Shown in pieces: positions 1 to 64,000 of a DNA stretch of 64,000 nucleotides. The notes under the pieces are model-generated. The model was not told where the DNA came from. It saw only the letters and a program-made list of their open reading frames with translations, and searched no databases. Origin of the DNA: Lachnospiraceae bacterium. Lineage in GTDB: Bacteria; Bacillota; Clostridia; Lachnospirales; Lachnospiraceae. How positions within the stretch are numbered: the stretch's first letter is position 1; each line of letters starts with the position of its first letter. The stretch spans positions 5,095 to 69,094 of the forward strand of contig JAFXGR010000047.1 of assembly GCA_017520155.1 (NCBI GenBank). Reading direction: 5' to 3'. The position numbers were made by a program, and so were the translations under genes.

Positions 1-2
1 GA

Positions 3-1508
3 TATACAAAAGACCCATCGGATCATAATATACTGTTTTTTGATAAGGATGAAGCACTGGAATCCTTTATTAAAGAAGAAGAAGAGGTTCAAATTCAAAA
101 TGCTGCCTGGAATAAGCTTTATAAAAGACAATTATTAAGTACTCTGCGCTTTCCTGTAGGGAAGTTATATGAAGAAATTGTGTTTACCACAAAGTTACTT
201 CATCATGCCAACAGGGTGGTTTATTTGAATCAGGCTTACTATAATTATGTGGTAGATCGAATAGGAAGTATTATGAATATGGGAGTAAATTATAGAATAT
301 TTACAGACCAGATTCCTTTATATCTGGAAAAAAGGGAATATTTATTGTCCATTAAAAGAAAAGACCTGGTGAAAATTCATAATGCTTTCTTCTATAAAAG
401 ATTATTGATACATTACATGGAATTAGAAAAAAATAAGCCGGAAAATTATAAAATTTATGGTAAACAAATAAGACAAATCATAAAAGGGGAGAGGAAGTAT
501 TTTAGGGAAGTTTTATCTTCTGATATAGTTTCTGGAAATGAAAAAATAAAAATGAAACTATTTGGTATTTCCCCCAAAGCTTTTTATTACTTTACCAGAT
601 TTAACGAAAAATATGTAATTCCTCAAAAACAAGTGTTATTATCAGTAAATGAGCCATTGGTAGTGATTCAACTTTCCGGAGGTTTGGGAAACCAGATGTT
701 CCAATATGCCTTATATCTTCGATTGAAAGCCATGGGAAAGAAGGTAAAGATAGACGATAAAACTGACTACCGGGGAGTAAACAAAAGACCCATACGCCTG
801 GGAATCTTTGGGATAAGATATGAGGTACCCACAGAATTGGAAATGTTGTGTTTGACAGACTCTTTATTAGATTTAGCTTCACGGATTCGGAGAAAATTAA
901 TGGGTAGAAGAACGGCAGAATATATAGAAAAAAATCAATTATTTGATGCTAAAGTATTAGAAATAGATAGAGCTTATCTGGTAGGTTGTTGGCAAAGTGA
1001 AAAATATTTTGAAGATATTAGAGAAGAAGTAAGAACGGCATTTGTTTTTAATATTCCTGAGCTTGCAGAAACAATGAAGGATTATGAAAGAAAAATTAAG
1101 GAAAGTAATTCTGTCTGTGTTCATATACGTAGAGGAGATTATTTGGAAGTAAGTGAATTATACGGTGGGATATGTACCCCTGAGTATTATAAAAAATCTA
1201 TGATACAGATGGAGGAGTGGTATCCGGATTGTCATTTCTTTGTGTTTACCAATGATGTATCCTGGGTGAAACATAATTATAAACAGGATAATCTTACTAT
1301 TGTGGAAGGAAATGATGAAGATAGCGGTTACATTGACATGTATCTAATGACACAGTGTAAACATTTTATTCTGGCAAATTCCAGCTTCAGTTGGTGGGGA
1401 TGCTATCTCAGTTTATCACAGGAAAAAAAAGTGATTGCACCAAAGCAGTGGTTTAATGGAAGGGACTGCAGAGATATTTACACAAAAGAGATGCAGATAA
1501 TAGACTAA
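3..1508 (+). CDS. Bifunctional glycosyltransferase: GT2 domain (5' end lies outside the window) fused to a GT11 alpha-1,2-fucosyltransferase-like domain
   Basis: The frame of the listed ORF 180..1508 stays open back to nt 3 (59 codons, no stop). The upstream residues NAAWNKLYKRQLLSTLRFPVGKLYEEIVFTTKLL look like the C-terminal half of a GT2. Downstream are VVIQLSGGLGNQMFQYA, HIRRGDY and ANSSFSWWG, the three GT11 motifs. The GTG at 180 is probably an ORF-caller artefact. Confidence 0.8.
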   Translation, partial: YTKDPSDHNILFFDKDEALESFIKEEEEVQIQNAAWNKLYKRQLLSTLRFPVGKLYEEIVFTTKLLHHANRVVYLNQAYYNYVVDRIGSIMNMGVNYRIFTDQIPLYLEKREYLLSIKRKDLVKIHNAFFYKRLLIHYMELEKNKPENYKIYGKQIRQIIKGERKYFREVLSSDIVSGNEKIKMKLFGISPKAFYYFTRFNEKYVIPQKQVLLSVNEPLVVIQLSGGLGNQMFQYALYLRLKAMGKKVKIDDKTDYRGVNKRPIRLGIFGIRYEVPTELEMLCLTDSLLDLASRIRRKLMGRRTAEYIEKNQLFDAKVLEIDRAYLVGCWQSEKYFEDIREEVRTAFVFNIPELAETMKDYERKIKESNSVCVHIRRGDYLEVSELYGGICTPEYYKKSMIQMEEWYPDCHFFVFTNDVSWVKHNYKQDNLTIVEGNDEDSGYIDMYLMTQCKHFILANSSFSWWGCYLSLSQEKKVIAPKQWFNGRDCRDIYTKEMQIID

Positions 1509-1582
1509 AAACATAGTTATTTCTTATTAGTAGAGAGAATATCGTTTTCAGTCCCACTCTATTGCATTTCAAAGAATATTTT

Positions 1583-1643
1583 AGTACACTGTTAGTATAT
1601 TTGTAATAATATTACAATGCGCTAATTGTGTACTTTTTTATTT
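1583..1643 (+). terminator. Putative intrinsic terminator or operator-like nested palindrome
   Basis: AGTACAC (1583-1589) pairs with GTGTACT (1628-1634). They enclose a perfect 17-nt palindrome TTGTAATAATATTACAA (1601-1617). A TTTTTTATTT run follows. It sits in the 190-bp gap after the stop at 1508. Confidence 0.35.
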
Positions 1644-1698
1644 AATAAAAAGTAATAATATCTTAAAAAACATTTTACGTTAAGGAAAGAGAACTTAC

Positions 1699-3456
1699 AT
1701 GATAGATATAATTAGAAAGCTGTTTAGTATATTAAGCAAAAGACAAAAGCGAAGTGTGGCAGGATTGGGCATTTTGATTTTGATTGGGGCAGTATTGGAA
1801 ACTATAGGAGTTTCCATGATTGTTCCTCTGGCTCAGGCAATTTTGGATGCAGGAGAACTGGAACAGAATAAGTATGTGATTATGGTCCGTGAAATGTTGG
1901 GACTAAAGGATATGAATCAGTTTGTTGTACTTTTACTTCTATCTGTAGTGGCAGTTTTCATTATAAAAAATAGCTACCTGCTGTTTATGAATTATGTACA
2001 GGCCAGATTTGTCAATAAAAATCAATTTAATACAGTAAGCTATATGATGGATGAATACTTGAATCGTCCCTATGAATTTTATCTGAACGCAGATATTCCC
2101 ACCGTATTTCGTACCTTAGACAGTGATGTACCAAAGGTATTTATTGTATTAATGGATTTTATTCAATTGATGACAGAAGTAATAGTATCTATTTGTCTTT
2201 GTATCGTGGTATTGATTGTTGATCCGATAATGACGATTATGATTGGTGTCATTTTACTGGGAATGACGATTTTAATTGTAGGAATTTTAAAGCCCCGATT
2301 AAACTGTCTCGGACAGGAAAACCAAGAAGTGCAAGCGCGCATGGGAAAATGGAGAAATCAGTCTATTTTTGGAATTAAAGAAGTAAAAGTACTTCATAAA
2401 GAAACTTTTTTTGTTGATAATTACTCTGTTTATGCTAAAAATGGTGCGGATTTAAACAGCAAATATACGGTATTTAATAATCTTCCTCGTCTGTTAATCG
2501 AAACCATATGTATTGGTGGTTTATTGGGCTATATGGCCATATGCTTGTTAATGGGACAGGATTTGTCAGCACTGGCGCCTAAAATCAGTGCCTTTGCTGT
2601 AGCAGCGGTGAGATTAATGCCCAGTGTAAACCGTATTAATACCCATATTACCAACATTGCTTTTTATGGTCCCAGTGTTCATTTTGTTTATGACAATATT
2701 GATTTTAGGGATTATAAGCAGGAGAGAAAGGTCAGCAGTCGCAGGATAGAGGAAAAACCGGCTATTGTGGTAAAAGATAAGATTGCGTTGGAAAAGGTAA
2801 CCTATGCATATCCTAATACTGATAAATTAATACTGGACCAGGCAGATATGGCAATTCCGGTGGGGAAAAGTGTGGGGATTATTGGTCCTTCCGGTGCAGG
2901 AAAAACTACTGCTGTAGATATTCTTATGGGACTTTTAGAGGTACAATCAGGAAAGATTACCTGTGACGGAAGAGATGTAATGGAAAATTACGGATCATGG
3001 CTTAGCCATATCGGATACATTGCTCAAAATATCTACCTTACCGATGATCCCGTGAGGGATAATGTGGCCTTTGGAGTAAATCCCAAAGATATCGATGATA
3101 AAAGAGTATGGGAAGTGTTGGAAGAGGCGCAGCTAAAGGAGTTTGTAGAGAGCCTTCCGGAGGGCTTGAATACTTCTGTAGGAGAGAGAGGGGTACGAAT
3201 TTCAGGAGGTCAAAGACAAAGATTGGGAATTGCCAGAGCTCTTTACCATAATCCTGATATTCTTGTATTTGATGAAGCCACCTCAGCCCTGGATACGGAT
3301 ACGGAAACTGCGATTATGGAAGCTATTGACAAATTCCATGGAAGAAAGACTATGATTATTATTGCCCATCGATTAAGAACCATTGAAAATTGTGATATTA
3401 TCTTTAAAGTGGAAAATGGAAAAATAGAAGAAACAACATTAGAGGGAAGAACATGA
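1699..3456 (+). CDS. ABC exporter, fused permease-ATPase half-transporter (MsbA/PglK/Wzk type), copy 1
   Basis: N-terminal half has 5-6 hydrophobic helices. Walker A GPSGAGKTT, signature ISGGQRQRLGIARAL, Walker B ILVFDEATSALD, H-loop IIIAHRL. Confidence 0.9.
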   Translation: MIDIIRKLFSILSKRQKRSVAGLGILILIGAVLETIGVSMIVPLAQAILDAGELEQNKYVIMVREMLGLKDMNQFVVLLLLSVVAVFIIKNSYLLFMNYVQARFVNKNQFNTVSYMMDEYLNRPYEFYLNADIPTVFRTLDSDVPKVFIVLMDFIQLMTEVIVSICLCIVVLIVDPIMTIMIGVILLGMTILIVGILKPRLNCLGQENQEVQARMGKWRNQSIFGIKEVKVLHKETFFVDNYSVYAKNGADLNSKYTVFNNLPRLLIETICIGGLLGYMAICLLMGQDLSALAPKISAFAVAAVRLMPSVNRINTHITNIAFYGPSVHFVYDNIDFRDYKQERKVSSRRIEEKPAIVVKDKIALEKVTYAYPNTDKLILDQADMAIPVGKSVGIIGPSGAGKTTAVDILMGLLEVQSGKITCDGRDVMENYGSWLSHIGYIAQNIYLTDDPVRDNVAFGVNPKDIDDKRVWEVLEEAQLKEFVESLPEGLNTSVGERGVRISGGQRQRLGIARALYHNPDILVFDEATSALDTDTETAIMEAIDKFHGRKTMIIIAHRLRTIENCDIIFKVENGKIEETTLEGRT

Positions 3457-4481
3457 TTGGTACTAAGCTAAATAATGGACAGGGTCTGGGAAATGCTATA
3501 TTTTGTTATGTTACAACAAGATGTATTGCCAAGAAGAATCAATATGATTTTTCCATTATGGGAAAGGAACGACTGGAAGGAATAGCAGGAAAGGGCAAAG
3601 GTTTGTACTTTATGAATCTGGATTTTGGAAAGCCTGCTTCGGAAGATGAATTTAAATCAATTTATCATGAAAAGGAAGAAAGAATATATTTGGGTAATTC
3701 CCGACATGATTGTAAGCATGGATGTTATATTACAGGGATAGATGAAAAATTGACGGAAGTAGAAGATGGAACCTTACTGTATGGTAATATGCAGGCAGAG
3801 CAGTATTTGTTTACTTATCGTGAAGAGATAAAGACGTGGCTGGCTGTAAAACCGGAATATGAAGATTATACTTTTTCAAAAGAAAATTTATGCGTAATGA
3901 ATATCCGAGGGGGGGAATATACCGGGAGTCCTGAATTATATGTTAATAAAAAATACTGGCTTAGTGGAATGAAATATATGAAAAGTATCAGAGATGATAT
4001 GGAATTTATAATTATCACTGATGATGTAGAAGCTGCCAATAAAATGTTTCCTCAAATTCCTGCTTACCATGGAAGTTTACATGAGGACTATGTAAGGGTA
4101 AAGAATGCACATTATTTATTATTATCTAATTCTTCCTTTGCTTTTTTTCCGGCTTTTACCAGTGAGACAGTAAAGGTAATAGTAGCTCCTAAATATTGGG
4201 CAAGACATAATGTATCAGATGGATATTGGGCATCAGAACAAAATATTTATACAGGTTGGAAATATATAGATAGAAAAGGAAAAGTATATACAGCTGAGGA
4301 ATGCCGAAAAGAGTTGGAAGAATATAAAAAAAAGAGTAAAAAATATAAGAAATACAATATAAAACCGGGACGGCTCAAATTAAAATTGTTAGAAATAGAG
4401 AGTGATATATTTTTTTATTTATCTTATCTTCCCAGAATTTTACCTGCATTAAAACGCAGATGGAAGAAAAAGTTCCTATGA
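3453..4481 (+). CDS. Divergent GT11-superfamily glycosyltransferase (fucosyltransferase-like)
   Basis: GQGLGNAIFCY (motif I variant), NIRGGEY (HxRRGDY variant) and SNSSFAFFPA (motif III variant) are colinear with the GT11 motifs. ATGA overlap with the upstream ABC gene. Lys-rich C-terminal tail. Confidence 0.55.
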   Translation: MIGTKLNNGQGLGNAIFCYVTTRCIAKKNQYDFSIMGKERLEGIAGKGKGLYFMNLDFGKPASEDEFKSIYHEKEERIYLGNSRHDCKHGCYITGIDEKLTEVEDGTLLYGNMQAEQYLFTYREEIKTWLAVKPEYEDYTFSKENLCVMNIRGGEYTGSPELYVNKKYWLSGMKYMKSIRDDMEFIIITDDVEAANKMFPQIPAYHGSLHEDYVRVKNAHYLLLSNSSFAFFPAFTSETVKVIVAPKYWARHNVSDGYWASEQNIYTGWKYIDRKGKVYTAEECRKELEEYKKKSKKYKKYNIKPGRLKLKLLEIESDIFFYLSYLPRILPALKRRWKKKFL

Positions 4482-4532
4482 TTTTAAAGGAATTAAATAC
4501 CGTATAGAATTAGAAAGAAGTAAGCTAATCGA

Positions 4533-5297
4533 ATGAGTACAGTAGAGAACAAGATTAAATTAGATAATGTAACCCTTGTGGCAATGACCAGTGTAAATAT
4601 TGTGGAAACAATCAAGGCCATGAAATACAGTATGCGTGGTATTGATTTTGGAGAAGTAATCTTAATTACCCATAGAAAACCATGGTTTTTGCCAAAATCT
4701 ATTACCTATAAATATACCTCAAAGCTGACAGATATTGACTGTTTTAATTATAAAATGGCTTATGAGCTGGGAGATTATATAGACACGAATTATGCTTTGA
4801 TTGTTCATGCAGATGGATTTGTAGTTAATCCTCAAATGTGGAGAGAAGAATTTTTAGACTATGACTATATTGGTTCTCCCTGGCCTCTTCCAAAACCGGG
4901 TACAAAGCATTGCTATCACGATATTCATGGGAATATCTGCAGAGTAGGCAATAGTGTTTCCATTCGAAGTAAAAGATTAATGGATTTCCCGAAAAAGGCT
5001 AATCTGGAGTGGAAAAGGGATGAGGATGGTTTTTACAATGAAGATATCTTTATCTGCTGTACCAATCGTCATTTGTTTGAAGCACAAGGAATGAGGTGGG
5101 CGCCTTTGGATGTGGCTAAATATTTTGCTCATGAGCATCCCATTCCTGAGGTACAGGGGATAACACCCTTTGCTTTCCATAAATGGTGGGGGGAAAATGA
5201 GCAGTATCCTGTCTTTAAAAATCCTGGGAAGGAGCTTTGGAAAGGAATAAAGAAAATGATTCGTCCCCTCCTTTTTTGGAGATATTTTAGAAAATAA
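4533..5297 (+). CDS. DUF5672-like protein (putative glycosyltransferase)
   Basis: LDYDYIGSPW followed by RVGNSVSIRSKRLMDF resembles the DYIGAPW / VGNGGFSLRS core I recall for DUF5672. Recognised from memory only. Confidence 0.5.
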   Translation: MSTVENKIKLDNVTLVAMTSVNIVETIKAMKYSMRGIDFGEVILITHRKPWFLPKSITYKYTSKLTDIDCFNYKMAYELGDYIDTNYALIVHADGFVVNPQMWREEFLDYDYIGSPWPLPKPGTKHCYHDIHGNICRVGNSVSIRSKRLMDFPKKANLEWKRDEDGFYNEDIFICCTNRHLFEAQGMRWAPLDVAKYFAHEHPIPEVQGITPFAFHKWWGENEQYPVFKNPGKELWKGIKKMIRPLLFWRYFRK

Positions 5298-5337
5298 AAA
5301 ATAATAAGATGTGCAGATAAAACCATGGAGTTTAATT

Positions 5338-6285
5338 ATGATATATGATTGTTTTCCCTTTTTTAATGAATTGGATATTTTGAAATTACGAATGGAAATT
5401 ATGGATCCTTATGTAGATAAATTTGTAATAGAAGAAGCAAAGTATACATTTTCCAGTGAACCTAAGCCCTTATATTATTTGGAAAATAAGGAGATGTTTA
5501 AAAAGTGGGAACACAAGATTATCCATATTGTAGTAGAGGACTGTCCCCTGGGAATTCCCCCCCATGATATGGATCACTTTCAAAAGGATTATTTATTAAA
5601 GGGCTTGGAGCAGTGTAAGGAAGATGATATTTGTATTTTTAGCGATGTAGATGAAATTCCAAATACAGATACCCTACTGGAATTATTTCCCAAGATGGAA
5701 ATGGGAAAAATCTATCATTTGGCCCAGCGAATGTTTTATTGCTTTTTAAATGCAGAGGAAATCAGCGGGAAGCTGCTTTCCAATAGCGGAGAGTTTGAAG
5801 GAATTAAAAAACCGCAGTGGTTGGGAACAAAGGTGTTTTACTATGGAAGCCTTAAGGGAAGAGGATTTTGGGATCTTAGGGATAAGAAAGCAAAAGAAAA
5901 TGGTATTAGAATAGACAATGGGGGCTGGCATTTCGGTTATATGGGAGGTTTGGGAGAAAAAAACCTTGCTAAAAGAATTGGGGACAAGGTAGTGGCAGCA
6001 GCTCATCAAGAGTACAACGAGGAAGAGATTTTAGCACAGGTAGTGGATCGTATTATGACAGGACAGGATATTTTTGGAAGAGATGCTGTTTTTCAAAGAG
6101 TGGAGATTGATAAAACATACCCCAAATATCTTCAAGAACATAAAGAAGAATATGAATATCTTATTATGCCAAAGCTATCAGGAATACAAATTAAAATTAC
6201 AAAATTAAAAATGAAGCTAAAAAGGGTAGGAAGAAGATTAAAAAGAGGATATAAAAGAGTATGGGAAAAAATATGGAAAAATTAA
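5338..6285 (+). CDS. GT17-like glycosyltransferase (bisecting beta-1,4-GlcNAc-transferase family)
   Basis: N-terminus MIYDCFPFFNELDILKLRMEIMDPYVDKFVIEEAKYTF is the characteristic GT17 opening. GGAG lies 7 nt upstream of the ATG at 5338; the listed GTG at 5311 is less likely. Confidence 0.7.
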   Translation: MIYDCFPFFNELDILKLRMEIMDPYVDKFVIEEAKYTFSSEPKPLYYLENKEMFKKWEHKIIHIVVEDCPLGIPPHDMDHFQKDYLLKGLEQCKEDDICIFSDVDEIPNTDTLLELFPKMEMGKIYHLAQRMFYCFLNAEEISGKLLSNSGEFEGIKKPQWLGTKVFYYGSLKGRGFWDLRDKKAKENGIRIDNGGWHFGYMGGLGEKNLAKRIGDKVVAAAHQEYNEEEILAQVVDRIMTGQDIFGRDAVFQRVEIDKTYPKYLQEHKEEYEYLIMPKLSGIQIKITKLKMKLKRVGRRLKRGYKRVWEKIWKN

Positions 6286-7424
6286 AACCTATTTTTCATA
6301 AAATTTCACAAGTAACCTTTGCACTGGCTCTCTTTATTGAACTTACCATTGTAATCGTAGAAAAGAGTGAATATGTTATTCAGTATGAAGGAATATGGTT
6401 TCGTCTTACTTTCCTTCTCTTTGGAATCAGTCTTATTACCACAAAACATTACTTAAAAGAATGGATTGCTTTGTTTTTCTTTGGAATAATCGGAGTTATT
6501 TCCTATAGGGTAACCGGCAGAAATGAAATTTTACGGTGGATTGTTTTTATCTGGGCTTGTCAGGGTAAAGAGATGAAGAAGATTTTAAAGTTTACGTTCT
6601 GGTATACTTTGGTAGGATGTGCCATGATTATGTTGCTTTCTATAATAGGAGTTTATGGTACGGCGTTCCACCAAGAGATATACCGTACAGAGGCTGCCTG
6701 GACACCGGGAGTTTTGGAAACAAGATTTTCCTTTGGAATGGGACATCCCAATGCATTTCATTGTATGATGCTGGTAATAACATGGCTAGGGATTTATTCT
6801 TATTCAAGTCGGATAAAATGGCATGGATATTTACTTATTTTATTGGGGCATATTGCTATCTTCTATTTTACAGATTCAAAAACAGGAATAATAATGTCTG
6901 TTACAACAATAATAGTAATTTTCTTAACATTTTTGATGAAAGAATCCAGGTATTTAGCTATAGGAAGTATAGTCCTTACGGTGGTTGCCATTGCTACTTC
7001 TATTTATATGGCAGCTAATTCACAGAATGTGATTAATAATGATTGGTTGTATAAAATTGACAATATTCTATCAAATAGAATATTGAATTTATATTATAAT
7101 ACTACAATTCACGAAGGTACTTTAGCCACATGGTCATTATGGTCCAATGATATAAGTACAGCATTTTTTGATTTGGGAATTATTCGCATGTTCTATTGGT
7201 ATGGTATAATCCCTGCAGGCATTTATTTTATTTCTCAATGCAGACTTTTATGGTGTGGCTATAAAAAAGGGGATAATATGATGGTGGTGGTTTTAATTTG
7301 TATCACGATTTACTCTCTGTTTGAAGCACATTTTGTTTCTGATTATATGGGAAGAAATTATATCTTATTCTTTTTTGGAATGTATTTGAAGGATATGCTG
7401 GGAATTAAAGAAAATGTTCAGTAA
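6261..7424 (+). CDS. Wzy-like polymerase / O-antigen-ligase-family membrane protein, copy 1
   Basis: About 10 predicted TM helices. The loop motif FGMGHPNAFH is shared with the protein at 51885 (LGYTHPNVLH). The position in the locus fits. Confidence 0.6.
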   Translation: MGKNMEKLKPIFHKISQVTFALALFIELTIVIVEKSEYVIQYEGIWFRLTFLLFGISLITTKHYLKEWIALFFFGIIGVISYRVTGRNEILRWIVFIWACQGKEMKKILKFTFWYTLVGCAMIMLLSIIGVYGTAFHQEIYRTEAAWTPGVLETRFSFGMGHPNAFHCMMLVITWLGIYSYSSRIKWHGYLLILLGHIAIFYFTDSKTGIIMSVTTIIVIFLTFLMKESRYLAIGSIVLTVVAIATSIYMAANSQNVINNDWLYKIDNILSNRILNLYYNTTIHEGTLATWSLWSNDISTAFFDLGIIRMFYWYGIIPAGIYFISQCRLLWCGYKKGDNMMVVVLICITIYSLFEAHFVSDYMGRNYILFFFGMYLKDMLGIKENVQ

Positions 7425-7485
7425 ATTAAAGTAAAATATTTCATGAGTTTTTAATATTTATATTAGAATAACAGGAGATGTTAAA

Positions 7486-8526
7486 ATGGAAAACAGAGAT
7501 CCTTTGGTCAGTATTATCGTGCCGGTATTTAATACTCAGGATTATTTACAGGAATGTCTGAATAGTATTCGGGAACAAAGTTATAAAAATCTGGAAATTA
7601 TTCTAGTGGATGATGGTTCTACTGATCAGAGTGCCATACTTTGTGAAGAATTTGCAAGAAAAGATCATAGAATAAGAGTATTTCATAAAAAAAATGGAGG
7701 CTTAATGTCTGCTTGGACCTATGGAATAAAAGAAGCTTATGGAGAGTATGTATCCTTTGTAGATAGTGATGACTGGATTGAGTTAGATATGATAGAAGGT
7801 CTGGTGAGAGAAGCTTCGGGAAATGCCAGAGAAATAATTTGCAGTAATTATATCATTGAAAAAATGCAAAGAAAAGATTCTATTAAAGTGAGGCAGGGGC
7901 TTGAGCCGGGATACTATGGAAGAGAGGAAATTGAAAATAAGATAATTCCACAACTTTTAGGAAATGAGATACGTAAAATTCATAGTTCCCGCTGTATGAA
8001 ATTAATTTCTAAAGATTTAATTTTAGATAATCTTAAATTTACTAATGATAAGATTACCATGGGGGAGGATTTGAGTATTATGTATCCTGCGCTCTTGGAT
8101 GCAGATAGAATTGTAATTATGAAAGAAGGATATTATTACCATTATCGTTATGTAAATTCTTCTATAGTTCATAAATATAATCCTCTTTTGAATGAAAAAA
8201 TTGGACTATTGTATAATACAATGAGAATGATTATTTTAACAAAAATTCCGGAAGAAGAAAAACAGAAGTTTTTGTTAGAGAAGTTAAAACAGGAGTATTT
8301 ATTTTTATTTTTTTTGGTAATTAAGAATGAGCTTCGTTCAGAGGTAAAAGGATATCATAAAAGGCTAAGGCAACAAATTCTTGACATCAAAGAAAAAGAG
8401 CTGGGAGATGTACAGATAGAGGTGGATTCGATAGCAAACAAAATATTGTATTTAATATGGCAAAAACCTAACAAAGTGATAATAGAAGCTGCAAAAATTG
8501 CAATTAATTTGTTTGATAAACGGTAG
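7486..8526 (+). CDS. GT2 glycosyltransferase
   Basis: VSIIVPVFNTQDYLQECLNSIREQSYKNLEIILVDDGSTD, then DSDDW (DxD). Confidence 0.9.
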   Translation: MENRDPLVSIIVPVFNTQDYLQECLNSIREQSYKNLEIILVDDGSTDQSAILCEEFARKDHRIRVFHKKNGGLMSAWTYGIKEAYGEYVSFVDSDDWIELDMIEGLVREASGNAREIICSNYIIEKMQRKDSIKVRQGLEPGYYGREEIENKIIPQLLGNEIRKIHSSRCMKLISKDLILDNLKFTNDKITMGEDLSIMYPALLDADRIVIMKEGYYYHYRYVNSSIVHKYNPLLNEKIGLLYNTMRMIILTKIPEEEKQKFLLEKLKQEYLFLFFLVIKNELRSEVKGYHKRLRQQILDIKEKELGDVQIEVDSIANKILYLIWQKPNKVIIEAAKIAINLFDKR

Positions 8527-8535
8527 GGGGATAAC

Positions 8536-9531
8536 ATGGTAAGTATTGTATTACCTGTTTATAATGCAGAAGAATATATCCGTAAGTGTATAGAAAGTAT
8601 ACAAGGACAAAGTTATGTTGAGTGGGAATTAGTAATCATTGATAACGGTTCTACGGATGCGGGATATGAAATTTGTAGAGAATATGCTAAGGAAGATTCC
8701 AGGATTGAGGTGTTTCACCAATATCAGAATAGAGGGGTATCAGTAGCCAGAAATCTTGGATTAGAACGATCCAGTGGTGAGTTTATCACATTTATTGACG
8801 CAGATGATTGGGTGGAAGCAGACTATTTGGAGAAGCTATTAGAAATCCAAAGAGAACATAATGCAGATATGGTGGTGTGCGGCTATCAAAAGGGAAATGA
8901 TAGGGATAGAGAAGTTGGTAATGAAAAACGAATAGAGAATAGCAGGAATAGCCGGCTGCTATCGGTGGAAGAATATTTCCGTGATTATATGCTTCGGGGA
9001 AATACCCATTGTTGGGGAGTATTATATCGTGCAAAAAAAATTGATGATATTCATTTTCCCAATAAAATGACAATAGGGGAAGATTTACTTTATTTGATTC
9101 ATGCAACAATGAAAATGGAAAGAATTGCAGTTAGTGATTATAATGGGTACTGGTATTATACCAATCCTAAAGGTGCAATGTTAAAAAAATTCACTCATAG
9201 TTATATGGATCAATTAATTTGTTGGCAGCAGGCAAAAGAAGAGTTAATTGAACAATACCCTAATCTGAAAGATAGATTAAACAGTATTCTGGTAGTATCT
9301 TCCTTGCTGGTAGTAGGAAAGATAGCTGAGCTTACAAGAGAAGAGCAAGAAGAATGCAAGGAAGATTTACAGGAATGCTTGAATATAGTGAAAGAATATA
9401 AAAAATACCGTAGTATCAGAAGATATTTACCAAAGGGATATCCAATAAAAATAGTTATATTTAGTATAGCTCCCAAATTTTATTTAAAGCTATATGGGGC
9501 AAAGAAAAGAGCAGAATATGAATCAGAATAA
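8536..9531 (+). CDS. GT2 glycosyltransferase
   Basis: VSIVLPVYNAEEYIRKCIESIQGQSYVEWELVIIDNGSTD, then DADDW. Confidence 0.9.
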   Translation: MVSIVLPVYNAEEYIRKCIESIQGQSYVEWELVIIDNGSTDAGYEICREYAKEDSRIEVFHQYQNRGVSVARNLGLERSSGEFITFIDADDWVEADYLEKLLEIQREHNADMVVCGYQKGNDRDREVGNEKRIENSRNSRLLSVEEYFRDYMLRGNTHCWGVLYRAKKIDDIHFPNKMTIGEDLLYLIHATMKMERIAVSDYNGYWYYTNPKGAMLKKFTHSYMDQLICWQQAKEELIEQYPNLKDRLNSILVVSSLLVVGKIAELTREEQEECKEDLQECLNIVKEYKKYRSIRRYLPKGYPIKIVIFSIAPKFYLKLYGAKKRAEYESE

Positions 9532-10684
9532 AATTGTGTTGTATGCCCATGCGGGAAGTGGAAATCATGGCTGTGAGGCCTTGGCAAATACTATTTGTAA
9601 ATTAGTAAAAAAACAGGTTAGACTCGTTAGTAATAGCGTAGAGGAGGATAATTACTATTCTTTAAAGAATATTTGTGAGATTGTTCCGGAACAAAATATA
9701 AGAAATAATAAATTAATGCATATTTTATATTATGGGTGGAGAATGGTAACGGGAGACAGGGAAAGCTTTTTACGCTATCGATTCAAAAATGTTTTAGGGA
9801 AAAACAGCTGTCAGTGGAATATTTCCATAGGGGGAGATAATTATTGTTATGAGAGTATGGTGAAGGACTTAATTCTGGCAAATCGTATGTTTCATAGAAA
9901 GGGGGGGAAAACCATTCTTCTTGGCTGTTCCATAGAGCCGGAGCTTCTACAGGAAAAGGAAATACAAGAAGATATGAAGCTGTATGAGGCAGTTTTTGCC
10001 AGAGAAAGTATTACCTACGAAGCACTGAAAAAGATTGGAGTTAATAATTTATGTTTTTACCCTGATTCGGCCTTTCTCTTGGAAATAAAGAAACTTCCTT
10101 TGCCGAAAGAATTTATCGAAAATAATACTGTAGGTATTAATATTAGCCCAATGGTTGTAGAAAATGAGAAGGTGATAGGCATTACCATGAAAAACTATCG
10201 GGCACTGATTCAATTTATTTTAGATACAACGGATATGAATGTAGCCTTGATTCCCCATGTGGTATGGGAGAGAAATGATGACAGGACTACCTTAAAGGAG
10301 TTGTATAAATTTTACGGAAATAATAAAAGGGTAAGCATGATTGAAGACTGCAGTGCAGAGGAATTAAAGGGCTATATTAGTCGATGTCGTTTCTTTATTG
10401 GTGCCCGGACACATGCAACCATAGCTGCCTATTCATCTCAGGTACCTACATTAGTAGTAGGTTATTCCGTTAAAGCAAAGGGAATTGCCAAGGATTTATT
10501 TGGCACCTATGAAAACTATGTAAAGCCGGTACAAGAATTGGAAACAGAAGAACAATTAAAGGAGGCTTTTGGCTGGATTTATGAAAGAGAAGAGGAAATC
10601 CGAAAACGACTGGCCGAAGTAATTCCGGAATATATTGAAAGAGCAAGGCAGGCTGGAGAAAAGCTGGAGGAAGTGATGAAGTAA
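9518..10684 (+). CDS. Polysaccharide pyruvyl transferase family protein
   Basis: HAGSGNHGCEALANTI near the N-terminus and GARTHATIAAYSSQVPTLVVGYSVKAKGIAKDLFG near the C-terminus match the PS_pyruv_trans pattern. The alternative start is 9494. Confidence 0.75.
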   Translation: MNQNKIVLYAHAGSGNHGCEALANTICKLVKKQVRLVSNSVEEDNYYSLKNICEIVPEQNIRNNKLMHILYYGWRMVTGDRESFLRYRFKNVLGKNSCQWNISIGGDNYCYESMVKDLILANRMFHRKGGKTILLGCSIEPELLQEKEIQEDMKLYEAVFARESITYEALKKIGVNNLCFYPDSAFLLEIKKLPLPKEFIENNTVGINISPMVVENEKVIGITMKNYRALIQFILDTTDMNVALIPHVVWERNDDRTTLKELYKFYGNNKRVSMIEDCSAEELKGYISRCRFFIGARTHATIAAYSSQVPTLVVGYSVKAKGIAKDLFGTYENYVKPVQELETEEQLKEAFGWIYEREEEIRKRLAEVIPEYIERARQAGEKLEEVMK

Positions 10685-10719
10685 AAACTTAAACTCAGAA
10701 GTTGAGAAAGGAGGAGCCT

Positions 10720-11808
10720 ATGGAAGAAAAAATATTGAACACTCTATTGGAAAAAATAAAATATGATTTATTCCATTACCATGAAAAAAGTGGAAAAGAG
10801 AAGATAAAGTATAGAATAAAAAGACTACTGAAGCCAAAGGATACGCCAAGAATAGATCCATTTTTCTGGCCTCAGGCTCTCCTGACACAGACCTTGGAAG
10901 AGGCAGAACAGCTGGAAGTTTTGCTTTTATATTATGATAAATGGTATAAGGCAGGAGTAACCATTTATCATATAGATAATATTATGAATGGTTACTCTTT
11001 GGTTTATGTTTATCTAAAGACGGGAAATATAAAGTATAAGAAAATGATGGATAAACTGTGTGACTACCTATGCTCTTATTACAAAGAATACGGAAATATC
11101 ATGCCGTATCGAGGAAACCATCCAACCCATATTTATGCGGATGAATTAGGAATGATTGTTCCCTTTTTGTGTCGTTATGGGGAGAGCTTTGGAGTGCAGG
11201 AAGCAGTAGAGCTTGGACAGAAGCTGCTGATAGATTTTCTGGAAAAGGGGATGGATGAAACTACGGGACTCCCTTATCATGGGTATGATGTAAACACAGG
11301 TGTAAAATATGGAATTGTAGGCTGGGGAAGGGCAGTAGGCTGGCTTCTTCTTGGAATGGCAGATTCTGTGGAGTTTATGAGAGACAGCAGGGAAAAAGAA
11401 ATTATTGTCATAGCTTTTCAGCAGCTGGTAAAAAATAGTTTTCAATATTTTAAGGAATCAGGATACTTTCCTTGGCAGCTTCCGGCCAGGGAGGGACCCG
11501 TTGATACTTCAGCCACTGCAATGATTGCCTATGCTATTGTAAAGGGGAAAAGAACGGCTTATTTACGTTGTGACTGCGAGATGGATGAGCTTATGGGAAA
11601 AACACTTCCTGCCGGCAGATTATCCATGGAGGAAGTATTGAAACGAATGGAAAAGGCACTGATCCAATCCTATCAGGAAGGACAGATAATGGACTGTTCC
11701 GGAGAATGCGAAGGATTTTCGCAATATCCCCAAGTCTATGGAGGTTATCCATGGAGTAATGGACCTACACTTAGATTTTTTTTGGAGAGAAAGAATGATT
11801 ATCATTAA
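10720..11808 (+). CDS. GH88/GH105-like unsaturated glycuronyl hydrolase family protein
   Basis: YADELGMIVPFL, DETTGLPYHGYD, GWGRAVGWLLLGMAD and DTSATAMIAYAI are colinear with the (alpha/alpha)6 GH88/GH105 motifs. AAGGAGGAG RBS precedes the ATG at 10720. Confidence 0.65.
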   Translation: MEEKILNTLLEKIKYDLFHYHEKSGKEKIKYRIKRLLKPKDTPRIDPFFWPQALLTQTLEEAEQLEVLLLYYDKWYKAGVTIYHIDNIMNGYSLVYVYLKTGNIKYKKMMDKLCDYLCSYYKEYGNIMPYRGNHPTHIYADELGMIVPFLCRYGESFGVQEAVELGQKLLIDFLEKGMDETTGLPYHGYDVNTGVKYGIVGWGRAVGWLLLGMADSVEFMRDSREKEIIVIAFQQLVKNSFQYFKESGYFPWQLPAREGPVDTSATAMIAYAIVKGKRTAYLRCDCEMDELMGKTLPAGRLSMEEVLKRMEKALIQSYQEGQIMDCSGECEGFSQYPQVYGGYPWSNGPTLRFFLERKNDYH

Positions 11809-12691
11809 AGTTAATGGGGGCTTGGGAAATCAGCTTCAGCAATATGCACTATACGATAAAATGAAAGCTATGGGAAAAGAAGTGAAACTGGATCTTACTT
11901 GGTTTGAAAAAGACATGGAAAAAGCTTCACGCAGAATCTTGGAATTAAACTATTTTTCTGATATAACCTATGAGGTGGCGACACAAAAGGAAATAAAAGA
12001 AGTTTTGGGGAATAGAAATATTTTTATAAAATGTCTAGAAAAGCTACATTTGAAGGAATGTCCCCTTTATATAGAACATCAAATGTATGATCCGGGAATC
12101 TTCGAATTGAAAAATAAGATTCTTGAAGGATATTGGGCTTGTGAAAGTTATTATGCAGATAGAATATGGGATTTATGTAAACAATTAGAGTTTCCCTCGA
12201 ATATATCTGATGAAAATAAGAGGATGAAGGAAAAAATACAAAAATATAATGCTGTGAGTATTCATGTTAGGAGAGGTGATTATCTTACAGAAGAAAATCA
12301 AAGAATGTTTGGAGGAATTTGTACTAAACAGTATTATGAGGAGGCAATAAAATTGATAAAAGAAAAAATAGAACGCCCCCATTTTTTTATTTTTTCGGAT
12401 GATTCTGCTTATGTAAAAGAGCATTATTCAAATGAAGATTTTACCGTGGTGGATATTAACCATGGTATTAATAGTTTTTGGGATATGTATCTTATGAGTC
12501 AATGTAAACACAATATTTGTGCTAATAGTACTTTTAGCTTCTGGGGGGCAAGATTAAATAGAAATATGAATAAAGTAATGATTCGACCATTAAAGCAGAA
12601 GAATTGTGATTGGTATAATCCGGATGAGATGAAACAATTATGGCAGGGCTGGAGCCTGGTTGATGAAGAGGGGAATAGGATTGCAGAATGA
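11795..12691 (+). CDS. GT11 alpha-1,2-fucosyltransferase-like glycosyltransferase
   Basis: MIIIKVNGGLGNQLQQYALY, SIHVRRGDY, ANSTFSFWGA. The start at 11795 gives a canonical GT11 N-terminus. Confidence 0.85.
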   Translation: MIIIKVNGGLGNQLQQYALYDKMKAMGKEVKLDLTWFEKDMEKASRRILELNYFSDITYEVATQKEIKEVLGNRNIFIKCLEKLHLKECPLYIEHQMYDPGIFELKNKILEGYWACESYYADRIWDLCKQLEFPSNISDENKRMKEKIQKYNAVSIHVRRGDYLTEENQRMFGGICTKQYYEEAIKLIKEKIERPHFFIFSDDSAYVKEHYSNEDFTVVDINHGINSFWDMYLMSQCKHNICANSTFSFWGARLNRNMNKVMIRPLKQKNCDWYNPDEMKQLWQGWSLVDEEGNRIAE

Positions 12692-14163
12692 AAAGAATTA
12701 CAAAAAAGGGGATATGGATTGTTTTATTATTATTTTTTATCACCAGTCTTATTCCTATTTTGGGATTAAGTTTTTATAATTTTCCATGTGCAGATGATTT
12801 TTCTGCCAGTGATGATGTGCGACTTGCATGGATAAATAGTGGAAGTATAATTGCTTTATTCAAAGCAGCATGGGATAATGTGGTATTCAATTATAAAGAA
12901 TGGTCCGGGGTATATATGTCGGTTTTTTGGACATCTCTGCAGCCTGCAATATTTGGAGAAAAGTATTATTTTATCAGCAACTGGTTTACACTAGGACTTT
13001 TGGTATTCTCTGTTATGTATTTTTGTCATGTTATTTCACAAAAATATATAACAGGAAAAAAATATGATTTTAGAATAGTTGCAGTTCTATATTTGTTTGT
13101 TATCATTCAATGTATGCCGGATGGTAATGAAGGTATATTTTGGCATGCAGGTGCAGCTAACTATACATGGGCATTTTGTTTTCTAATGATACTCATAGGG
13201 ATAATTTTATCTGTTAAGAAAGAGAAAAGTAAGGCATGGAAGTATTCAAAAATAGTTATTTCTTTTATTCTTTCAATCTTTGTGGGTGGAGGAAATTATT
13301 TAACTGCCTTACAGGGAGTATTATGGATGACCTTTCTTTTAGTAATACTTTTGTTGCTAGATAAAGAAAAGAAAGAGTGGAGAGAAAAAATAACAAATAT
13401 ATATTACATCCTTATGCCTTTACTTGTTATGAGTTTATCCTTTCTGATTAGTGTACTTGCTCCCGGAAATAGTGATAGGATGCTGGAGGCAACAGGGATG
13501 AATCCTGTTAAAGCAATCCTTTTATCATGCTATTACTGGCCTGAACTTGTGATAAAAGAGTGGATTAGTTGGCCGGTAATATTAATTATATTGTTGGCAA
13601 TTCCATTTTTATACGATATTGCAAAAGAGGTTGATTATGATTTTAAATATCCGGGATTTATCATTTTAATAAGTTTAGGGTTTGCCACGGCTTGTTTAAC
13701 TCCTAACCTATATGCACAAAGCGATGTGGGAGGAGGAAGGACATGGAACATTTGTTTTCTTGTCTTGCTTTTTTGGGTTTTCTGTGACCTATTCTATATT
13801 ATGGGATGGTTTAGTACAGTATTCCAAAAGAAAGAGGAAAAGGTCATATGGAAGAAATATATACTGTATTTGATGATAATAGGGATAGGTTTTGGAGTGC
13901 TATGTACCAGAATTGATAAAGAAACATTTATGGCAACAGAAGCATGGGATGAGATTTCTTCCGGAAGAGCAGAATTTTACCGATATGAATGGGAAGAAAG
14001 AATAAAACTATATTATGATGACTCCATTGAAAATGTAGTCGTAAAACGCTTTACAGCACCGCCGCAATTACTTCTTTTTGAAGATAATGTTCCACATCCC
14101 GGAGAATGGATTAATTTAGTAGTGGCTAAGTATTATGAAAAGGAAACGGTACAGAGTGAATAG
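12688..14163 (+). CDS. Polytopic membrane protein, GT-C-like (paralog family A, member 1)
   Basis: More than 10 hydrophobic helices. Acidic first-loop motif YNFPCADDF, later LAPGNSDR. Paralogous to the proteins at 14171 and 55225. Confidence 0.5.
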   Translation: MKRITKKGIWIVLLLFFITSLIPILGLSFYNFPCADDFSASDDVRLAWINSGSIIALFKAAWDNVVFNYKEWSGVYMSVFWTSLQPAIFGEKYYFISNWFTLGLLVFSVMYFCHVISQKYITGKKYDFRIVAVLYLFVIIQCMPDGNEGIFWHAGAANYTWAFCFLMILIGIILSVKKEKSKAWKYSKIVISFILSIFVGGGNYLTALQGVLWMTFLLVILLLLDKEKKEWREKITNIYYILMPLLVMSLSFLISVLAPGNSDRMLEATGMNPVKAILLSCYYWPELVIKEWISWPVILIILLAIPFLYDIAKEVDYDFKYPGFIILISLGFATACLTPNLYAQSDVGGGRTWNICFLVLLFWVFCDLFYIMGWFSTVFQKKEEKVIWKKYILYLMIIGIGFGVLCTRIDKETFMATEAWDEISSGRAEFYRYEWEERIKLYYDDSIENVVVKRFTAPPQLLLFEDNVPHPGEWINLVVAKYYEKETVQSE

Positions 14164-14170
14164 AGAAAAA

Positions 14171-15703
14171 ATGAGAATAAGAGAATATAATAGGTATGAG
14201 CTTATCTTAACGGTCGGAGCAATTTTAGCAGTTATATTATTTATTGGCAGTCTAATACCGTTAATACATGTAGGAGTCTATAATTATGCAACCGGAGATG
14301 ATTATTGGTATGGAGTAAATACTTACAGAGGGTTTATTGAAAATGGTTTGATGGGAGCATTAAAAGGATCCTTAACCACTGTAAGAGAATTCTATTATAG
14401 TTGGCAAGGAACTTGGTTCACTATTTTTTTGTTTACCCTGTCTCCAAATCATTTTTGGGAAAATGGATATGTATTAACAGTTTTTCTTTCGTTGGGATTG
14501 CTAATAAGTAGTGTATCCCTCCTTTCTCATTATTATTTAAGAGAAAAGCTGTTATTTCGAAAATCTGTAATTATCATTATAGATTGTTTGGTATTAAACC
14601 TAATGATTCAATATATCCCCAGAACTACATCGGGAATTTACTGGTTTAATGGTATTATGCATTACTCGGTTCCCTTTTTTTTGGCCACTTTAGCAGTAAT
14701 TTATTCTCATAAATATATTGAAGAAAAAGGCAGAAAAAACTACAGTGTTCTTTTTTTGTGTTTTCTCTTTTTGGGAGGGGGAAGTTATCTGGCACCTTTA
14801 GCAGCCACATTAGTTGTGTGTATGCTATTATTAAATGCTGTCAGGATTGAGAAAATAAGCTTAAAAAATAGAGTATTTAAAATAAGATACAATTCTAAGA
14901 ATTTATGGATATTATTAGCTATTGTAGCTGAAGTGATTGGTTTGATCATTAGTTTTTTAGCACCGGGAAACAATGTAAGAGGTGGGGAAGAGTTTGGAGC
15001 AGATTTAAAGTGGGCAATACAGTGTATATTTTATGCAATAGACCGAGGAATATATTTGGGGGAAGATTATTTCAAAAATAATATGGTTACAACTATAAGC
15101 TTTGTTTTAATTGCAGTGCTTATCTGGAATGAACTATGGGAGAAAAAGGAAAAGAAGTTAAGTTTTCGTTATCCTCTTCTTTTTGTAGTATTTATGAATG
15201 GAGTATATTGGGCTATTTATACTCCGGAAATCTATTCAAGATCTGCTGTATCGGGCGGTGTACCAAATACATATTTTCACGTTTTTTTACTGGTAACAAT
15301 AGCTAATATTATTTATGTTCATGGATGGATTCAAAATATTCTCATCAGTGGTAAATTACAAGAAAGAATTAAGAATATCAAGGGGAAAAAACTGAAATAT
15401 ATTTTATTAACAGTGATATGTTTACTGTGGATTGGAGTTGTCATAAAATCTGATTTAATCACAACTTATGACTATTGCAGGGAATATATCCGTAGTGGAA
15501 AGATGGAAAGATATTTCGAGGTAAGAAAGGAACAACATAGAATTCTTTCTACCAGTGAGGAAGATCATGTGATTATACCGGAAATGGAAGGAACATATCC
15601 TTTGACCAATATGTGCCTCACAGAAAATGTAAATGCAGAAAGAAACGTTGACAGAGCGAAGTATTATAATAAAAAAAGTGTCGGAATTATAATGGTGGAA
15701 TAA
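14171..15703 (+). CDS. Polytopic membrane protein, GT-C-like (paralog family A, member 2)
   Basis: YNYATGDDYWYG after TM1, LAPGNNVRGGEEF mid-protein, C-terminal IIPEMEG...AKYYNKKSV. The alternative start is 14135. Confidence 0.5.
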   Translation: MRIREYNRYELILTVGAILAVILFIGSLIPLIHVGVYNYATGDDYWYGVNTYRGFIENGLMGALKGSLTTVREFYYSWQGTWFTIFLFTLSPNHFWENGYVLTVFLSLGLLISSVSLLSHYYLREKLLFRKSVIIIIDCLVLNLMIQYIPRTTSGIYWFNGIMHYSVPFFLATLAVIYSHKYIEEKGRKNYSVLFLCFLFLGGGSYLAPLAATLVVCMLLLNAVRIEKISLKNRVFKIRYNSKNLWILLAIVAEVIGLIISFLAPGNNVRGGEEFGADLKWAIQCIFYAIDRGIYLGEDYFKNNMVTTISFVLIAVLIWNELWEKKEKKLSFRYPLLFVVFMNGVYWAIYTPEIYSRSAVSGGVPNTYFHVFLLVTIANIIYVHGWIQNILISGKLQERIKNIKGKKLKYILLTVICLLWIGVVIKSDLITTYDYCREYIRSGKMERYFEVRKEQHRILSTSEEDHVIIPEMEGTYPLTNMCLTENVNAERNVDRAKYYNKKSVGIIMVE

Positions 15704-15706
15704 AAC

Positions 15707-17233
15707 GTGGGAAGAATACAGTATGTTGCAAAAAATATATTATTTGGTTATATAGGAAATATTAGTTCTACCATTCTTGGTTTCATTTTAAGAATTGTTT
15801 TTATTCGAAGACTAGATGCTACACTTTTGGGTGTAAATGGCTTATACTCCGGAATTTTAACGATGCTTTCTTTGGCTGAATTGGGAATAGGTACAGCACT
15901 TAATTACAGCCTTTATGCACCTGTGGCAAAGAAGGATAAAGAAAAAATTAAATCCTACATGGTATATTACAAAAAGGCTTATAGACTGATTGCCATGATT
16001 ATTATGATTTTAGGAATCAGCCTCACTCCTTTTTTGAAGTATTTTATTAAAAACCCGGGGAATTATGGAGAAAAAGAATTAATAATTTACTATTTCATTT
16101 TTTTGTTTAATACAGTAAGCACTTATTTTGTATCTTATAAATATAGCATTGTTAATGCAGAACAAAAAAACTATATTCAAACCAACATTCTAACGATTAC
16201 AAAGCTGTTTACGACCATCCTTCAGATTATAATTTTATTACTAACTTCAAACTTCCTGTTTTATTTATTAGCATCAGCATTTGTGGAGTTAGTACAGAAA
16301 TTATATGTAAATGCTTTTTTTAATAAAAAATATCCGTACCTGAAAGATAAGCAAGTAAGAGAGTTGGAAAAAGAAGAACGTAAAGATATTATAGAAAAAA
16401 CAAAGGCTTTAGTATTTCATAAAATTGGAGATGTAATGCGGCTTCAAACAGATAGTATTATTATATCATCGTTCATCCAGGTTTCACTGGTAGGAATTAT
16501 TGACAACTATCTTATGGTAATAAATTCTATTTCAGCATTTTCGAATATTGTATTTAATTCTGTAATATCCAGTTTTGGTAATTTGATTGTAACAGAAAAT
16601 GAAGAAAAACAGTATGAAGTTTTTAAAGTATATCGTTTTGTAGCAAATTGGTTTTATGGGTTTTCAACCCTAGGATTTTGGTTTTTATTATCTCCGTTAA
16701 TTATTTTATGTTATGGAAAAGAATGGATTTTATCAGCCGGAGTTGTAAATTTGATTCTAATTGATTATTATTTCAAGGGAGAAAGAATTGTATTGTCTAA
16801 TTTTAAGACAGCAGCCGGAGTTTTTGAGCAAGATAAATACCTTACTCTAATTCAGGGAATTGTAAATTTAGTTATCTCTATTTGGTTGGTTAACGAAATA
16901 GGGGTGGCGGGGGTGTATATAGGTACTATAGTATCAGGATGGATTGCCAATATAACCAAGCCTATTATTATTTATAAGACCTGCTTTCATGTAGAAGTGT
17001 CGGAATACTTTGTCAAGGGAATGAAACAAGTATTTACAATAGGTCTTATCTCTTTATGTTGTTGGTGGTTTTCTAAATATATCCTACAGGAAATTACTAT
17101 CATAACTTTTGTAACTATGGGAGTTTTTATCGCAGTTATATTCCATATAATATTCTTAGTACTCTATTGGAAAACAAAAGAAATGGCATATATACGAAAT
17201 ATTGTTAAAGAAAAGATTAAGATAAAACCATAA
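15707..17233 (+). CDS. wzx: Wzx-type oligosaccharide flippase (MOP superfamily polysaccharide biosynthesis protein)
   Basis: 508 aa with about 14 TM helices. N-terminal RRLDATLLGVNGLYSGILTMLSLAELGIGTALNYSLY is typical of Wzx. GTG start. Confidence 0.75.
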   Translation: MGRIQYVAKNILFGYIGNISSTILGFILRIVFIRRLDATLLGVNGLYSGILTMLSLAELGIGTALNYSLYAPVAKKDKEKIKSYMVYYKKAYRLIAMIIMILGISLTPFLKYFIKNPGNYGEKELIIYYFIFLFNTVSTYFVSYKYSIVNAEQKNYIQTNILTITKLFTTILQIIILLLTSNFLFYLLASAFVELVQKLYVNAFFNKKYPYLKDKQVRELEKEERKDIIEKTKALVFHKIGDVMRLQTDSIIISSFIQVSLVGIIDNYLMVINSISAFSNIVFNSVISSFGNLIVTENEEKQYEVFKVYRFVANWFYGFSTLGFWFLLSPLIILCYGKEWILSAGVVNLILIDYYFKGERIVLSNFKTAAGVFEQDKYLTLIQGIVNLVISIWLVNEIGVAGVYIGTIVSGWIANITKPIIIYKTCFHVEVSEYFVKGMKQVFTIGLISLCCWWFSKYILQEITIITFVTMGVFIAVIFHIIFLVLYWKTKEMAYIRNIVKEKIKIKP

Positions 17234-17388
17234 AAGCAAAAATGTTTTACAGATTGAAAAGGGATTTAAAGTGGAAAAAGTATTAATTACTCAAACAATT
17301 CCACTGATTAAAAAAATGTGGATTAAATAAAGTATGTACAAATGGTTAGAAGTGATGAGAGAAAATAGAGGAGTTTTGGAAAGGACAT

Positions 17389-18084
17389 ATGAATAAGGTA
17401 TTATTAGTAATTCCGGCATATAATGAGGCTGAGAACATAGAACGTGTTGTAGATGAGATTATAAATAATTATCCCAAATATGATTATGTAGTTGTAAATG
17501 ATGGTTCCAGAGATGATACAAGAAAAATCTGTAGAAGAAGAGGTTATAATCTGTTAGATTTACCAATTAATGTTGGTTTGGCAGGTGCAATACAAAGTGG
17601 AATGAAATATGCCAATTATTATGGGTATGATTATGTTGTACAGATTGATGGAGATGGTCAGCATAATCCTCAATATATTAAAGATATGTTGGAGAAGATG
17701 GAAAGTAGCCGGTGTGATATTGTTATAGGTTCACGTTTTAAAACCGAAAGAAAACCGGTTACCGCTCGAATGATAGGAAGCCAGTTAATAACCTATGCCA
17801 TATATATTACAACTAGAGGAACATACATAGGAGATGTTACTTCAGGAATGCGATTATTTAACAAGTCCATGATTAAGCGTTTTGGTTATCAGATGAATTA
17901 TGGACCGGAACCGGATACTCTGGCTTATTTGATTAACTGTGGAATTAAGATTGAAGAAGTACAAGTTGAAATGTCAGAAAGAATTGCAGGAGAGAGCTAT
18001 TTAAATGTGGCAAACTCTTTTACATATATGGTGCAAATGTTATTTGCTATCTTGATTTTTCAATGGTTTAGAGTGAGGAAATAA
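17389..18084 (+). CDS. GT2, polyprenol-phosphate glycosyltransferase type (DPM1/ArnC/GtrB-like catalytic domain)
   Basis: LLVIPAYNEAENIERVVDEI, VVVNDGSRDDT, QIDGDGQHNP. Confidence 0.8.
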   Translation: MNKVLLVIPAYNEAENIERVVDEIINNYPKYDYVVVNDGSRDDTRKICRRRGYNLLDLPINVGLAGAIQSGMKYANYYGYDYVVQIDGDGQHNPQYIKDMLEKMESSRCDIVIGSRFKTERKPVTARMIGSQLITYAIYITTRGTYIGDVTSGMRLFNKSMIKRFGYQMNYGPEPDTLAYLINCGIKIEEVQVEMSERIAGESYLNVANSFTYMVQMLFAILIFQWFRVRK

Positions 18085-18085
18085 T

Positions 18086-18451
18086 ATGTCGATTACATTA
18101 AGAATAGTACTGCTTTTTGCTGGAATTATCACAGCAATATGGATTTTAAGAAAGATATACAAATGTAAAGTGAAATTAGGAGATGCAATTTACTGGATAT
18201 GCATGGCAATTTTATTAGTTGTTTTTGGGATTATACCTGAAAGTGCGTATTTTTTTACAAAAATGCTTGGAATTCAGGCACCGGTTAATTTTATTTTCTT
18301 GTTTATGTTGGCAGTTGTAATAGAAAAACTATTTACATTATCAATTAAGGTATCTCAATTGGAGGATAAGATAACGGTTTTATCTGCAGAAGTAGCGCTC
18401 AGAAGCAACAATAGTGAAAAGCAAATCACAGAATTAAAAGAAAAGAGATAG
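18086..18451 (+). CDS. Small 4-TM membrane protein, DUF2304-like
   Basis: 121 aa, hydrophobic with a coiled C-tail. It starts 2 nt after the GT2 stop. The GT2 plus DUF2304 pairing is a conserved arrangement as far as I recall. Confidence 0.5.
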   Translation: MSITLRIVLLFAGIITAIWILRKIYKCKVKLGDAIYWICMAILLVVFGIIPESAYFFTKMLGIQAPVNFIFLFMLAVVIEKLFTLSIKVSQLEDKITVLSAEVALRSNNSEKQITELKEKR

Positions 18452-18456
18452 TACAA

Positions 18457-19212
18457 ATGTCTGATAGGAAAAGTGAGAAAGTTTCTTTAATCCTTACAAC
18501 ATATAATTGTCAGGATAATTTGAGAATTACGTTAGAAAGTATAGAAAAGCAAGATTATCCGAATCTGGAAATTATTATTAAGGATGGAGGATCTACAGAT
18601 CAAACATTAGAGATCATACGAGAATATCAAAAAAATAGTCATCTTGATATTATATACAAAAGCGAGAAGGATAAAGGTATTTTTGATGCCATGAATCAGG
18701 GATATGCTTTATGTACAGGTGATATTGTTGCTTTCTTTAATGATGTTTTCTTGGATAATTCTGCAATTACAAAATTAGTTAATGCAATGAATACACCCGG
18801 TAGTGGTTATATAGGTGCACATGCAGATTTGGTTTATCGCGAAGGAGAACGTGTAGTGCGTAAGTGGCACATGGGAGAAGGAAATATATATCAAGGATGG
18901 CTTCCAGGACATCCAACATTGTATCTACGTAGAGAAATTTATGAAAAATATGGATTATATGATGCTTCTTTCAGAATAGGTGCAGATTATGAATTTATGA
19001 TTCGCTTTTTAAAAGACAAAACTAATAAAATTGCCTATGTACCGGAAACTTTGGTATCCATGTTTTATGGAGGAACCAGTAGCAATGGGTTAAGTAGCTA
19101 TTTAAAGTCTTTGGCAGAAGGGCATCGTGCATTGAAAAAAAATAATATATTATTTGCATGGTGGGTTGATATAAGAAGGACAATCAGGGTTTTGCTACAG
19201 TTTTACAGATAA
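18457..19212 (+). CDS. GT2 glycosyltransferase (WcaE-like short form)
   Basis: SLILTTYNCQDNLRITLESIEKQDYPNLEIIIKDGGSTDQT, DKGIFDAMNQG. Confidence 0.85.
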   Translation: MSDRKSEKVSLILTTYNCQDNLRITLESIEKQDYPNLEIIIKDGGSTDQTLEIIREYQKNSHLDIIYKSEKDKGIFDAMNQGYALCTGDIVAFFNDVFLDNSAITKLVNAMNTPGSGYIGAHADLVYREGERVVRKWHMGEGNIYQGWLPGHPTLYLRREIYEKYGLYDASFRIGADYEFMIRFLKDKTNKIAYVPETLVSMFYGGTSSNGLSSYLKSLAEGHRALKKNNILFAWWVDIRRTIRVLLQFYR

Positions 19213-19403
19213 GAACCCAAGGTTTTTTACTTGTAAAGGAATAGATTTCCAAAGGGATATGGCCCATTAAAAGAATAGTATACGTAAATTATATTGAACT
19301 CAAACTTGGCACATAAATTATAGCTATACATTATGTTACGAGCTTTTTTCATAGCAAGCTGTATAGTCATATTTTAATATGCGAAGTTTGAGTTTAGTTA
19401 GTT

Positions 19404-20633
19404 TTAAAGGATACGATTATAGAGTTCTAAATAAGGCTCAAATACCCTATCCTTGTCATAAATAAGTGAACGGATGCGGCAGGTTGAAGAAGTGATTTCT
19501 GTGCTATTTTCCAAAGACAGGATCGCTTCTTTTAGTTTTTTTATATTCCCCTTTTCTACAACAATGCCACAAGAAGAGGTAAGTGCTTCCGGACTCCCAC
19601 CAGTATTAAAAGTGATTACAGGAGTTCCACAGGCCAAAGCCTCTAGGTTGGTGGTAGGAAAATTATCTTCCAGGGTTGGGTTTATGAAGGCATAAGCATT
19701 CCGATACCACTCTGCCAGCTCCTTTTGGTTGGTAGTTCTTGTAATGGCAGTTATACGATTAGGATACTGTTTACCCAGTTTCTTTTGTTGTTTTTTGGAA
19801 ACCCCAATTAAAACAATATGATAGTTAGAGTCTAGGGTGTCTGCGAGTTCCTTAAAATATTCCAAACCTTTCCTCTTATCCCATACATTGGCTACACCTA
19901 ATAAAATACGCTTGTTGTTATCTAAAGGATTTTGAGATAAAGGTACTTTGGAGGAAACATTATTAGTGTTAGGCGAAAATATATTCAAATCAATTCCGTT
20001 GGGAATGGTGATTACAGGATACTCTTTAAGAAAAGACTCTTTTATCAGAAAAGCCATCCAATGGCTGGGAGTCACAATTATCATCTTTGGAATATTGGTA
20101 AAGGTTTCTTTTTTTATATAATAATTTTTTTTACTGTTATCCTTAAACAAAGAATAAGGATAATCACTTCGGTAAACAGGGCAGGAATAACATTCTTTTT
20201 TCCATTTTTCGCAGCCGGAATACTCGAAAAAAGCACATTGACCAGTTATAGGCCAGCAATCATGAAGAGTCCACACCACAGGAATCTGCTTGCGTTTGAT
20301 ATAATCAAACAACAGAGGAATATTTATATAAAAGCCATGAATATTGTGTAGATGAATAAGATCCGGCTGAATCTCCTCTAACCAGAGAATAAATTTTTTC
20401 GTGACTTTTAGGGAAGCAAATCCGCTGTTTCCACGGAAAAAATTGGACAACACATGAGCACCAAAGTCTAATAAATTTCCAATTTTATAGCTGTTTAATT
20501 CGGATGCTGCTGTACCCCGCCCGTAGGCAATATAAGGTTCATGTCCTGCAGATTTGGATAAGTGATAAAGAGATGTAGTAATTTTACCTGTACTTCCGGT
20601 ACTACAGACAGTATTAATATATACAATTTTCAT
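19404..20633 (-). CDS. GT4 glycosyltransferase with Cys-rich insert
   Basis: MKIVYINTVCSTGSTGKIT, HDCWPITGQCAFFEYSGCEKWKKECYSCP, EDNFPTTNLEALACGTPVI (the E-x7-E region). AGGAG RBS on the minus strand. Confidence 0.85.
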   Translation of the reverse strand: MKIVYINTVCSTGSTGKITTSLYHLSKSAGHEPYIAYGRGTAASELNSYKIGNLLDFGAHVLSNFFRGNSGFASLKVTKKFILWLEEIQPDLIHLHNIHGFYINIPLLFDYIKRKQIPVVWTLHDCWPITGQCAFFEYSGCEKWKKECYSCPVYRSDYPYSLFKDNSKKNYYIKKETFTNIPKMIIVTPSHWMAFLIKESFLKEYPVITIPNGIDLNIFSPNTNNVSSKVPLSQNPLDNNKRILLGVANVWDKRKGLEYFKELADTLDSNYHIVLIGVSKKQQKKLGKQYPNRITAITRTTNQKELAEWYRNAYAFINPTLEDNFPTTNLEALACGTPVITFNTGGSPEALTSSCGIVVEKGNIKKLKEAILSLENSTEITSSTCRIRSLIYDKDRVFEPYLELYNRIL

Positions 20634-20669
20634 GGGGATCTCCTGATTTTTTTAGAATTACTATGTGAT

Positions 20670-20698
20670 TATTGTATCTTATGATGGAAGGATTGGAA
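20670..20698 (-). promoter_or_regulatory. Candidate sigma-A promoter for the minus-strand GT4
   Basis: On the minus strand: TTTCCA, 17 nt, TACAAT, about 35 nt upstream of the start codon. Consensus match only. Confidence 0.3.
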
Positions 20699-21118
20699 AG
20701 GATTACTTTAGAAAAATCATGAAGAGGGAAAACTATAGATATTGCTAGGACAACCTACAACATTTTTATATTCAAACATAAAAATAGAAATTCAATATGA
20801 TAAGAATCCAGAAACTATGATACAATACAAGGTAGTACGAGCGGAGAAAACACTTCTTGATTTTGTAAATTGATTACGTATAGAAGAGAATAGTAGTAAA
20901 AGTAAGTAAAGTTATAAAAATAGAGAATAGCTTTTGCTGAGTGGCAAAAGAGGGGACAAGGGTTATATTTAGGATGTTTTTTAATATGTTTATAGGTTGG
21001 GATTACTATAGTTTTGTATAGATTGTAAATTGAATTAATATATGTTATAAATAGAATGATTTATGAGCTTTTGATATACTAAAATTAAAACGAGTGCTAC
21101 AAGAAGCATCTATTTAAG

Positions 21119-21147
21119 TTGATTCCTCGATAAAAATTAACTATTAT
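21119..21147 (+). promoter_or_regulatory. Candidate sigma-A promoter for the operon starting at 21245
   Basis: TTGATT (21119-21124), 17-nt spacer, TATTAT (21142-21147). Confidence 0.35.
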
Positions 21148-21244
21148 TGTTAATGAGGCAAAATTTATGAAAGAAATAATTTGGGACGAAAAAAATAAAT
21201 CTAAACTTTATGTTTCTAAAAAATAGACTAGTGGAGAATAGGAA

Positions 21245-22318
21245 ATGACACAGATTCTAATGTGTGGCTATTATGGTATGTGCGATTCTGCAGGTAAAAG
21301 CGTAGGGCATACAGCAAAAGTAACTGAAGAATATTTTGATTTGCTTAAGGAGAACCATGAAGTTTATATTATAGCTTCTCCAAGTATTATATCCTCCTTG
21401 CCTGATAGATTACATAAATATTGTACAAAATTGAAATACGATATAGTAATTGATGTTCCATTTACTTTTATAAAAAGAGTGATAGATAAATTTAAAATAA
21501 TTCATAATGTTCATGTTTGTTGTAAACAAAAAGATTATAATACATTATTTTTTTATCAAGTAGATTTTTTCTTTTTCTTTTATTTTTGGCTTTTTTATAG
21601 GAAAAAAAATAAGAAAGTTTATTGTTTGATATACCACCAGGATTTTACAGGGGGAAAAGTTGAAAGTATATTGCAGTGGATTTATAATCAAGCTCTAAAA
21701 AAAATAAGTGGAGTTGTATATACCCAGCAAAGACTTGGGATTGACCATCCAAAGACATTGTATATTCCAGATTACTTTTATCAGGAAGAAAAATATGGAA
21801 AGTATAGAATTTTAGATAAAAAAGAACAGGTAGTTTGTCTTGGTACTATGAATCGTTACAAACAGATAGAGGAATTGTTGGAAGTTTTTTCTACAATTGA
21901 GTATCCTTTGGAAATTTGTGGAAGATTTGATGATGAGGATAGATTTCGAAAGCTATTAGAATTAAAAACTGAGAATATAACGATAAGAAATTGTATTCTT
22001 TCTACAGATGATTATTATAGGAAATTAGGAGAGGCTAAATATAGTGTTCTGCCATACAATATGAATCAGTATAATAATCGGACAAGTGGTGTTTTACTGG
22101 AAACATTGTATGTAGGCAGTATTCCAATTGCACCAATTGGTTTATTAGAACAGAATGGGTTACCGGGATTGGGATATGAAGAAATGAGGGAAATTAGTCG
22201 ATATTTGATAGAAGCTCATACGAGTAATCAAATAGAGGAGAAAATGAAAAATATTAGAAAGATTAACGACAAGGATTTTGTAGGAAAAAGACTTAGCGTT
22301 TTTTTTCACCAGGTATAA
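21245..22318 (+). CDS. Uncharacterised GT-B-like glycosyltransferase
   Basis: Two-domain layout with a C-terminal RTSGVLLETLYVGSIPIAP, similar to the acceptor/donor glutamate region of GT4-type enzymes. It has an odd Phe-rich segment, FFYQVDFFFFFYFWLFYRKKNKK. Weak assignment. Confidence 0.35.
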   Translation: MTQILMCGYYGMCDSAGKSVGHTAKVTEEYFDLLKENHEVYIIASPSIISSLPDRLHKYCTKLKYDIVIDVPFTFIKRVIDKFKIIHNVHVCCKQKDYNTLFFYQVDFFFFFYFWLFYRKKNKKVYCLIYHQDFTGGKVESILQWIYNQALKKISGVVYTQQRLGIDHPKTLYIPDYFYQEEKYGKYRILDKKEQVVCLGTMNRYKQIEELLEVFSTIEYPLEICGRFDDEDRFRKLLELKTENITIRNCILSTDDYYRKLGEAKYSVLPYNMNQYNNRTSGVLLETLYVGSIPIAPIGLLEQNGLPGLGYEEMREISRYLIEAHTSNQIEEKMKNIRKINDKDFVGKRLSVFFHQV

Positions 22319-22425
22319 AAATGAGATTGGGAAGCCCTATAGACCTTTTTGCTTGAGTTTGGAGCTAATACCATATCTCAACTGAAGAAAAAAATAATTA
22401 AGATATGTTGGGAGTGGAAGAAATA

Positions 22426-23643
22426 ATGAAGGTTCTTTATATAAATACCTATTTCTATGGTGGTGGAGCTGAGCTGGTGGTAAGGCAACTTTATTATAGT
22501 ATGAAATCAGAAGATATCGAAACTTATTGTGTGGTCGGAAGAATTCAAAAAGATTTACCAAAAGAAGTAGAGTCTATTTATTCAGGATTTTTTGACAGAG
22601 CATATACAACTATTGTAGGTGGATTTTTAAACAACACCTTACTTCGAACAAAGGTGGCTCGAAGAAAAATTATAGATTATATTATAAAAGAGAAAATAGA
22701 TATCGTGCATTTTCATAATATTCACAGTAATTATTTTGGATTAGAAGATATCCTGGAGATTCAAAAATATTGCAAGAATATCGTAATTACATTACATGAT
22801 ATGTGGCTGCTGACAGGAGGTTGTGCATATTCCTGCGAGTGTATGAAATGGGAAAAGTCGGAATGCAAAGAATGCAAAGGGAATTATTCCATGGCACCAT
22901 TTAAATACTCTTCTATGGTGTATAAAAAGAAAAAATACAATTATCAAGGACGTGGCATTTCTTATATTACTCCTTCAAAATGGCTTCAGAATCAATGTAT
23001 TCAAGGATATATGAAGGAGGAGTCGGTTAAAGTAATTAACAATGGTTTAGATATGTTCTCTTATAAGGCACATAATAAAGGTGAAATGAGAGAATTATTT
23101 CATTTTCCCCAAAATAAAAATTTGCTTTTATTTGTAGCAAATGGAATTAGAAATCCCTTTAAAGGGTTTCCTTATCTGTTAGAGGCATTAAAACTGATCA
23201 AAAATAAAGATAAATATGCTCTTGTTATTGTTGGAAATAAGGAGGAAGATCCTATTCATTTGGATTATGAATTGTTTACAATGGGATACATTAGTTCATC
23301 TGAAAAAATGAATCAATTGTATTCAGCGGCAGATTTATTTATTCATCCCAGTGTGGCGGATGTATATCCCTTTACACCTATGGAGTCTTTGGCATCGGGA
23401 ACACCGGTATTGGCTTTTAAAACCGGTGGAATTCCGGAAATTGTTACTGAAGAAGTTGGATGGCTGGTTGAAAGCCGGAACAGTACACAGCTTGCTCAAA
23501 GAATAGAAGAAATATTTGATAATAAAGAATTACTGAAACAAAAAACAAAAGCATCCAGAATAGATGCAGAAAAAAGGTTTGATATAAAGAATATGATTTC
23601 GGGATATAGAAATTTATATAAGGAGCTGTTGAAAGAGGGGTAA
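22426..23643 (+). CDS. GT4 glycosyltransferase with Cys-rich insert
   Basis: MKVLYINTYFYGGGAELV, HDMWLLTGGCAYSCECMKWEKSECKECKG, PFTPMESLASGTPVLAFKTGGIPEIV. Clear paralog of the protein at 19404-20633. Confidence 0.85.
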   Translation: MKVLYINTYFYGGGAELVVRQLYYSMKSEDIETYCVVGRIQKDLPKEVESIYSGFFDRAYTTIVGGFLNNTLLRTKVARRKIIDYIIKEKIDIVHFHNIHSNYFGLEDILEIQKYCKNIVITLHDMWLLTGGCAYSCECMKWEKSECKECKGNYSMAPFKYSSMVYKKKKYNYQGRGISYITPSKWLQNQCIQGYMKEESVKVINNGLDMFSYKAHNKGEMRELFHFPQNKNLLLFVANGIRNPFKGFPYLLEALKLIKNKDKYALVIVGNKEEDPIHLDYELFTMGYISSSEKMNQLYSAADLFIHPSVADVYPFTPMESLASGTPVLAFKTGGIPEIVTEEVGWLVESRNSTQLAQRIEEIFDNKELLKQKTKASRIDAEKRFDIKNMISGYRNLYKELLKEG

Positions 23644-23644
23644 G

Positions 23645-25405
23645 ATGTACGCACCTGTAGTATTATTTGTTTATAATAGAAAAGATCATATGAAACAAGT
23701 ATTGGATGCACTGCAAAGGAATAGCCTTGTGGAAAATACCGATCTTTATATTTTCTCAGATGCTGCCAAGAATGTATTCGAAACTGAAAAAGTCAAAGAA
23801 GTCAGGCAGTATTTAAAAGATTTTAAGAAGAATAATGGTTTTAAGACAGTAACAATTATTGAAGCAAGAGAAAATAAGGGATTGGAAAAATCTATTATTA
23901 CAGGTATAACACAGGTGATGGATCAGTATGGAAAAGCCGTTGTACTGGAGGATGATATTCTGACATCGGAAGACTTTCTGACTTTTATGAATCAGGCTCT
24001 TGAATATTATGAAAAAGATAACAAAGTCTGGTCTGTTTCGGGATATACCATAGACAGTAAAAAAATCAGGAGATATAAAAGAGACGTATTTGTAGGAGAA
24101 AGAGCTTCCTGCTGGGGATGGGCAAGCTGGAAGGACAGATGGGATAAAATAGATTGGGAAGTGAAAGATTATAATATTTTCAGGGAAAATAAAAAAATGC
24201 GAAAAGCCTTTAACAAGGGTGGAGCGGATATGTCTAATTTACTGGATCTTCAACAAAGGGGGGAAGTAAATTCCTGGGCAATTCGCTGGTGTTATCAACA
24301 GTTTAAAGAAGGAATGGTTACTGTATTTCCAAAGCTTTCAAAGGTGAATAATATAGGGGTTGATGGTTCCGGAACCAATTGTGGAAATCATAAGATTTCT
24401 TCTCAGATATTGGGAAAAGAAGCAAATTGGAATTTTGAATATGATTTGAATGACAGGATTTGTTTTAATGAGTTTCGGAAGATGTATTCATTATCATATT
24501 TAAGGCAAAGAGTTGGATATTATTGGTATAAAATGCTGGATTATAAAAGTTGCATTGCTTATAGAAAAAAAGAGATGGGAGAGTTATCTTATATAGGTTT
24601 AAATGGCTTTCAAAGTATAGAAGAACCCAAAATATTTACGTGGAATAATGAGACTTATGTCTTTATGACAGAAAATGATAGAATTAAACGTAGGAAATGT
24701 ATAAGTGTGATGAAGATTGAAGGACAGGCAAAGGGCTTATCATCTAAGGTTGTGCTTAATAAATTTAAAAACATGTCATTTCCCAATATTTTTACCATTA
24801 ATCACGGAGTATTTATGTTACCTAATATTAATGAAGTTAAAGTACTTATACTGTATAAGATGGGAAATACACCATACGAGTGGGAGGAATATTATAGATT
24901 CCCGCTAGAATATAATCTTGTAAATACTATTAAGATAAAGGATGAAGAAGAAGGGGGGGTATTTTATGGGAATCGAATAGAAAACTCGGGGAAAATAAAA
25001 TCTATAATATTTCGAATTTCTAATATTGTATCAAAAGAAAATATTCATTTGGATATTATGGAATGTAATTATGATTTGTTAAAAAATGAAAATATAAGTA
25101 ATTGTTACAATAGGGATAATTATTACTACTTAATAAGAAGAAGTAATGATGAAAAAAAACAAACGAAGTATATGATAAAGATAAAGATTGATGAAATATA
25201 CAGTAATTCCACGAATGAAGTGAGTTTAGAGAAAATTGATGTAAAGAATTTTCCGTTCAATTTGAAACCATTCATATATAGAATACAGGGGATAGTTGAC
25301 TATGTAGAAAATGATGATTGGGAGGTAATAGAATTAAATTTACAGAATATTAATTTAAAAGGGTATATATATAAAATACTGAATTATATGAACAATGATA
25401 AATAA
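23645..25405 (+). CDS. Two-domain protein: N-terminal GT-A (GnT-I/GT13-like EDD motif) glycosyltransferase plus an uncharacterised C-terminal domain
   Basis: VVLFVYNRKDHMKQVLDAL..DLYIFSDAAKN and VVLEDDILTSEDF resemble the GnT-I-type EDD signature. The C-terminal ~290 aa (IEEPKIFTWNNETYVFMTE, SFPNIFTINHGVFMLP, LYKMGNTPYEWEE) resemble a beta-propeller-like accessory domain seen in some transferases. Confidence 0.5.
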   Translation: MYAPVVLFVYNRKDHMKQVLDALQRNSLVENTDLYIFSDAAKNVFETEKVKEVRQYLKDFKKNNGFKTVTIIEARENKGLEKSIITGITQVMDQYGKAVVLEDDILTSEDFLTFMNQALEYYEKDNKVWSVSGYTIDSKKIRRYKRDVFVGERASCWGWASWKDRWDKIDWEVKDYNIFRENKKMRKAFNKGGADMSNLLDLQQRGEVNSWAIRWCYQQFKEGMVTVFPKLSKVNNIGVDGSGTNCGNHKISSQILGKEANWNFEYDLNDRICFNEFRKMYSLSYLRQRVGYYWYKMLDYKSCIAYRKKEMGELSYIGLNGFQSIEEPKIFTWNNETYVFMTENDRIKRRKCISVMKIEGQAKGLSSKVVLNKFKNMSFPNIFTINHGVFMLPNINEVKVLILYKMGNTPYEWEEYYRFPLEYNLVNTIKIKDEEEGGVFYGNRIENSGKIKSIIFRISNIVSKENIHLDIMECNYDLLKNENISNCYNRDNYYYLIRRSNDEKKQTKYMIKIKIDEIYSNSTNEVSLEKIDVKNFPFNLKPFIYRIQGIVDYVENDDWEVIELNLQNINLKGYIYKILNYMNNDK

Positions 25406-25426
25406 ATGGGGTGTTTTAAGAACGTA

Positions 25427-26392
25427 ATGATAAAAATATCTATAGTAGTACCTGTGTATAATGTTGAAAAATATATTAAAAAATGTATTGATAGTCTCTT
25501 GGAACAAAATTTTGATGATTATGAAATTATAATTGTTAATGATGGAACAAGAGATAATTCCATGGATTATGTAAGGCAAGTACAGAAGAAAACAGATAAA
25601 ATAATTATTTATGAACAGGAGAATGCGGGATTAAGTGCAGCCAGAAATTCCGGTATAAGGTTAGCTAGAGGAAAATATATATTATTTTGTGACAGTGATG
25701 ATGCTCTTGTGCAGAATTGTTTGTTAAAGCTTTATAATGAAATGGAAGCCAACAATTTGGACTTGTTAATATATGATGCTGAGCTTCGTTATGAAAACGA
25801 AAAAAGTACACATGATAATCTTTACAACAGACCTAATATATGTGAGGATATTATTAGTGGTAAAGAAATGTTGTCATCACTACTTAAAGATGGCTATTTT
25901 TTAGCATCATCATGCTTGTATATTGTTCAAAGAGAGATTCTTATTAAAAATGGATTGCGGTTTGAAGAAGGTATTTTGCATGAAGATGAACTTTTTACAC
26001 CGATTCTATTACTTTACTCGGAAAGAGTAAAGCACAAAAATTGGATGATATATCAACGATATATACGTGAAGGATCGATAATGACAGGACGTAATCTGGT
26101 GAAAAGAATGATGGGCTTAAAAATTGTGATTCTAAAACTTATCGATTATACCAACTATAATAAGTTAGATAAAGTAGAGATATATTCTCTCAGGGTATTA
26201 ATAAAAAGGCATATAAGACATTTTTTGGCTCAAGCGTTATTGTTAAAATATAAAGGGATTGACTTAAAAGATGAAAGAGGTATGATTTATAAGGCTATAA
26301 TGGAGAACAAATTAGCACTTGGGGTAAAATTTTGGATGTATTTATGCTGTTTGAAAGTTCGTTATATGATTTATGGAATAAAGGAGGATTAA
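25427..26392 (+). CDS. GT2 glycosyltransferase
   Basis: ISIVVPVYNVEKYIKKCIDSLLEQNFDDYEIIIVNDGTRDNS, CDSDD. The alternative start is 25406. Confidence 0.9.
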   Translation: MIKISIVVPVYNVEKYIKKCIDSLLEQNFDDYEIIIVNDGTRDNSMDYVRQVQKKTDKIIIYEQENAGLSAARNSGIRLARGKYILFCDSDDALVQNCLLKLYNEMEANNLDLLIYDAELRYENEKSTHDNLYNRPNICEDIISGKEMLSSLLKDGYFLASSCLYIVQREILIKNGLRFEEGILHEDELFTPILLLYSERVKHKNWMIYQRYIREGSIMTGRNLVKRMMGLKIVILKLIDYTNYNKLDKVEIYSLRVLIKRHIRHFLAQALLLKYKGIDLKDERGMIYKAIMENKLALGVKFWMYLCCLKVRYMIYGIKED

Positions 26393-26393
26393 A

Positions 26394-27587
26394 TTGCATA
26401 TCGTATATGTTACCCCAGAGTTTGAAACTGAAAAAAAAGGTGGAGGACTGGCTAGTTATATTGCAAATATTAGCAGAGTTCTTGTGCAAAATGGTCACAA
26501 GGTTACAATAGTAGTATCTTCTGAAAAGAATAATGATAGTATTATTTGGGATAAAGGAATTGTTGTTGAAAGAGTAGTTAATCAAGGGATAAAGTTGCCG
26601 GTTCCTTTTTATAAAATTTATAAAAGCTGGAATTTACATAGAAGAGTTTGTAAAGTAGTGAGAGAGAATAAGGCTGATCTCATTCAATATGCCAGCTATG
26701 ATTCTGTTGGATTTTTTAAAGTAAAAAAAGTACCTTCCGTAGTCAGAATTTCTTCTGATTGTGTTATGTGGCGTGAGCTGAAATTTTATGATACTAAAAA
26801 GGAAGATTTAAATAAATTATGTTTGACTGATAAGATAGAGTATCTCTCCATTAGAAACAGTGAATATATCTTTGGACCAAGTAAGGCTATTGGTGAGCTA
26901 ATAGAAAAAAGAGTGGGTAAAAGAGTTACCGTGATTGAGTCGCCTTTTTTTATTAAGAAGATAGATTATAATTATGAGATTTATGATAAACTTTTACAGG
27001 GGAAAAAATATTACCTCTCTCATTCTTCTATGTCCTGTTTAAAAGGAACACATATAATTGCTGAAGCAATTCAGGAAGTATGCAAAGAAGACAAAAGTGC
27101 ATATTTTGTCTTCGCAGGAAGTGACCATGGCATTTTTTATAAAAATGGAAAGGTAGTTTCAGTAAAAGACTATATTCTTGAAAAAGCGGGAGCATTTGCT
27201 GATAAAGTTATATTTTTGGGTACATTATCAAGAGAAGAACTTTATCCTGTTATTGAAAGAGCATATGCCTGCTTAATGCCTTCAAGAGCTGATAATATGC
27301 CTAATACATGTATTGAAGCTATGGCACTTGGTGAAATTGTTATTGGTACAAATGGAGCCAGCTATGAGCAGTTAATTGAAGACAAGAAAAGTGGCCTTTT
27401 AATTGATATTGATGATGTAAAAGGAATGGTTGAAAGGATACAAATGGTAAATCGGATGAATGATAGACAAAGATTAGAGTTAAGTAATAATGCAAAAGAG
27501 GTTACGAAACGATTTGCTCCGGAAAAAGTTTATCAAAGCTTAATAAACTATTACGATAGTGTAGTAAAGGAATGGAACGGTAAGTGA
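26394..27587 (+). CDS. GT4 glycosyltransferase
   Basis: HIVYVTPEFETEKKGGGLASY, ADNMPNTCIEAMALGEIVIGTNGASYEQLIEDKKSGLL. TTG start 6 nt after AGGAGG. Confidence 0.85.
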   Translation: MHIVYVTPEFETEKKGGGLASYIANISRVLVQNGHKVTIVVSSEKNNDSIIWDKGIVVERVVNQGIKLPVPFYKIYKSWNLHRRVCKVVRENKADLIQYASYDSVGFFKVKKVPSVVRISSDCVMWRELKFYDTKKEDLNKLCLTDKIEYLSIRNSEYIFGPSKAIGELIEKRVGKRVTVIESPFFIKKIDYNYEIYDKLLQGKKYYLSHSSMSCLKGTHIIAEAIQEVCKEDKSAYFVFAGSDHGIFYKNGKVVSVKDYILEKAGAFADKVIFLGTLSREELYPVIERAYACLMPSRADNMPNTCIEAMALGEIVIGTNGASYEQLIEDKKSGLLIDIDDVKGMVERIQMVNRMNDRQRLELSNNAKEVTKRFAPEKVYQSLINYYDSVVKEWNGK

Positions 27588-29362
27588 GTAAGATAATTAC
27601 AAGTTTTAAAGATATTTTAACGAAAATGTCCTATATTTTGACTGTGAAACAAAAGAAATATTGTTTGGTGGTATTTTTGATGACACTTGTAGGAGTTTTG
27701 CTTGAGACGTTAGGAGTATCAATTATATTGCCGCTGGTTCAAGCAATGCTTTATCCGGAACAAATTTTAGAAAATAAAATTTTAGGAAAGATATTTTTCA
27801 GTTTAAAAATTCAGGATAGTTTTTTCATGGTTCTAATCATTGCAGCTTTTGTTGTAATGATCTACCTTCTTAAAAATATATATCTGGTCTACCTTTCCTA
27901 TGTTAGAGCAAAATTTTCAGGAAATATACAACGAAGTTTGGGACTATATATGATGAAGTCTTATTTAAAAAGGGGATACCCCTTTTTTCTGAAAGAAAGT
28001 GCTCACAAATTACATAGGGGTATCACTGGAGATGTATCAGGTGTCTACAATATTATTTATAATGGATTTCGTATGATATCAGAATGTCTTACTGCCTTTG
28101 CAATAGGTGTATATATTTTAATGTCGGATTTTTTGATGGCTATTGTTATATTGATTATAGCAGGAACAACAGTGATGATTACAATGCTGATCAGTAAAAG
28201 TAAAATGCGGTCATATGGACAGAAATATAGAATATATGATACGAAAATGAAAGCCTGCTCCTATCAAACTTTTCATGGAATAAAAGAAGTTCTTGTAATG
28301 AATAAAGAAGAATATTTTATCAATGAGTATAAGGAATCTTGTAAAGAACAGCAAAAAGCACTGGTGGGACAAACTGTATTTGCAGAAGCACCTGCATTTG
28401 TTTTTGAAGCAGTTTGTGTGATTGGTATGATTTTAGCAGTTTGTTTCAGGTTGGCACTTGATGGAAATAGTCCGGAATTCGTATCAAATATAGCAGTTTT
28501 TGTGGTGGCTGCATTTCGAATTATGCCGTCACTGGGAAGAATTGCTAATGCTGCAAATATTATTATGTTTAATATACCGTCTATGAATGCTGCATATATG
28601 AATCTTCTTGAGGCAAACGGATACACTTATCATTTACAAATTGGAGAAGAGGTAGAAGAAGAGGTTGTATTCAAAGAAGAGGTTAAACTATCGGATATAT
28701 ATTGGAAGTATGAGGATGCGACAGATCCTGTTATTAGGAATCTTAATTTAAGTATAAAAAAAGGTAGTTCTATAGCATTAATAGGAGAATCAGGTGCGGG
28801 TAAATCTACTTTGGCTGATATGGTATTAGGTTTATTAAAACCATTTAAAGGTGTAATTGAAATAGATGGCATAGATATAAATACAATACCGAGACAATGG
28901 CATAAAATTATAGGTTACGTTCCGCAGTCAGTATATATCTTAGATGATACTATTAGAAAGAATGTTGCCTATGGTATCTTGGAAGAAGATATTGATGATA
29001 GTTTAGTATGGAAAGTATTAGAACAGGCACAGCTAAGTGATTTTGTGAAAAGGTTACCGGAGCAGTTAGATACAATCTTGGGAGAACGAGGCATAAGATT
29101 TTCTGGTGGACAACGCCAAAGAATTGCTATAGCAAGATGCTTGTATCATGAACCTGAAATATTAGTTTTAGACGAAGCTACATCTGCTTTGGATAATAAG
29201 ACTGAAGAGGCAATTATGGAAGCGATTGAATTGCTTAGAGGATATAAAACATTAATAATTGTGGCACATAGATTGACTACGATTAAGGAATGTGACTATA
29301 TATACGAAATTAAAGATGGAAAAGCAATTGAACGAAATAAGGAAGAAATTTTTTTAGAATAA
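27584..29362 (+). CDS. ABC exporter, fused permease-ATPase half-transporter (MsbA/PglK/Wzk type), copy 2
   Basis: GESGAGKST, FSGGQRQRIAIARCL, ILVLDEATSALD, IIVAHRL. The N-terminal TM domain has the LETLGVSIILPL opening shared with copies 1 and 3. Confidence 0.9.
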   Translation: MSKIITSFKDILTKMSYILTVKQKKYCLVVFLMTLVGVLLETLGVSIILPLVQAMLYPEQILENKILGKIFFSLKIQDSFFMVLIIAAFVVMIYLLKNIYLVYLSYVRAKFSGNIQRSLGLYMMKSYLKRGYPFFLKESAHKLHRGITGDVSGVYNIIYNGFRMISECLTAFAIGVYILMSDFLMAIVILIIAGTTVMITMLISKSKMRSYGQKYRIYDTKMKACSYQTFHGIKEVLVMNKEEYFINEYKESCKEQQKALVGQTVFAEAPAFVFEAVCVIGMILAVCFRLALDGNSPEFVSNIAVFVVAAFRIMPSLGRIANAANIIMFNIPSMNAAYMNLLEANGYTYHLQIGEEVEEEVVFKEEVKLSDIYWKYEDATDPVIRNLNLSIKKGSSIALIGESGAGKSTLADMVLGLLKPFKGVIEIDGIDINTIPRQWHKIIGYVPQSVYILDDTIRKNVAYGILEEDIDDSLVWKVLEQAQLSDFVKRLPEQLDTILGERGIRFSGGQRQRIAIARCLYHEPEILVLDEATSALDNKTEEAIMEAIELLRGYKTLIIVAHRLTTIKECDYIYEIKDGKAIERNKEEIFLE

Positions 29363-29375
29363 AGGAGAAAATCAT

Positions 29376-30038
29376 ATGAAAATTAAAGCATTAGTTGCAG
29401 TAAGATCCGGCTCAGTAAGAGTAGAGAATAAAAATATTAAACCATTTGCAGACAGTACATTGTTAGATGTGAAACTTCAGCAGTTAAAAAGGATTCCAAA
29501 TCTGGATGGTATTGTTGTGAACTCTAATTCGAATGAAATGCTGGAGATTGCAAAGAAATATGGCTGTGAGACAGTAAAAAGAGATGAGTACTATGCTTCT
29601 AATTCAGTATCTATGAGTGAAGTATACAGGAACATGGCAGAAAACTTTTCGGCAGATGTAGTAGCATATATCAATGTAACTAATCCTTTATTGAAAGATG
29701 AAAGTATTGTTAAGGCCATTGAAGTATATAAAGAATCAGTTCAGACAGGAGAATTTGATTCTTTAAACTCCGCGCATTTAATTAAAGAATTTATGTTTCA
29801 AGATAATAGACCAATTAACTATGATTTAAAAAACCAGCCAAGAAGTCAGGATCTACCGGATATATCTGCTCTTAATTTTGCCATAAGTATTATCTCAAAA
29901 GAGAAAATGATCTCATGTAAAAATGTAGTGGGAGAGAAACCTAATATCTATTTAATTGATGAGATAGAAGCAACAGATATTGATAATCCGATTGATTTTG
30001 AATTTGCAGAATTTGTATATAAAAAAGGACAATGGTAA
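29376..30038 (+). CDS. Acylneuraminate (CMP-ulosonic acid) cytidylyltransferase family protein, NeuA/SpsF-like
   Basis: ALVAVRSGSVRVENKNIKPFADSTLL, GIVVNSNSNEMLEIAKKYGCE and YINVTNPLL are colinear with the CTP_transf_3 pattern (ARxGSKxxxxKN ... TSP). Confidence 0.75.
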   Translation: MKIKALVAVRSGSVRVENKNIKPFADSTLLDVKLQQLKRIPNLDGIVVNSNSNEMLEIAKKYGCETVKRDEYYASNSVSMSEVYRNMAENFSADVVAYINVTNPLLKDESIVKAIEVYKESVQTGEFDSLNSAHLIKEFMFQDNRPINYDLKNQPRSQDLPDISALNFAISIISKEKMISCKNVVGEKPNIYLIDEIEATDIDNPIDFEFAEFVYKKGQW

Positions 30039-30039
30039 A

Positions 30040-31152
30040 ATGCAGATTATATTTTTAACATCATCTCCTCTTCATAAGATGCACTTTAATGATTTGTATA
30101 TTGATGAACTTAGTGAACGTTTTGATACAGAAATCTGGGATGTAAGTGATTTATATGGAAGAGGAAGGGATAATAAGGAGTTTCCGCAGGTAAAGCGCAT
30201 CTTTACTAAGGGAGAATTAGAGATATGTATTTCTGGGATAAAGCAAAAGACAGTTGTGATAACAAACATCTTAATCTTTGATTTATACTTGGTAAAGCCT
30301 CTTTTTGAAAAGAAAAAAATTCCTGTGGTATCGATAGATAAGGAGTCTATCATTTTTTGGATGAGGGATAATTTCTTGAAAAGAAATCCTCAGTATGCAA
30401 GTGAGGCAGACCATAAGAAATTTTTTTGGAAATCATTTTTTTTGACAAGAAAGATTTACAGTTATCTGGAATACCGTCATATGAAATATGATTATATGTT
30501 TGGAGCCTATAATTATTTTCCGGAGGCTTCGAAGAGGTTTATCAAAATTCATAATCTGAAATATGATGAGTACCTAAAGAGTGAGCAGGAAGATAGAGTT
30601 TTAGACTATGAATATATTCTTTTTATGGATGCAGGACTGGCTCATTTGCCGGCGGTATCAGGGAAACCCAATTCAATTGATCAAAACGATTATGTAAAAG
30701 CGATGAATTATTTGTTCGAAGAACTGGAAAAAAAATATAATTTGCCAGTTGTTATTGCTGCACATCCGAAATCAGGATATGAAGAAGAAACCTTTAATGG
30801 TCGTGAAATTATTCTTTATAAAACACCTGAATTATTAAAATATGCAGAACTGGTATTGGCACATTATTCTACTTCTTTAATTGATTTAGTTTTACAGAAA
30901 AAACAAGTACTGTTTCTTTATTCAGAAGAATATATGGATTCCTGCTCTCGGACGATTTTAATTACTACAAGAGAATATGCAAAAATGTTAGGAGCACCAT
31001 TACTGGATATAAAAGATTTTTCTCTAGAAAAGATAGAAATTAAGATTAATGAAGAAATGTATGATTCTTTTATACAAGACCATATTTTAAATAGAGAATT
31101 TATATCCAGTACAAATGCCCAATTAATAGAAGATTTTTTGAAGAAAATTTAA
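30040..31152 (+). CDS. Uncharacterised protein, candidate CMP/CDP-donor GT-B transferase (HP motif)
   Basis: It starts 2 nt after the cytidylyltransferase stop. VVIAAHPKSGY followed by AHYSTSLIDL resembles the HP and S-S motifs of bacterial sialyltransferase and TagF-type enzymes. Weak, motif-level only. Confidence 0.3.
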   Translation: MQIIFLTSSPLHKMHFNDLYIDELSERFDTEIWDVSDLYGRGRDNKEFPQVKRIFTKGELEICISGIKQKTVVITNILIFDLYLVKPLFEKKKIPVVSIDKESIIFWMRDNFLKRNPQYASEADHKKFFWKSFFLTRKIYSYLEYRHMKYDYMFGAYNYFPEASKRFIKIHNLKYDEYLKSEQEDRVLDYEYILFMDAGLAHLPAVSGKPNSIDQNDYVKAMNYLFEELEKKYNLPVVIAAHPKSGYEEETFNGREIILYKTPELLKYAELVLAHYSTSLIDLVLQKKQVLFLYSEEYMDSCSRTILITTREYAKMLGAPLLDIKDFSLEKIEIKINEEMYDSFIQDHILNREFISSTNAQLIEDFLKKI

Positions 31153-31159
31153 TTGAAGA

Positions 31160-31190
31160 GAGCTGATACGATGTATCAGCTCTTATAATA
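31160..31190 (+). terminator. Hairpin, possible weak intrinsic terminator
   Basis: AGAGCTGATAC (31160-31170) pairs with GTATCAGCTCT (31174-31184), 8 nt after the stop. The downstream T-tract is poor (TATAATAATT). The 12-mer ATCAGCTCTTAT is repeated at 31203-31214. Confidence 0.4.
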
Positions 31191-31273
31191 ATTATAATAA
31201 TAAATCAGCTCTTATGGCTCAAAGTGTTTAAATTAAGGTGGAAAATAGATAGTAGATTGGTGAGAGGTTTCAA

Positions 31274-32410
31274 ATGAGAAATTTATTATATAGCGTAGAA
31301 AAAATGGTAGCATTTCCTGTAGTTGAAGTATGGGACAGAGTAACGCCTATGAGAGTTATAAGTAAGATAGCTGAGTGGCATAAATTAGAAAAAATTCATC
31401 CTTATGGAAACCCAGAATGTATAAGAAAAGAACGAGAGTGGAACGAGAATGACAAAATTCAATTAAGTCTGATTTGCCCCTTATATAATTCTGAAATTTA
31501 TCTAGAAACATTATTACCATGTTTATTAAAACAAGAAACAGAATATGGGTATGAAATAATCTTTGTGGATGATGGATCAAAAGATAGTGCTTTTGCAGTT
31601 ATTAAAAGCTATTGTGAAAAATATCCTGAGAAAATTAGCATAATAAAGCAGGAAAATATGGGAATTGCAGAAGCGCGAAATACAGGAATAAATTATGCAA
31701 AAGGAAAATATATAGGATTTATAGATCATGATGATATGATTAAAAAAAATTATGTACAAAAACTTTTAGAAACTGCAATAGCAGAAGATGCAGATATTGT
31801 AAAATGTGCCATTGAAGAAATAGAAGAAGGAAGAGTTGTAGCAAGCAGCAGTAAGGAGTATATGAATATTTCCGGTGCTATGAAAGATGAACTTTTGACC
31901 AGTATAGGGTATGTATGGGGCGGAGTTTATAAGAGAGAACTGTTTAACAGAGTATCATTTCCTAGAGGATATTGGTATGAGGATATGATTGGAAGAAGCC
32001 TTTTAAAAAGACAGAGTAAAAAATATATTCAGCTTTCAGATGTACTATATATAAAAGTGAGAAGTGAAAATAATGCTTCAAGAAAAATATGGTCAAGCAA
32101 AGAATATAAATGTCTGGAGCAGTTGTACCTTGTAAAAGAGATTATTTCCGCAAATGAAGAGTTAAAGTTAGGAAAAGACGTGTACTTTTACAAGGCTCTT
32201 TTGAAAGAATGTTCTAAAACACTGGCAGGCAGAATTCAGGGATTGAGGGTTGGAGACAGAAAGATTGTTTTATATTGTGTAAGTGATCTAATGAAAGAGC
32301 TGTGGAAAGAAGAATACGATATAATTCTGAATAAAAAAGAACGTTTGTGGAATAAGGCAATGCTTAGAAATAATTTTTTGATATGGACTTTTTTGAATAT
32401 GGTGTATTAG
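31274..32410 (+). CDS. GT2 glycosyltransferase with ~60-aa N-terminal extension
   Basis: LSLICPLYNSEIYLETLLPCLLKQETEYGYEIIFVDDGSKD, IDHDD. Confidence 0.85.
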   Translation: MRNLLYSVEKMVAFPVVEVWDRVTPMRVISKIAEWHKLEKIHPYGNPECIRKEREWNENDKIQLSLICPLYNSEIYLETLLPCLLKQETEYGYEIIFVDDGSKDSAFAVIKSYCEKYPEKISIIKQENMGIAEARNTGINYAKGKYIGFIDHDDMIKKNYVQKLLETAIAEDADIVKCAIEEIEEGRVVASSSKEYMNISGAMKDELLTSIGYVWGGVYKRELFNRVSFPRGYWYEDMIGRSLLKRQSKKYIQLSDVLYIKVRSENNASRKIWSSKEYKCLEQLYLVKEIISANEELKLGKDVYFYKALLKECSKTLAGRIQGLRVGDRKIVLYCVSDLMKELWKEEYDIILNKKERLWNKAMLRNNFLIWTFLNMVY

Positions 32411-32461
32411 AATAATACAAACATATAGAAATCAATTTTTGTCATGAAAAGAAAGGAATTT

Positions 32462-34033
32462 ATGAAAAACATATATTTATTAGACTGTACTCTGCGTGAC
32501 GGTGGCTATATAAATGATTGGAATTTTGGAGAAGAAGCAATTCGCGGAATATGCAGAAAATTGGAACTTACGGGAATTGAAATCATAGAGATTGGATTTA
32601 TGAGAGGAGATACTTATAATCCGCAATATTCTTTGTTTCCTGATGCGGAGTCTATGAAAAATATTATAACTCCTAAGAAAAAAGAGTGTATGTATGTTGC
32701 TATGTTGGATATGTCAGATCCGGTTCCACTGGAACGGATACAACCTTATGATGGAACGTCCATAGATGGTATACGAGTAATCTTTAAAAAAGATAAGATA
32801 GAAGAGGCATATACATATTGTGAAAAAATTCAAGCCTTGGGATACAAATTGTTTGTTAATTTTGTTGGTACAGATAATTATTCTGACATTGAATTTGTGG
32901 AAGGTATTAATAAGTTCAATAAAATGATGCCTTATGGAATTGCTATTGTAGACAGCTTTGGTCTGATCAAGAGAAAACAGTTCCTAAGATATGCGTATTT
33001 GGCAGATAATAACATGGAAGAAAATATTATACTCTGTTATCATGCACATAATAATCTTCAGCAAGCCTTTGGTAATGCCGAAGCATTGGTAGAAATGAAT
33101 TTAAGAAGAAAAATATGTATTGATGCTTGTGTTTATGGAATGGGAAGAGGAGCAGGGAATTTAAATCTTGAATTGTTTGCAGAACATTTAAATGAAAATT
33201 ATGGAACACAGTATAGAATTGAGCCTATGTTGGAGATTATGGATGAGTATTTAAATGAAATTCATCAGACAAGATATTGGGGATATTCATTGCCACTATA
33301 CTTATCCGCAGCTACAGGTTGTCATCCAAATTATTCGATTTATTTTGAAGAGAAGGGAACTTTGTCGGTAAAATCATTCAATGAACTTTTAAAATCAATT
33401 CCAGAAAAAGAAAAGGCAGTTTTTTCAAAAGAAAGGGCAGAAAAGTATTATAAAGAATACCAGGAAAATTTTGTGGATGATAAAGAAACTCTGGAAAAAT
33501 TAAAAGTTCTTACCGAAAGACCAATTTTGATTTTGGCACCGGGCCATAGCCTTAAAGAATATAAAACAATAATAGAAGATAAAATCTGTGAAATGAACCC
33601 TATTGTGATTTCTATTAATTTTGAAGGGTATCCGTTTAAGGCTGAATATGTTTTCTGCAGTAATATGCGAAAATTTTCTAAGATTAAAGAAGAATACAAG
33701 AAGAAATGTATTATAACATCGAATATTAAAAAGCATTATGATACAAGTATTGTGATTAATTTTTCTTCCTACACATCAAGAAGAGAAGAAATAGTGGATA
33801 ATGCAGGTATTATGTTGTTGAATCTTCTAATTACACTTGGGGTTAAAGAAGTAACAATTGCAGGTATGGATGGTTATATGTTGAATAATATTTCAAATTA
33901 CTATGAAGAAAAGAGGAGTAACGGAAAAATGGAGATAGAGGAAATAAGGAATGTTTTAGTGTCAGAAGAACTGTCAGAGATTAAAAAAGTTTTAAATATG
34001 AAATTTCTTACTCCAACAATGTATAAGTTATAG
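32462..34033 (+). CDS. Fusion protein: DRE-TIM/HMGL-like aldolase domain plus C-terminal DUF115 (MptE/Maf)-like domain
   Basis: The N-terminal YLLDCTLRDGGY and CYHAHNNLQQAFGNAEA (HxH metal site) are typical of HMGL-like pyruvate-utilising TIM barrels. The C-terminal ILILAPGHSLKEY ... NAGIMLLNLLITLGVKEVTIAGMDGY resembles the DUF115 core. The alternative start is 32444. Confidence 0.6.
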   Translation: MKNIYLLDCTLRDGGYINDWNFGEEAIRGICRKLELTGIEIIEIGFMRGDTYNPQYSLFPDAESMKNIITPKKKECMYVAMLDMSDPVPLERIQPYDGTSIDGIRVIFKKDKIEEAYTYCEKIQALGYKLFVNFVGTDNYSDIEFVEGINKFNKMMPYGIAIVDSFGLIKRKQFLRYAYLADNNMEENIILCYHAHNNLQQAFGNAEALVEMNLRRKICIDACVYGMGRGAGNLNLELFAEHLNENYGTQYRIEPMLEIMDEYLNEIHQTRYWGYSLPLYLSAATGCHPNYSIYFEEKGTLSVKSFNELLKSIPEKEKAVFSKERAEKYYKEYQENFVDDKETLEKLKVLTERPILILAPGHSLKEYKTIIEDKICEMNPIVISINFEGYPFKAEYVFCSNMRKFSKIKEEYKKKCIITSNIKKHYDTSIVINFSSYTSRREEIVDNAGIMLLNLLITLGVKEVTIAGMDGYMLNNISNYYEEKRSNGKMEIEEIRNVLVSEELSEIKKVLNMKFLTPTMYKL

Positions 34034-34165
34034 TGAATTATAATTCTGATTCACCATAATGTATAGTTAAGAATTGTTTTGAAGAACTTAATTTATGTTT
34101 TGTTGAGTTTCATTGTTTTCTTACGAATATTCAAAATAAGGATAGGCACTAATAATCTATAAAAT

Positions 34166-34205
34166 AAAAGTATCAGATTTTAATGACCTGATACTTTTAT
34201 TTTAA
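34166..34205. terminator. Bidirectional intrinsic terminator between convergent genes
   Basis: Perfect 11-bp stem, AAAAGTATCAG (34166-34176) with CTGATACTTTT (34188-34198), and an 11-nt loop. It is flanked by ATTTTA on both strands. Confidence 0.6.
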
Positions 34206-34218
34206 TGAGTTGAAAGTT

Positions 34219-35742
34219 CTACTTGACAGCAATCTCAAAGTTTGTTGTTTGATGGATTCTATATTGGCTCTTATCCAGCTTTGCCTTATGAACAATCGCT
34301 GTTTGAGCTTCTCCGGCAACACCCCATAGAATGTCAGCTTCACCAATTTGGGAATAGTCATTGGAATATTCCTCGATAAATGTAATGTCAGAATAACCAT
34401 AAAAATGCTCTAAATAAGCTTTACAGGATATATCAAATTCTCCATATTCCTGAGAAGAACATAATATGATTTTAGAATCTGTTGAATAGTTACTTGTAAT
34501 ATCAGACACAATTTCTTGAAAATTCTCTGATTGTAAAGTGAATGCCTTGGCATCATTTGGGATATGCCAAGAGATATATAGTATAAACACAATAAGAGCT
34601 TGCGTATAACAAAATTTTACACGATACTGATTCTTGAAATAGCGATATCCCATAATAATTGTAAGATAGCCAACTCCAAAAACAAAAGGTAACAAATAGC
34701 GTTCATAAATACCAATTTTTGCGTAAGTAACCAATTGAGTTGACATAATATAAGCACAAAAAATTAATTCTAAAAAGAAAGATAGGTTCAAAACTTTTTT
34801 TGAGCAAATAAGTTGAAAAAAGAGGAAAAACAATATTATAAGAATCAGATAAGGAAAACAAGTTCTTCTGAGAGAAGTATAGATTCCTTCTAAATAAACG
34901 CTAATGTGATCACTAGCACTGAAACCGGCGTAACCTATAGAGTTGGTTCCTACATATTTTAAAATAATAAAGGACTCAATCAATAAGGTAATAATTGTGC
35001 ATATAATATTTCCTAGGAAATAATGAAAAAAGAGCTTAACATTTTCAATAAAGTTATTTTTTGATAAAGTGTCTTTAAAAGTAAAAATAAATAATAGAAG
35101 AAAGAAGGCTGGGACACAAACTAAAAAGCATTCTTTCTGCAATGAAAGAAGCAATAATGAAAAATAGAAAAACACCTTATTCAACAAACTTCTATTATTT
35201 GCCAGGTTATAAGTAAGAAGTAAACTCAAAGAAAAGAACAAAGTTCCCACACCTTCCTGAGGACCAAGACGCCATATTACTGCAGATTGTCTGCCTAGAA
35301 TAATTAAAGCACAAAAAAACAATGAGAAAAAGCGACTGACTCCCATTTTTCGAGCAAAAACATAGTTTAGTGAAGAAGCGGTAGAAATGATAACCGCATT
35401 TTTTAGTGCAATAATTCCAAAATGTTCGATAAACAGGATAGAGTCCAAGGAACGAAAAAAGGACCATAGCGGGCGGAAACGAATAGAGAGATCATTTTTC
35501 ATAAATTGAAGAATACCTCCCCATATGCCATAAGCAGATATATGCCGCTGAATTTTAATGTAGTCCTGATCATCCTGTAAATGATAGCCGGAAAATAACG
35601 TACCCATTTTATCAAGAAAGAGAACAAGAAAAATAGTAAATGAAGTCCAAATAATCAGATACTCTAATGTTTGACGCGATATACTGAAATTCAAGTAGGG
35701 ACATTTTATATCATCTGAATGTAAATCTCTCTGGGGTTTCAA
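34219..35742 (-). CDS. Polytopic membrane protein, GT-C-like (paralog family B, inverted copy)
   Basis: FLDKMGTLFSGYHLQDDQDY, RFRPLWSF and WRLGPQEGVG are shared with the protein at 60886-62415, as is the C-terminal QYRIHQTTNFEIAVK. Confidence 0.55.
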   Translation of the reverse strand: MKPQRDLHSDDIKCPYLNFSISRQTLEYLIIWTSFTIFLVLFLDKMGTLFSGYHLQDDQDYIKIQRHISAYGIWGGILQFMKNDLSIRFRPLWSFFRSLDSILFIEHFGIIALKNAVIISTASSLNYVFARKMGVSRFFSLFFCALIILGRQSAVIWRLGPQEGVGTLFFSLSLLLTYNLANNRSLLNKVFFYFSLLLLSLQKECFLVCVPAFFLLLFIFTFKDTLSKNNFIENVKLFFHYFLGNIICTIITLLIESFIILKYVGTNSIGYAGFSASDHISVYLEGIYTSLRRTCFPYLILIILFFLFFQLICSKKVLNLSFFLELIFCAYIMSTQLVTYAKIGIYERYLLPFVFGVGYLTIIMGYRYFKNQYRVKFCYTQALIVFILYISWHIPNDAKAFTLQSENFQEIVSDITSNYSTDSKIILCSSQEYGEFDISCKAYLEHFYGYSDITFIEEYSNDYSQIGEADILWGVAGEAQTAIVHKAKLDKSQYRIHQTTNFEIAVK

Positions 35743-35848
35743 ATTAATTCCTCCAAACTTATAAAATAGTATAGAATAAACATCTTAAATATAATATAAT
35801 CTAAACAAGTATGTCAATAAAAAGACAATAATGAAACGAGGAATAGAA

Positions 35849-37759
35849 ATGTTAATCATATTATTTCTGGTAATTAATTATGTGGTATTACTGAATAAAA
35901 AGGAAAAGCCGTATTTTATATCTACCATTTTATATACTGCTATTGTATATTTTTGCAGTGAAATACTATCGTTATTTAACTTCTTAGAATATAAAGGATT
36001 ATCATTCTGTTACGGTGTAATATTGATAATTTTGGGAAGCTTAATTGCCATTTCCTTTTATAGGAATAAGAAGCAAATTAAGTCGCCGTTAAAGGAGCTA
36101 TTGAAAAAAAATGGAAAAGAGCCACTTTTCTGGATATTAGTTTTAGTTGGACTTGGCATGATGTTTTTATCCATAAATACAGTTCCCTATAACTGGGATT
36201 CTATGACTTACCATCTGCCAAGATTAACCCAGTGGATACAGAATAAGTCTATTGCTCATTATGCAACCGGAGATATCAGACAGGTAACAAGCCCGGTACT
36301 GGCAGAGGTGATAAATTTGCAGGTGTATATTTTTACCGGTGGTCAGGATTGCTATTTGAACTTGTTACAAACCTGCTCTTATTTGACTAATGCTGCACTA
36401 ATCTATTTTATTGCAAAAAAATTAAAGGCGAAGAAACATTACTGCTATTTGGCATCCCTGATTTTTATGAGTATGCCCATAGCTTTCGGAGAAGCATTAA
36501 CAACCCAGGTAGATCATTTTTCTACCTTGTGGCTGCTGTTGTTTGTTTATTATCTATTGGATTTACTGGGGACGGAAGTGCGATTGGTTTGGAATAAGAA
36601 TATCCTATGGAACGTAGTTCTTTTGAGCTGCTGTATTGGCTTTGGGTATTTAGCCAAACCTTCCGTATTAATTGGAATGTTTCTATTTTCCCTATGGTTA
36701 TTATATGCTGTAATAAGGAGAAAAGATCCTTCTGTAGAAATATTAAAGCTGATATTATTGGCAGCAGGAATTATCATAATTATAGTTCTTCCGGAAATTG
36801 CAAGAAATCTTATTACCTTTGGAGCAGTTTCAGCTCCTGTAGCAGGTGCAAGGCAGATGATTGGGACACTACATCCGTTATATGTATTTGTGAATGGATT
36901 AAAGAACCTGGGAATGAACCTGCCAAACACATATTTTTCCTGCGGTGGAATTATTGAATATGGAATCTATTGGATTTCTTATCTTTTGGGAGTGGAGATT
37001 AATGACCCTGCAATAGCAGAAGATGGAAGAGTTTTCTTTCTCCACCAAGCAGGAGAATATGGACATGACACAGCAATCAATCCATTAATCACTATTGTGA
37101 TGATATGTATGATTCTGTGGCTATTCAGTACTTTTTTAAAGAAAGCTAAGCTGGGAATTTCTGGGCAATATGTGGTACTTTCTATTATAAGTTTCCTGAT
37201 CTTTTGCTGTATTTTACGCTGGGAACCTTTTGTTACAAGATATATGTTGTCTTATCTGGCATTATTGTGTCCGGCAGCGGCAGTATGGCTTACGAAAATC
37301 AGAAAGGGTTCTACTTCAAGCAGTATTTATGGAATTATTTTGTTTCTGTGTATTGTGGAGTTGATACATCTTTCAGAGTATCATACTGGTATTATGGCAG
37401 AGCAAAAGCAGTGGAGAAATACTATGGCGGGGTATTTTTCTACCAGAAGTCAGGAGAGAGACAATTATCTGGCTTTACAGGAAATTTTGGAGGAAGAAAG
37501 TTTTCGTAGTTTAGGGCTGTTGTTATCAGTAGATACTTATGAATATCCAATTTGGAAAATGGTGAAAGAGGATACAGTTGTTCAGAATGTCTGTGTAGAA
37601 AACGAAACGTCAAGGTATATTGATAATAGATTTCTGCCGGAAGCTATTGTTATCATTAAAAGAGATCCGAAGAATTTATCTTCTTTTGGAGAAGATACCT
37701 ATTTGAAATATAGAGAAGTGAATGATGAGATTTCTATTTGGAAATTAAGGAAAGAATAA
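35849..37759 (+). CDS. Large polytopic membrane protein, GT-C-like (ArnT/PMT-type architecture)
   Basis: More than 12 TM helices. First-loop motif NTVPYNWDSMTYHLPRLTQW. C-terminal soluble domain. GAGGA RBS precedes 35849; the alternative start is 35831. Confidence 0.5.
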   Translation: MLIILFLVINYVVLLNKKEKPYFISTILYTAIVYFCSEILSLFNFLEYKGLSFCYGVILIILGSLIAISFYRNKKQIKSPLKELLKKNGKEPLFWILVLVGLGMMFLSINTVPYNWDSMTYHLPRLTQWIQNKSIAHYATGDIRQVTSPVLAEVINLQVYIFTGGQDCYLNLLQTCSYLTNAALIYFIAKKLKAKKHYCYLASLIFMSMPIAFGEALTTQVDHFSTLWLLLFVYYLLDLLGTEVRLVWNKNILWNVVLLSCCIGFGYLAKPSVLIGMFLFSLWLLYAVIRRKDPSVEILKLILLAAGIIIIIVLPEIARNLITFGAVSAPVAGARQMIGTLHPLYVFVNGLKNLGMNLPNTYFSCGGIIEYGIYWISYLLGVEINDPAIAEDGRVFFLHQAGEYGHDTAINPLITIVMICMILWLFSTFLKKAKLGISGQYVVLSIISFLIFCCILRWEPFVTRYMLSYLALLCPAAAVWLTKIRKGSTSSSIYGIILFLCIVELIHLSEYHTGIMAEQKQWRNTMAGYFSTRSQERDNYLALQEILEEESFRSLGLLLSVDTYEYPIWKMVKEDTVVQNVCVENETSRYIDNRFLPEAIVIIKRDPKNLSSFGEDTYLKYREVNDEISIWKLRKE

Positions 37760-39790
37760 ATGAGAGTAGAAAAGTTAAAGAATGCTTATAAAGAGAATAG
37801 TACGATAGTTCTATGGTTCGGTTTCCTGTTTGTTTTGTTAGTGATTACCGTAGTTTTATGGAAGGTTCACATGGAGGAATATATCTTAGAATATACCTCT
37901 CACAGGAGCAATCAGGATGAGGTGCAGATAGTGGAGAACTTTACTATAGGTCAGGAGATTAGACAGGAGTTTGAAAGCTATATTGATTTTGACATGATTA
38001 CCTTAAGCTTTAGTGATCATGATAAACCTCAGAAAGGGAAGATATTTCTTATTGTAAATAATAAACAGACAGGGAGACAGATTTACTATGAAGAAAAGAA
38101 TGCTTCCGATATCCGGTATAATGAGCCTGTAGAAATTTATTTCCGCCATGGAGAATCGGGAATGGCAGAAGTTACCTACGAGGTTATTTTAAAATCAGAA
38201 GGAGAGGCCGAAGAAGGCCTGGGAGTGTATGGTCATAAGATTATAAATAAGGCAGCTAAAATAAATGGTAAGAAGGCAGAGTATGAATTAAGTATCGGAA
38301 TTCATAGCACTACGCCTTTTTATCAGATTCTATCACTTGGAATCTTACTTTTGATGTTTTTGTCTATTTGTGTTACTGTATTATACGTATTTCAAAAAAG
38401 AGGAGAAGAGGAGCATATTTTTCTTTTCATTGCAATTCCTTTTTTATTAATAATGCTGTTTTTGTGGCCGGGAAACAATGTGTATGATGAGCCAAGGCAC
38501 TATCATACGGTATATCATTGTTCAAATCAGATCCTTGGGAAAGGTGGTGATGATCAGGCGCGTAAGATTGCAATGAGAGCCTGTGATGTTCAGGCGGAAG
38601 AAATTAAGGAACAAATTGGTTTACCAATTAATGCTCAGGCACAGAATTTATGGTATCAATATAAGAAGGCAGGAAGGGCCGTACAGGATACATCAATGAT
38701 TGAAGTTGATATAAGTGATTATCCTTATGTCAGTGATGGGTCTTTTGTTCAGTATACACCGGGAATTCTTGGTATGTCTTTAGCAAGAGTTTTACAGTTG
38801 AATTATTTTTGGATGATGTTTTTTGCTCGATTAGCAATTGTTATTTTTTATGTGATATTATGTTATTTGGGAATTAGGATGATTCCTTGCTATAAGATGA
38901 TGATGGTCTTTATTGCTGCTCTTCCCATGAATTTGTACCAGGCATCAGGAATTAGCTACGATAGTTTTACTTTTGCAGTAGGTTTTGTTACCTTCTCTCT
39001 TATAGTTAAGCTTTGGAAGGAAGGATTAAGAAAGAAGGGCTGGATTTTACTGGGAATTTTTGTGTTCCTATTGGCACAATGCAAGGGTGGTGTATATCTT
39101 ATACTTTTATTACTGCTTCCAATTATTCCTAAAATATCTTTTTTGGAAAAAAAATGGAGGAAAGTGATTGGTATTTATGCAGTAGCAGCGGTCTCTATGG
39201 TGACTTCTTTCTGGCCCACGATAAAAAGTCTTTTTATAAAGCCTTTAGCTATGGAAGTAGAGCAGCAGGCTACAGTTGTTATTAATTCCGGTGGAATTAT
39301 GGCAAAAAAATTACACCCTTTCTATGCCTTCCAACAGCCTATAGAATTCATCAAAATGTTGGTGGAGACTACTTTTGAAAATATAGATATATATTTGGGG
39401 CAGTTATTAGGGTATCGGACGGCATGGAGCAATGATATAATAAGTCTGGTTATAGTATTACCATTTCTGGTCTTTATTCTTTTGGCAGTAGTTATGGAAG
39501 ATAAAGAGGGAATAAATTTAAACTTATTTCAGAGATTATGGATTCTGATGATTCCTGTCATGGAATATATAGGGATGCAGATAATATTTCTGGTAGAAAC
39601 ACCGGAATATAGCAAGGTGATTCTGGGCTTTCAGGGGAGATATTTCCTTTTGTTATTACCGGTAATATCATTACTTTGTGCAGATAGTGGATTTGTATAT
39701 AAAAAAAGAAAGGAACATTTATATCCGGTATTTGCAGTATTGCAGTATGCATATATGTATTTTTTTATTATCATGTTTATGGTGGCATAG
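37760..39790 (+). CDS. Large polytopic membrane protein, DUF2142-like / GT-C-like, with an N-terminal extracytoplasmic domain
   Basis: One TM helix, then a ~170-aa soluble region, then many TM helices. The motif NNVYDEPRHYHTVY resembles the PDExxH motif I recall for DUF2142. Confidence 0.45.
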   Translation: MRVEKLKNAYKENSTIVLWFGFLFVLLVITVVLWKVHMEEYILEYTSHRSNQDEVQIVENFTIGQEIRQEFESYIDFDMITLSFSDHDKPQKGKIFLIVNNKQTGRQIYYEEKNASDIRYNEPVEIYFRHGESGMAEVTYEVILKSEGEAEEGLGVYGHKIINKAAKINGKKAEYELSIGIHSTTPFYQILSLGILLLMFLSICVTVLYVFQKRGEEEHIFLFIAIPFLLIMLFLWPGNNVYDEPRHYHTVYHCSNQILGKGGDDQARKIAMRACDVQAEEIKEQIGLPINAQAQNLWYQYKKAGRAVQDTSMIEVDISDYPYVSDGSFVQYTPGILGMSLARVLQLNYFWMMFFARLAIVIFYVILCYLGIRMIPCYKMMMVFIAALPMNLYQASGISYDSFTFAVGFVTFSLIVKLWKEGLRKKGWILLGIFVFLLAQCKGGVYLILLLLLPIIPKISFLEKKWRKVIGIYAVAAVSMVTSFWPTIKSLFIKPLAMEVEQQATVVINSGGIMAKKLHPFYAFQQPIEFIKMLVETTFENIDIYLGQLLGYRTAWSNDIISLVIVLPFLVFILLAVVMEDKEGINLNLFQRLWILMIPVMEYIGMQIIFLVETPEYSKVILGFQGRYFLLLLPVISLLCADSGFVYKKRKEHLYPVFAVLQYAYMYFFIIMFMVA

Positions 39791-39823
39791 ATGTTTTAAT
39801 GAAGAGAGGAAAGAGAGAAATTG

Positions 39824-40876
39824 ATGTATGTTAACGGGAATGAAAGCTCTGAGTTAGGGATAATTAATATTATAAAAGCCATTGGTATCCTTCTTGTCAT
39901 CTTTGGACATGCTATTCAATATGCTTCAGGAGAGCAGGTGTTAAGCAGTGGACTATTTTTTGAGGATTTTCTTTTCAAATTTATCTATAGCTTTCATATG
40001 CCTCTGTTTATGCTTGTAAGCGGATATTTATTTTACAATACAGTAGAAAAATATCAGGGAAAGCAGCTTCTTTTAAATCGATGGCATCGACTGGCACAGC
40101 CAATTTTGGTATGGGCCTTTTTCCCATTTATGGAGTTAGTACTAAAAAGAGATAAGATTACTATCTTGAATGTGATAAAAAGTCTGATTCGGGCGGTGAT
40201 TCTGAATCCTTGGTTTTTATGGGCAATATTATTATCTTCTATGGCAGTAGTCGTTGTGAATAAATTTTTTAAAGATAATAAGTTGATATATTTTTTGGGG
40301 TTTTTGTTGATATTTGTGATACCTGATCAGTATAATCTTCATTTGTATAAGTATATGTATCCCTATTTTGTATTAGGATATCTTTTTAACAAGAATATAA
40401 GATGGCAGAATACTTTTTCTTTACGAATCAGATCTGGGAGGATATACGGAGTTCTACTTACCATATTCTACTTTATTTTATTATCGGTTTATTCAAGAGA
40501 TGCCTATATTTATGTTTCAGGAATTACATTACTGGGAAAGAACTACGAGTATCAGCTTTTGATTGATTTATATCGTTTTTTAATCGGATTTGTAGGAAGT
40601 CTTTGGATTATATGGATTTCAACAAAAGTAGCAAATCAAATCCCAAAGAAGGTAATGATAGCAGTTGATTATCTGGGGAAATATTCTATGGGATTCTATT
40701 TGATCTCCGGTGTTATTTTTTCTTATATAGTATCACCCCTTACAAGAGAGATAGAGGGGATTAATTACTTGTTTGTAACAGGAATCTCTATCATTGTTAC
40801 TTTGAGTTGTGTTATGCTCATAGAGATTATTAAAAAGAATCATTTATCGAATAAACTATTCCTGGGAGGGCGTTAG
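39824..40876 (+). CDS. Acyltransferase family 3 membrane O-acyltransferase
   Basis: IIKAIGILLVIFGHAIQY (conserved His in TM1), about 10 TM helices, size ~350 aa. Confidence 0.75.
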   Translation: MYVNGNESSELGIINIIKAIGILLVIFGHAIQYASGEQVLSSGLFFEDFLFKFIYSFHMPLFMLVSGYLFYNTVEKYQGKQLLLNRWHRLAQPILVWAFFPFMELVLKRDKITILNVIKSLIRAVILNPWFLWAILLSSMAVVVVNKFFKDNKLIYFLGFLLIFVIPDQYNLHLYKYMYPYFVLGYLFNKNIRWQNTFSLRIRSGRIYGVLLTIFYFILLSVYSRDAYIYVSGITLLGKNYEYQLLIDLYRFLIGFVGSLWIIWISTKVANQIPKKVMIAVDYLGKYSMGFYLISGVIFSYIVSPLTREIEGINYLFVTGISIIVTLSCVMLIEIIKKNHLSNKLFLGGR

Positions 40877-40942
40877 TGCTTTGGTATATTCATAGTTGAA
40901 GATGTTAAATTACTAATCCTAATATAGTAAAGGGGAAAATAA

Positions 40943-42808
40943 GTGGAACGTTGTTTTATTTTAAATACCGGGATTCATGTAACTAACATGGAAGAAGTAT
41001 TAGAAGCTTTGGAACAAAATATTGAGAAAAAAAAGGGAGATTATATCTGTGTGGCCAATGTCCATACTACGGTTATGGCCTTTCGTGATCCTAGCTATTG
41101 CGAGATACAGAATAACAGCTGGTTGACTTTGCCGGATGGGAAACCTCTATCCATTGTCAGTAGAAAGCGTGGTTATTTGAAAGCAAAGCGGGTAGCAGGA
41201 CCGGATTTAATGCCAAAGGTATTTGAACTTTCAAAGGAAAAGGGATATCGACATTTCTTTTATGGTAGTACAGAAGAAACTCTGGAAAAGCTAAAGCATA
41301 AGATTAGTAAGAAATATCCTTATCTTCAAGTCGCAGGTATGTATTCCCCTCCTTTTCGAAAGCTGGAAGAAAAAGAAGATCAGGAAATCATTGAAAGAAT
41401 CAATGACACAAAGCCGGACTTTGTGTGGGTAGCCTTGGGAGCACCTAAGCAGGAAATCTGGATGGCAGAGCATGAAAATAAGGTAAAGGGAATCATGATT
41501 GGCGTAGGGGCAGCTTTTGATTTTGAAGCAGGAACCGTAAAAAGGGCTCCCCAGTGGATGCAGGAGCTGTGTTTGGAGTGGTTTTATCGTTTAATGAAGG
41601 AACCAAGACGATTGATCAAACGATATGTGGAAACCAATGCCACCTTTTTATGGGAAACTTATCGGGAAGGGAAGCAACTGAAGAAGAGAAAAGACTGTAA
41701 GAAGATTGCTATGATAGGTCATAAAAGAATCCCTTCCAGAGAAGGCGGTGTGGAAATTGTTGTTTATGAATTATCTAAAAGAATGGTAGACCTGGGGTAT
41801 CGGGTAGATGCCTATAACAGACGGGGAAGTCATGTGGCCGGGAAAAAATTTGTTAATCAGATTGGAAAAGTACATCAGGGAATCCGGATTTTGTCCATTC
41901 CAACCTTTGAAAACGGAAAACTGAATGCTATTGTTTATTCTTTTCTTGCAACGTTGAGAGCTTTGTTTGGAAGATATGATATAATTCACTACCATGCTGA
42001 AGGCCCCTGCAGCGTGCTTTGGATTCCAAAACTATTTGGAATACGTTGTGTGGCCACTATTCACGGTCTTGACTGGCAGAGAGCTAAATGGGGAGATTTT
42101 GCAACCAAAGTTTTGAAATTTGGAGAAAAAATGGCAGCAAAATATGCGGATGAGATTATTGTTCTTTCAGAAAATGTACAGAATTATTTCATGGAAACCT
42201 ATGATCGTAATACTAAATTTATTCCCAATGGAATTACCCGTCCGGAAAGAAAAGAAATACAGGAAATAAAAGAACGGTGGGGACTGGAAAAGGACGGATA
42301 CATTTTATTTTTGGCCAGAATTGTTCCGGAAAAAGGAATTCATTATCTGATAGAAGCTTATCAGAGAATTAATACAGAGAAAAAACTTGTAATTGCAGGA
42401 GGAAGAAGTCATTCTACAGATTATTTTGAAAGTTTAATTTCTATGGCAAACGGTAATGAAAATATTATATTTACAGATTTCGTAGGTGGAAGGGTACTGG
42501 AGGAATTGTTTTCTAATGCTTACTGCTTTGTGTTGCCCAGTGATGTTGAAGGCATGTCTATCGGTTTGTTGGAAGCTATGAGCTATGGAAACTGCTGTTT
42601 GGTCAGTGATATAAAAGAAAATGCAGAAGTAGTGGAGGACAAGGGAGAATTATTTCTTCATTCCAATGTAGACAGCCTGGAAGAAAAACTGAGAAAACTT
42701 TTGGAACATTCGGAAGTGGTAGATAAGTATAAAAGAGAAGCTTGCGATTATATTTGTCAGAAATATAGCTGGGAAAAAGTTGTGGAAGAAACATTGAAAC
42801 TTTATTAG
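40943..42808 (+). CDS. Fusion: GT26 (WecG/TagA/CpsF) domain plus GT4 domain with a DUF1972-like N-terminus (RgpA/WchF-type)
   Basis: GT26: CVANVHTTVMA, LPDGKPL, VALGAPKQEIWM, GVGAAFDFEAGTVKRAPQWMQELCLEWFYRLMKEPRRL. GT4: IAMIGHKRIPSREGGVEIVVYELSKRM and DVEGMSIGLLEAMSYGNCCLVSD. GTG start after AGGGGAAAA. Confidence 0.8.
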   Translation: MERCFILNTGIHVTNMEEVLEALEQNIEKKKGDYICVANVHTTVMAFRDPSYCEIQNNSWLTLPDGKPLSIVSRKRGYLKAKRVAGPDLMPKVFELSKEKGYRHFFYGSTEETLEKLKHKISKKYPYLQVAGMYSPPFRKLEEKEDQEIIERINDTKPDFVWVALGAPKQEIWMAEHENKVKGIMIGVGAAFDFEAGTVKRAPQWMQELCLEWFYRLMKEPRRLIKRYVETNATFLWETYREGKQLKKRKDCKKIAMIGHKRIPSREGGVEIVVYELSKRMVDLGYRVDAYNRRGSHVAGKKFVNQIGKVHQGIRILSIPTFENGKLNAIVYSFLATLRALFGRYDIIHYHAEGPCSVLWIPKLFGIRCVATIHGLDWQRAKWGDFATKVLKFGEKMAAKYADEIIVLSENVQNYFMETYDRNTKFIPNGITRPERKEIQEIKERWGLEKDGYILFLARIVPEKGIHYLIEAYQRINTEKKLVIAGGRSHSTDYFESLISMANGNENIIFTDFVGGRVLEELFSNAYCFVLPSDVEGMSIGLLEAMSYGNCCLVSDIKENAEVVEDKGELFLHSNVDSLEEKLRKLLEHSEVVDKYKREACDYICQKYSWEKVVEETLKLY

Positions 42809-42872
42809 TGGAGAAGGCAATTACAAAGAGACAGGATCGTCATATGAGAAAGAGATAAACAAAGGGGTAAAT

Positions 42873-44072
42873 ATGAAAATTTTAATGGTAAATAAATTCC
42901 TATATCCCAATGGTGGGTCGGAAACCTATATTTTTGATGTGGGAAATCAATTATTAGAGATGGGACATAAAATAGAATATTTTGGGATGAACCATAAGGA
43001 TAGGATAGTGGGAAATCGTATGGAAAGTTATACCGAATCCATGGATTTTCATCAGGGAGGCTTGCAAAAGCTTTTTTATCCCTTTAAAATTATTTATTCT
43101 GTGGAAGCACGAAAAAAGATTCGGAAAGTGCTGGAAGACTTTCAGCCGGATGTGGTACATTTTAACAATATTAATTTTCAGTTAACACCCTCCATAATTT
43201 ATGAAGTAAAAAAATGGGAAAGAAAACGAAAACACCCGGTAAAGTTGATTTACACTGCCCATGATTATCAGTGGGTATGCCCAAATCACTTGATGATGAT
43301 ACCCGCATCAGGGACCGTTTGCTTTGCGTGTAAAGGCAGTAATTATAAAGCCTGTGTAAAAAACAGATGTATTCATAATTCCCTTGTTAAAAGCTTGTTT
43401 GCCTCGTTGGAAGGATATCTTTATCATAGGTTAAAAACGTATCAGTTGATTGATCATATTATATGTCCCAGCTATTTCATGGAAAAAATGCTGTCTACAG
43501 ATCCGATTTTAAAACCAAAGCTAATTACCTGCCATAATTATTGTAATCTTTCTTCTAGGTATTCCTATGAAAAGAAAGATTACATTCTCTATTTTGGAAG
43601 GTATGCGAAAGAAAAAGGCGTAGAAATTCTATTAGAAACCTGTAAAGAACTTCCACAGGTGTCCTTTGTTTTTGCCGGTGGAGGACCTTTAGAAGAAGAG
43701 GTAGAAAAACTGTCTAATGTTGTCAATATGGGATTTTTAAAAGGAGAAGAACTAAGAAAGGTAATCGGGGAGGCAAGAGTCTCTATCTTACCTTCTATTT
43801 GTAATGAGAACTGTCCTTTTACTGTAATAGAGTCTCAGGTACTTGGAACTCCTGTCATCAGCTTTGCTATGGGGGGGATCCCGGAATTGATTACAGAAGA
43901 AAAGACAGGTATGGTAGTGGAAGCCGGAAATAAACTGAAGCTAAAACAAGCAATACAGTTTTTCTGGGAGCAGAAAGAAGAAGCAGAAGTTTACAGTAAA
44001 AACTGCAAAGAAAAGAAGTTTGATTCCTTGGAAGAATATTGTGAGAAGATTTTAAAAATATACCAGGATTAG
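42873..44072 (+). CDS. GT4 glycosyltransferase with Cys-rich insert
   Basis: MKILMVNKFLYPNGGSETY, HDYQWVCPNH...CFACKGSNYKACVKNRC, NENCPFTVIESQVLGTPVISFAMGGIPELI. Confidence 0.85.
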   Translation: MKILMVNKFLYPNGGSETYIFDVGNQLLEMGHKIEYFGMNHKDRIVGNRMESYTESMDFHQGGLQKLFYPFKIIYSVEARKKIRKVLEDFQPDVVHFNNINFQLTPSIIYEVKKWERKRKHPVKLIYTAHDYQWVCPNHLMMIPASGTVCFACKGSNYKACVKNRCIHNSLVKSLFASLEGYLYHRLKTYQLIDHIICPSYFMEKMLSTDPILKPKLITCHNYCNLSSRYSYEKKDYILYFGRYAKEKGVEILLETCKELPQVSFVFAGGGPLEEEVEKLSNVVNMGFLKGEELRKVIGEARVSILPSICNENCPFTVIESQVLGTPVISFAMGGIPELITEEKTGMVVEAGNKLKLKQAIQFFWEQKEEAEVYSKNCKEKKFDSLEEYCEKILKIYQD

Positions 44073-44106
44073 GATAGTAGTGTAAATGGAAAAGGAAGGT
44101 GGAGAA

Positions 44107-45162
44107 ATGTTAGTTGTACATATGGATTCAGGTTTGGGAAATCAAATGCTTGATTATGCGGAATACCTTTCTATTCAGTTATCAAATCCGGAACAAAAAT
44201 GCTATTTAGAGAATTTAATCTATGAATTACCGCAAAAAGAGGGAATGATCTCTATGTGGAATGGGTATGAGTTGGAAAGAATTTTTGGAATTAAACTTCC
44301 TAATGTAAAAGAACTTCTAAAAGAAGAGGAATGGAAGGAAGTATTAGAATATGTTGAGAAAAGTGAATTTTGGAAAGATAATTGGAATTTTTCGCCTCAT
44401 ATTATAATGGCTTTTGAGCAACAAGGAATAAGGTTAAATAATTTTGGGAAGGTCTCAGGGAAATTAATAGAGAATCCCACAAATCTAAAAGAAATGTTAT
44501 TTTGTTTAAGAAGATATTTTTTTCAAACAAGAGTAGGATATTTTATTAAACGAAATATGAGGAACGTACTAAAAGAACAAATTATTAAAAAAATGAATCA
44601 AGAGTATAATTTGTACAGAAAGTATCCTCAGGATTCTTTTGTTGGACATTCCTTAAGATTTAAGAATAAGGGATTTGGAATTGAAAAGATAGAAGAACAA
44701 TTAAAGAAAGCATTTCGATTTCCGCCTATTGAGGATGAAAGAAATCTATAGATGCTGGAGGAAATAAGACAAACAAATTCAGTATCAATTCACGCAAGAA
44801 GAAGCGATCTTTTATTTCTGAATGGACATTGTTACGAACATGGTTTTTTCAAGCGATCTGTTAATTATATAAAAAAGAATGTAAAAAATCCTGTTTTTAT
44901 TTTTTTCACAGATGAAAATAGCGTAGGATGGTGCGAAGAAAATAAGAAGATTTTTGGCATAGATACGAAGCAGGACCAAGTTCGATTTGTAACATGGAAT
45001 AAAGGAACGGATAGCTATCGGGATATGCAGTTGATGGCAGAATGTAAGCATAATATATTTACGGAAAGCAGTTTCGGTTTTTGGGGGGCATTTTTAAATC
45101 AAAATCCTGATAAAATAACATGCGCACCGGATATTTCAATTTTATCAACACATACGTTTTAA
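44107..45162 (+). pseudogene. GT11-family fucosyltransferase-like gene interrupted by one in-frame TAG (44749-44751)
   Basis: ORFs 44086..44751 and 44752..45162 are in the same frame and separated only by TAG. The first half carries MLVVHMDSGLGNQMLDYAEY (motif I). The second carries SVSIHARRSDL (degenerate HxRRGDY) and TESSFGFWGA (motif III). The junction aligns colinearly with the intact GT11 at 11795. Confidence 0.7.
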
Positions 45163-45199
45163 TAGAAGATTATATTATTTGTAAAAAGAAGGTATAAAA

Positions 45200-46153
45200 A
45201 TGAATATTAATTATCAATATTCGAGGTTGATTAATAAGTTAGAAAAGCGTTTAGGAAAAGTAAATCTGTTAGACAGTAAATATTTAATTATTAAGAGAGA
45301 ATGTAAAAATGCACCATTAGGATTATTTGGATATTTCATTACAAATGTGGCATGGATTGAATATGCGATTCGTAATAATATGATACCTGTTGTTGATATG
45401 CAGAACTATTATAATTCTTTTCACTCTGCTCAAGATGTAGGAAAGATAAATACCTGGGAATTATTTTTTAAGCAACCAATAGAAATAGCCTTAGAAGAGG
45501 CATTAAACTCTGGGAAGGCAAGATATGTGTGGAAAGATATTCCGGATTATCAACCAAATGAAAGCTTGGATTTTTTGATGAATCCGTATATATTGGAGTA
45601 TTATAAACAGATTGTGAGAACATATATAAAATATCAACCTCATGTTTTAGATATTTTGGAAAGAAAGAATAACGAGATATTAAAAAATAATAGTAATGAT
45701 AGAGTGATAGGAGTCTTAATTAGAGGGACTGATTACACACAGTTGAGACCATATTTTCATCCAATTCAACCTAATATTACAGAAGTAAAAAGTAAAATTG
45801 ATTTATACAGAAAAAAATACGATTGTAAAAAGATTTATTTAGCCACAGAAGATGAGGGAATTTTCATAAAAATGAAGGAGATGTATGGAAGTGACCTCCT
45901 ATATAACCCCCAAAAAAGAGTATATCCTTCCGGGGTATACTTGAATGAGGATAAAGAGTTTAATCAACGAGAACCGTTTCAGAAGGGACTTGAGTACTTA
46001 CAGACAATTTATACCTTATCTAAATGTAACGGATTAGTGGCAGGAAGGACTTCTGGGACGGTAGGCGCCTGTTTATTGTCGAATAGTTTTGAATTTCAGT
46101 ATATCTTTACATTAGGAAGATATGGGGTGGAAGATAAAATTTTGAAGATATAA
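45200..46153 (+). CDS. Uncharacterised protein, distant GT11/O-FucT-superfamily-like (tandem paralog 1)
   Basis: VIGVLIRGTDYTQLRPYFHPIQP and TLSKCNGLVAGRTSGTVGACLL are colinear with GT11 motifs II and III. Paralog of the next gene. Confidence 0.4.
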   Translation: MNINYQYSRLINKLEKRLGKVNLLDSKYLIIKRECKNAPLGLFGYFITNVAWIEYAIRNNMIPVVDMQNYYNSFHSAQDVGKINTWELFFKQPIEIALEEALNSGKARYVWKDIPDYQPNESLDFLMNPYILEYYKQIVRTYIKYQPHVLDILERKNNEILKNNSNDRVIGVLIRGTDYTQLRPYFHPIQPNITEVKSKIDLYRKKYDCKKIYLATEDEGIFIKMKEMYGSDLLYNPQKRVYPSGVYLNEDKEFNQREPFQKGLEYLQTIYTLSKCNGLVAGRTSGTVGACLLSNSFEFQYIFTLGRYGVEDKILKI

Positions 46154-46193
46154 TAATAAAGGTAACGTCCTTATAGAAGTGAAGGGGTAAGAG

Positions 46194-47126
46194 GTGAAAA
46201 AGTATCTAAAAAAAATTAAATTAGTAAATGATCTTTATACAAAGTGGAAGTGGAGAGAGCAAAAAGTTTCGTACGGAAGAGAAAATCCGGATAAAGTCTT
46301 TTATGTCATCAGAAGGGCAGGAGCAAATGTAGGGTTATTTTCATTAGTAATGACTACATTGGGATATATTAAGTATGCTTTAGAACAAGGCTACATACCT
46401 GTTGTGGATATGAGCAATAAAGATAATACCTACATGGACAATCGGTTGAAGGGGAATGTGTGGGAATATTATTTTGAGCAACCTTGTGGATATAGTCTGG
46501 AAGATATACGAAGAAGTAAGAATATTATTTTGGGTAGCGGTATAATTGACGGTACTGTTTGTTATCCGGATGATTCAATAGCATATAATGAGGAACTATT
46601 ATTACAATGGAAGGAAGTTTCAGATAAATATTTGGTTATAAAAAATGATATATTGACAGAGCTTGATGAATTAAAAAATAAAATGTTTCAGGGGAAAAAA
46701 GTTTTAGGAGTATTGCTTCGAGGTACTGATTATATCAGTAAGCGACCCGAAAACCATCCGATACAGCCAACGATTGATTTGGCAATAGAAAAAATTGATA
46801 AAGAGTTAAAAAACTCTGAATATGAATTTATATATTTAGCCACAGAAGATCAAAAGATTTATGATATAATTAATAAAACATATGGAGACGTTGTGGTGTC
46901 AATGGAAACGGAAAGATATTCAACTACCAAAGATGAGAATATAAATGAAATCAGTATAAAAAACATTGAGAATCGGTATGAAAAAGGAAAAGAGTATTTG
47001 ATTAATATCTTACTTTTAGCAGAATGTAATTATTTAATAGCTGGAAATGCCGGTGGTAGTCAAGGGGCATTACTGTTTAGAAATTATGAGAATGGTAGAT
47101 TTATTTTTAACTTAGGAAAATACTGA
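46194..47126 (+). CDS. Uncharacterised protein, distant GT11/O-FucT-superfamily-like (tandem paralog 2)
   Basis: VLGVLLRGTDYISKRPENHPIQP, IYLATEDQKIY, LLAECNYLIAGNAGGSQGALLF. GTG start. Confidence 0.4.
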   Translation: MKKYLKKIKLVNDLYTKWKWREQKVSYGRENPDKVFYVIRRAGANVGLFSLVMTTLGYIKYALEQGYIPVVDMSNKDNTYMDNRLKGNVWEYYFEQPCGYSLEDIRRSKNIILGSGIIDGTVCYPDDSIAYNEELLLQWKEVSDKYLVIKNDILTELDELKNKMFQGKKVLGVLLRGTDYISKRPENHPIQPTIDLAIEKIDKELKNSEYEFIYLATEDQKIYDIINKTYGDVVVSMETERYSTTKDENINEISIKNIENRYEKGKEYLINILLLAECNYLIAGNAGGSQGALLFRNYENGRFIFNLGKY

Positions 47127-47141
47127 TTCAGGAGAAAATAT

Positions 47142-48896
47142 ATGGAACGAATAAAGACCTTTTTTAAGAAAATTAACTATATTTTTGACAGTACAGAAAA
47201 AATAAAGTTTTTGATCTTATTGCTTGGAATACTGTTAACAACTATTTTGGAATTGGTTGGTGTTGTTGCAATTATGCCATTTATCAATGTAGTTATGGAT
47301 CCTTCTTCTATCCAAAAAACGTCCTATCTCAAATGGTTATATGAGTTATTAAAAGTGACGAATGTAAATACTTTTATTGCCTTTCTGGCAGGAGTTTTAA
47401 TAGTGGTTTATGTGGTTAAAAACTTTAGTTTAATTTTATTGTATTATGTACAATATGCATTTACCTTTAGTAGCCAAAAAAAGTTATCAACCCGTATGTT
47501 ACAATGCTATATGCAACAGCCATATTCATTTCATTTGCAAAATAATAGTGCAGATTTAATGAGAAACATAGAATCTGATGTTACAATGATGTTTCAGGCA
47601 ATTATGTCTATGCTGGGACTTTTGGCTGAATTGTGCGTGTGCCTTATTTTGGGTGCCTATTTGGTCATAAAAGATAAATCCATAGCAATTGGTATGGTGT
47701 TAATCTTAGGATTATTTGTTTTAACATTTGCAAAGCCTTTCAAAAGATATCTCACAAGAATTGGTGGGGAAGACAGAGTATATCGTGCAGGAATTACAAA
47801 ATGGCTTCACCAGTCTTTAGGCGGAATTAAGGAGACAAAGATATTAGGAAGAGAAGAGTATTTTTGTAATAAATTTGATGATAATTATTGCAGTTGGTCT
47901 GAAAGAGAAAAAAAATATAGATTGTTGCAAGTTGCACCAAGACCAGTTATGGAAACGGTTTGCATCTTTGCTTTACTCAGTGTAATTATTATAAAGTTAT
48001 TAAACGGTACATCCAGTGCGTATTTTGTTACAACGGTATCCGTCTTTGCAGTAGCAGCTTTTCGATTATTACCTTCAATTAATCGTATTACTTCAAGCTA
48101 TGGGGTGATTATGTTTAATTTGCCTGCCTTTGATGCCATATATCATGACTTGAAAGAAATTGAAGAGTTAAACAGTTTAAGTAATTTAGAAGAAAAGAAA
48201 AGTGAACATCTGATTTTCAATGATTCAATTTCATTAGAAAATGTTTCCTTTTCCTATCAGGGAAAAGAAGATAGTGTGCTGGAAAATATTTCTCTTACCA
48301 TAACAAAGAACCAGGCAGTTGCCTTTGTAGGACCCTCCGGAGCGGGAAAAACCACCTTGGTAGATATTATACTGGGTATCTTAAAGCCTATAAAAGGTCG
48401 TGTATTAGTGGATGGAGAAGATATTGCAAAGCATCAAAATGGCTGGAGAAAAAATCTGGGATATATTCCTCAAAGTATTTATTTGATGGATGATACAATT
48501 CGCAACAATATTCTCTTTGGACAGGAAATGGAGGATGAAAAAAAGCTTTGGAAAGCAGTGGAGGAAGCCCAGTTAAAAGACTTCATTGAAACCTTGGAAA
48601 ATGGAATTGACACGGTCATTGGAGAAGATGGAATCTGTCTTTCCGGAGGGCAAAGGCAGAGAATCGGGATTGCCAGAGCATTATATACTAACCCCAGTGT
48701 TTTAGTGTTGGATGAGGCTACCTCTGCACTGGATAATGAAACAGAGTCAGCAGTTATGGACGCCATCAATTCTTTAACAGGAACAAAAACATTGATTATT
48801 ATTGCTCATCGTTTATCTACTACAGAGCAGTGTGATGTAATCTTTGAAGTGAAAGAAAAAGGCATTGTTAAACTGGAAAGTCATTCTGAAAAATAA
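47142..48896 (+). CDS. ABC exporter, fused permease-ATPase half-transporter (MsbA/PglK/Wzk type), copy 3
   Basis: GPSGAGKTT, LSGGQRQRIGIARAL, VLVLDEATSALD, IIIAHRL. Confidence 0.9.
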   Translation: MERIKTFFKKINYIFDSTEKIKFLILLLGILLTTILELVGVVAIMPFINVVMDPSSIQKTSYLKWLYELLKVTNVNTFIAFLAGVLIVVYVVKNFSLILLYYVQYAFTFSSQKKLSTRMLQCYMQQPYSFHLQNNSADLMRNIESDVTMMFQAIMSMLGLLAELCVCLILGAYLVIKDKSIAIGMVLILGLFVLTFAKPFKRYLTRIGGEDRVYRAGITKWLHQSLGGIKETKILGREEYFCNKFDDNYCSWSEREKKYRLLQVAPRPVMETVCIFALLSVIIIKLLNGTSSAYFVTTVSVFAVAAFRLLPSINRITSSYGVIMFNLPAFDAIYHDLKEIEELNSLSNLEEKKSEHLIFNDSISLENVSFSYQGKEDSVLENISLTITKNQAVAFVGPSGAGKTTLVDIILGILKPIKGRVLVDGEDIAKHQNGWRKNLGYIPQSIYLMDDTIRNNILFGQEMEDEKKLWKAVEEAQLKDFIETLENGIDTVIGEDGICLSGGQRQRIGIARALYTNPSVLVLDEATSALDNETESAVMDAINSLTGTKTLIIIAHRLSTTEQCDVIFEVKEKGIVKLESHSEK

Positions 48897-48908
48897 GGAA
48901 TAATTAAC

Positions 48909-49901
48909 ATGAACAAACAAAAAAAATGGAAATTTTATGAAACGAGGTTCCGTTTTAGAGAATTTTTTTTCCATAAAATCATTAGAAGAAATATATGTGA
49001 GCGTTTTTTTAACTATGATCCCATTATGTATTTTTATGCAAATCAATGGGTAAAAAATCAGAAGAAAACACATCGTTGGATAATTAATAAATTAAACAGT
49101 AAAGAACCTTTTATGGTGGCAAGATTTGGGAATACAGAATTATGTGTTATGACGAATATCCTTAAGCAGAGGCTTTTTGGTATCAGTAAAGAAACAAAGG
49201 AGGACTTTGAAAAGTGGTTTGGAAGGTTAGTAAGCGGAGCCGGTTTTTTTCCTGAAAAATCAGAACTTGCACAGAATTTTACGGATCTTATGCTGGAATC
49301 CTGTAAGGCAGTGGATTTATTGGCCATGTGGCATTGCAGATTGGATGATTATGTAATTACAGAATATATGCCACAGGTAGAATTATCCTATCTTAATCAT
49401 CTTGAACCATGGAGATGTTCTTGCGTTCCCTGGTCCTCGGCTTTAAAAGGAAAGAAGGTTTTAGTGATTCATCCTTTTGAGGAGTCTATTCAGGAACAGT
49501 ATCAGAAGAGAGAGGTTTTATTTCAAAGAAAAGAAGTTCTTCCGGAATTTGAATTAAAGACATTGAAAGCAGTTCAAACTATTGCCGGAGAAAAGGACGA
49601 CAGATTTGAAACTTGGTTTGAAGCTTTGGAATATATGTATGAAGAAGCCATGAAAATTGATTTTGAGGTAGCTATTCTTGGTTGTGGAGCCTATGGATTT
49701 CCTTTGGCAGCTAAATTAAAAAATGCAGGAAAGCAGGTAATTCATTTGGGAGGTGCTACCCAGATTCTGTTTGGGATTAAAGGAAGACGGTGGGTAGATA
49801 ATCCCAGAGCGCAGGTAGAATTTAATGAGCATTGGGTTTATCCAAAAGACTCAGAAACGCCTACAAATTGTAAAATTGTAGAAAATCATTGCTATTGGTA
49901 A
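48909..49901 (+). CDS. Uncharacterised protein, possibly GT-D (DUF1792)-like glycosyltransferase
   Basis: FMVARFGNTELCVM (compare RFGDGE), KKVLVIHPFEESI and AILGCGAYGFPLAAKLKNAGKQVIHLGGATQ (compare GPTAKxLAxxLxxxGxQAIDxGH). Recognised from memory only. Confidence 0.35.
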   Translation: MNKQKKWKFYETRFRFREFFFHKIIRRNICERFFNYDPIMYFYANQWVKNQKKTHRWIINKLNSKEPFMVARFGNTELCVMTNILKQRLFGISKETKEDFEKWFGRLVSGAGFFPEKSELAQNFTDLMLESCKAVDLLAMWHCRLDDYVITEYMPQVELSYLNHLEPWRCSCVPWSSALKGKKVLVIHPFEESIQEQYQKREVLFQRKEVLPEFELKTLKAVQTIAGEKDDRFETWFEALEYMYEEAMKIDFEVAILGCGAYGFPLAAKLKNAGKQVIHLGGATQILFGIKGRRWVDNPRAQVEFNEHWVYPKDSETPTNCKIVENHCYW

Positions 49902-49916
49902 AATAGGAGAAAAAAA

Positions 49917-50645
49917 TTGATACCAAAAAAAATACACTATTGTTGGTTCGGTGGAAACAAAAAGTCTAAATTGATTAATAAATGTATAGCATCATGGAAA
50001 AAATATCTCCCGGATTGGGAGATTATTGAATGGAATGAAGAGAACTATGATGTTCATAAAAATCAATATACTTCCCAGGCATATAAAGAAAAAAAATGGG
50101 CCTTTGTTGTTGATTCTGCCAGATTTGATATTTTAAATGAATATGGTGGTATTTTCTTGGATACAGATGTGGAGCTGTTGAAAGCTATTCCGCAAGGAGT
50201 GTTAAATCATACTGCATTCAGTGGCTTTGAATCAGATAAGACGGTAAATCCAGGCTTAATTTTTGCGGCAGAAAAAGGACATGCCATCCTCACAGATATC
50301 ATCGAAGTCTACAATCATAAGAAATTTGGAGAAAATATCGATGGACGGATTGAGAATATTGTAGATATAGTAACAGGGATTCTGGAAGAAAAGGGTTTAG
50401 TCAAGAATAATTCTTTCCAGATAGTGGAAAATGTTGCTATTTACCCTAAGGAATTTTTCTGTTGCTTCGATCATGAAACGCAAAGCTTTGATATTAAAGA
50501 AGAGACCATTTCCATTCATCATTATGCAGCAAGCTGGTCTTGCTGGAATAGAAAACTGTATTTTAAAATGATCAAGGTGGCAGCCCTTATACTAGGGAAG
50601 GAACGGTATCTTAAGATAAAAAGGATGATAAAACGGCAAAAATGA
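49917..50645 (+). CDS. GT32-like glycosyltransferase (DXD sugar-binding region, Och1/capsule-synthesis type)
   Basis: IPKKIHYCWFGG...SWKKYLPDWEIIEWNE, DSARFDILNEYGGIFLDTDVELL. TTG start. Confidence 0.75.
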   Translation: MIPKKIHYCWFGGNKKSKLINKCIASWKKYLPDWEIIEWNEENYDVHKNQYTSQAYKEKKWAFVVDSARFDILNEYGGIFLDTDVELLKAIPQGVLNHTAFSGFESDKTVNPGLIFAAEKGHAILTDIIEVYNHKKFGENIDGRIENIVDIVTGILEEKGLVKNNSFQIVENVAIYPKEFFCCFDHETQSFDIKEETISIHHYAASWSCWNRKLYFKMIKVAALILGKERYLKIKRMIKRQK

Positions 50646-51880
50646 AAATATTGATTATACGAACCTTTCCGGATATTTTGAAGCTGGACAGCTATAATGT
50701 TCAGGAGATTGGTCTGGCAAAGGCTCTCATCAAAAAGGGACATAAATGTGATATTGTTCTGTATCATGGAAATAATGGGGATAAAATAGAGGAATATCAG
50801 TTTGAAGCAGGTGGAAAAGAATATAGCCTTTCCATCTATTGGCTAAAAGGCTTTGCCTTCTTAAAAAATGGAATTATGCCCTCAGTGAAGAAGTTGATTC
50901 CCCACTATGACGTACTTCAGGTCCATGAATATGAGCAGCTGCAAAGCTGGCTTTTATACACGAAGCAAAAAAAGCCCACAGTAATCTATCATGGGCCTTA
51001 TTTTGATGAATACGCCGAAGGCTATAATCTCAGATGCAAGGTTTTTGATACCTTTTTTCTGCCTCTTAGAGCGTATAAGAATACTATTGCGTTAACAAAA
51101 AGTAAACTTGCTTCGAACTTTCTTTCTTCCAAAGGCTTTCAAAATGTGATAACTGCCGGAGTGGGGATCGATATTGGAAGATTTACAGAAGACTCTTCAT
51201 TGACAGAGGTAAGACCATTAGCTTTGACAGAATCAGAGGTAGCGTTACCTGAAGAATTAAAACTATCAATGCGGATGGAAGAGAAAGTACCAATATTTGA
51301 AGAATTGAAAACATCCGAAAAAATGTTATTATATTTGGGAAAGCTGGAAGAGCGAAGAAATGTATATCTTTTAGTTGACATTTTCCGAAAGGTAAGAGTA
51401 CGATTTCCTAAGGTAAGACTTACGATCATCGGTAGTGGAGAGGAAGCCTATCAGAAAGCCTTTCTCGCCTCTATTGCAAAGGAGAGAGTGGAAGGAAGTA
51501 TCTGTTATCTTCCAAAAGTAAGTCAGAAAGAAGCAGTAGAGTATTACCGACATGCAGATTTATTCTTACTTCCTACAAATTATGAAATTTTTGGAATGGT
51601 ATTGTTAGAGGCCATGTATTTTGGAGTCCCCGTAGTCAGTAGTCAAAACGGGGGCTCCTCCACTCTGATTTCCCATGGAATCAATGGTTTTCTTCCAAAG
51701 ACGCTGGAAGCAGATACCTGGGCAGCTTGTATCTGTAAAGCACTGGAAGATGACAGGTTAAGGGAAAAGATGGGAAAAAAGGCAAAAGAAACCATAGAAA
51801 AATACTTTACATGGGAGTACAGGGCTGATATTTTTATACAGGCTTATGAAAAAGCCATGGATATTTGGCAAAGGAGCTAA
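50642..51880 (+). CDS. GT4 glycosyltransferase
   Basis: MKILIIRTFPD...GLAKALIKKGHKCDIVLY, YEIFGMVLLEAMYFGVPVVSSQNGGSSTLI. ATGA overlap with the upstream gene. Confidence 0.85.
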   Translation: MKILIIRTFPDILKLDSYNVQEIGLAKALIKKGHKCDIVLYHGNNGDKIEEYQFEAGGKEYSLSIYWLKGFAFLKNGIMPSVKKLIPHYDVLQVHEYEQLQSWLLYTKQKKPTVIYHGPYFDEYAEGYNLRCKVFDTFFLPLRAYKNTIALTKSKLASNFLSSKGFQNVITAGVGIDIGRFTEDSSLTEVRPLALTESEVALPEELKLSMRMEEKVPIFEELKTSEKMLLYLGKLEERRNVYLLVDIFRKVRVRFPKVRLTIIGSGEEAYQKAFLASIAKERVEGSICYLPKVSQKEAVEYYRHADLFLLPTNYEIFGMVLLEAMYFGVPVVSSQNGGSSTLISHGINGFLPKTLEADTWAACICKALEDDRLREKMGKKAKETIEKYFTWEYRADIFIQAYEKAMDIWQRS

Positions 51881-51884
51881 CAAG

Positions 51885-53441
51885 ATGCAAAATATAGCAC
51901 AGACGGAAAGAATAACAGCAGAAGAGCTTGTATATTATCTGATGTTTTCCATATTGTTGTTTATGAAGGGGATTGGACTGGAGGAAGCAGGAACTTTGTT
52001 TCGTCTTTGTCTTGCAGTGTCAGGAATTCTTTTTGTACTGAAGATTGCTTTAGGCAGATATCATTGGAAAGAGCTTGTGGTCATGGGAATCTTTCTTCTT
52101 TGGGGAGGAGGAATCTTTCTTCATATTGGTACCTTCAGTATTCTAATTTATACAATGATGCTTTTTGGTATGAAAAATATTTCTGTGAAAAAGATTATGA
52201 AGCTGGGAGCCTTTGTGTGGAGCTCTTATATGCTCTTTACCATAAGTGCTGCTATTTTCCTGGAACGTTTCGGGGTGAGACTGGTTCATGAAAAGCTTGG
52301 ACTGGGTCCCATTCTTCGGGAAAGTCTTGGTTATACCCACCCAAATGTGCTTCATATTTCCTTTATTTTACTGATGACCTTTATCCTGTATCTGACCAAA
52401 AAAGATAATCTGTGGAAGGTAAGCATAATTTTGATGGGGATTAATGCCTATATTTTCTTTTATTCTCTAAGCTATACCGGAGTGTTGATTTCCGGGCTTA
52501 TGATTGTGTTTTTCTTTTATTTTAAATTCAGAAAGAAGATTACAGCGATAGAGAAAGTAGGGATTCAGGCAACTCTTCCGGTTTGTCTGGTTTTTTCTTT
52601 TCTGATTCCTGCTACTGTTCCCATGGAAAGCTTCCTTTTTACCATTGTCAATAAGCTACTGAACAGCAGACTTTGGGCAATTAAGGTATTTCTGGATGAG
52701 TATGGATTCAGCTTTTGGGGAAAGCCAATTAGAATAAGTAATTTTTCTTTAGATAATTCCTTTGTTTATGCCGTAGGATGGTATGGAGTTCTCTTATTTT
52801 CCATCCTGATGATTGCGTATTATTTTGTCATAAAGATATATCTGAAGGAAAACAGAAGGGAAGAACTGGCAGTGATCCTATCCTTTTTTATGGCAGGTCT
52901 GACGGAACAGTTTTTATTTAATGCTTCTATAAAAAATATTTCCCTTCTTTTTCTGGGTGAGTTTTTCTATCGTTGGATGAGAGGGAAAGGAAGAGAAGTT
53001 TCCGTCCTTGAAAATTGGAACCGTAGTTTTGAAATAAAAGCAGATATGCTCATTTTTTTCAAAGAAAGAGGAAAATCTTACCTTACATTAAAAGCTTTTA
53101 TAGGATATATAGTTATGTCTGTAGTAATAACAGGAATCCTGCAGATTACAGATATTACGATGCCATTTCATCAGGAATATGAGCAGGTTTATGTAAATGA
53201 AAGACTTTGTGACTGTGATGGAGAATTGGTTCTATTTCATGAAATAGAACCACAGGAGAATACCCTGACCATTGGATGGCAGTCAGAGGACTTTCAGTTC
53301 TACCGTTTTGATGAAGAAAACAGTAACCTGATATGGTTCATGAAATTGAGAAACAGAGTAAGCCTTAGTCTTTACCTTTCCCTGATCAGTGTTATGATAG
53401 TTTTGACCATTCTTCCCAAAAAGGAAAAGAGAAATGAATAG
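51885..53441 (+). CDS. Wzy-like polymerase / O-antigen-ligase-family membrane protein, copy 2
   Basis: About 10 TM helices. LGYTHPNVLH loop as in copy 1. AAGGAG lies 8 nt before the ATG at 51885. Extra C-terminal ~140-aa region with a final TM helix. Confidence 0.6.
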   Translation: MQNIAQTERITAEELVYYLMFSILLFMKGIGLEEAGTLFRLCLAVSGILFVLKIALGRYHWKELVVMGIFLLWGGGIFLHIGTFSILIYTMMLFGMKNISVKKIMKLGAFVWSSYMLFTISAAIFLERFGVRLVHEKLGLGPILRESLGYTHPNVLHISFILLMTFILYLTKKDNLWKVSIILMGINAYIFFYSLSYTGVLISGLMIVFFFYFKFRKKITAIEKVGIQATLPVCLVFSFLIPATVPMESFLFTIVNKLLNSRLWAIKVFLDEYGFSFWGKPIRISNFSLDNSFVYAVGWYGVLLFSILMIAYYFVIKIYLKENRREELAVILSFFMAGLTEQFLFNASIKNISLLFLGEFFYRWMRGKGREVSVLENWNRSFEIKADMLIFFKERGKSYLTLKAFIGYIVMSVVITGILQITDITMPFHQEYEQVYVNERLCDCDGELVLFHEIEPQENTLTIGWQSEDFQFYRFDEENSNLIWFMKLRNRVSLSLYLSLISVMIVLTILPKKEKRNE

Positions 53442-55122
53442 AAAAAGAAAAGAAGCCATTGCTTATGGTTTTCTGACAATTGTTGCAATCTTATTATTTT
53501 TGAGAAATTTTTTTAGCTTTACCTGGTCCGATGAAAGCTTTTATCTGACCCTGGTTCACCGGTTCTGGCTGGGAGAAAAAATGATCGCAGATGAGTGGTT
53601 TACGGCACAAACTATCAGCCCCTTGCTGCTTCCATTCTATTCTCTTTATCAGAAGATAACCGGAGGAAATGAAGGTGTTTATTCTTACTTTAGGACCTTA
53701 TATTGGTGTATTTCTACAGCAACCTGTATTTATTCTTATCAGGTGCTGAAAAAATATCATCAGATAGAAAACGCCCTGGCAGCCTCCTTATTATATTATC
53801 TGTATTCCAGAGCCAATATTGGGGGAATGTCCTACTACAACATGACCTTAACCCTTACACTGCTTGGCTGCCTTTTGCTGTACGACCAGTTGATGAAAGA
53901 AAGTACATCTTATGGAAAATGTATCATCATAGGCATTTTATGGGCCTTGGCAGTGGTATCCACCCCCTATTTATCGGTAGTATATCTGGTGGCATTTTTT
54001 TCAGCTTTCTGCATGAAAAGAGGAAGGAAGCAGTGGAAAAGTATCCTTTGTATTTTGTTCGGCAGTGCTGTGATGGCGATACTCTATCTGAGATTTTTAC
54101 TTTCCCGTACATCAATTTCAGAACTTCTTTTTAACATTCCTTATATTTTAAATGAACCGGAGTTGCAAAAGACCAATCCTCTATTGGTACTGCCTTTAAT
54201 GGCAGCCCGCATAGGATGGAGGTATAAATGGACCATAGTGCCTTATGGAATTGGTGTAGTTGTTTCTTTAGTCTCTATCCTCAGAAAAAATCATACAGAG
54301 AAAAAGAAAAGAATAATTTTATTGGGAAATCTACTGATCTTTTTTGGGAATGTGATTTTATCATGGGGAATGATTGGTTGCATTAATATTGCCTATGTCT
54401 TATTTATATTTTTGTTTTGGCTTAGTGAAGCAGAAGGGAAATGGGAGAAAAGGGATATTCAATTATTGATATTTTTTATAGTGGGAGCCTGCCTTTCTCT
54501 AGCTTTTTCTTTTTCCTCTGATACAGGACTGGATGCCATGTCAATTGGCTTTGTTCTTCTTGCAATGAGTAGCATGTTATGGTTTGGAAAGCAGAAGAAG
54601 GAAAAGATAGCTTGGGGACTTGTGAGTATCCTATTATTGGAGACAACAGTACTTCGCCTTTTTAGTGTTTATCGTGATGCACCTATTGGGGAGTTGAATA
54701 CACAGCTTAACCGGGGGCCGGGAAAATATCTTTTTACTACAGAAGAACACCAGCATCAATACGAAAAAGTGTTAGAGGATATAGAAGCTTATGTACGGCC
54801 GGAAGACAGGGTGCTTTATTCCCAAAGCTGTTTTTGGAGTTATTTGTGTGGTAATAATGCTTACGGAACTCCATCTTCCTGGCGAATGCCCTTAAACAGC
54901 AGACGTTTGGAAGAATATTTTACCCTGTATCCTGAGAAGATTCCTACCTGTGTTGTGGTATTTCATCCAGAATATGGGAACTTTTCCTCTAGTCTCATCC
55001 AAGGAAATGAAGTGGCCAAAGAGCCCAACTTTAACTTTACCGAAGGATTCCTCTATGAGTACATGATGGAACAGGACTATCAGATTATTCAGGGAAAGAC
55101 AGCAAAGATCTACCGGAAATAA
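53434..55122 (+). CDS. Polytopic membrane protein, GT-C-like (ArnT/PMT_2-type DE motif)
   Basis: FTWSDESFYLTLVHRFWLGEKMIADEW sits directly after TM1. More than 10 TM helices and a ~150-aa C-terminal soluble domain. Confidence 0.5.
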   Translation: MNRKRKEAIAYGFLTIVAILLFLRNFFSFTWSDESFYLTLVHRFWLGEKMIADEWFTAQTISPLLLPFYSLYQKITGGNEGVYSYFRTLYWCISTATCIYSYQVLKKYHQIENALAASLLYYLYSRANIGGMSYYNMTLTLTLLGCLLLYDQLMKESTSYGKCIIIGILWALAVVSTPYLSVVYLVAFFSAFCMKRGRKQWKSILCILFGSAVMAILYLRFLLSRTSISELLFNIPYILNEPELQKTNPLLVLPLMAARIGWRYKWTIVPYGIGVVVSLVSILRKNHTEKKKRIILLGNLLIFFGNVILSWGMIGCINIAYVLFIFLFWLSEAEGKWEKRDIQLLIFFIVGACLSLAFSFSSDTGLDAMSIGFVLLAMSSMLWFGKQKKEKIAWGLVSILLLETTVLRLFSVYRDAPIGELNTQLNRGPGKYLFTTEEHQHQYEKVLEDIEAYVRPEDRVLYSQSCFWSYLCGNNAYGTPSSWRMPLNSRRLEEYFTLYPEKIPTCVVVFHPEYGNFSSSLIQGNEVAKEPNFNFTEGFLYEYMMEQDYQIIQGKTAKIYRK

Positions 55123-55150
55123 GCCTTGATATATAGTGGTATATAGTATT

Positions 55151-55178
55151 TTGTCAGCTTTCTTTAATGTAATATAAT
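55151..55178 (+). promoter_or_regulatory. Candidate internal sigma-A promoter
   Basis: TTGTCA (55151-55156), 16-nt spacer, TATAAT (55173-55178), in the 90-bp gap before the gene at 55225. Confidence 0.5.
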
Positions 55179-55224
55179 ATTATAGTGAATTATGAAAGAG
55201 TAAAGTTTTAAGATGGGAGAAGAA

Positions 55225-56787
55225 ATGAAACAAAAGATGGAAGGAAAAGAAAGGAATAGTGAGATTTATATTGGTGCTGTATTAATTGCAGTTTTCATGT
55301 TGTCTCTTGTTCCCATTATTTGGTGCTCATTTTTTAATTATGCCACCGGGGATGATCTCTGGGAAGGAGCAGTGGCCTATCAGGCAATGAAAAGTGGGAA
55401 AAGCTTTCCCGAATTAATGAAGGAAGTTTTTGCATGGATGAAGGTGGATTATTTGGGATGGCAAGGAAACTGGTCCTCTACCTTCCTTTGGTGCTTTAGT
55501 CCAAATGTATTCGGAGAAAAAGCATACATCGTTACGGTATGGATCGGACTTCTTTCCCTTTGTTTGGGAAATGGATATTTTCTTTATCATTTTAATAAAA
55601 AATATTTCCATTTCACAAAAAGTACTATCGTGATATTCTGGACCATTTTTACCTTTCTATCTATCCAGTACATGCCTTATATCAGAGGGGGATTATTTTG
55701 GTATTCTGCTATGATCAATTATACCTTTCCTTATGGTCTGACATTGGCAGCCCTTGTATGGATTGACCGATTTATGGTAGAAAAAAAAGGAAAATACCTG
55801 GTGTGGCTATCTTTGTTTTATGCGTTCCTGGGGGGATCCGGCTATTTATGCATAGTGTTGAATTTCGAAATTCTTTGTTTATACTTTCTTTTTTTGCTGT
55901 GGAAAAAAGATTGGAGACAGTTAAAGCAGGCAGTAAAATTGCTGCTACCCCTGGTATTGTTACTGATTGGCTTTGTCATTAGTATTCTTTCGCCGGGAAA
56001 TGCAGTGAGAGGCGGAGAGGCTTATGAACTGGGAGGAAGTAGAATACTTACCACGTTGCTACAGTGTTTTAAAGAAGGAGCCTTAGCAATCCCGAAGAAT
56101 TTGTGGGAAATAAAACTTCTGGTAGTTCTCCTTCCCTTTTTGCTGCTCCTTTTCTGGAAAAATCTGGACATGGAAAAATGTAGGATTAGATTTTTATATC
56201 CTGTGGAGATTACAGTATTGATCTATTCACTAACCTGCTCTGTTTATGCTCCAGGTATTTATTCTCAATCTGAACTTTCAGGTGGAGTATACGATACTAT
56301 ATTTTGGGTATTTCTTTTGGGATTTTATCTGATTCTGATTTACTGGACGGGTTATTTTAAGATGAAATATCAGCAGAAGAAGGAGCAAGAACTTTCTACA
56401 GGAATAGTGAGAAAAGAAATCAGCCATAAAAAAAAGGGAAAGAACAGTAAAGAGCTTCTTGTTTTTACGGCAACAGTTTTACTTTGCATTGTTGGGAACA
56501 GATTCCTTTTTTATAATACAGCTTTTTACATAAGCTATGACTATATTGCTACGGGACAGATCGTTGATTTTGAAATACAAATGAGAGAGCGTTTGGCGAT
56601 TTTAAATAATCCTATGATAGAGGATGCGATAGTTCCGGAAATGAATGATTGGCAGGGACCTATTATGCATATGCCGTTAACTGATGATCCTACTGCATAT
56701 ATTAATCATGCTACTGCAAGATTTTATGGCAAAAAATCTGTTGTAGCAATTCCAAGAGACGAGTATTATAGATTGTATATAGAATAG
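55225..56787 (+). CDS. Polytopic membrane protein, GT-C-like (paralog family A, member 3)
   Basis: FNYATGDDLWEG, LSPGNAVRGGEAY, C-terminal IVPEMND...ARFYGKKSV. Closest by eye to the protein at 14171. Confidence 0.5.
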   Translation: MKQKMEGKERNSEIYIGAVLIAVFMLSLVPIIWCSFFNYATGDDLWEGAVAYQAMKSGKSFPELMKEVFAWMKVDYLGWQGNWSSTFLWCFSPNVFGEKAYIVTVWIGLLSLCLGNGYFLYHFNKKYFHFTKSTIVIFWTIFTFLSIQYMPYIRGGLFWYSAMINYTFPYGLTLAALVWIDRFMVEKKGKYLVWLSLFYAFLGGSGYLCIVLNFEILCLYFLFLLWKKDWRQLKQAVKLLLPLVLLLIGFVISILSPGNAVRGGEAYELGGSRILTTLLQCFKEGALAIPKNLWEIKLLVVLLPFLLLLFWKNLDMEKCRIRFLYPVEITVLIYSLTCSVYAPGIYSQSELSGGVYDTIFWVFLLGFYLILIYWTGYFKMKYQQKKEQELSTGIVRKEISHKKKGKNSKELLVFTATVLLCIVGNRFLFYNTAFYISYDYIATGQIVDFEIQMRERLAILNNPMIEDAIVPEMNDWQGPIMHMPLTDDPTAYINHATARFYGKKSVVAIPRDEYYRLYIE

Positions 56788-56812
56788 TATTAAGATAAAT
56801 AAGAGGAATAAA

Positions 56813-57937
56813 ATGGAAAAACGATATGATAAGATTATCATCGGTGCAGGACTATATGGCTTGTATGCAGCTAAGTTTTCTTCAGACAAAGATGAAAATA
56901 TCCTAGTTTTGGAATATGATAAAGAGCCATTTTCACGAGCTACCTACATTAATCAGGCCAGGGTACATATGGGCTATCATTATCCCAGAAGTCTGACAAC
57001 TGCTGAAAAATCAGCTGGTTATTTTAAACGCTTTGTAGAGGATTTTAGCTTTTGTATTCATAGCCGGTTCGAGCAGATTTATGCTACCTCAGCTCAGTTT
57101 TCTTGGACTAATGCAGAGCAGTTTATGGAGTTTTGCAAGGCAGCCGAAATTCGTTGTGAACAGGTGGCTCCTGAGAGATACTTTAAAAAGGGAATGTGTG
57201 ACGGGGCCTTTCTGACAGAAGAATATACTTATGATGCTTCCATCTTAAAAGAATACTTTATGGAAGAATTGGAGAAAAGAAGAAATGTTAGTTTTTTGTT
57301 TGAGGCAAGAATTAAAGAAATTCGAAGAGTGGGTAAGACTTATGTAATTACCTTAGAGAATGGTATGGAAGTGACTTCTGCTTTTGTACTAAATGCTACC
57401 TATGCATCGGTGAATCAGATATTAGAGAAGCTGGAAGGAGTAGAGAAAGAGAAATTTCCTATAAAATATGAGCTTTGTGAAATTATTCTTTGCAAGCCTT
57501 CCCAAGCTATTGAGGGAATCGGATTTACGGTTATGGATGGTCCTTTTTTTTCCATTATGCCCTTTGGAAAAACAGGATATCATTCCCTGACTTCGGTTAC
57601 CTTTACTCCTCATATTACTTCTTATGAAAACCTTCCCCGGTTTAACTGTCAGGAAAATAAGAACTGTAGTATAAAAAATCTGGCCAACTGTAATCTGTGT
57701 GAAAAGAAACCAAAAACTGCATGGAGTTATATGTCCTATCTGGCAGACAAATATTTAAAAGAAGAATACGGGTACGAATATCAGGAGTCCCTTTTTTCTA
57801 TGAAACCGATTTTAAAATCTTCTGAAATTGATGATTCCAGACCAACTGCCATTAAAGTATTTAGTACCAATCCTACTTTTGTCAGTGTACTGTCCGGAAA
57901 GATTAATACAGTATATGATCTGGATGAATATCTATGA
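56813..57937 (+). CDS. FAD-dependent oxidoreductase (Rossmann GxGxxG, DAO-like)
   Basis: YDKIIIGAGLYGLYAAKF at the N-terminus, followed by VLEYD. It has no UGM-type HIGGN motif. Confidence 0.6.
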   Translation: MEKRYDKIIIGAGLYGLYAAKFSSDKDENILVLEYDKEPFSRATYINQARVHMGYHYPRSLTTAEKSAGYFKRFVEDFSFCIHSRFEQIYATSAQFSWTNAEQFMEFCKAAEIRCEQVAPERYFKKGMCDGAFLTEEYTYDASILKEYFMEELEKRRNVSFLFEARIKEIRRVGKTYVITLENGMEVTSAFVLNATYASVNQILEKLEGVEKEKFPIKYELCEIILCKPSQAIEGIGFTVMDGPFFSIMPFGKTGYHSLTSVTFTPHITSYENLPRFNCQENKNCSIKNLANCNLCEKKPKTAWSYMSYLADKYLKEEYGYEYQESLFSMKPILKSSEIDDSRPTAIKVFSTNPTFVSVLSGKINTVYDLDEYL

Positions 57938-57957
57938 TGACAAGATAAGGAGAGAAA

Positions 57958-58896
57958 ATGCAGAATAAGAAAGAAAAGAAATTTATATCCATTGTTTTAT
58001 ATCTTCATAATGTAAGAGATGAAGTTCTTACCTTTTTTCAGGAGATATTGCCTTATTTTGAAGAGAGATTTGAGCAATTTGAAATTATTGGTGTCAATGA
58101 TGACTGTACCGATGGAACCGTAGAAGTTTTAAAAGAATACTTGGAAAACCGAAAGATTTCTTCTATGGTAAATCTTGTCCATATGAGTTTTTTTCATGGA
58201 ATGGAAGGATCCATGAATGCAGGAAGAGATCTTGCTATTGGCGACTTTGTTTATGAATTTGATACCATTGCCATGGATTACTCTAAGGAAATGATTGAAA
58301 AAGCTTTTGAAAAGGTGATGGATGGATACGATATCGTAGGAGTACGGCCACAAAACAATGGTAGTTTATCTTCTAGAACCTTCTATTTTCTTTATAATAA
58401 AACCAGTAGAGGTAAAGGAAAGATTGGAACAGAAAGCTTTCGTATTTTATCTAGAAGAGCCATTAATCGAGTAAAATCCATGGGGCAGTATATTCCGTAC
58501 AGAAAGGCAGTGTATGCCAACTGTGGACTGAAAACGGATTTTATTTCCTATATACCTATAAAAAAGGTGAAGAAGAATGGAAATAGAAGTGAAAGAACCT
58601 CTCTTGCCTTGGATTCCTTTATTTATTTTACTGATGTCTTAGAACGCTTTTCCATGCTGCTTTGTGTTCTGTTTCTATGTCTTAGCATTGGAATGGGAAT
58701 CTATATTATAAAGGATTATTTCAGTGGTACTTCTATCGTGGAGGGATGGCTATCTACCATGGGATTTTTATCTTTGGGCTTTTTTGGAGTATTTGCCCTT
58801 TTAACGATTATGTTAAAATATTTATCTGTGATGCTGAATCTCATTTTCCGTCATCAGAGATATTTTATTATGGAAATTGAAAAGGTGGTAAAATAA
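57958..58896 (+). CDS. GT2 with two C-terminal TM helices (GtrB/CsbB-type polyprenol-phosphate glycosyltransferase)
   Basis: FISIVLYLHNVRDEV...FEIIGVNDDCTDGT. C-terminal helices LLCVLFLCLSIGMGIYII and GFLSLGFFGVFALLTIML. Confidence 0.7.
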   Translation: MQNKKEKKFISIVLYLHNVRDEVLTFFQEILPYFEERFEQFEIIGVNDDCTDGTVEVLKEYLENRKISSMVNLVHMSFFHGMEGSMNAGRDLAIGDFVYEFDTIAMDYSKEMIEKAFEKVMDGYDIVGVRPQNNGSLSSRTFYFLYNKTSRGKGKIGTESFRILSRRAINRVKSMGQYIPYRKAVYANCGLKTDFISYIPIKKVKKNGNRSERTSLALDSFIYFTDVLERFSMLLCVLFLCLSIGMGIYIIKDYFSGTSIVEGWLSTMGFLSLGFFGVFALLTIMLKYLSVMLNLIFRHQRYFIMEIEKVVK

Positions 58897-59648
58897 TGGG
58901 GCAGTTAAGTATTAATCTTTTATATCCGGTATTAAATGAACGTCTTCGTTTGGAAAAGGGAATTGAAACATCTATTCAGTATTTAAGAGAAAATATTACA
59001 AATCCCTACCGACTTACCATATTGGATAATGGCTCTGATGACGAAACTCCTGAAATTGCAAGAAGCTTGGAGAAGAAATACGAGGAAGTAGCTTACGTAC
59101 GGATGGAAGAACGGGGTGTGGGAGTTGCTTTTCGAAGAGGAATTTCAGAAAATACCAGTGATATTGTAGGATACATGGATATTGATTTATCCACTGATTT
59201 AAAATATCTGAAAAAGACCATAGAAATGTTTGAGGAAGATGAAAGTCTGGAATATGTAAATGGTAGCAGATTTAGTAAGGAATCTGATACCAGAGGAAGA
59301 AAGTGGTATCGCAAGATTACTTCCATGGGACTTTTAATTTTATTAAAGAGTATATTTCATATGAAAGCTACCGATGCTGTCTGTGGTTTTACTTGGGTTA
59401 GAAGAGAAACGGCCGAAATTCTTACTTTAGAATGCAGTAAGGAAAAAGGATGGTTTTATACTATAGAGTTTCTTCTTCGGGCAGAACGAAGAGGAGTGAA
59501 GATTTATGATATGCCGGTAGAGTGGCAGGAAGATTACAATACTACAGTAAAGCTATGGAAGACCATTAAAAATTATCTGGTGCAGATTATACGACTGAAA
59601 AAAGCTTTTTTAGAGGAAGACAAGGGGTTAGATAAACGGACAATCTGA
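58896..59648 (+). CDS. GT2, DPM1-like polyprenol-phosphate glycosyltransferase
   Basis: LTILDNGSDDETPEIA, GYMDIDLSTDL. One-nt TAATG overlap with the upstream GT2. Confidence 0.75.
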   Translation: MGQLSINLLYPVLNERLRLEKGIETSIQYLRENITNPYRLTILDNGSDDETPEIARSLEKKYEEVAYVRMEERGVGVAFRRGISENTSDIVGYMDIDLSTDLKYLKKTIEMFEEDESLEYVNGSRFSKESDTRGRKWYRKITSMGLLILLKSIFHMKATDAVCGFTWVRRETAEILTLECSKEKGWFYTIEFLLRAERRGVKIYDMPVEWQEDYNTTVKLWKTIKNYLVQIIRLKKAFLEEDKGLDKRTI

Positions 59649-59717
59649 AACTAGTGCAACGTTTAAAAATATATGAAATAGGAATCAGTGCAAGTAGAAT
59701 AGGGAGAGGAATAGGAC

Positions 59718-60818
59718 ATGATTAAAAGAATTGACCTTACAAGAGATTATAAAGCACATAAAGAAGAGTATTTAAAAGCCATAGAAGCAGTTTGTGAGGA
59801 AACGGCCTTTTCCGGTGGAAAATATGCGGATGCCTTTGATAAAGAATTTGCTGCCTACTGTCAGGTGCCTTATGCCACCGGTGTCAACAATGGAACTTCT
59901 GCCCTTCACTGTGCCATGGTAGCTTTGGGAATCGGTCCGGGGGATGAAGTAATTGTACCGGCAAATACTTATATAGCAACTGCCTGGGGGGTAACCTACA
60001 GTGGAGCAACTCCCGTATTTGTGGATTGTACTTCGGATACTTGGCAGCTGGATCCGGATAAGATTGAAGAAAAGATCACAGAAAAAACAAAGGCTATTTT
60101 GGGAGTGCATCTGTATGGACAGCCCTTTGAGTACAATAAGATCAATACCATTGCACAAAAATATAATCTGTATTTGGTAGAAGACTGTGCCCAGGCCCAC
60201 GGAGCAATGTATGAAGAAAAGATGGTAGGAGGATTAGGGGATTTAGGATGCTTTAGCTTTTATCCGGGCAAAAATCTTTATGCTTTTGGAGAAGGAGGGA
60301 GTGTCACTTGTCGTAAAAAAGAGCATTACGATACTATTAATGTCATGAAAAATCAGGGATGTGCGATTCGCTATTATCATGATATGATTGGCTATAATTA
60401 CCGTCTGGAAGGACTCCAGGGAGCGGTACTAAGTGTTAGCCTAAAGTATCTTCCACAATGGACTAAACGAAGACAAGAGTTAGGGGAGAGATATTTGAAA
60501 GAAATCACAAACCCTCTTTTTACTCTACAGACACATCCGGGGAATACCACACCGGTATACCATCTCTTTGTGGTGACAGTGGAAAATCCGGAACATTTTC
60601 TGAAATATATGGAAACACAGGGAATCGAATGTAACAGACATTACCCGGTGCCCTGTCATTTGCAAAAGGCTTATCACCATCTGGGATATCAGGTGGGAGA
60701 CTGCCCCAATGCAGAATACCTGGCATCTCATTGTGCCACCCTGCCTTTGTTTCCGGAGATGACGAAAAAAGAGCAGGATGCAGTGATTAAAGCCTGTAAT
60801 GAATATAGAGGGATGTAA
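59718..60818 (+). CDS. DegT/DnrJ/EryC1/StrS-family PLP-dependent sugar aminotransferase
   Basis: GVNNGTSALHCAMVALGIGPGDEVIVPANTYIAT, EDCAQAHGA, FSFYPGKNL (catalytic Lys), GYNYRL. Confidence 0.9.
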   Translation: MIKRIDLTRDYKAHKEEYLKAIEAVCEETAFSGGKYADAFDKEFAAYCQVPYATGVNNGTSALHCAMVALGIGPGDEVIVPANTYIATAWGVTYSGATPVFVDCTSDTWQLDPDKIEEKITEKTKAILGVHLYGQPFEYNKINTIAQKYNLYLVEDCAQAHGAMYEEKMVGGLGDLGCFSFYPGKNLYAFGEGGSVTCRKKEHYDTINVMKNQGCAIRYYHDMIGYNYRLEGLQGAVLSVSLKYLPQWTKRRQELGERYLKEITNPLFTLQTHPGNTTPVYHLFVVTVENPEHFLKYMETQGIECNRHYPVPCHLQKAYHHLGYQVGDCPNAEYLASHCATLPLFPEMTKKEQDAVIKACNEYRGM

Positions 60819-60885
60819 GTATGTGGTAGAGGATTAGATATTTTTTGAAATTAACAAACCGGGAAAGGAAATAGGGAAGTGAAAC

Positions 60886-62415
60886 ATGAAGAAAGATTTG
60901 GAAAGAAAGAAGATAAAATTAAACAAAAATAGAATTAAGAATTTGTCAGAGGAATATGAGGCAGTAATTTTTTGGGTGATTTTATCCTTCTTTATGGTTG
61001 TTTTCCTTGATAAAATGGGAACACTTTTTTCCGGATATCATCTTGTTGATGATCAGAATTACATTAACATTAATAAAGGGTTAATGGTAAATGGGCTTAA
61101 AGAACAGCTGCTTCGTTCTGTACGAGGGGATTTCCATCTGCGTTTTCGCCCTCTTTGGTCCTTTACCCGTGTTTTGGATACCTATTTTTTTATGGATAGC
61201 TATGGGATTTTATCTTTAAAAAATGTGGTAGTAATTACAACATCTTCCTCGCTGTTCTTTTATTACGCCAGAAGAAGGGGAGTTAGCAGAGCTTATGCCA
61301 GCCTTTTGGGATTTTTTACCTTTTTAGGTAATCAGGCGGCTGTTTTATGGAGACTGGGGCCCCAGGAGCCGGTAGGTTTACTTCTTTTTTCCATAGCCTT
61401 GGTAGCAACAGACCTGTTAATAAAGAAAAAAAGCTTTATTAGAAGTAGTTTTTTTGTATTAATATTAATTTTGTTGACTTTACAGAAAGAGGCTTTTTTG
61501 GCCTGTATGCCGGGATTTTATCTACTGTTATTTTCTTCCTTTCTGAAGGAAAGAAAAGAGGAAAAAGTATCCTTCTTTTCTTTATGCGGAAAATTTATTT
61601 TAAAATATAAGATAGAAATTCTTTTATGCATTGCTGTTTTGGCGGCGGAAGCTTATTTTATTACTACGAAAGTCGGGCTTAATTCCATAGAATATGCGGG
61701 TTTCAGTGTGGAGGATGGATTGTTTTACTATTTAGAAGGAATTCTAAGGATTATGCAAGGACCTTTTTTACCCTACCTTCTTTTTCTCTTTACCTTTTTC
61801 CTTTTTTTTCAACAGATATGGAAGAAGGAAGATTTTCATGTGGGAAATCTAATAGAAATATTGTTTCCTGTTTACATCATTTTGATTCAATTGGTAATTC
61901 ATGCTAAAAGTGGAATGTGGGAAAGATATTTGATTCCGGCAGTCATAGGAGTAGCTTATATTGCCATTATATTAGGGCATAAATATTTTCATAAAAATAA
62001 AAGATTGTATTTTGTCTATCTGCAGCTTCTTTTAATTTTTTTGTTAAATCGTGGTTGGAATCTGCCGGCTCAAGCGAAAGATTTTACATTGCAGGCAGAG
62101 AACTTTCAAGAGTTAGTAAGTGATGTTTTAACGAATATAAGTACAGATGACAATATTCTGCTGTGTTCAGACCCTGAAAATCAGGAGATTGACTATTCTT
62201 TTTCTTTGTACCTAGATTATTATCATGGATATGGAAATTTTTCTTATTTGAGTGAATATGAAAATGAAATAGAAGCAATAAAAGAGGCTGATTTGCTATT
62301 TGGTTTACCGGGAACAGTACAGACAAAGATAGCATTAGAAGGGGTTAATAAAGAAGATTATAGAGTACACCAAACTACACATTATGAGATTGCTGTAAAG
62401 GAAGGAACGAACTAA
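60886..62415 (+). CDS. Polytopic membrane protein, GT-C-like (paralog family B, direct copy)
   Basis: FLDKMGTLFSGYHLVDDQNY, RFRPLWSF, WRLGPQEPVG, C-terminal DYRVHQTTHYEIAVK. Confidence 0.55.
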   Translation: MKKDLERKKIKLNKNRIKNLSEEYEAVIFWVILSFFMVVFLDKMGTLFSGYHLVDDQNYININKGLMVNGLKEQLLRSVRGDFHLRFRPLWSFTRVLDTYFFMDSYGILSLKNVVVITTSSSLFFYYARRRGVSRAYASLLGFFTFLGNQAAVLWRLGPQEPVGLLLFSIALVATDLLIKKKSFIRSSFFVLILILLTLQKEAFLACMPGFYLLLFSSFLKERKEEKVSFFSLCGKFILKYKIEILLCIAVLAAEAYFITTKVGLNSIEYAGFSVEDGLFYYLEGILRIMQGPFLPYLLFLFTFFLFFQQIWKKEDFHVGNLIEILFPVYIILIQLVIHAKSGMWERYLIPAVIGVAYIAIILGHKYFHKNKRLYFVYLQLLLIFLLNRGWNLPAQAKDFTLQAENFQELVSDVLTNISTDDNILLCSDPENQEIDYSFSLYLDYYHGYGNFSYLSEYENEIEAIKEADLLFGLPGTVQTKIALEGVNKEDYRVHQTTHYEIAVKEGTN

Positions 62416-62416
62416 C

Positions 62417-62839
62417 GTGAATAAGATCAAAAAAATCTTTCAAATGGAACAGGCCCGGTTCATTATTGTTGGTGTATTGAATACCATCATCGGAACAGCA
62501 GCCATGTTCATTGCTTATAACATCTTTCATATGGGATACTGGATGTCAAGTGCCATGGACTATATTATCGGAAGTATATTCAGCTATTTTGCAAACAAGT
62601 ACTTTACCTTTCAGTCCCATAAAAAATCAGGAAAAGAAGTGATCCGCTTTGTGATCAACATTTTGATATGCTACGTCATTGCCTACTCCGTAGCCAAGCC
62701 GGTAATCTTTACCCTGATGAAAGGAATCTCTTTCTCCGTGTCCCTGATGGAACAGATTAGTATGGTTTTGGGAATGTGCATTTTTATTGTACTGAATTAT
62801 TTTGGACAAAAGTTTTTTGTATTTCGAGATTCCAAATAA
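62417..62839 (+). CDS. gtrA: GtrA-family small membrane protein (polyprenol-phosphate-sugar translocation)
   Basis: 140 aa with 4 TM helices. RFIIVGVLNTIIGTAAMFIAYN and NKYFTFQS match the GtrA-like pattern. GTG start 2 nt after the upstream stop. Confidence 0.8.
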   Translation: MNKIKKIFQMEQARFIIVGVLNTIIGTAAMFIAYNIFHMGYWMSSAMDYIIGSIFSYFANKYFTFQSHKKSGKEVIRFVINILICYVIAYSVAKPVIFTLMKGISFSVSLMEQISMVLGMCIFIVLNYFGQKFFVFRDSK

Positions 62840-62967
62840 TAATAAAGGGTATGGATACAAAGAAGTTTTTGTTGCCTTACTACAGAAGATGGTTTAGGAG
62901 TTATAACATGTATTCTTTTTATTCTAATAAAGCAGAGAGTGAATAAAGTGGTTCTAAGCTAATATTT

Positions 62968-62995
62968 GGGGTAATATTCGTAAGAATGTTACCCC
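62968..62995. terminator. Strong hairpin at a convergent gene junction (possible terminator, no clear U-tract)
   Basis: GGGGTAATATTC (62968-62979), GTAA loop, GAATGTTACCCC (62984-62995). The stem is 12 bp with one mismatch. Confidence 0.35.
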
Positions 62996-63148
62996 ATTAC
63001 TGTAATCAGGAATATTTTCCTTATAGTAGAACAGTTCCCGCTGGTTCTGTAAATTTAATCTGATAAAATCCGTTTCAATAACGGAATGGGTTTTAGGTTC
63101 AAGCATATACAGTTGCTGTTCATAGACCTTGTAGTAGGATATGGATTC

Positions 63149-64000
63149 TTAACTTACTTTGCTTAAGTAGACTCCCAATAAAAGTGGGAGAGTATATATG
63201 ATTGGAAAGGCATATCTTGGCTGCAGATAAATCTGTGGTCCGATTAAAAGAAAGAGAAAGGTGAAAAGCAGAGGTAACAGCGCAAGATATAGACTTCGTT
63301 TTTTATCCTTAAAAATAAAGCAGGATATTATAAAGAAGGTAATAACATAAGAGGAAGCATTGCTAAGAAGACCTATTACAGGAAGCTTACTTAAAAGAGA
63401 ATAATAACTTACCATTACAGTGGTAATACCTTCCATAAATTTGGGAATTTTAAATTGGAGTAAGGCAGGAAGCCCATATTCAATCGTAATTTCATGACCG
63501 ACATAACAGTCTTTGTTATAAACGATATTATCTGTTTTAGGATAAAATATATAATAGTTCTGATTCCAGGTAGCTTCCAGATAACAAAGAGGATCTTGAA
63601 GGAACTGGGAAAACCATATTTTGAAATAAGAGGTCATATCTTCCATAGATGCTGCATGGTAAGTTGTTTTTACCGGATCAGAGGTCATTTCATTGTAGAG
63701 ATAAGGAAGATTATTATAATCCAGTACCTTTCTAAGAACTTCAGCTTCGGCTACCGAAATTTTCTCTTTATGTTCTTTTACAAAACGTGCAGTTTGCTGA
63801 AAGGGCAGAGAAAACATTTCCTTTGGAGAATCCTGTACTACCTCATATTGTTTGGTAATTACAAAACGGATGCTGCTGTTAAGTAATATAGGAAGAAGTA
63901 AAATAGCAAAAAGGAGAATAATCTGCTTATGTCTCAGCACTTTTCTTTTTTTGAAAAAAAAGATGGAAAGAAGCAGGGCAATCGGCAGATAAATGTAAAT
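63149..64000 (-). CDS. Polytopic membrane protein, C-terminal part (5' end outside the window)
   Basis: The listed ORF starts at a GTG (63940), but the minus-strand frame stays open to nt 64000 (IYIYLPIALLLSIFFFKKRK upstream). It has TM helices flanking a ~190-aa loop domain. Likely another extracytoplasmic glycan-modifying membrane protein. Confidence 0.5.
   Translation of the reverse strand: MYIYLPIALLLSIFFFKKRKVLRHKQIILLFAILLLPILLNSSIRFVITKQYEVVQDSPKEMFSLPFQQTARFVKEHKEKISVAEAEVLRKVLDYNNLPYLYNEMTSDPVKTTYHAASMEDMTSYFKIWFSQFLQDPLCYLEATWNQNYYIFYPKTDNIVYNKDCYVGHEITIEYGLPALLQFKIPKFMEGITTVMVSYYSLLSKLPVIGLLSNASSYVITFFIISCFIFKDKKRSLYLALLPLLFTFLFLLIGPQIYLQPRYAFPIIYTLPLLLGVYLSKVS

Follow-up and report, generated by a model that had tools for sequence, protein, structure and literature searches.

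Among the closest described systems are the GtrA/GtrB/GtrC operons of Salmonella and Shigella (STM0559-STM0557), in which STM0557-0559 add glucose to the O-antigen (PMC3688519, PMC2909390), and GacI/GacJ/GacK/GacL of Streptococcus pyogenes, which provide the GlcNAc side chain of the group A carbohydrate (PMC8035078). Our analysis of a 64-kb stretch of DNA (hereafter, the window) from an uncultured gut Lachnospiraceae bacterium showed it to be a portion of a cell-surface glycan super-locus exceeding 70 kb, with nine polytopic ORFs of the GT-C type, or ten in ~72 kb if a PMT_2 gene past the window end is included. This density of GT-Cs is unusual, but the mechanism appears familiar, with surface glycans built and decorated outside the cell membrane. 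Specifically, we propose, with a probability of about 0.72, a surface-glycan super-locus in which GT2 enzymes load sugars, the loaded sugars are flipped, and the GT-Cs transfer them on the outer face.

The Gtr systems resemble this locus in joining a GtrB-type GT2 (57958 here) and GtrA (62417 here) to an adjoining polytopic GtrC-type transferase, and one of our families, family A, lies in the Pfam family named for GtrC STM0557. In contrast, the host here is Gram-positive, with a wall glycopolymer as the likely acceptor; one-to-one operons give way to 9-10 transferases in six families with four synthases; and the GT-C beside GtrA belongs to family B, which lacks a Pfam model match. The Gac system is mirrored in one block (12688-18451) composed of two GT-Cs (12688 and 14135), a Wzx-like polytopic protein that is a candidate flippase (15707-17233, +), a GT2 (17389) and a DUF2304 protein (18086). 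However, GacL is a PMT_2 protein and the one GT-C of its system, whereas the GT-Cs here are two tandem DUF6056 proteins, and the Wzx assignment of 15707 is weak (NCBIfam WZX_like, E 5e-10, below threshold). The CsbB/GtcA/YfhO and GtlA/GtlB systems, and lactococcal CsdAB/CD/EF with CflA, follow the same three-step logic, in which several GT-Cs, with little mutual sequence similarity, can draw on a single flippase and a single donor. The characterized species listed have one to three multi-component glycosylation systems, scattered in the genome (PMC8035078), whereas 9-10 GT-Cs lie in ~72 kb here; the window holds no YfhO-family member, and one is present in a related locus (L026). The mycobacterial Emb/Aft system likewise combines many GT-C paralogues, one lipid-linked donor and one complex wall glycan, and AftA, AftB, EmbC and AftD are among our structural matches, but decaprenyl-phosphoribose pathway genes are absent here, and the proteins here, far smaller, have no large C-terminal carbohydrate-binding modules.

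Six families of polytopic proteins

The initial annotation had listed nine ORFs and read them as GT-Cs with a catalytic acidic motif in the first outer loop. All nine were found, with offsets of at most 36 nt from the positions it gave; for 14171, 35849 and 55225, the listed start is an internal Met codon, and the ORF can begin at 14135, 35831 and 55213, respectively. Eight are complete (491-676 aa), while 63149(-) runs off the window end, and a crude hydropathy scan gave 9-15 TM segments per protein. The annotation's grouping of some of the nine into families A and B was reproduced by blastp, with the remaining proteins as singletons, so that the nine fall into six sequence families: A, B, 53434, 35831, 37760 (DUF2142) and 63149(-) (DUF6020). 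Three of these (B, 53434 and 35831) are without any Pfam model match.

Family A comprises 12688-14163 (+, 491 aa, motif CADDF at residue 34), 14135-15703 (+, 522 aa, TGDDY) and 55213-56787 (+, 524 aa, TGDDL), which share 26-29% identity (E 1e-32 to 1e-53; 14135 to 55213, E 1e-52) and a DD pair that is invariant in 24 homologues. These proteins belong to Pfam PF19528 (DUF6056), renamed GT_STM0557_N in newer Pfam after the Salmonella GtrC, with 51.8, 44.7 and 21.9 bits, respectively, against a cut-off of 27, which the last falls under. The earlier statement that none of the families could be assigned to a characterized enzyme was too strong, since DUF6056 contains STM0557 and DUF2142 has been reported in WpsI (PMC12599335). 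Family B (34219-35742, -, about 491-507 aa, LQDDQ; 60886-62415, +, 509 aa, LVDDQ; 44% identity, E 4e-136) conserves H52, D55 and D56 in a homologue alignment that includes 34219(-), with R86 and R88 in the invariant set, and the 53434 family (53434-55122, +, 562 aa, WSDES) conserves D33 and E34. The 35831 protein (35831-37759, +, 642 aa, NWDSM after TM4) represents a very large family (4653 representative clusters) with invariant D123, H128, R131 and R470, and the DUF2142 protein (37760-39790, +, 676 aa, VYDEPRH after TM3; PF09913, 133.8 bits) one with invariant D243, H247, D401, R627 and Y628. Finally, the DUF6020 protein (63149-64000, -) is represented in the window by its C-terminal 282 codons (PF19484, 99.4 bits for this fragment); the full-length protein, from a 99.98%-identical metagenome scaffold, has 630 aa (155 bits), with D200 conserved among five sequences, and in L018 its gene is divergent from a GT2 and a YdjC gene.

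The acidic motifs quoted for these proteins (ADDF, GDDY, GDDL, QDDQ, VDDQ, SDES, WDS and YDEPRH) were all present. Across alignments of 24-51 homologues that share 20-50% identity (five sequences for DUF6020), their residues show either no variation or a conservation of 90% or more, a level that far exceeds chance. Each motif lies 5-14 residues past a TM segment whose opposite end is K/R-rich, and a home-made hydropathy scan combined with the positive-inside rule predicts an outer-face position for the motifs and a cytoplasmic one for none. AlphaFold2 models were made for two of the six families, B (60886, pLDDT 91.7) and 53434 (pLDDT 93.1). In both, a C-terminal alpha/beta domain comes after ~11-13 membrane helices, and their significant Foldseek matches in the PDB were GT-C enzymes only (STT3/PglB, DPY19, AftA, ArnT and ALG9). 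Specifically, the top 30 matches of 60886 were all GT-Cs (DPY19 at 6.6e-6, STT3, PglB, AftA, ALG9, AftB and PMT), as were the top 14 of 53434, including ArnT 5f15.

Profile searches of PDB sequences gave no match for any family. Comparison of the profiles with one another by hhalign linked B with 35831 (95.5%, E 1.3e-8), 53434 with A (88%, the profile of 12688) and with 35831 (83%), and DUF2142 with 35831 (77% over 319 columns) and with A (72%); for A, 35831 and DUF2142, the links reach a moderate 72-95% and span part of each protein. An unrelated polytopic family, 51846/6261, served as negative control and reached at most 10% against every GT-C family. Hence, the central reading of the nine proteins as GT-C-type is supported, for B and 53434 by the models, for A by Pfam, and for 35831 and DUF2142 by the profiles, while for 63149(-) it stands less firmly, as the DUF6020 link to the 35831 family is weak (51% over 76 columns with a five-sequence profile).

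The control family includes a polytopic protein at 51846-53441 (+), related to 6261-7424 (98.7%) and without a Pfam or NCBIfam match, which was ruled out as a GT-C by the same comparison and is a candidate Wzy-like polymerase.

Donor supply and a proposed route to the surface

Three GT2s had been named as Und-P-sugar synthases, and NCBIfam and PDB matches agree with this type for each. The first (17389-18084, +) is of the soluble type and PpgS/AglJ/GacI-like (Pfam GT2, E 2.8e-30; NCBIfam PpgS, E 3.6e-31, then AglJ and Dol-P-hexose transferase), and is followed by a small DUF2304 membrane partner (18086-18451, +; PF10066, E 7.5e-23), to which we ascribe a role like that of GacJ, presumably a DUF2304 protein too. 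The second (57958-58896, +) has a C-terminal TM hairpin and matches GtrB (PDB 5ekp) at full length (E 5.8e-16), as well as ArnC and NCBIfam PgfS (E 1e-20). The third (58896-59648, +; Pfam GT2, E 9e-20) has no TM segment and is weakly of the polyprenyl-P type in NCBIfam (Dol-P-hexose transferase, E 1.3e-8; ArnC, E 7e-6). The count of three holds for the window; past its end lie a fourth GT2, with PgfS as its best match (E 6.5e-72), a YdjC deacetylase and the tenth GT-C (PMT_2). The seeming shortage of synthases has ordinary explanations: donors would be common to paralogues, one more synthase is encoded just beyond the window, and some GT-Cs could receive Und-PP-oligosaccharide donors by way of the Wzx-like protein and three PglK-like ABC flippases.

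The second and third GT2s belong to a donor-sugar module (56813-62839) that also includes an FAD-dependent oxidoreductase (56813-57937, +; Pfam DAO), a PseC/LegC/ArnB-type sugar aminotransferase (59718-60818, +; NCBIfam PseC, E 9.6e-74, and ArnB, E 5.9e-58), the family B gene 60886 and a GtrA-family small flippase (62417-62839, +; PF04138, E 2.2e-22). Synteny is complete in a related species (locus L024), at 76-94% amino-acid identity and dN/dS 0.03-0.15 (0.05 for the oxidoreductase, which is syntenic there; 0.095 for 55213; 0.11 for 53434). GtrA follows the family B gene here and in three other loci (L021, L022 and L024), and family B recurs beside GtrA and a GT2 elsewhere. Similarly, L002, L003 and L005 keep a tandem family A pair ahead of the Wzx-like gene (whose product has no match in Pfam or the PDB), and the GT2-DUF2304 pair recurs in L026 and in L023, where it immediately precedes a 53434 homologue. 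The ArnC/ArnT, NaxD/FlmF2/FlmK and LgmABC amino-sugar systems resemble the aminotransferase, GT2, flippase and GT-C of the module (59718-62839) and the GT2, YdjC deacetylase and PMT_2 GT-C just past the window. However, those systems modify lipid A, which cannot be the target in a Firmicute; the FAD oxidoreductase here replaces ArnA-type chemistry; and 35831 matches the NCBIfam ArnT model weakly (E 3.6e-4, 19 bits against a cut-off of 567).

Based on these family memberships, the GT2s 17389 (with its DUF2304 partner), 57958, 58896 and the one past the window would load a sugar, probably an amino sugar in the case of the module, via its oxidoreductase and aminotransferase, onto undecaprenyl phosphate at the cytoplasmic face. 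The lipid-linked sugar would be flipped by GtrA (62417) or the Wzx-like 15707, and each GT-C, as an inverting enzyme, would attach it at a defined site of a wall glycopolymer or surface protein, with the invariant Asp/Glu just past the entry TM helix as the putative catalytic or metal-binding residue. This Gtr/Gac-type route would be followed by the six proteins of families A, B and 53434, with several paralogues per shared donor that differ in acceptor or linkage; the DUF6020 protein is placed on no particular route. Because the locus also encodes three PglK-like ABC flippases, the DUF2142 protein and, probably, 35831 may instead act on the Und-PP-linked oligosaccharides that these would flip, as polymerases or en-bloc transferases, a split between Und-P-sugar and Und-PP-glycan use that we infer from gene neighbourhood alone.

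Alternative readings of the locus

It is also possible, although we lean against it, that most of the nine proteins are polymerases, ligases or oligosaccharyltransferases that move Und-PP-linked oligosaccharides en bloc, like Wzy (CAZy clan GT-C3), WpsI/WpsJ or PglB, and not Gtr-type enzymes that add monosaccharides. Their donors would be flipped by the Wzx-like protein and the PglK-like ABC proteins at 1699-3456 (+; NCBIfam PglK top match, E 3.4e-104, full length), 27584-29362 (+; top match, E 7e-97) and 47142-48896 (+; E 1.4e-109; PglK 5c73 in the PDB at E 4e-91, full length, vs MsbA at E 1.7e-61), which would make four possible Und-PP-glycan streams, and numerous cytosolic GT2, GT4 and GT11 genes (one GT11 gene has a premature TAG) and a WecG/TagA-GT4 primer enzyme accompany them. 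These three full-length best matches, and PglB and STT3 as top structural neighbours of B and 53434, are points of resemblance to Campylobacter PglK/PglB, but the PglK scores (325-367 bits) are far under the equivalog cut-off of 1000, and neither a WWDYG-type motif nor PglB sequence similarity was found here. In lactococci, the DUF2142 domain has been reported in WpsI, a predicted PSP polymerase, and DUF2142 proteins were used to infer the PSP-to-rhamnan transferase WpsJ (PMC12599335). As a clear DUF2142 member whose dual-pathway-like locus also has a flippase and the WecG/TagA primer enzyme close by, 37760 resembles these proteins, whose functions are themselves largely predicted, and a homologue adjoins a PglK-like ABC gene in L026; it differs in an extra N-terminal TM helix and a ~155-aa extracytoplasmic domain, and in having a PglK-like ABC partner where the lactococcal systems have a Wzx-type flippase. 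Further, clan GT-C3 polymerases have been described with an N-terminal long loop that bears a conserved Asp, His and two Arg (PMC10920833), a set that resembles invariant residues of B (H52, D55, R86 and R88), 35831 (D123, H128, R131 and R470) and DUF2142 (D243, H247 and R627), and a 35831 homologue elsewhere lies among cytosolic GTs, with GtrA absent. Against extending this route to most of the nine, B, 53434 and A repeatedly adjoin GtrA, GT2 with DUF2304 or a GtrB-type GT2 in independent loci, a signature of Und-P-monosaccharide use, and family A shares its Pfam family with a GtrC glucosyltransferase.

We regard it as unlikely that surface proteins (S-layer, adhesins, flagellin or pilins), in place of wall polysaccharides, are the acceptors for part of the GT-Cs, as proteins are for PMT, PglB and the Pgf system of Streptococcus mutans. 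The PgfS matches of the GT2 past the window and of 57958, and the protein-modifying DPY19, STT3 and PMT among the structural neighbours, would fit such a role, but polysaccharide-assembly genes dominate the locus (the WecG/TagA primer enzyme, pyruvyl transferase, acyltransferases and ABC flippases), and the window contains no candidate gene for a substrate protein.

That the proteins are transporters, flippases or non-catalytic scaffolds, with acidic motifs unrelated to glycosyl transfer, is highly improbable: B, 53434 and 35831 do lack a Pfam assignment, and 60886 has a weak MerC match (E 0.0018), but Pfam and NCBIfam gave no transporter HMM match, Foldseek probabilities for the two modelled families were 0.04-0.3 for transporters and GPCRs (~0.1 for transporters with 53434) vs 1.00 for GT-C enzymes, and the motifs, which do not vary, occupy the place of the catalytic residues in GT-Cs. 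We give equally little credence to a chimeric metagenome assembly or decaying duplicates as the source of the density, which the origin of the sequence in a metagenome scaffold and the interrupted GT11 gene might suggest, given that all nine ORFs are intact with dN/dS about 0.1, independent assemblies (62.9, 93.1 and 97.8 kb) encode the same proteins, gene order is kept in the related species, and other Lachnospiraceae loci contain 3-5 such GT-C genes per 17-21 kb.

Probable GT-C architecture in a set of six membrane protein families

The initial annotation had proposed that at least nine polytopic proteins of this window are GT-C-like, most with an acidic motif in the first outer loop, and all nine ORFs (named here by window start, with (-) for the reverse strand) were recovered; in three, the start first given is an internal Met codon of a slightly longer ORF. 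All-against-all BLASTP reproduced the proposed grouping, giving six families: family A (12688, 14135 and 55213; 26-29% identity), family B (34219(-) and 60886; 44% identity) and four singletons, namely 53434, 35831, the DUF2142 protein 37760 and the DUF6020 protein 63149(-), which is cut at the window end and has its full length of 630 aa in L018, a near-identical metagenome scaffold that reaches further. Specifically, 12688 and 14135 scored 51.8 and 44.7 bits to PF19528 (DUF6056; cut-off 27 bits), and 55213, at 21.9 bits under this cut-off, matched 14135 at E 1e-52. The 37760 protein scored 133.8 bits to PF09913 (DUF2142; cut-off 30.1), with residues 229-635 spanning the whole model, and PF19484 (DUF6020; cut-off 28.3) was matched by the 63149 fragment at 99.4 bits and by the full L018 protein at 155.2 bits. 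Families B, 53434 and 35831 had no Pfam match; 35831 reached 19.3 bits to NCBIfam ArnT (cut-off 567) and did not match Pfam PMT_2, a model that only 3 of the 51 relatives in family B matched. With 56 clusters in a set of 5.8 billion proteins, family B is rare, and the 53434 family is modest (98 clusters); the 35831 family is very large (4653 representative clusters), yet without a Pfam model.

Structural evidence was sought in AlphaFold2 models of 60886 (pLDDT 91.7, pTM 0.90) and 53434 (pLDDT 93.1, pTM 0.92), which represent two families lacking both a Pfam match and any other lead. Both models consist of TM1, a loop that bears the acidic pair together with two short helices, approximately 10-12 further membrane helices and a C-terminal alpha/beta domain. 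Searched against the PDB with Foldseek, they returned an unbroken run of GT-C matches at probability 1.00, 30 for family B and 14 for 53434, with TM-scores of about 0.4-0.5, the top matches being the C-mannosyltransferase DPY19, STT3A/B, PglB, AftA, AftB, ALG9, ArnT, PMT and EmbC. The alternative that such proteins are transporters fared poorly: GPCRs and transporters appeared in these same searches at probabilities of just 0.04-0.3, which is noise level, and no transporter family was matched in Pfam or NCBIfam. As modelled, families B and 53434 possess a GT-C core and no transporter fold, so that the grounds for refutation set out in the initial annotation do not apply to these two.

Profile comparisons with hhalign gave moderate links from three of the remaining families to these two. 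Family B aligned with 35831 at 95.5% (E 1.3e-8, 211 columns), 53434 with family A at 88% (over 312 columns, in which the acidic motifs line up) and with 35831 at 83%, and DUF2142 with 35831 at 77% (319 columns) and with family A at 72%, such that family A, 35831 and DUF2142 each aligned to other families at 72-95% over 85-319 columns. The link between families B and A was weak (1% with a 3-sequence A profile, 22-75% with a 24-sequence profile), and phmmer searches with the family A proteins gave no cross-match among the homologues gathered for family B and for 53434. The best alignment of DUF6020, from a 5-sequence profile, was 51% over 76 columns to the 35831 family. A control polytopic family (51846 and 6261) remained at or below 10% against every GT-C family. 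Among PDB chain sequences, neither single sequences nor profile HMMs retrieved anything for families A, B, 35831 and DUF2142, which are too distant from solved GT-Cs for sequence methods, and the HMM searches came back empty for every family. Taken together, the GT-C reading of the nine proteins is supported, with the evidence strongest for six, moderate for two, and DUF6020 a candidate. The control proteins were themselves considered as further GT-Cs and ruled out, since hhalign sets them apart as a separate family. They are mutually homologous (51846-53441 and 6261-7424; hhalign 98.7%) and have no Pfam or NCBIfam match; their homologues are kept beside a Wzx-like gene in three of the loci fetched with homologues (L002, L003 and L005), and they may be Wzy-like polymerases.

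The quoted acidic motifs were all found in the sequences, on residues that proved conserved in family alignments: D55 and D56 (14135 numbering) are invariant in family A (n=24); H52, D55 and D56 are invariant in family B (n=51), as are D243 and H247 in DUF2142 (n=30); D33 and E34, inside WSDESFY, are at least 90% conserved in the 53434 family (n=44); and D123, inside NWDSxxYH, is invariant in the 35831 family (n=43), as is D200 in DUF6020 (n=5). A hydropathy scan, with which the AlphaFold2 helices of 60886 and 53434 agree, gave 9-15 TM segments per protein and placed every motif 5-14 residues past a TM segment whose opposite, inner flank is rich in Lys/Arg, which argues that the motifs lie on the outer face. 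In families A, B and 53434, TM1 is this segment, preceded by a short N-terminus of basic character. Two features expected of GT-C_A enzymes, a polytopic domain (about 8-13 TM helices) and a first outer loop that carries a conserved Asp/Glu right behind the entry helix, are accordingly present. Further, families B, 35831, DUF2142 and DUF6020 have an ordered set of conserved residues in common, which begins with the acidic residue that follows the entry helix and includes a second acidic residue (E161, D228, D401 and D298, respectively), a Lys (K201, K276, K442 and K297) and an Arg-Tyr near the last helices (R347-Y348, R470 for 35831, R627-Y628 and R608-Y609). The DUF2142 protein also bears an extra region (window 37760-38330, residues 34-189), in which an additional N-terminal TM helix leads into an extracytoplasmic domain, some 155 residues long, before the Pfam-matched core.

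Proposed Gtr/Gac-type partners of families A, B and 53434

From fold (modelled for families B and 53434), motifs and partner genes, we conclude that the six proteins of families A, B and 53434 probably act as the transferases in multi-component transmembrane glycosylation of the Gtr/Gac type, for which we infer donor, acceptor and chemistry: an Und-P-sugar would be made inside and flipped, and its sugar would be moved outside onto a wall glycopolymer. For family A, precomputed annotations from a newer Pfam release call PF19528 'GT_STM0557_N', after STM0557, which is gtrC in S. Typhimurium and part of a gtr cluster (STM0557-0559) that puts glucose alpha-1,4 on O-antigen galactose (PMC3688519, PMC2909390); this places family A in a family with a characterized GtrC.

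A polyprenyl-phosphate donor context is provided by the gene neighborhood, with its adjoining GtrB-, PpgS- and ArnC-like GT2s, GtrA and DUF2304. Specifically, 57958 matched GtrB (PDB 5ekp) over its full length, C-terminal TM hairpin included (E 5.8e-16), and also ArnC and PgfS, 58896 is a GT2 with weaker Dol-P-hexose/ArnC-like matches, and 62417 is GtrA (E 2e-22). A GtrB-type protein (57958), GtrA (62417) and a GT-C fold (60886) thereby form a Gtr-type three-component block inside 5 kb, an arrangement kept in L021, L022 and L024, the last being the syntenic locus of a related species; family B followed by GtrA, with small GT2s flanking, recurs in L020-L022 and L024. The 17389 protein is a soluble-type GT2 whose best NCBIfam matches are the polyprenyl-phospho-GalNAc synthase PpgS, archaeal AglJ and Dol-P-hexose transferases, and it is directly followed by a small DUF2304 membrane protein, corresponding to the GacI/GacJ variant in PMC8035078, in which the GT and its membrane protein are separate. 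In L023, a 53434 homologue lies directly 3' of such a GT2+DUF2304 pair, and in L002, L003 and L005, tandem family A genes are followed by a Wzx-like gene. In the window, 15707 is weakly Wzx-like (NCBIfam WZX_like, below threshold), and it matched nothing in Pfam (E up to 1) or in a PDB search. A three-component pentofuranose system (PMC11127046) was also considered and rejected, as the window holds neither a polyprenyl phosphoribose synthase nor a MATE flippase.

The family B block belongs to a six-gene module (window 56813-62839) of an FAD oxidoreductase, the GtrB-like GT2, the second GT2, a PseC/ArnB-type aminotransferase, the family B GT-C and GtrA, which may serve both to produce an Und-P-linked amino sugar and to transfer it. 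This module is fully syntenic in L024, which comes from a different sample and shows 76-94% amino-acid identity, with gene order kept from the ABC gene to DUF6020. This synteny, together with dN/dS values of 0.03-0.15 in genes with unsaturated dS, indicates that the genes are functional and under constraint. Some family B relatives elsewhere (P0035 and P0050; 820-839 aa) are fused to or beside GDSL/SGNH hydrolase domains (for example, L020 11911-12867), which suggests coupled glycosylation and O-acyl handling.

Possible Und-PP-glycan export and the surplus of GT-Cs

The initial annotation had counted only three Und-P-sugar synthase-type GT2s, which holds within the window, but a fourth synthase lies just outside it. 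Past the window end, L018 12264-21530 carries the full DUF6020 gene, this GT2 (329 aa, PgfS/ArnC-like), a YdjC-family deacetylase, a PMT_2 GT-C (16239-17921) that passes the Pfam cut-off, and two MBOAT acyltransferases. Side by side, the GT2 and YdjC genes are reminiscent of the NaxD/ArnD-type deacetylation of a lipid-linked sugar. In about 72 kb, the window and adjoining scaffold thus contain ten candidate GT-Cs as against four donor synthases. This excess of GT-Cs over synthases can be explained by the fourth synthase, by the sharing of one donor or flippase among several GT-Cs, as documented for, e.g., GttA and CflA (Table 1, PMC8035078), and by the possible use of Und-PP-oligosaccharides.

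The last of these is raised by three paralogous fused ABC exporters (1699-3456, 27584-29362 and 47142-48896), whose full-length best match is PglK, a lipid-linked-oligosaccharide flippase (NCBIfam PglK E 1e-97 to 1e-110; in the PDB, PglK 5c73 at E 4e-91 and MsbA at E 1.7e-61). Their presence suggests three separate Und-PP-glycan export streams in the locus, and some of the GT-Cs may use such oligosaccharides. DUF2142 has been reported in the predicted lactococcal polymerase WpsI and used to infer the transferase WpsJ (PMC12599335, PMC9746298). A 37760 homologue (44% identity) adjoins a PglK-like ABC gene, with the same two genes, for the acyltransferase and WecG-GT4, downstream of it, and a 35831 homologue sits among cytosolic GTs without GtrA. 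On the basis of the ABC genes, the WpsI/WpsJ precedent and these neighborhoods, we assign 37760 as a putative polymerase or en-bloc transferase and, tentatively, propose the same for 35831. The Wzy polymerases of CAZy clan GT-C3 (GT122-124) are described as having a long N-terminal loop in which a D, an H and two R are conserved (PMC10920833), and families B, 35831 and DUF2142 show an invariant pattern of Asp, His and Arg that resembles this description.

A more extended picture, to which we would give roughly one chance in three, is that the locus forms a hybrid assembly line outside the cytoplasm. In this picture, oligosaccharides on Und-PP would arrive in three or four streams (through the PglK-type ABCs and the Wzx-like protein) and be polymerized or ligated by the unclassified GT-C families 35831, DUF2142 and DUF6020, and the product would be decorated by six Gtr-type GT-Cs for which a few Und-P-(amino)sugars are the common donors; a new CAZy/Pfam GT-C family would be constituted by each of B, 53434 and 35831, and dense multi-GT-C loci would be general in gut Lachnospiraceae, where they would underlie strain-level surface-glycan diversity.

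Density, gene content and distribution of the locus

Lachnospiraceae are abundant gut commensals and, to our knowledge, their surface glycans are almost uncharacterized; these glycans presumably serve as phage receptors and host immune ligands. The locus concentrates many extracytoplasmic glycosyltransferases in one place, with nine to ten GT-Cs of six families in about 72 kb, compared with one to three transmembrane glycosylation systems in the characterized Firmicutes listed in PMC8035078. Other Lachnospiraceae loci contained 3-5 such genes per 17-21 kb, a frequency that is not unbiased because the loci were chosen through family members, and dense GT-C loci look clade-typical rather than unique to this genome. 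The searchable literature held nearly nothing on DUF6056 or DUF6020, and nothing tying GT-C enzymes to Lachnospiraceae. Mechanistically, the system is of a known kind and leaves the mechanism of multi-component transmembrane glycosylation unchanged; what is new is the gene density, the three GT-C families without a Pfam model and, likely, the way in which one locus combines an Und-P-sugar route with an Und-PP-glycan route. Those three families (B, 53434 and 35831) are candidates for new CAZy/Pfam families and could be of use in glycoengineering, as additions to the GT-C enzymes, PglK-type flippases and Und-P-sugar synthases that it already has.

The wider gene content is that of one very large glycan-assembly region, as annotated with Pfam and NCBIfam on about 50 window ORFs, nearly all genes being on the + strand at a G+C of 33%. 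Many cytosolic transferases are present (GT2, GT4, GT11, GT17-, GT32- and FUT8-like, and a WecG/TagA-GT4 fusion at 40943), along with a pyruvyl transferase, a GH88, an acyltransferase_3, a PseF-like cytidylyltransferase and the three ABC exporters. The cytidylyltransferase (29376-30038) and a 529-aa protein (32444-34033), which joins an N-terminal HMGL-like aldolase domain to a C-terminal half without assignment, hint at a CMP-activated keto-acid sugar in a second module.

Homologues of the window proteins are labelled Lachnospiraceae, Eisenbergiella or Butyrivibrio. In a phage collection, family A homologues (22-34% identity) occurred on four short unannotated 'Bacteriophage sp.' human-faecal contigs and no others, and a BFVD search gave a few uncharacterized phage proteins, with the family B model matching an uncharacterized protein of Oenococcus phage phiS13. 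One possibility raised by these matches is that seroconversion genes of Firmicutes are carried by phages; four short contigs and a few BFVD matches are insufficient to argue for prophage-borne seroconversion. Finally, over about 35 kb compared, the window differs at 6 positions from a metagenome scaffold of 97.8 kb (ERZ28654013 scaffold_190, human-independent), an identity of 99.98%. In a GT11 fucosyltransferase-like gene (44086-45162), a TAG at 44749-44751 splits the ORF, and the near-identical scaffold has GAG at this site and an intact gene of 358 aa.

What the first reader, a model, noticed from the sequence alone, without database searches (positions are those of the whole stretch)
29376..34033. 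Candidate non-canonical ulosonic-acid module: NeuA-like activator, HP-motif protein and an aldolase-DUF115 fusion, with no NeuB/NeuC
A CMP-ulosonic-acid-type cytidylyltransferase (29376) is followed 2 nt later by an unassigned protein (30040). That protein has an AAHPKS...STS pattern resembling the HP and S-S motifs of CMP/CDP-donor GT-B transferases. Two genes on is a 523-aa fusion (32462). Its N-terminus is a DRE-TIM/HMGL-like pyruvate-utilising aldolase domain (DCTLRDGGY, HAHNN). Its C-terminus resembles DUF115, the Maf/MptE fold implicated in nonulosonic-acid transfer to flagellins.

No PEP-dependent NeuB, PseI or LegI synthase and no NeuC-type epimerase is in the window. One reading is that a pyruvate-dependent aldolase makes a 3-deoxy-2-ulosonic acid, which is CMP-activated and then transferred by the DUF115 domain and/or the HP-motif protein. 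I do not know of a characterised pathway like that.
Basis: partly seen in the sequence, partly recalled or inferred. Interest (0 to 1): 0.7.

Follow-up and report, generated by a model that had tools for sequence, protein, structure and literature searches.

The report
Aldolase-based keto-sugar acid glycan module
A gut-Clostridia-like cell-surface sugar locus carries an activating enzyme and a new type of transferase for sialic-acid-like sugars next to a pyruvate aldolase instead of the usual synthase, which hints at, but does not prove, an alternative way of making such acidic sugars.

Summary

- **A (29376-30038)** is a NeuA-like CTP_transf_3 cytidylyltransferase.
- **B (30040-31152)** matches no Pfam model. 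It folds confidently as GT-B and has an invariant HP motif.
- **D (32462-34033)** is a DRE-TIM pyruvate-aldolase domain with intact metal ligands. It is fused to an alpha/beta domain whose only recurrent Pfam match is a sub-threshold hit to MptE-like/DUF115.
- **No NeuB, NeuC or KdsA** lies in the 64 kb.

Comparative genomics changes the picture in two ways.

- **B.** In 90 loci B relatives travel with CTP_transf_3 (66) and NeuB (40). B is therefore the likely CMP-ulosonate transferase.
- **D.** D belongs to a family of more than 5,500 proteins. Its orthologues mostly sit beside a ThDP enzyme and RfbF/RfbH (33 of 44 well-flanked loci). That is the published scheme in which an aldolase supplies a 4-hydroxy-2-oxo acid for acyl-branched sugars.

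CTP_transf_3 genes nevertheless abut fusion genes in at least seven independent loci. One of these also has a KdsC-family phosphatase.

Several A-B loci have neither D nor NeuB within the 7-10 kb of flank available. The DUF115-like domain is unlikely to be the transferase.

The parts
29376..30038 (+). A: NeuA-like CMP-ulosonate-type cytidylyltransferase (220 aa)
   Evidence: PF02348 at 2e-19. PseF TIGR03584 gives only 68 bits against a cutoff of 205.7, and the KdsB models are far below cutoff. It aligns full-length to CMP-sialate synthetases in the PDB, including the N-terminal R/K loop and the C-terminal DIDxxxD. Orthologues 74-87% identical occur in L085 and L040.
30040..31152 (+). B: unmodelled GT-B protein with an invariant HP motif; probable CMP-ulosonate glycosyltransferase (370 aa)
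   Evidence: No Pfam hit even at E<=1. AlphaFold model with pLDDT 94.5 and pTM 0.89 shows two Rossmann-like domains. Foldseek gives GT1 glycosyltransferases and UDP-GlcNAc 2-epimerases, TM 0.4-0.53. F195, D197, H242 and P243 are invariant. Of 90 loci with B relatives, 66 carry CTP_transf_3 and 40 carry NeuB.
31274..32410 (+). C: GT2 glycosyltransferase lying between B and D; not a conserved member of the module
   Evidence: PF00535 at 5.5e-31. It is absent between B and D in L094 and L086.
32462..33217 (+). D, residues 1-252: DRE-TIM (HMGL-like) class II pyruvate-aldolase barrel
   Evidence: PF00682 at 5.4e-17. PDB 3dxi at 2.7e-25, then DmpG-type aldolases. Foldseek gives 3dxi, 1nvm, 4lrs, 4jn6 and 8ih7. 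R12, D13, H194 and H196 are invariant.
33218..33478 (+). D, residues 253-339: helical region following the barrel
   Evidence: Helices 254-336 in the model. The region is covered by the 3dxi alignment up to residue 323.
33479..34033 (+). D, residues 340-523 plus stop codon: alpha/beta DUF115/MptE-like domain of unknown role
   Evidence: Alternating strand-helix pattern. PF01973 is sub-threshold in 12 of 29 members, best E 0.0017. No PDB sequence hit. 726 representative clusters match; in the best 150 the domain ends at or within about 35 residues of the protein's C-terminus, in proteins of about 500-545 aa (the fusion) or shorter ones that I take for fragments, and none shows a different architecture.
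23645..29362 (+). Context: conserved upstream block of a GINT1_N-type protein, GT2, GT4 and a fused TMD-NBD ABC exporter, which precedes A-B in related loci
   Evidence: Pfam. The same gene order is seen in L091, L093 and L094.

Best explanation
The stretch encodes a 'make, activate, transfer' module for an acidic keto-sugar on an ABC-exported cell-wall glycopolymer.

1. **Make (inferred).** D's DRE-TIM domain uses a divalent metal (ligands D13, H194, H196) to form pyruvate enolate and add it to an aldehyde. The product is a 4-hydroxy-2-oxo acid, in other words a 3-deoxy-2-ulosonic acid. Its chain length is unknown. A KDG-like C6 acid or a phosphorylated precursor are candidates.
2. **Activate (inferred from family).** A, a NeuA-like enzyme, joins the anomeric C2-OH of the cyclised acid to CMP.
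3. **Transfer (inferred from context and fold).** B, a GT-B protein with the sialyltransferase-type HP motif, transfers the acid from CMP to the growing glycan.

The DUF115-like domain of D is a nucleotide-binding-type alpha/beta domain tied to the aldolase step itself, perhaps in substrate supply, pulling the equilibrium, or regulation. It is not the polymer transferase.

The same aldolase family elsewhere hands its alpha-keto acid to a ThDP carboligase. An alpha-keto acid is the one kind of substrate that ThDP enzymes and CTP_transf_3 enzymes have in common.
For: **Shown**
- Domain identities and conserved catalytic residues.
- B has a GT-B fold and an invariant HP motif.
- The B family co-occurs with CTP_transf_3 in 66 of 90 loci and with NeuB in 40 of 90. 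This includes a complete legionaminic-type cluster in Pedobacter.
- No NeuB or NeuC was found in the window or in any of the 80 fusion loci.

**Synteny**
- A-B-D in L094.
- B-A-D in L086, at 36%, 28% and 39% identity to the window proteins.
- B-HMGL-A in L098.
- CTP_transf_3 immediately upstream of the fusion, overlapping it or within about 60 nt, in L019, L052 and L066.
- An A orthologue (74% identity) and D share one locus in L040.
- L019 reads CTP_transf_3, fusion, KdsC-family phosphatase. TIGR01670 scores 152.9 against a cutoff of 106.95. This mirrors KdsB-KdsA-KdsC.
- A KDG/KDGal-kinase-like PfkB gene lies within 5 kb of the fusion in 15 of 44 well-flanked loci.

**Literature**
- BphI-like pyruvate aldolases make 4-hydroxy-2-oxo acids for glycan building (PMC9306805).
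- HP and D/E-D/E-G are functional motifs of bacterial sialyl and nonulosonate transferases (PMC5420450).
Against: - Orthologues of D at 55-62% identity mostly serve ThDP and CDP-3,6-dideoxyhexose cassettes: a ThDP enzyme lies within 5 kb in 33 of 44 loci, CTP_transf_3 in only 3 of 44.
- Close relatives of the A-B pair lack D and NeuB in the flanks available in L085, L091, L092, L093, L096, L101 and L103 (7-10 kb; L101 and L103 shorter). A's substrate can therefore come from elsewhere.
- No substrate has been identified and there is no biochemistry.
- A falls below every equivalog cutoff.
- The aldolase equilibrium with pyruvate is unfavourable unless the reaction is pulled.
- Only 64 kb of the genome is visible.
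Confidence: 0.45

Rival explanations
1. A and B form a self-contained 'activate and transfer' pair for an ulosonic or nonulosonic acid made elsewhere in the genome, for example by a NeuB-type locus used for flagellin glycosylation. D is unrelated to them. It supplies an alpha-keto acid to a ThDP carboligase encoded elsewhere, or it is a leftover of a branched-sugar cassette.
For: - A-B occurs without D or NeuB in the flanks available (7-10 kb, shorter where the contig ends) in at least seven loci, inside the same syntenic block of GINT1_N protein, GT2, GT4 and ABC exporter.
- D's closest orthologues sit in cassettes of RfbF, RfbH, ThDP enzyme, fusion and reductase.
- Most B-family loci do contain NeuB.
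Against: - No ThDP enzyme and no RfbF, RfbG or RfbH lie within 64 kb.
- CTP_transf_3 and fusion genes are immediately adjacent, sometimes overlapping, in five other divergent loci. As a rough estimate this is very unlikely for unrelated genes.
- L086 is a compact Wzx/Wzy locus whose only 'special sugar' genes are B, A and D.
Confidence: 0.3
2. The DUF115-like domain of D is itself a Maf/GT42-like transferase that uses the CMP-activated acid. B would then have another role.
For: - PF01973 is the only recurrent Pfam hit for the domain.
- Maf proteins use CMP-Neu5Ac and CMP-Kdo (bioRxiv 10.1101/2020.06.03.131540).
- PGAP labels a split C-terminal fragment on a Desulfobaculum plasmid 'glycosyltransferase'.
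Against: - The domain is fused to the aldolase in about 75% of cases where no CMP-synthetase is nearby and the sugar is CDP-linked.
- Scores never reach the gathering threshold.
- There is no PDB sequence match.
- B already fits the transferase role.
Confidence: 0.1
3. B is a NeuC/PseG-like nucleotide-sugar hydrolase or 2-epimerase that releases the free aldose that D then condenses with pyruvate.
For: - UDP-GlcNAc 2-epimerases are among the top Foldseek hits.
- The only PDB sequence hit is CapG (Epimerase_2 family), E 0.0028, over the HP motif.
Against: - hhalign of B against an Epimerase_2 profile gives a probability of 44% and aligns only 92 columns of the C-terminal domain. The invariant D/R/E/H residues of the epimerase N-terminal half fall outside the aligned region.
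- B co-occurs with true Epimerase_2 genes in 23 loci rather than replacing them.
- B sits among Wzx, Wzy and glycosyltransferase genes.
- An A-B pair with no synthase nearby would make no sense under this reading.
Confidence: 0.07
4. D is a Claisen-type acyl-CoA condensing enzyme, like citramalate, homocitrate or isopropylmalate synthase. It would make an organic-acid substituent rather than a sugar acid.
For: Weak NCBIfam and PDB hits to IPMS and homocitrate synthases.
Against: - The best sequence and structure matches are DmpG/BphI-type aldolases and 3dxi.
- The neighbours are ThDP enzymes, KDG-kinase-like and KdsC-like proteins, which all act on 2-keto-3-deoxy acids.
Confidence: 0.05

Closest known systems
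NeuB/NeuC/NeuA plus sialyltransferase pathways (Neu5Ac, legionaminic and pseudaminic acids) and the KdsA/KdsC/KdsB Kdo pathway
   Same: Both have a CTP_transf_3 activating enzyme and an HP-motif GT-B candidate transferase. In L019 a KdsC-family phosphatase stands next to the synthase slot. The overall logic of make, CMP-activate and transfer is the same.
   Different: There is no PEP-dependent NeuB- or KdsA-type synthase and no NeuC. The candidate synthase is a metal-dependent DRE-TIM pyruvate aldolase. A falls below the PseF and KdsB equivalog cutoffs.
Acyl-branched sugar scheme: ErwI (aldolase), ErwE (ThDP enzyme), ErwF (reductase) for erwiniose, caryophyllose and gastriose (PMC9306805)
   Same: A BphI/DmpG-like pyruvate aldolase supplies a 4-hydroxy-2-oxo acid for glycan biosynthesis. 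This is the majority context of D's orthologues, together with RfbF, RfbH, an ALS-like ThDP enzyme and a reductase.
   Different: The window has no ThDP enzyme and no CDP-hexose genes. D is fused to a DUF115-like domain instead of pairing with an ErwJ/DmpF-type dehydrogenase. Here the keto acid would be CMP-activated, not decarboxylated.
DmpG/BphI 4-hydroxy-2-oxovalerate aldolases and PDB 3dxi (N-terminal domain of BVU_2661, Bacteroides vulgatus)
   Same: TIM-barrel fold, the R-D...H-x-H metal and pyruvate site, and a helical domain after the barrel. 3dxi shares the LRDGGY motif.
   Different: Scores lie far below the DmpG equivalog cutoff. Tyr replaces the His of DmpG's LRDG-x-H motif. There is no partner dehydrogenase. 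The context is biosynthetic glycan assembly, not aromatic catabolism.
Maf / DUF115 (PF01973) flagellin nonulosonate glycosyltransferases and archaeal MptE
   Same: An alpha/beta domain with weak but recurrent PF01973 similarity over profile positions 40-165.
   Different: The match never reaches the gathering score. The domain is only about 180 aa, has no flagellin context, and among the matches listed ends at or close to the C-terminus of the protein, as in the aldolase fusion.
HP-motif bacterial sialyltransferases and the Tannerella forsythia Pse/Leg transferases (PMC5420450)
   Same: GT-B fold, an invariant HP motif followed about 35 residues later by a Ser/Thr-rich motif, and a genomic position next to CMP-nonulosonate genes.
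   Different: No detectable sequence homology to any Pfam glycosyltransferase family. B is shorter (370 aa against about 445 aa). A D/E-D/E-G motif is not evident; F-x-D is the invariant acidic motif.

Membership tests
CTP_transf_3 (PF02348) cytidylyltransferases | Pfam gathering score reached | tested here: met
   A scores 70.7 bits against a cutoff of 22.6.
PseF, KdsB and NeuA equivalogs | NCBIfam equivalog cutoff reached | tested here: not met
   PseF 68.3 against 205.7; the KdsB models give at most 34 bits against cutoffs of 193-281. The best PDB hit is PpNeuA at 1.8e-12.
CMP-sialate synthetase-like catalytic site | N-terminal Arg/Lys nucleotide loop and C-terminal D-x-D metal motif | tested here: met
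   AVRSGSVRVENKNIKP and ATDIDNPID align with the corresponding segments of 9t4z and 1qwj. The assignment of roles to these residues comes from my own knowledge.
HMGL-like / DRE-TIM metallolyases (PF00682) | Pfam gathering score reached and Asp/His/His metal ligands present | tested here: met
   62.5 bits against a cutoff of 29. D13, H194 and H196 are invariant.
DmpG/BphI 4-hydroxy-2-oxovalerate aldolase | Equivalog score reached, and a partner acylating aldehyde dehydrogenase present | tested here: not met
   TIGR03217 gives 59.8 against 286. No dehydrogenase of that type was found in any ORF scanned.
MptE-like / DUF115 (PF01973) | Pfam gathering score reached | tested here: not met
   16.3-17.9 bits against a cutoff of 34.6; best E among 29 members is 0.0017.
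MptE-like / DUF115 (PF01973) | Maf/GT42-like fold of the domain | tested here: inconclusive
   The pattern is alpha/beta, but Foldseek hits with the whole model are dominated by the barrel. The PDB profile search found nothing.
Canonical nonulosonic acid or Kdo pathway | PEP-dependent NeuB- or KdsA-type synthase in the locus | tested here: not met
   None found among the 48 of 49 ORFs of at least 150 aa that were scanned, nor by phmmer on the six-frame translation.
Canonical nonulosonic acid or Kdo pathway | NeuC-type (Epimerase_2) hydrolysing epimerase in the locus | tested here: not met
   No hit. B against an Epimerase_2 profile gives only 44% probability.
Acyl-branched sugar pathway (ErwI/E/F type) | ThDP carboligase and CDP-3,6-dideoxy-4-ketohexose genes (RfbF/G/H) next to the aldolase | tested here: not met
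   Absent from the window. Present around orthologues: a ThDP enzyme in 33 of 44 loci, RfbF in 21 of 44 and RfbH in 21 of 44. RfbH and RfbF pass their equivalog cutoffs.
GT-B glycosyltransferases | Two Rossmann-like domains | tested here: met
   B model with pLDDT 94.5. The top 50 Foldseek hits are all GT-B proteins, E 2.5e-8 to 1.6e-6.
Bacterial sialyltransferase-type (CMP-donor) transferases | HP motif and D/E-D/E-G motif | tested here: inconclusive
   HP is invariant (H242, P243). No clear D/E-D/E-G motif is present; F195-x-D197 is invariant. The motif definition is taken from PMC5420450.
Bacterial sialyltransferase-type (CMP-donor) transferases | Transfer from a CMP-ulosonate donor | not testable with these tools
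   Only genomic association is available: CTP_transf_3 in 66 of 90 loci with B relatives and NeuB in 40 of 90.

The most novel reading that the evidence does not exclude
Gut Clostridia and relatives may make a short 3-deoxy-2-ulosonic acid without any NeuB- or KdsA-type synthase. A DRE-TIM pyruvate aldolase fused to a DUF115-like domain would supply it. The same alpha-keto acid would then go down one of two routes. Either a NeuA-like enzyme CMP-activates it and a previously unrecognised GT-B family (B) installs it, or a ThDP carboligase decarboxylates it and grafts it onto a CDP-ketosugar. One aldolase family would feed two chemically different glycan decorations.
Probability: 0.35. Interest if true: 0.75.

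Novelty: new variant of a known kind. Interest (0 to 1): 0.55.

Why it matters
Every characterised route to a CMP-activated ulosonic acid (Kdo, Neu5Ac, Leg, Pse, Kdn) starts with a PEP-dependent NeuB- or KdsA-type synthase. A pyruvate-aldolase route would be a second biosynthetic logic for acidic keto-sugars.

It could also explain polysaccharide constituents whose biosynthesis I believe to be unknown. One such short-chain acid is the hexulosonic acid of the E. coli K3 capsule, cited in PMC10433991 and bioRxiv 10.1101/2025.01.29.635457.

Two uncharacterised families stand out regardless of how that question is settled.
- The aldolase-DUF115-like fusion has more than 5,500 homologues in gut Lachnospiraceae, Treponema, Akkermansia and Bacteroides. 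It marks predicted acyl-branched sugars in commensals.
- B is a GT-B family that Pfam does not model. It is a strong candidate for a new ulosonate or nonulosonate transferase family.

Both are directly testable with simple enzyme assays.

Tried and rejected
- **Phosphonate tailoring** (HMGL-like FrbC-type enzyme plus a cytidylyltransferase; the only paper holding both terms is bioRxiv 10.1101/2021.04.07.438883). Rejected: no PEP mutase or phosphonopyruvate decarboxylase was found in any ORF scanned.
- **Catabolic DmpFG/BphIJ meta-cleavage aldolase.** Rejected: there is no partner dehydrogenase and all the neighbours are glycan genes.
- **B as NeuC.** hhalign gives only 44% probability, and only over the C-terminal domain.
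- **Bridging the C-terminal domain to true DUF115 proteins.**
  - The PDB profile search found nothing.
  - The single-sequence search listed only proteins in which the domain ends at or close to the C-terminus: fusions of about 500-545 aa and shorter ones that I take for fragments.
  - A relaxed HMM search of all 174 loci found no stand-alone relative. The one weak hit, in L096, is a GT2.
- **Fold search of D.** The results were dominated by the barrel.
- **Promoter and terminator scan.** Uninformative: 57 promoter-like sites against 48 expected and 1 terminator-like site against 3.2 expected.
- **Literature searches that returned nothing.** cytidylyltransferase + aldolase + DUF115; 4-hydroxy-2-oxovalerate aldolase + cytidylyltransferase + polysaccharide; DRE-TIM + ulosonic.
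- **Plasmid collection.** B has no match. D gives only partial hits.
- **Unknown proteins upstream of CTP_transf_3 in L052, L066 and L040.** They are not B homologues and have no Pfam match.

Full report
**Observation**

The window has low GC (30-38%). It is almost entirely plus-strand and consists of cell-surface glycan genes. Pfam scans of 48 of its 49 ORFs of at least 150 aa gave:
- many GT2, GT4 and GT11 glycosyltransferases;
- three fused TMD-NBD ABC exporters;
- a pyruvyl transferase, a WecG-GT4 fusion and a DegT aminotransferase;
- several large membrane proteins;
- no NeuB, Epimerase_2 (NeuC), DAHP-synthase-type, PEP mutase, ThDP enzyme or RfbF/G/H.

The one ORF not scanned here, 39821-40876, carries Acyl_transf_3 in the public gene calls. 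phmmer with NeuB and Epimerase_2 seeds taken from a Pedobacter locus also found nothing in the six-frame translation.

The same DNA occurs on Logan assemblies with identical gene order. The best relatives are Lachnospiraceae and other Clostridia MAGs.

**Gene A (29376-30038)**

- A is a CTP_transf_3 protein, E 2e-19.
- It aligns over its full length with CMP-sialic acid synthetases in the PDB, including the N-terminal basic loop and a C-terminal DIDxxxD motif.
- It lies far below the PseF and KdsB equivalog cutoffs.
- It is therefore a NeuA-like enzyme of undefined specificity.

**Gene B (30040-31152)**

- B starts one base after A's stop codon.
- It has no Pfam or NCBIfam hit, even at E<=1, and only 68 homologues in 5.8 billion proteins.
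- Its AlphaFold model is very confident (pLDDT 94.5, pTM 0.89) and shows two Rossmann-like domains.
- Foldseek returns GT-B glycosyltransferases and UDP-GlcNAc 2-epimerases, TM 0.4-0.53.
- F195, D197, H242 and P243 are invariant across 33 homologues down to 21% identity.
- HP is a functional CMP-binding motif of bacterial sialyltransferases. It is also present in the Tannerella Pse/Leg transferases (PMC5420450).
- A profile-profile comparison with Epimerase_2 gives only 44% probability over part of the C-terminal domain. B is therefore not a NeuC.

**What B travels with**

I collected 90 loci that encode B relatives.
- 66 contain a CTP_transf_3 gene.
- 40 contain NeuB.
- 23 contain Epimerase_2.

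In Pedobacter hartonius, B follows a complete legionaminic-acid-type cluster. In other loci it sits between Wzx and Wzy. This is the signature of the transferase for a CMP-activated ulosonic acid.

**Gene D (32462-34033)**

- The start at 32462 has a ribosome-binding site, and the public gene calls give 523 aa.
- Residues 10-251 match HMGL-like, E 5e-17.
- The best PDB relative is 3dxi, 'N-terminal domain of a putative aldolase BVU_2661'. DmpG/BphI-type 4-hydroxy-2-oxovalerate aldolases follow, by both sequence and fold.
- R12, D13, H194 and H196 are invariant, so the metal and pyruvate site is intact.
- Residues 340-523 form an alpha/beta domain.
- Its only recurrent Pfam similarity is MptE-like/DUF115. 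Twelve of 29 family members hit it, with a best E of 0.0017, and none reaches the gathering score.
- A PDB profile search finds nothing.
- An exhaustive phmmer search finds 726 representative clusters. In the best 150 the domain ends at or within about 35 residues of the protein's C-terminus, either in proteins of about 500-545 aa (the fusion) or in shorter ones that I take for fragments.
- The fusion is thus an old, fixed architecture with more than 5,500 homologues. It is found in Clostridia, Treponema, Akkermansia, Coriobacteriaceae and Desulfosporosinus, and 3dxi shows a Bacteroides relative of the N-terminal domain.

**What D travels with**

I examined 80 genome loci. The commonest neighbour is a 611-aa acetolactate-synthase-like ThDP enzyme immediately upstream. 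Other frequent neighbours are:
- RfbF (396 bits against a cutoff of 300);
- RfbH (697 bits against a cutoff of 423);
- NAD-dependent dehydratase/reductase genes;
- a KDG/KDGal-kinase-like PfkB.

Counts for the 44 fusion genes with at least 5 kb of flank on both sides:

| Neighbour within 5 kb | Loci (of 44) |
|---|---|
| ThDP enzyme | 33 |
| RfbF | 21 |
| RfbH | 21 |
| KDG-kinase-like | 15 |
| CTP_transf_3 | 3 |
| IspD-type cytidylyltransferase | 1 |
| None of ThDP, CTP_transf_3, IspD | 8 |

This majority context is the published scheme for acyl-branched sugars (PMC9306805). There a BphI-like pyruvate aldolase makes a 4-hydroxy-2-oxo acid. A YerE-like ThDP enzyme adds it to CDP-3,6-dideoxy-4-ketohexose, and a reductase finishes the sugar.

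Window D is 61.6% identical to a fusion sitting in such a cassette, L008. The most economical inference is that D makes an alpha-keto acid of that kind.

**Is D linked to A and B?**

*For a link.* The following arrangements recur:
- A-B-D in L094, where D is 66% identical and B 61%.
- B-A-D in a compact Wzx/Wzy locus, L086, with identities to the window proteins of only 36%, 28% and 39%.
- B-HMGL-A in L098.
- CTP_transf_3 immediately upstream of the fusion in L019, L052 and L066.
- An A orthologue (74% identical) in the same locus as D in L040.

L019 reads CTP_transf_3, fusion, KdsC-family phosphatase (TIGR01670 152.9 against 106.95), then a ThDP enzyme. That is a KdsB-synthase-KdsC layout with the aldolase in the synthase position.

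None of these loci has NeuB.

ThDP enzymes and CTP_transf_3 enzymes share one kind of substrate, an alpha-keto acid. That is what a pyruvate aldolase delivers.

*Against a link.* The A-B pair, within the same syntenic block of GINT1_N protein, GT2, GT4 and ABC exporter, lacks both D and NeuB in the flanks available in L085, L091, L092, L093, L096, L101 and L103 (7-10 kb; L101 and L103 are cut shorter by contig ends). D is therefore not an obligatory neighbour, and the acid could be made elsewhere.

**Mechanism proposed**

1. D condenses pyruvate with an unidentified aldehyde to give a 3-deoxy-2-ulosonic acid (inferred).
2. A forms the CMP glycoside (inferred from family).
3. B transfers it to the polymer, which the adjacent ABC system exports (inferred from fold, motif and association).

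The DUF115-like domain accompanies the aldolase even where no CMP-sugar exists. I therefore assign it a role coupled to the aldol step rather than to polymer transfer. This is the weakest part of the model.

**Verdict**

The finding is a new variant of a known kind, and its interest is moderate to high. Its value is that it makes a NeuB-independent ulosonate route, and two unmodelled protein families, directly testable.

Noticed in passing
window 1-64000: The whole 64 kb consists of glycan-assembly genes, nearly all on the plus strand. They include three MsbA-like fused ABC exporters (1699-3456, 27584-29362, 47142-48896), three GT11-type proteins, and a pyruvyl transferase (9494-10684) next to a GH88 (10702-11808). 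There are also a WecG-GT4 fusion (40943-42808) and many large DUF6056/DUF2142-type membrane proteins. This suggests several ABC-exported polymers encoded side by side.
   Followed up: partly
L005-L084 (e.g. L008, L017, L023, L059, L069 around 10001-11570): The aldolase-DUF115-like fusion is usually embedded in a cassette of RfbF, dehydratase, RfbH, ALS-like ThDP enzyme, fusion, reductase and sometimes a KDG-kinase-like gene. It occurs in Lachnospiraceae, Acutalibacteraceae, Treponema bryantii and Akkermansia. This predicts that erwiniose- or caryophyllose-like acyl-branched sugars are widespread in gut commensals.
   Followed up: partly
L085-L174: The B family (about 370-400 aa, GT-B, invariant HP) matches no Pfam model. 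CTP_transf_3 is in 66 of 90 of its loci and NeuB in 40 of 90. It looks like an unrecognised family of nonulosonate or ulosonate transferases spanning Firmicutes and Bacteroidota (Pedobacter).
   Followed up: partly
L093 3601-5069: A ThsA (Macro) and ThsB (TIR) Thoeris-type defence pair is inserted inside the otherwise syntenic glycan block, between the GINT1_N-type gene and the GT2/GT4/ABC genes.
   Followed up: no
L075 9998-13362; L013 174-854: In a Coriobacteriaceae MAG the fusion is followed by an IspD/TarI-type cytidylyltransferase (PF01128, 4e-38) and an NAD-dependent reductase. This is a third kind of cytidylyltransferase partner, after RfbF and CTP_transf_3. A weak relative of that protein, not itself scanned against Pfam, lies about 9 kb from the fusion in L013.
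   Followed up: no
L175 (NZ_CP090010.1, Desulfobaculum bizertense plasmid) 5846-10426: Here rfbH is followed by a split transketolase, a different ThDP enzyme, and then by the aldolase. The aldolase appears to be split into a 337-aa 'hypothetical protein' and a 145-aa piece that PGAP annotates as 'glycosyltransferase'.
   Followed up: no
window 29980-30040 and 32444-32462: Two start codons are ambiguous. The ORF finder extends B to a TTG at 29980 and public gene calls give 384 aa, but homologues start at the ATG at 30040 (370 aa). D has two in-frame ATGs, and the second (32462) has the ribosome-binding site.
   Followed up: yes
window 34219-35742 (minus strand): A 507-aa multi-pass membrane protein with no Pfam hit is one of only three ORFs of at least 150 aa on the minus strand. 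It coincides with a local collapse of GC skew (0.03 against about 0.25-0.3) and ends the co-directional block containing A to D.
   Followed up: no
L040 2454-7337: The 74%-identical A orthologue is followed by three proteins with no Pfam match (723 aa and 511 aa, both with many hydrophobic segments, and 381 aa). Then come an SDR, a hexapeptide acyltransferase and an FrhB-like Fe-S protein before the fusion. These may be alternative transferase or tailoring genes.
   Followed up: partly
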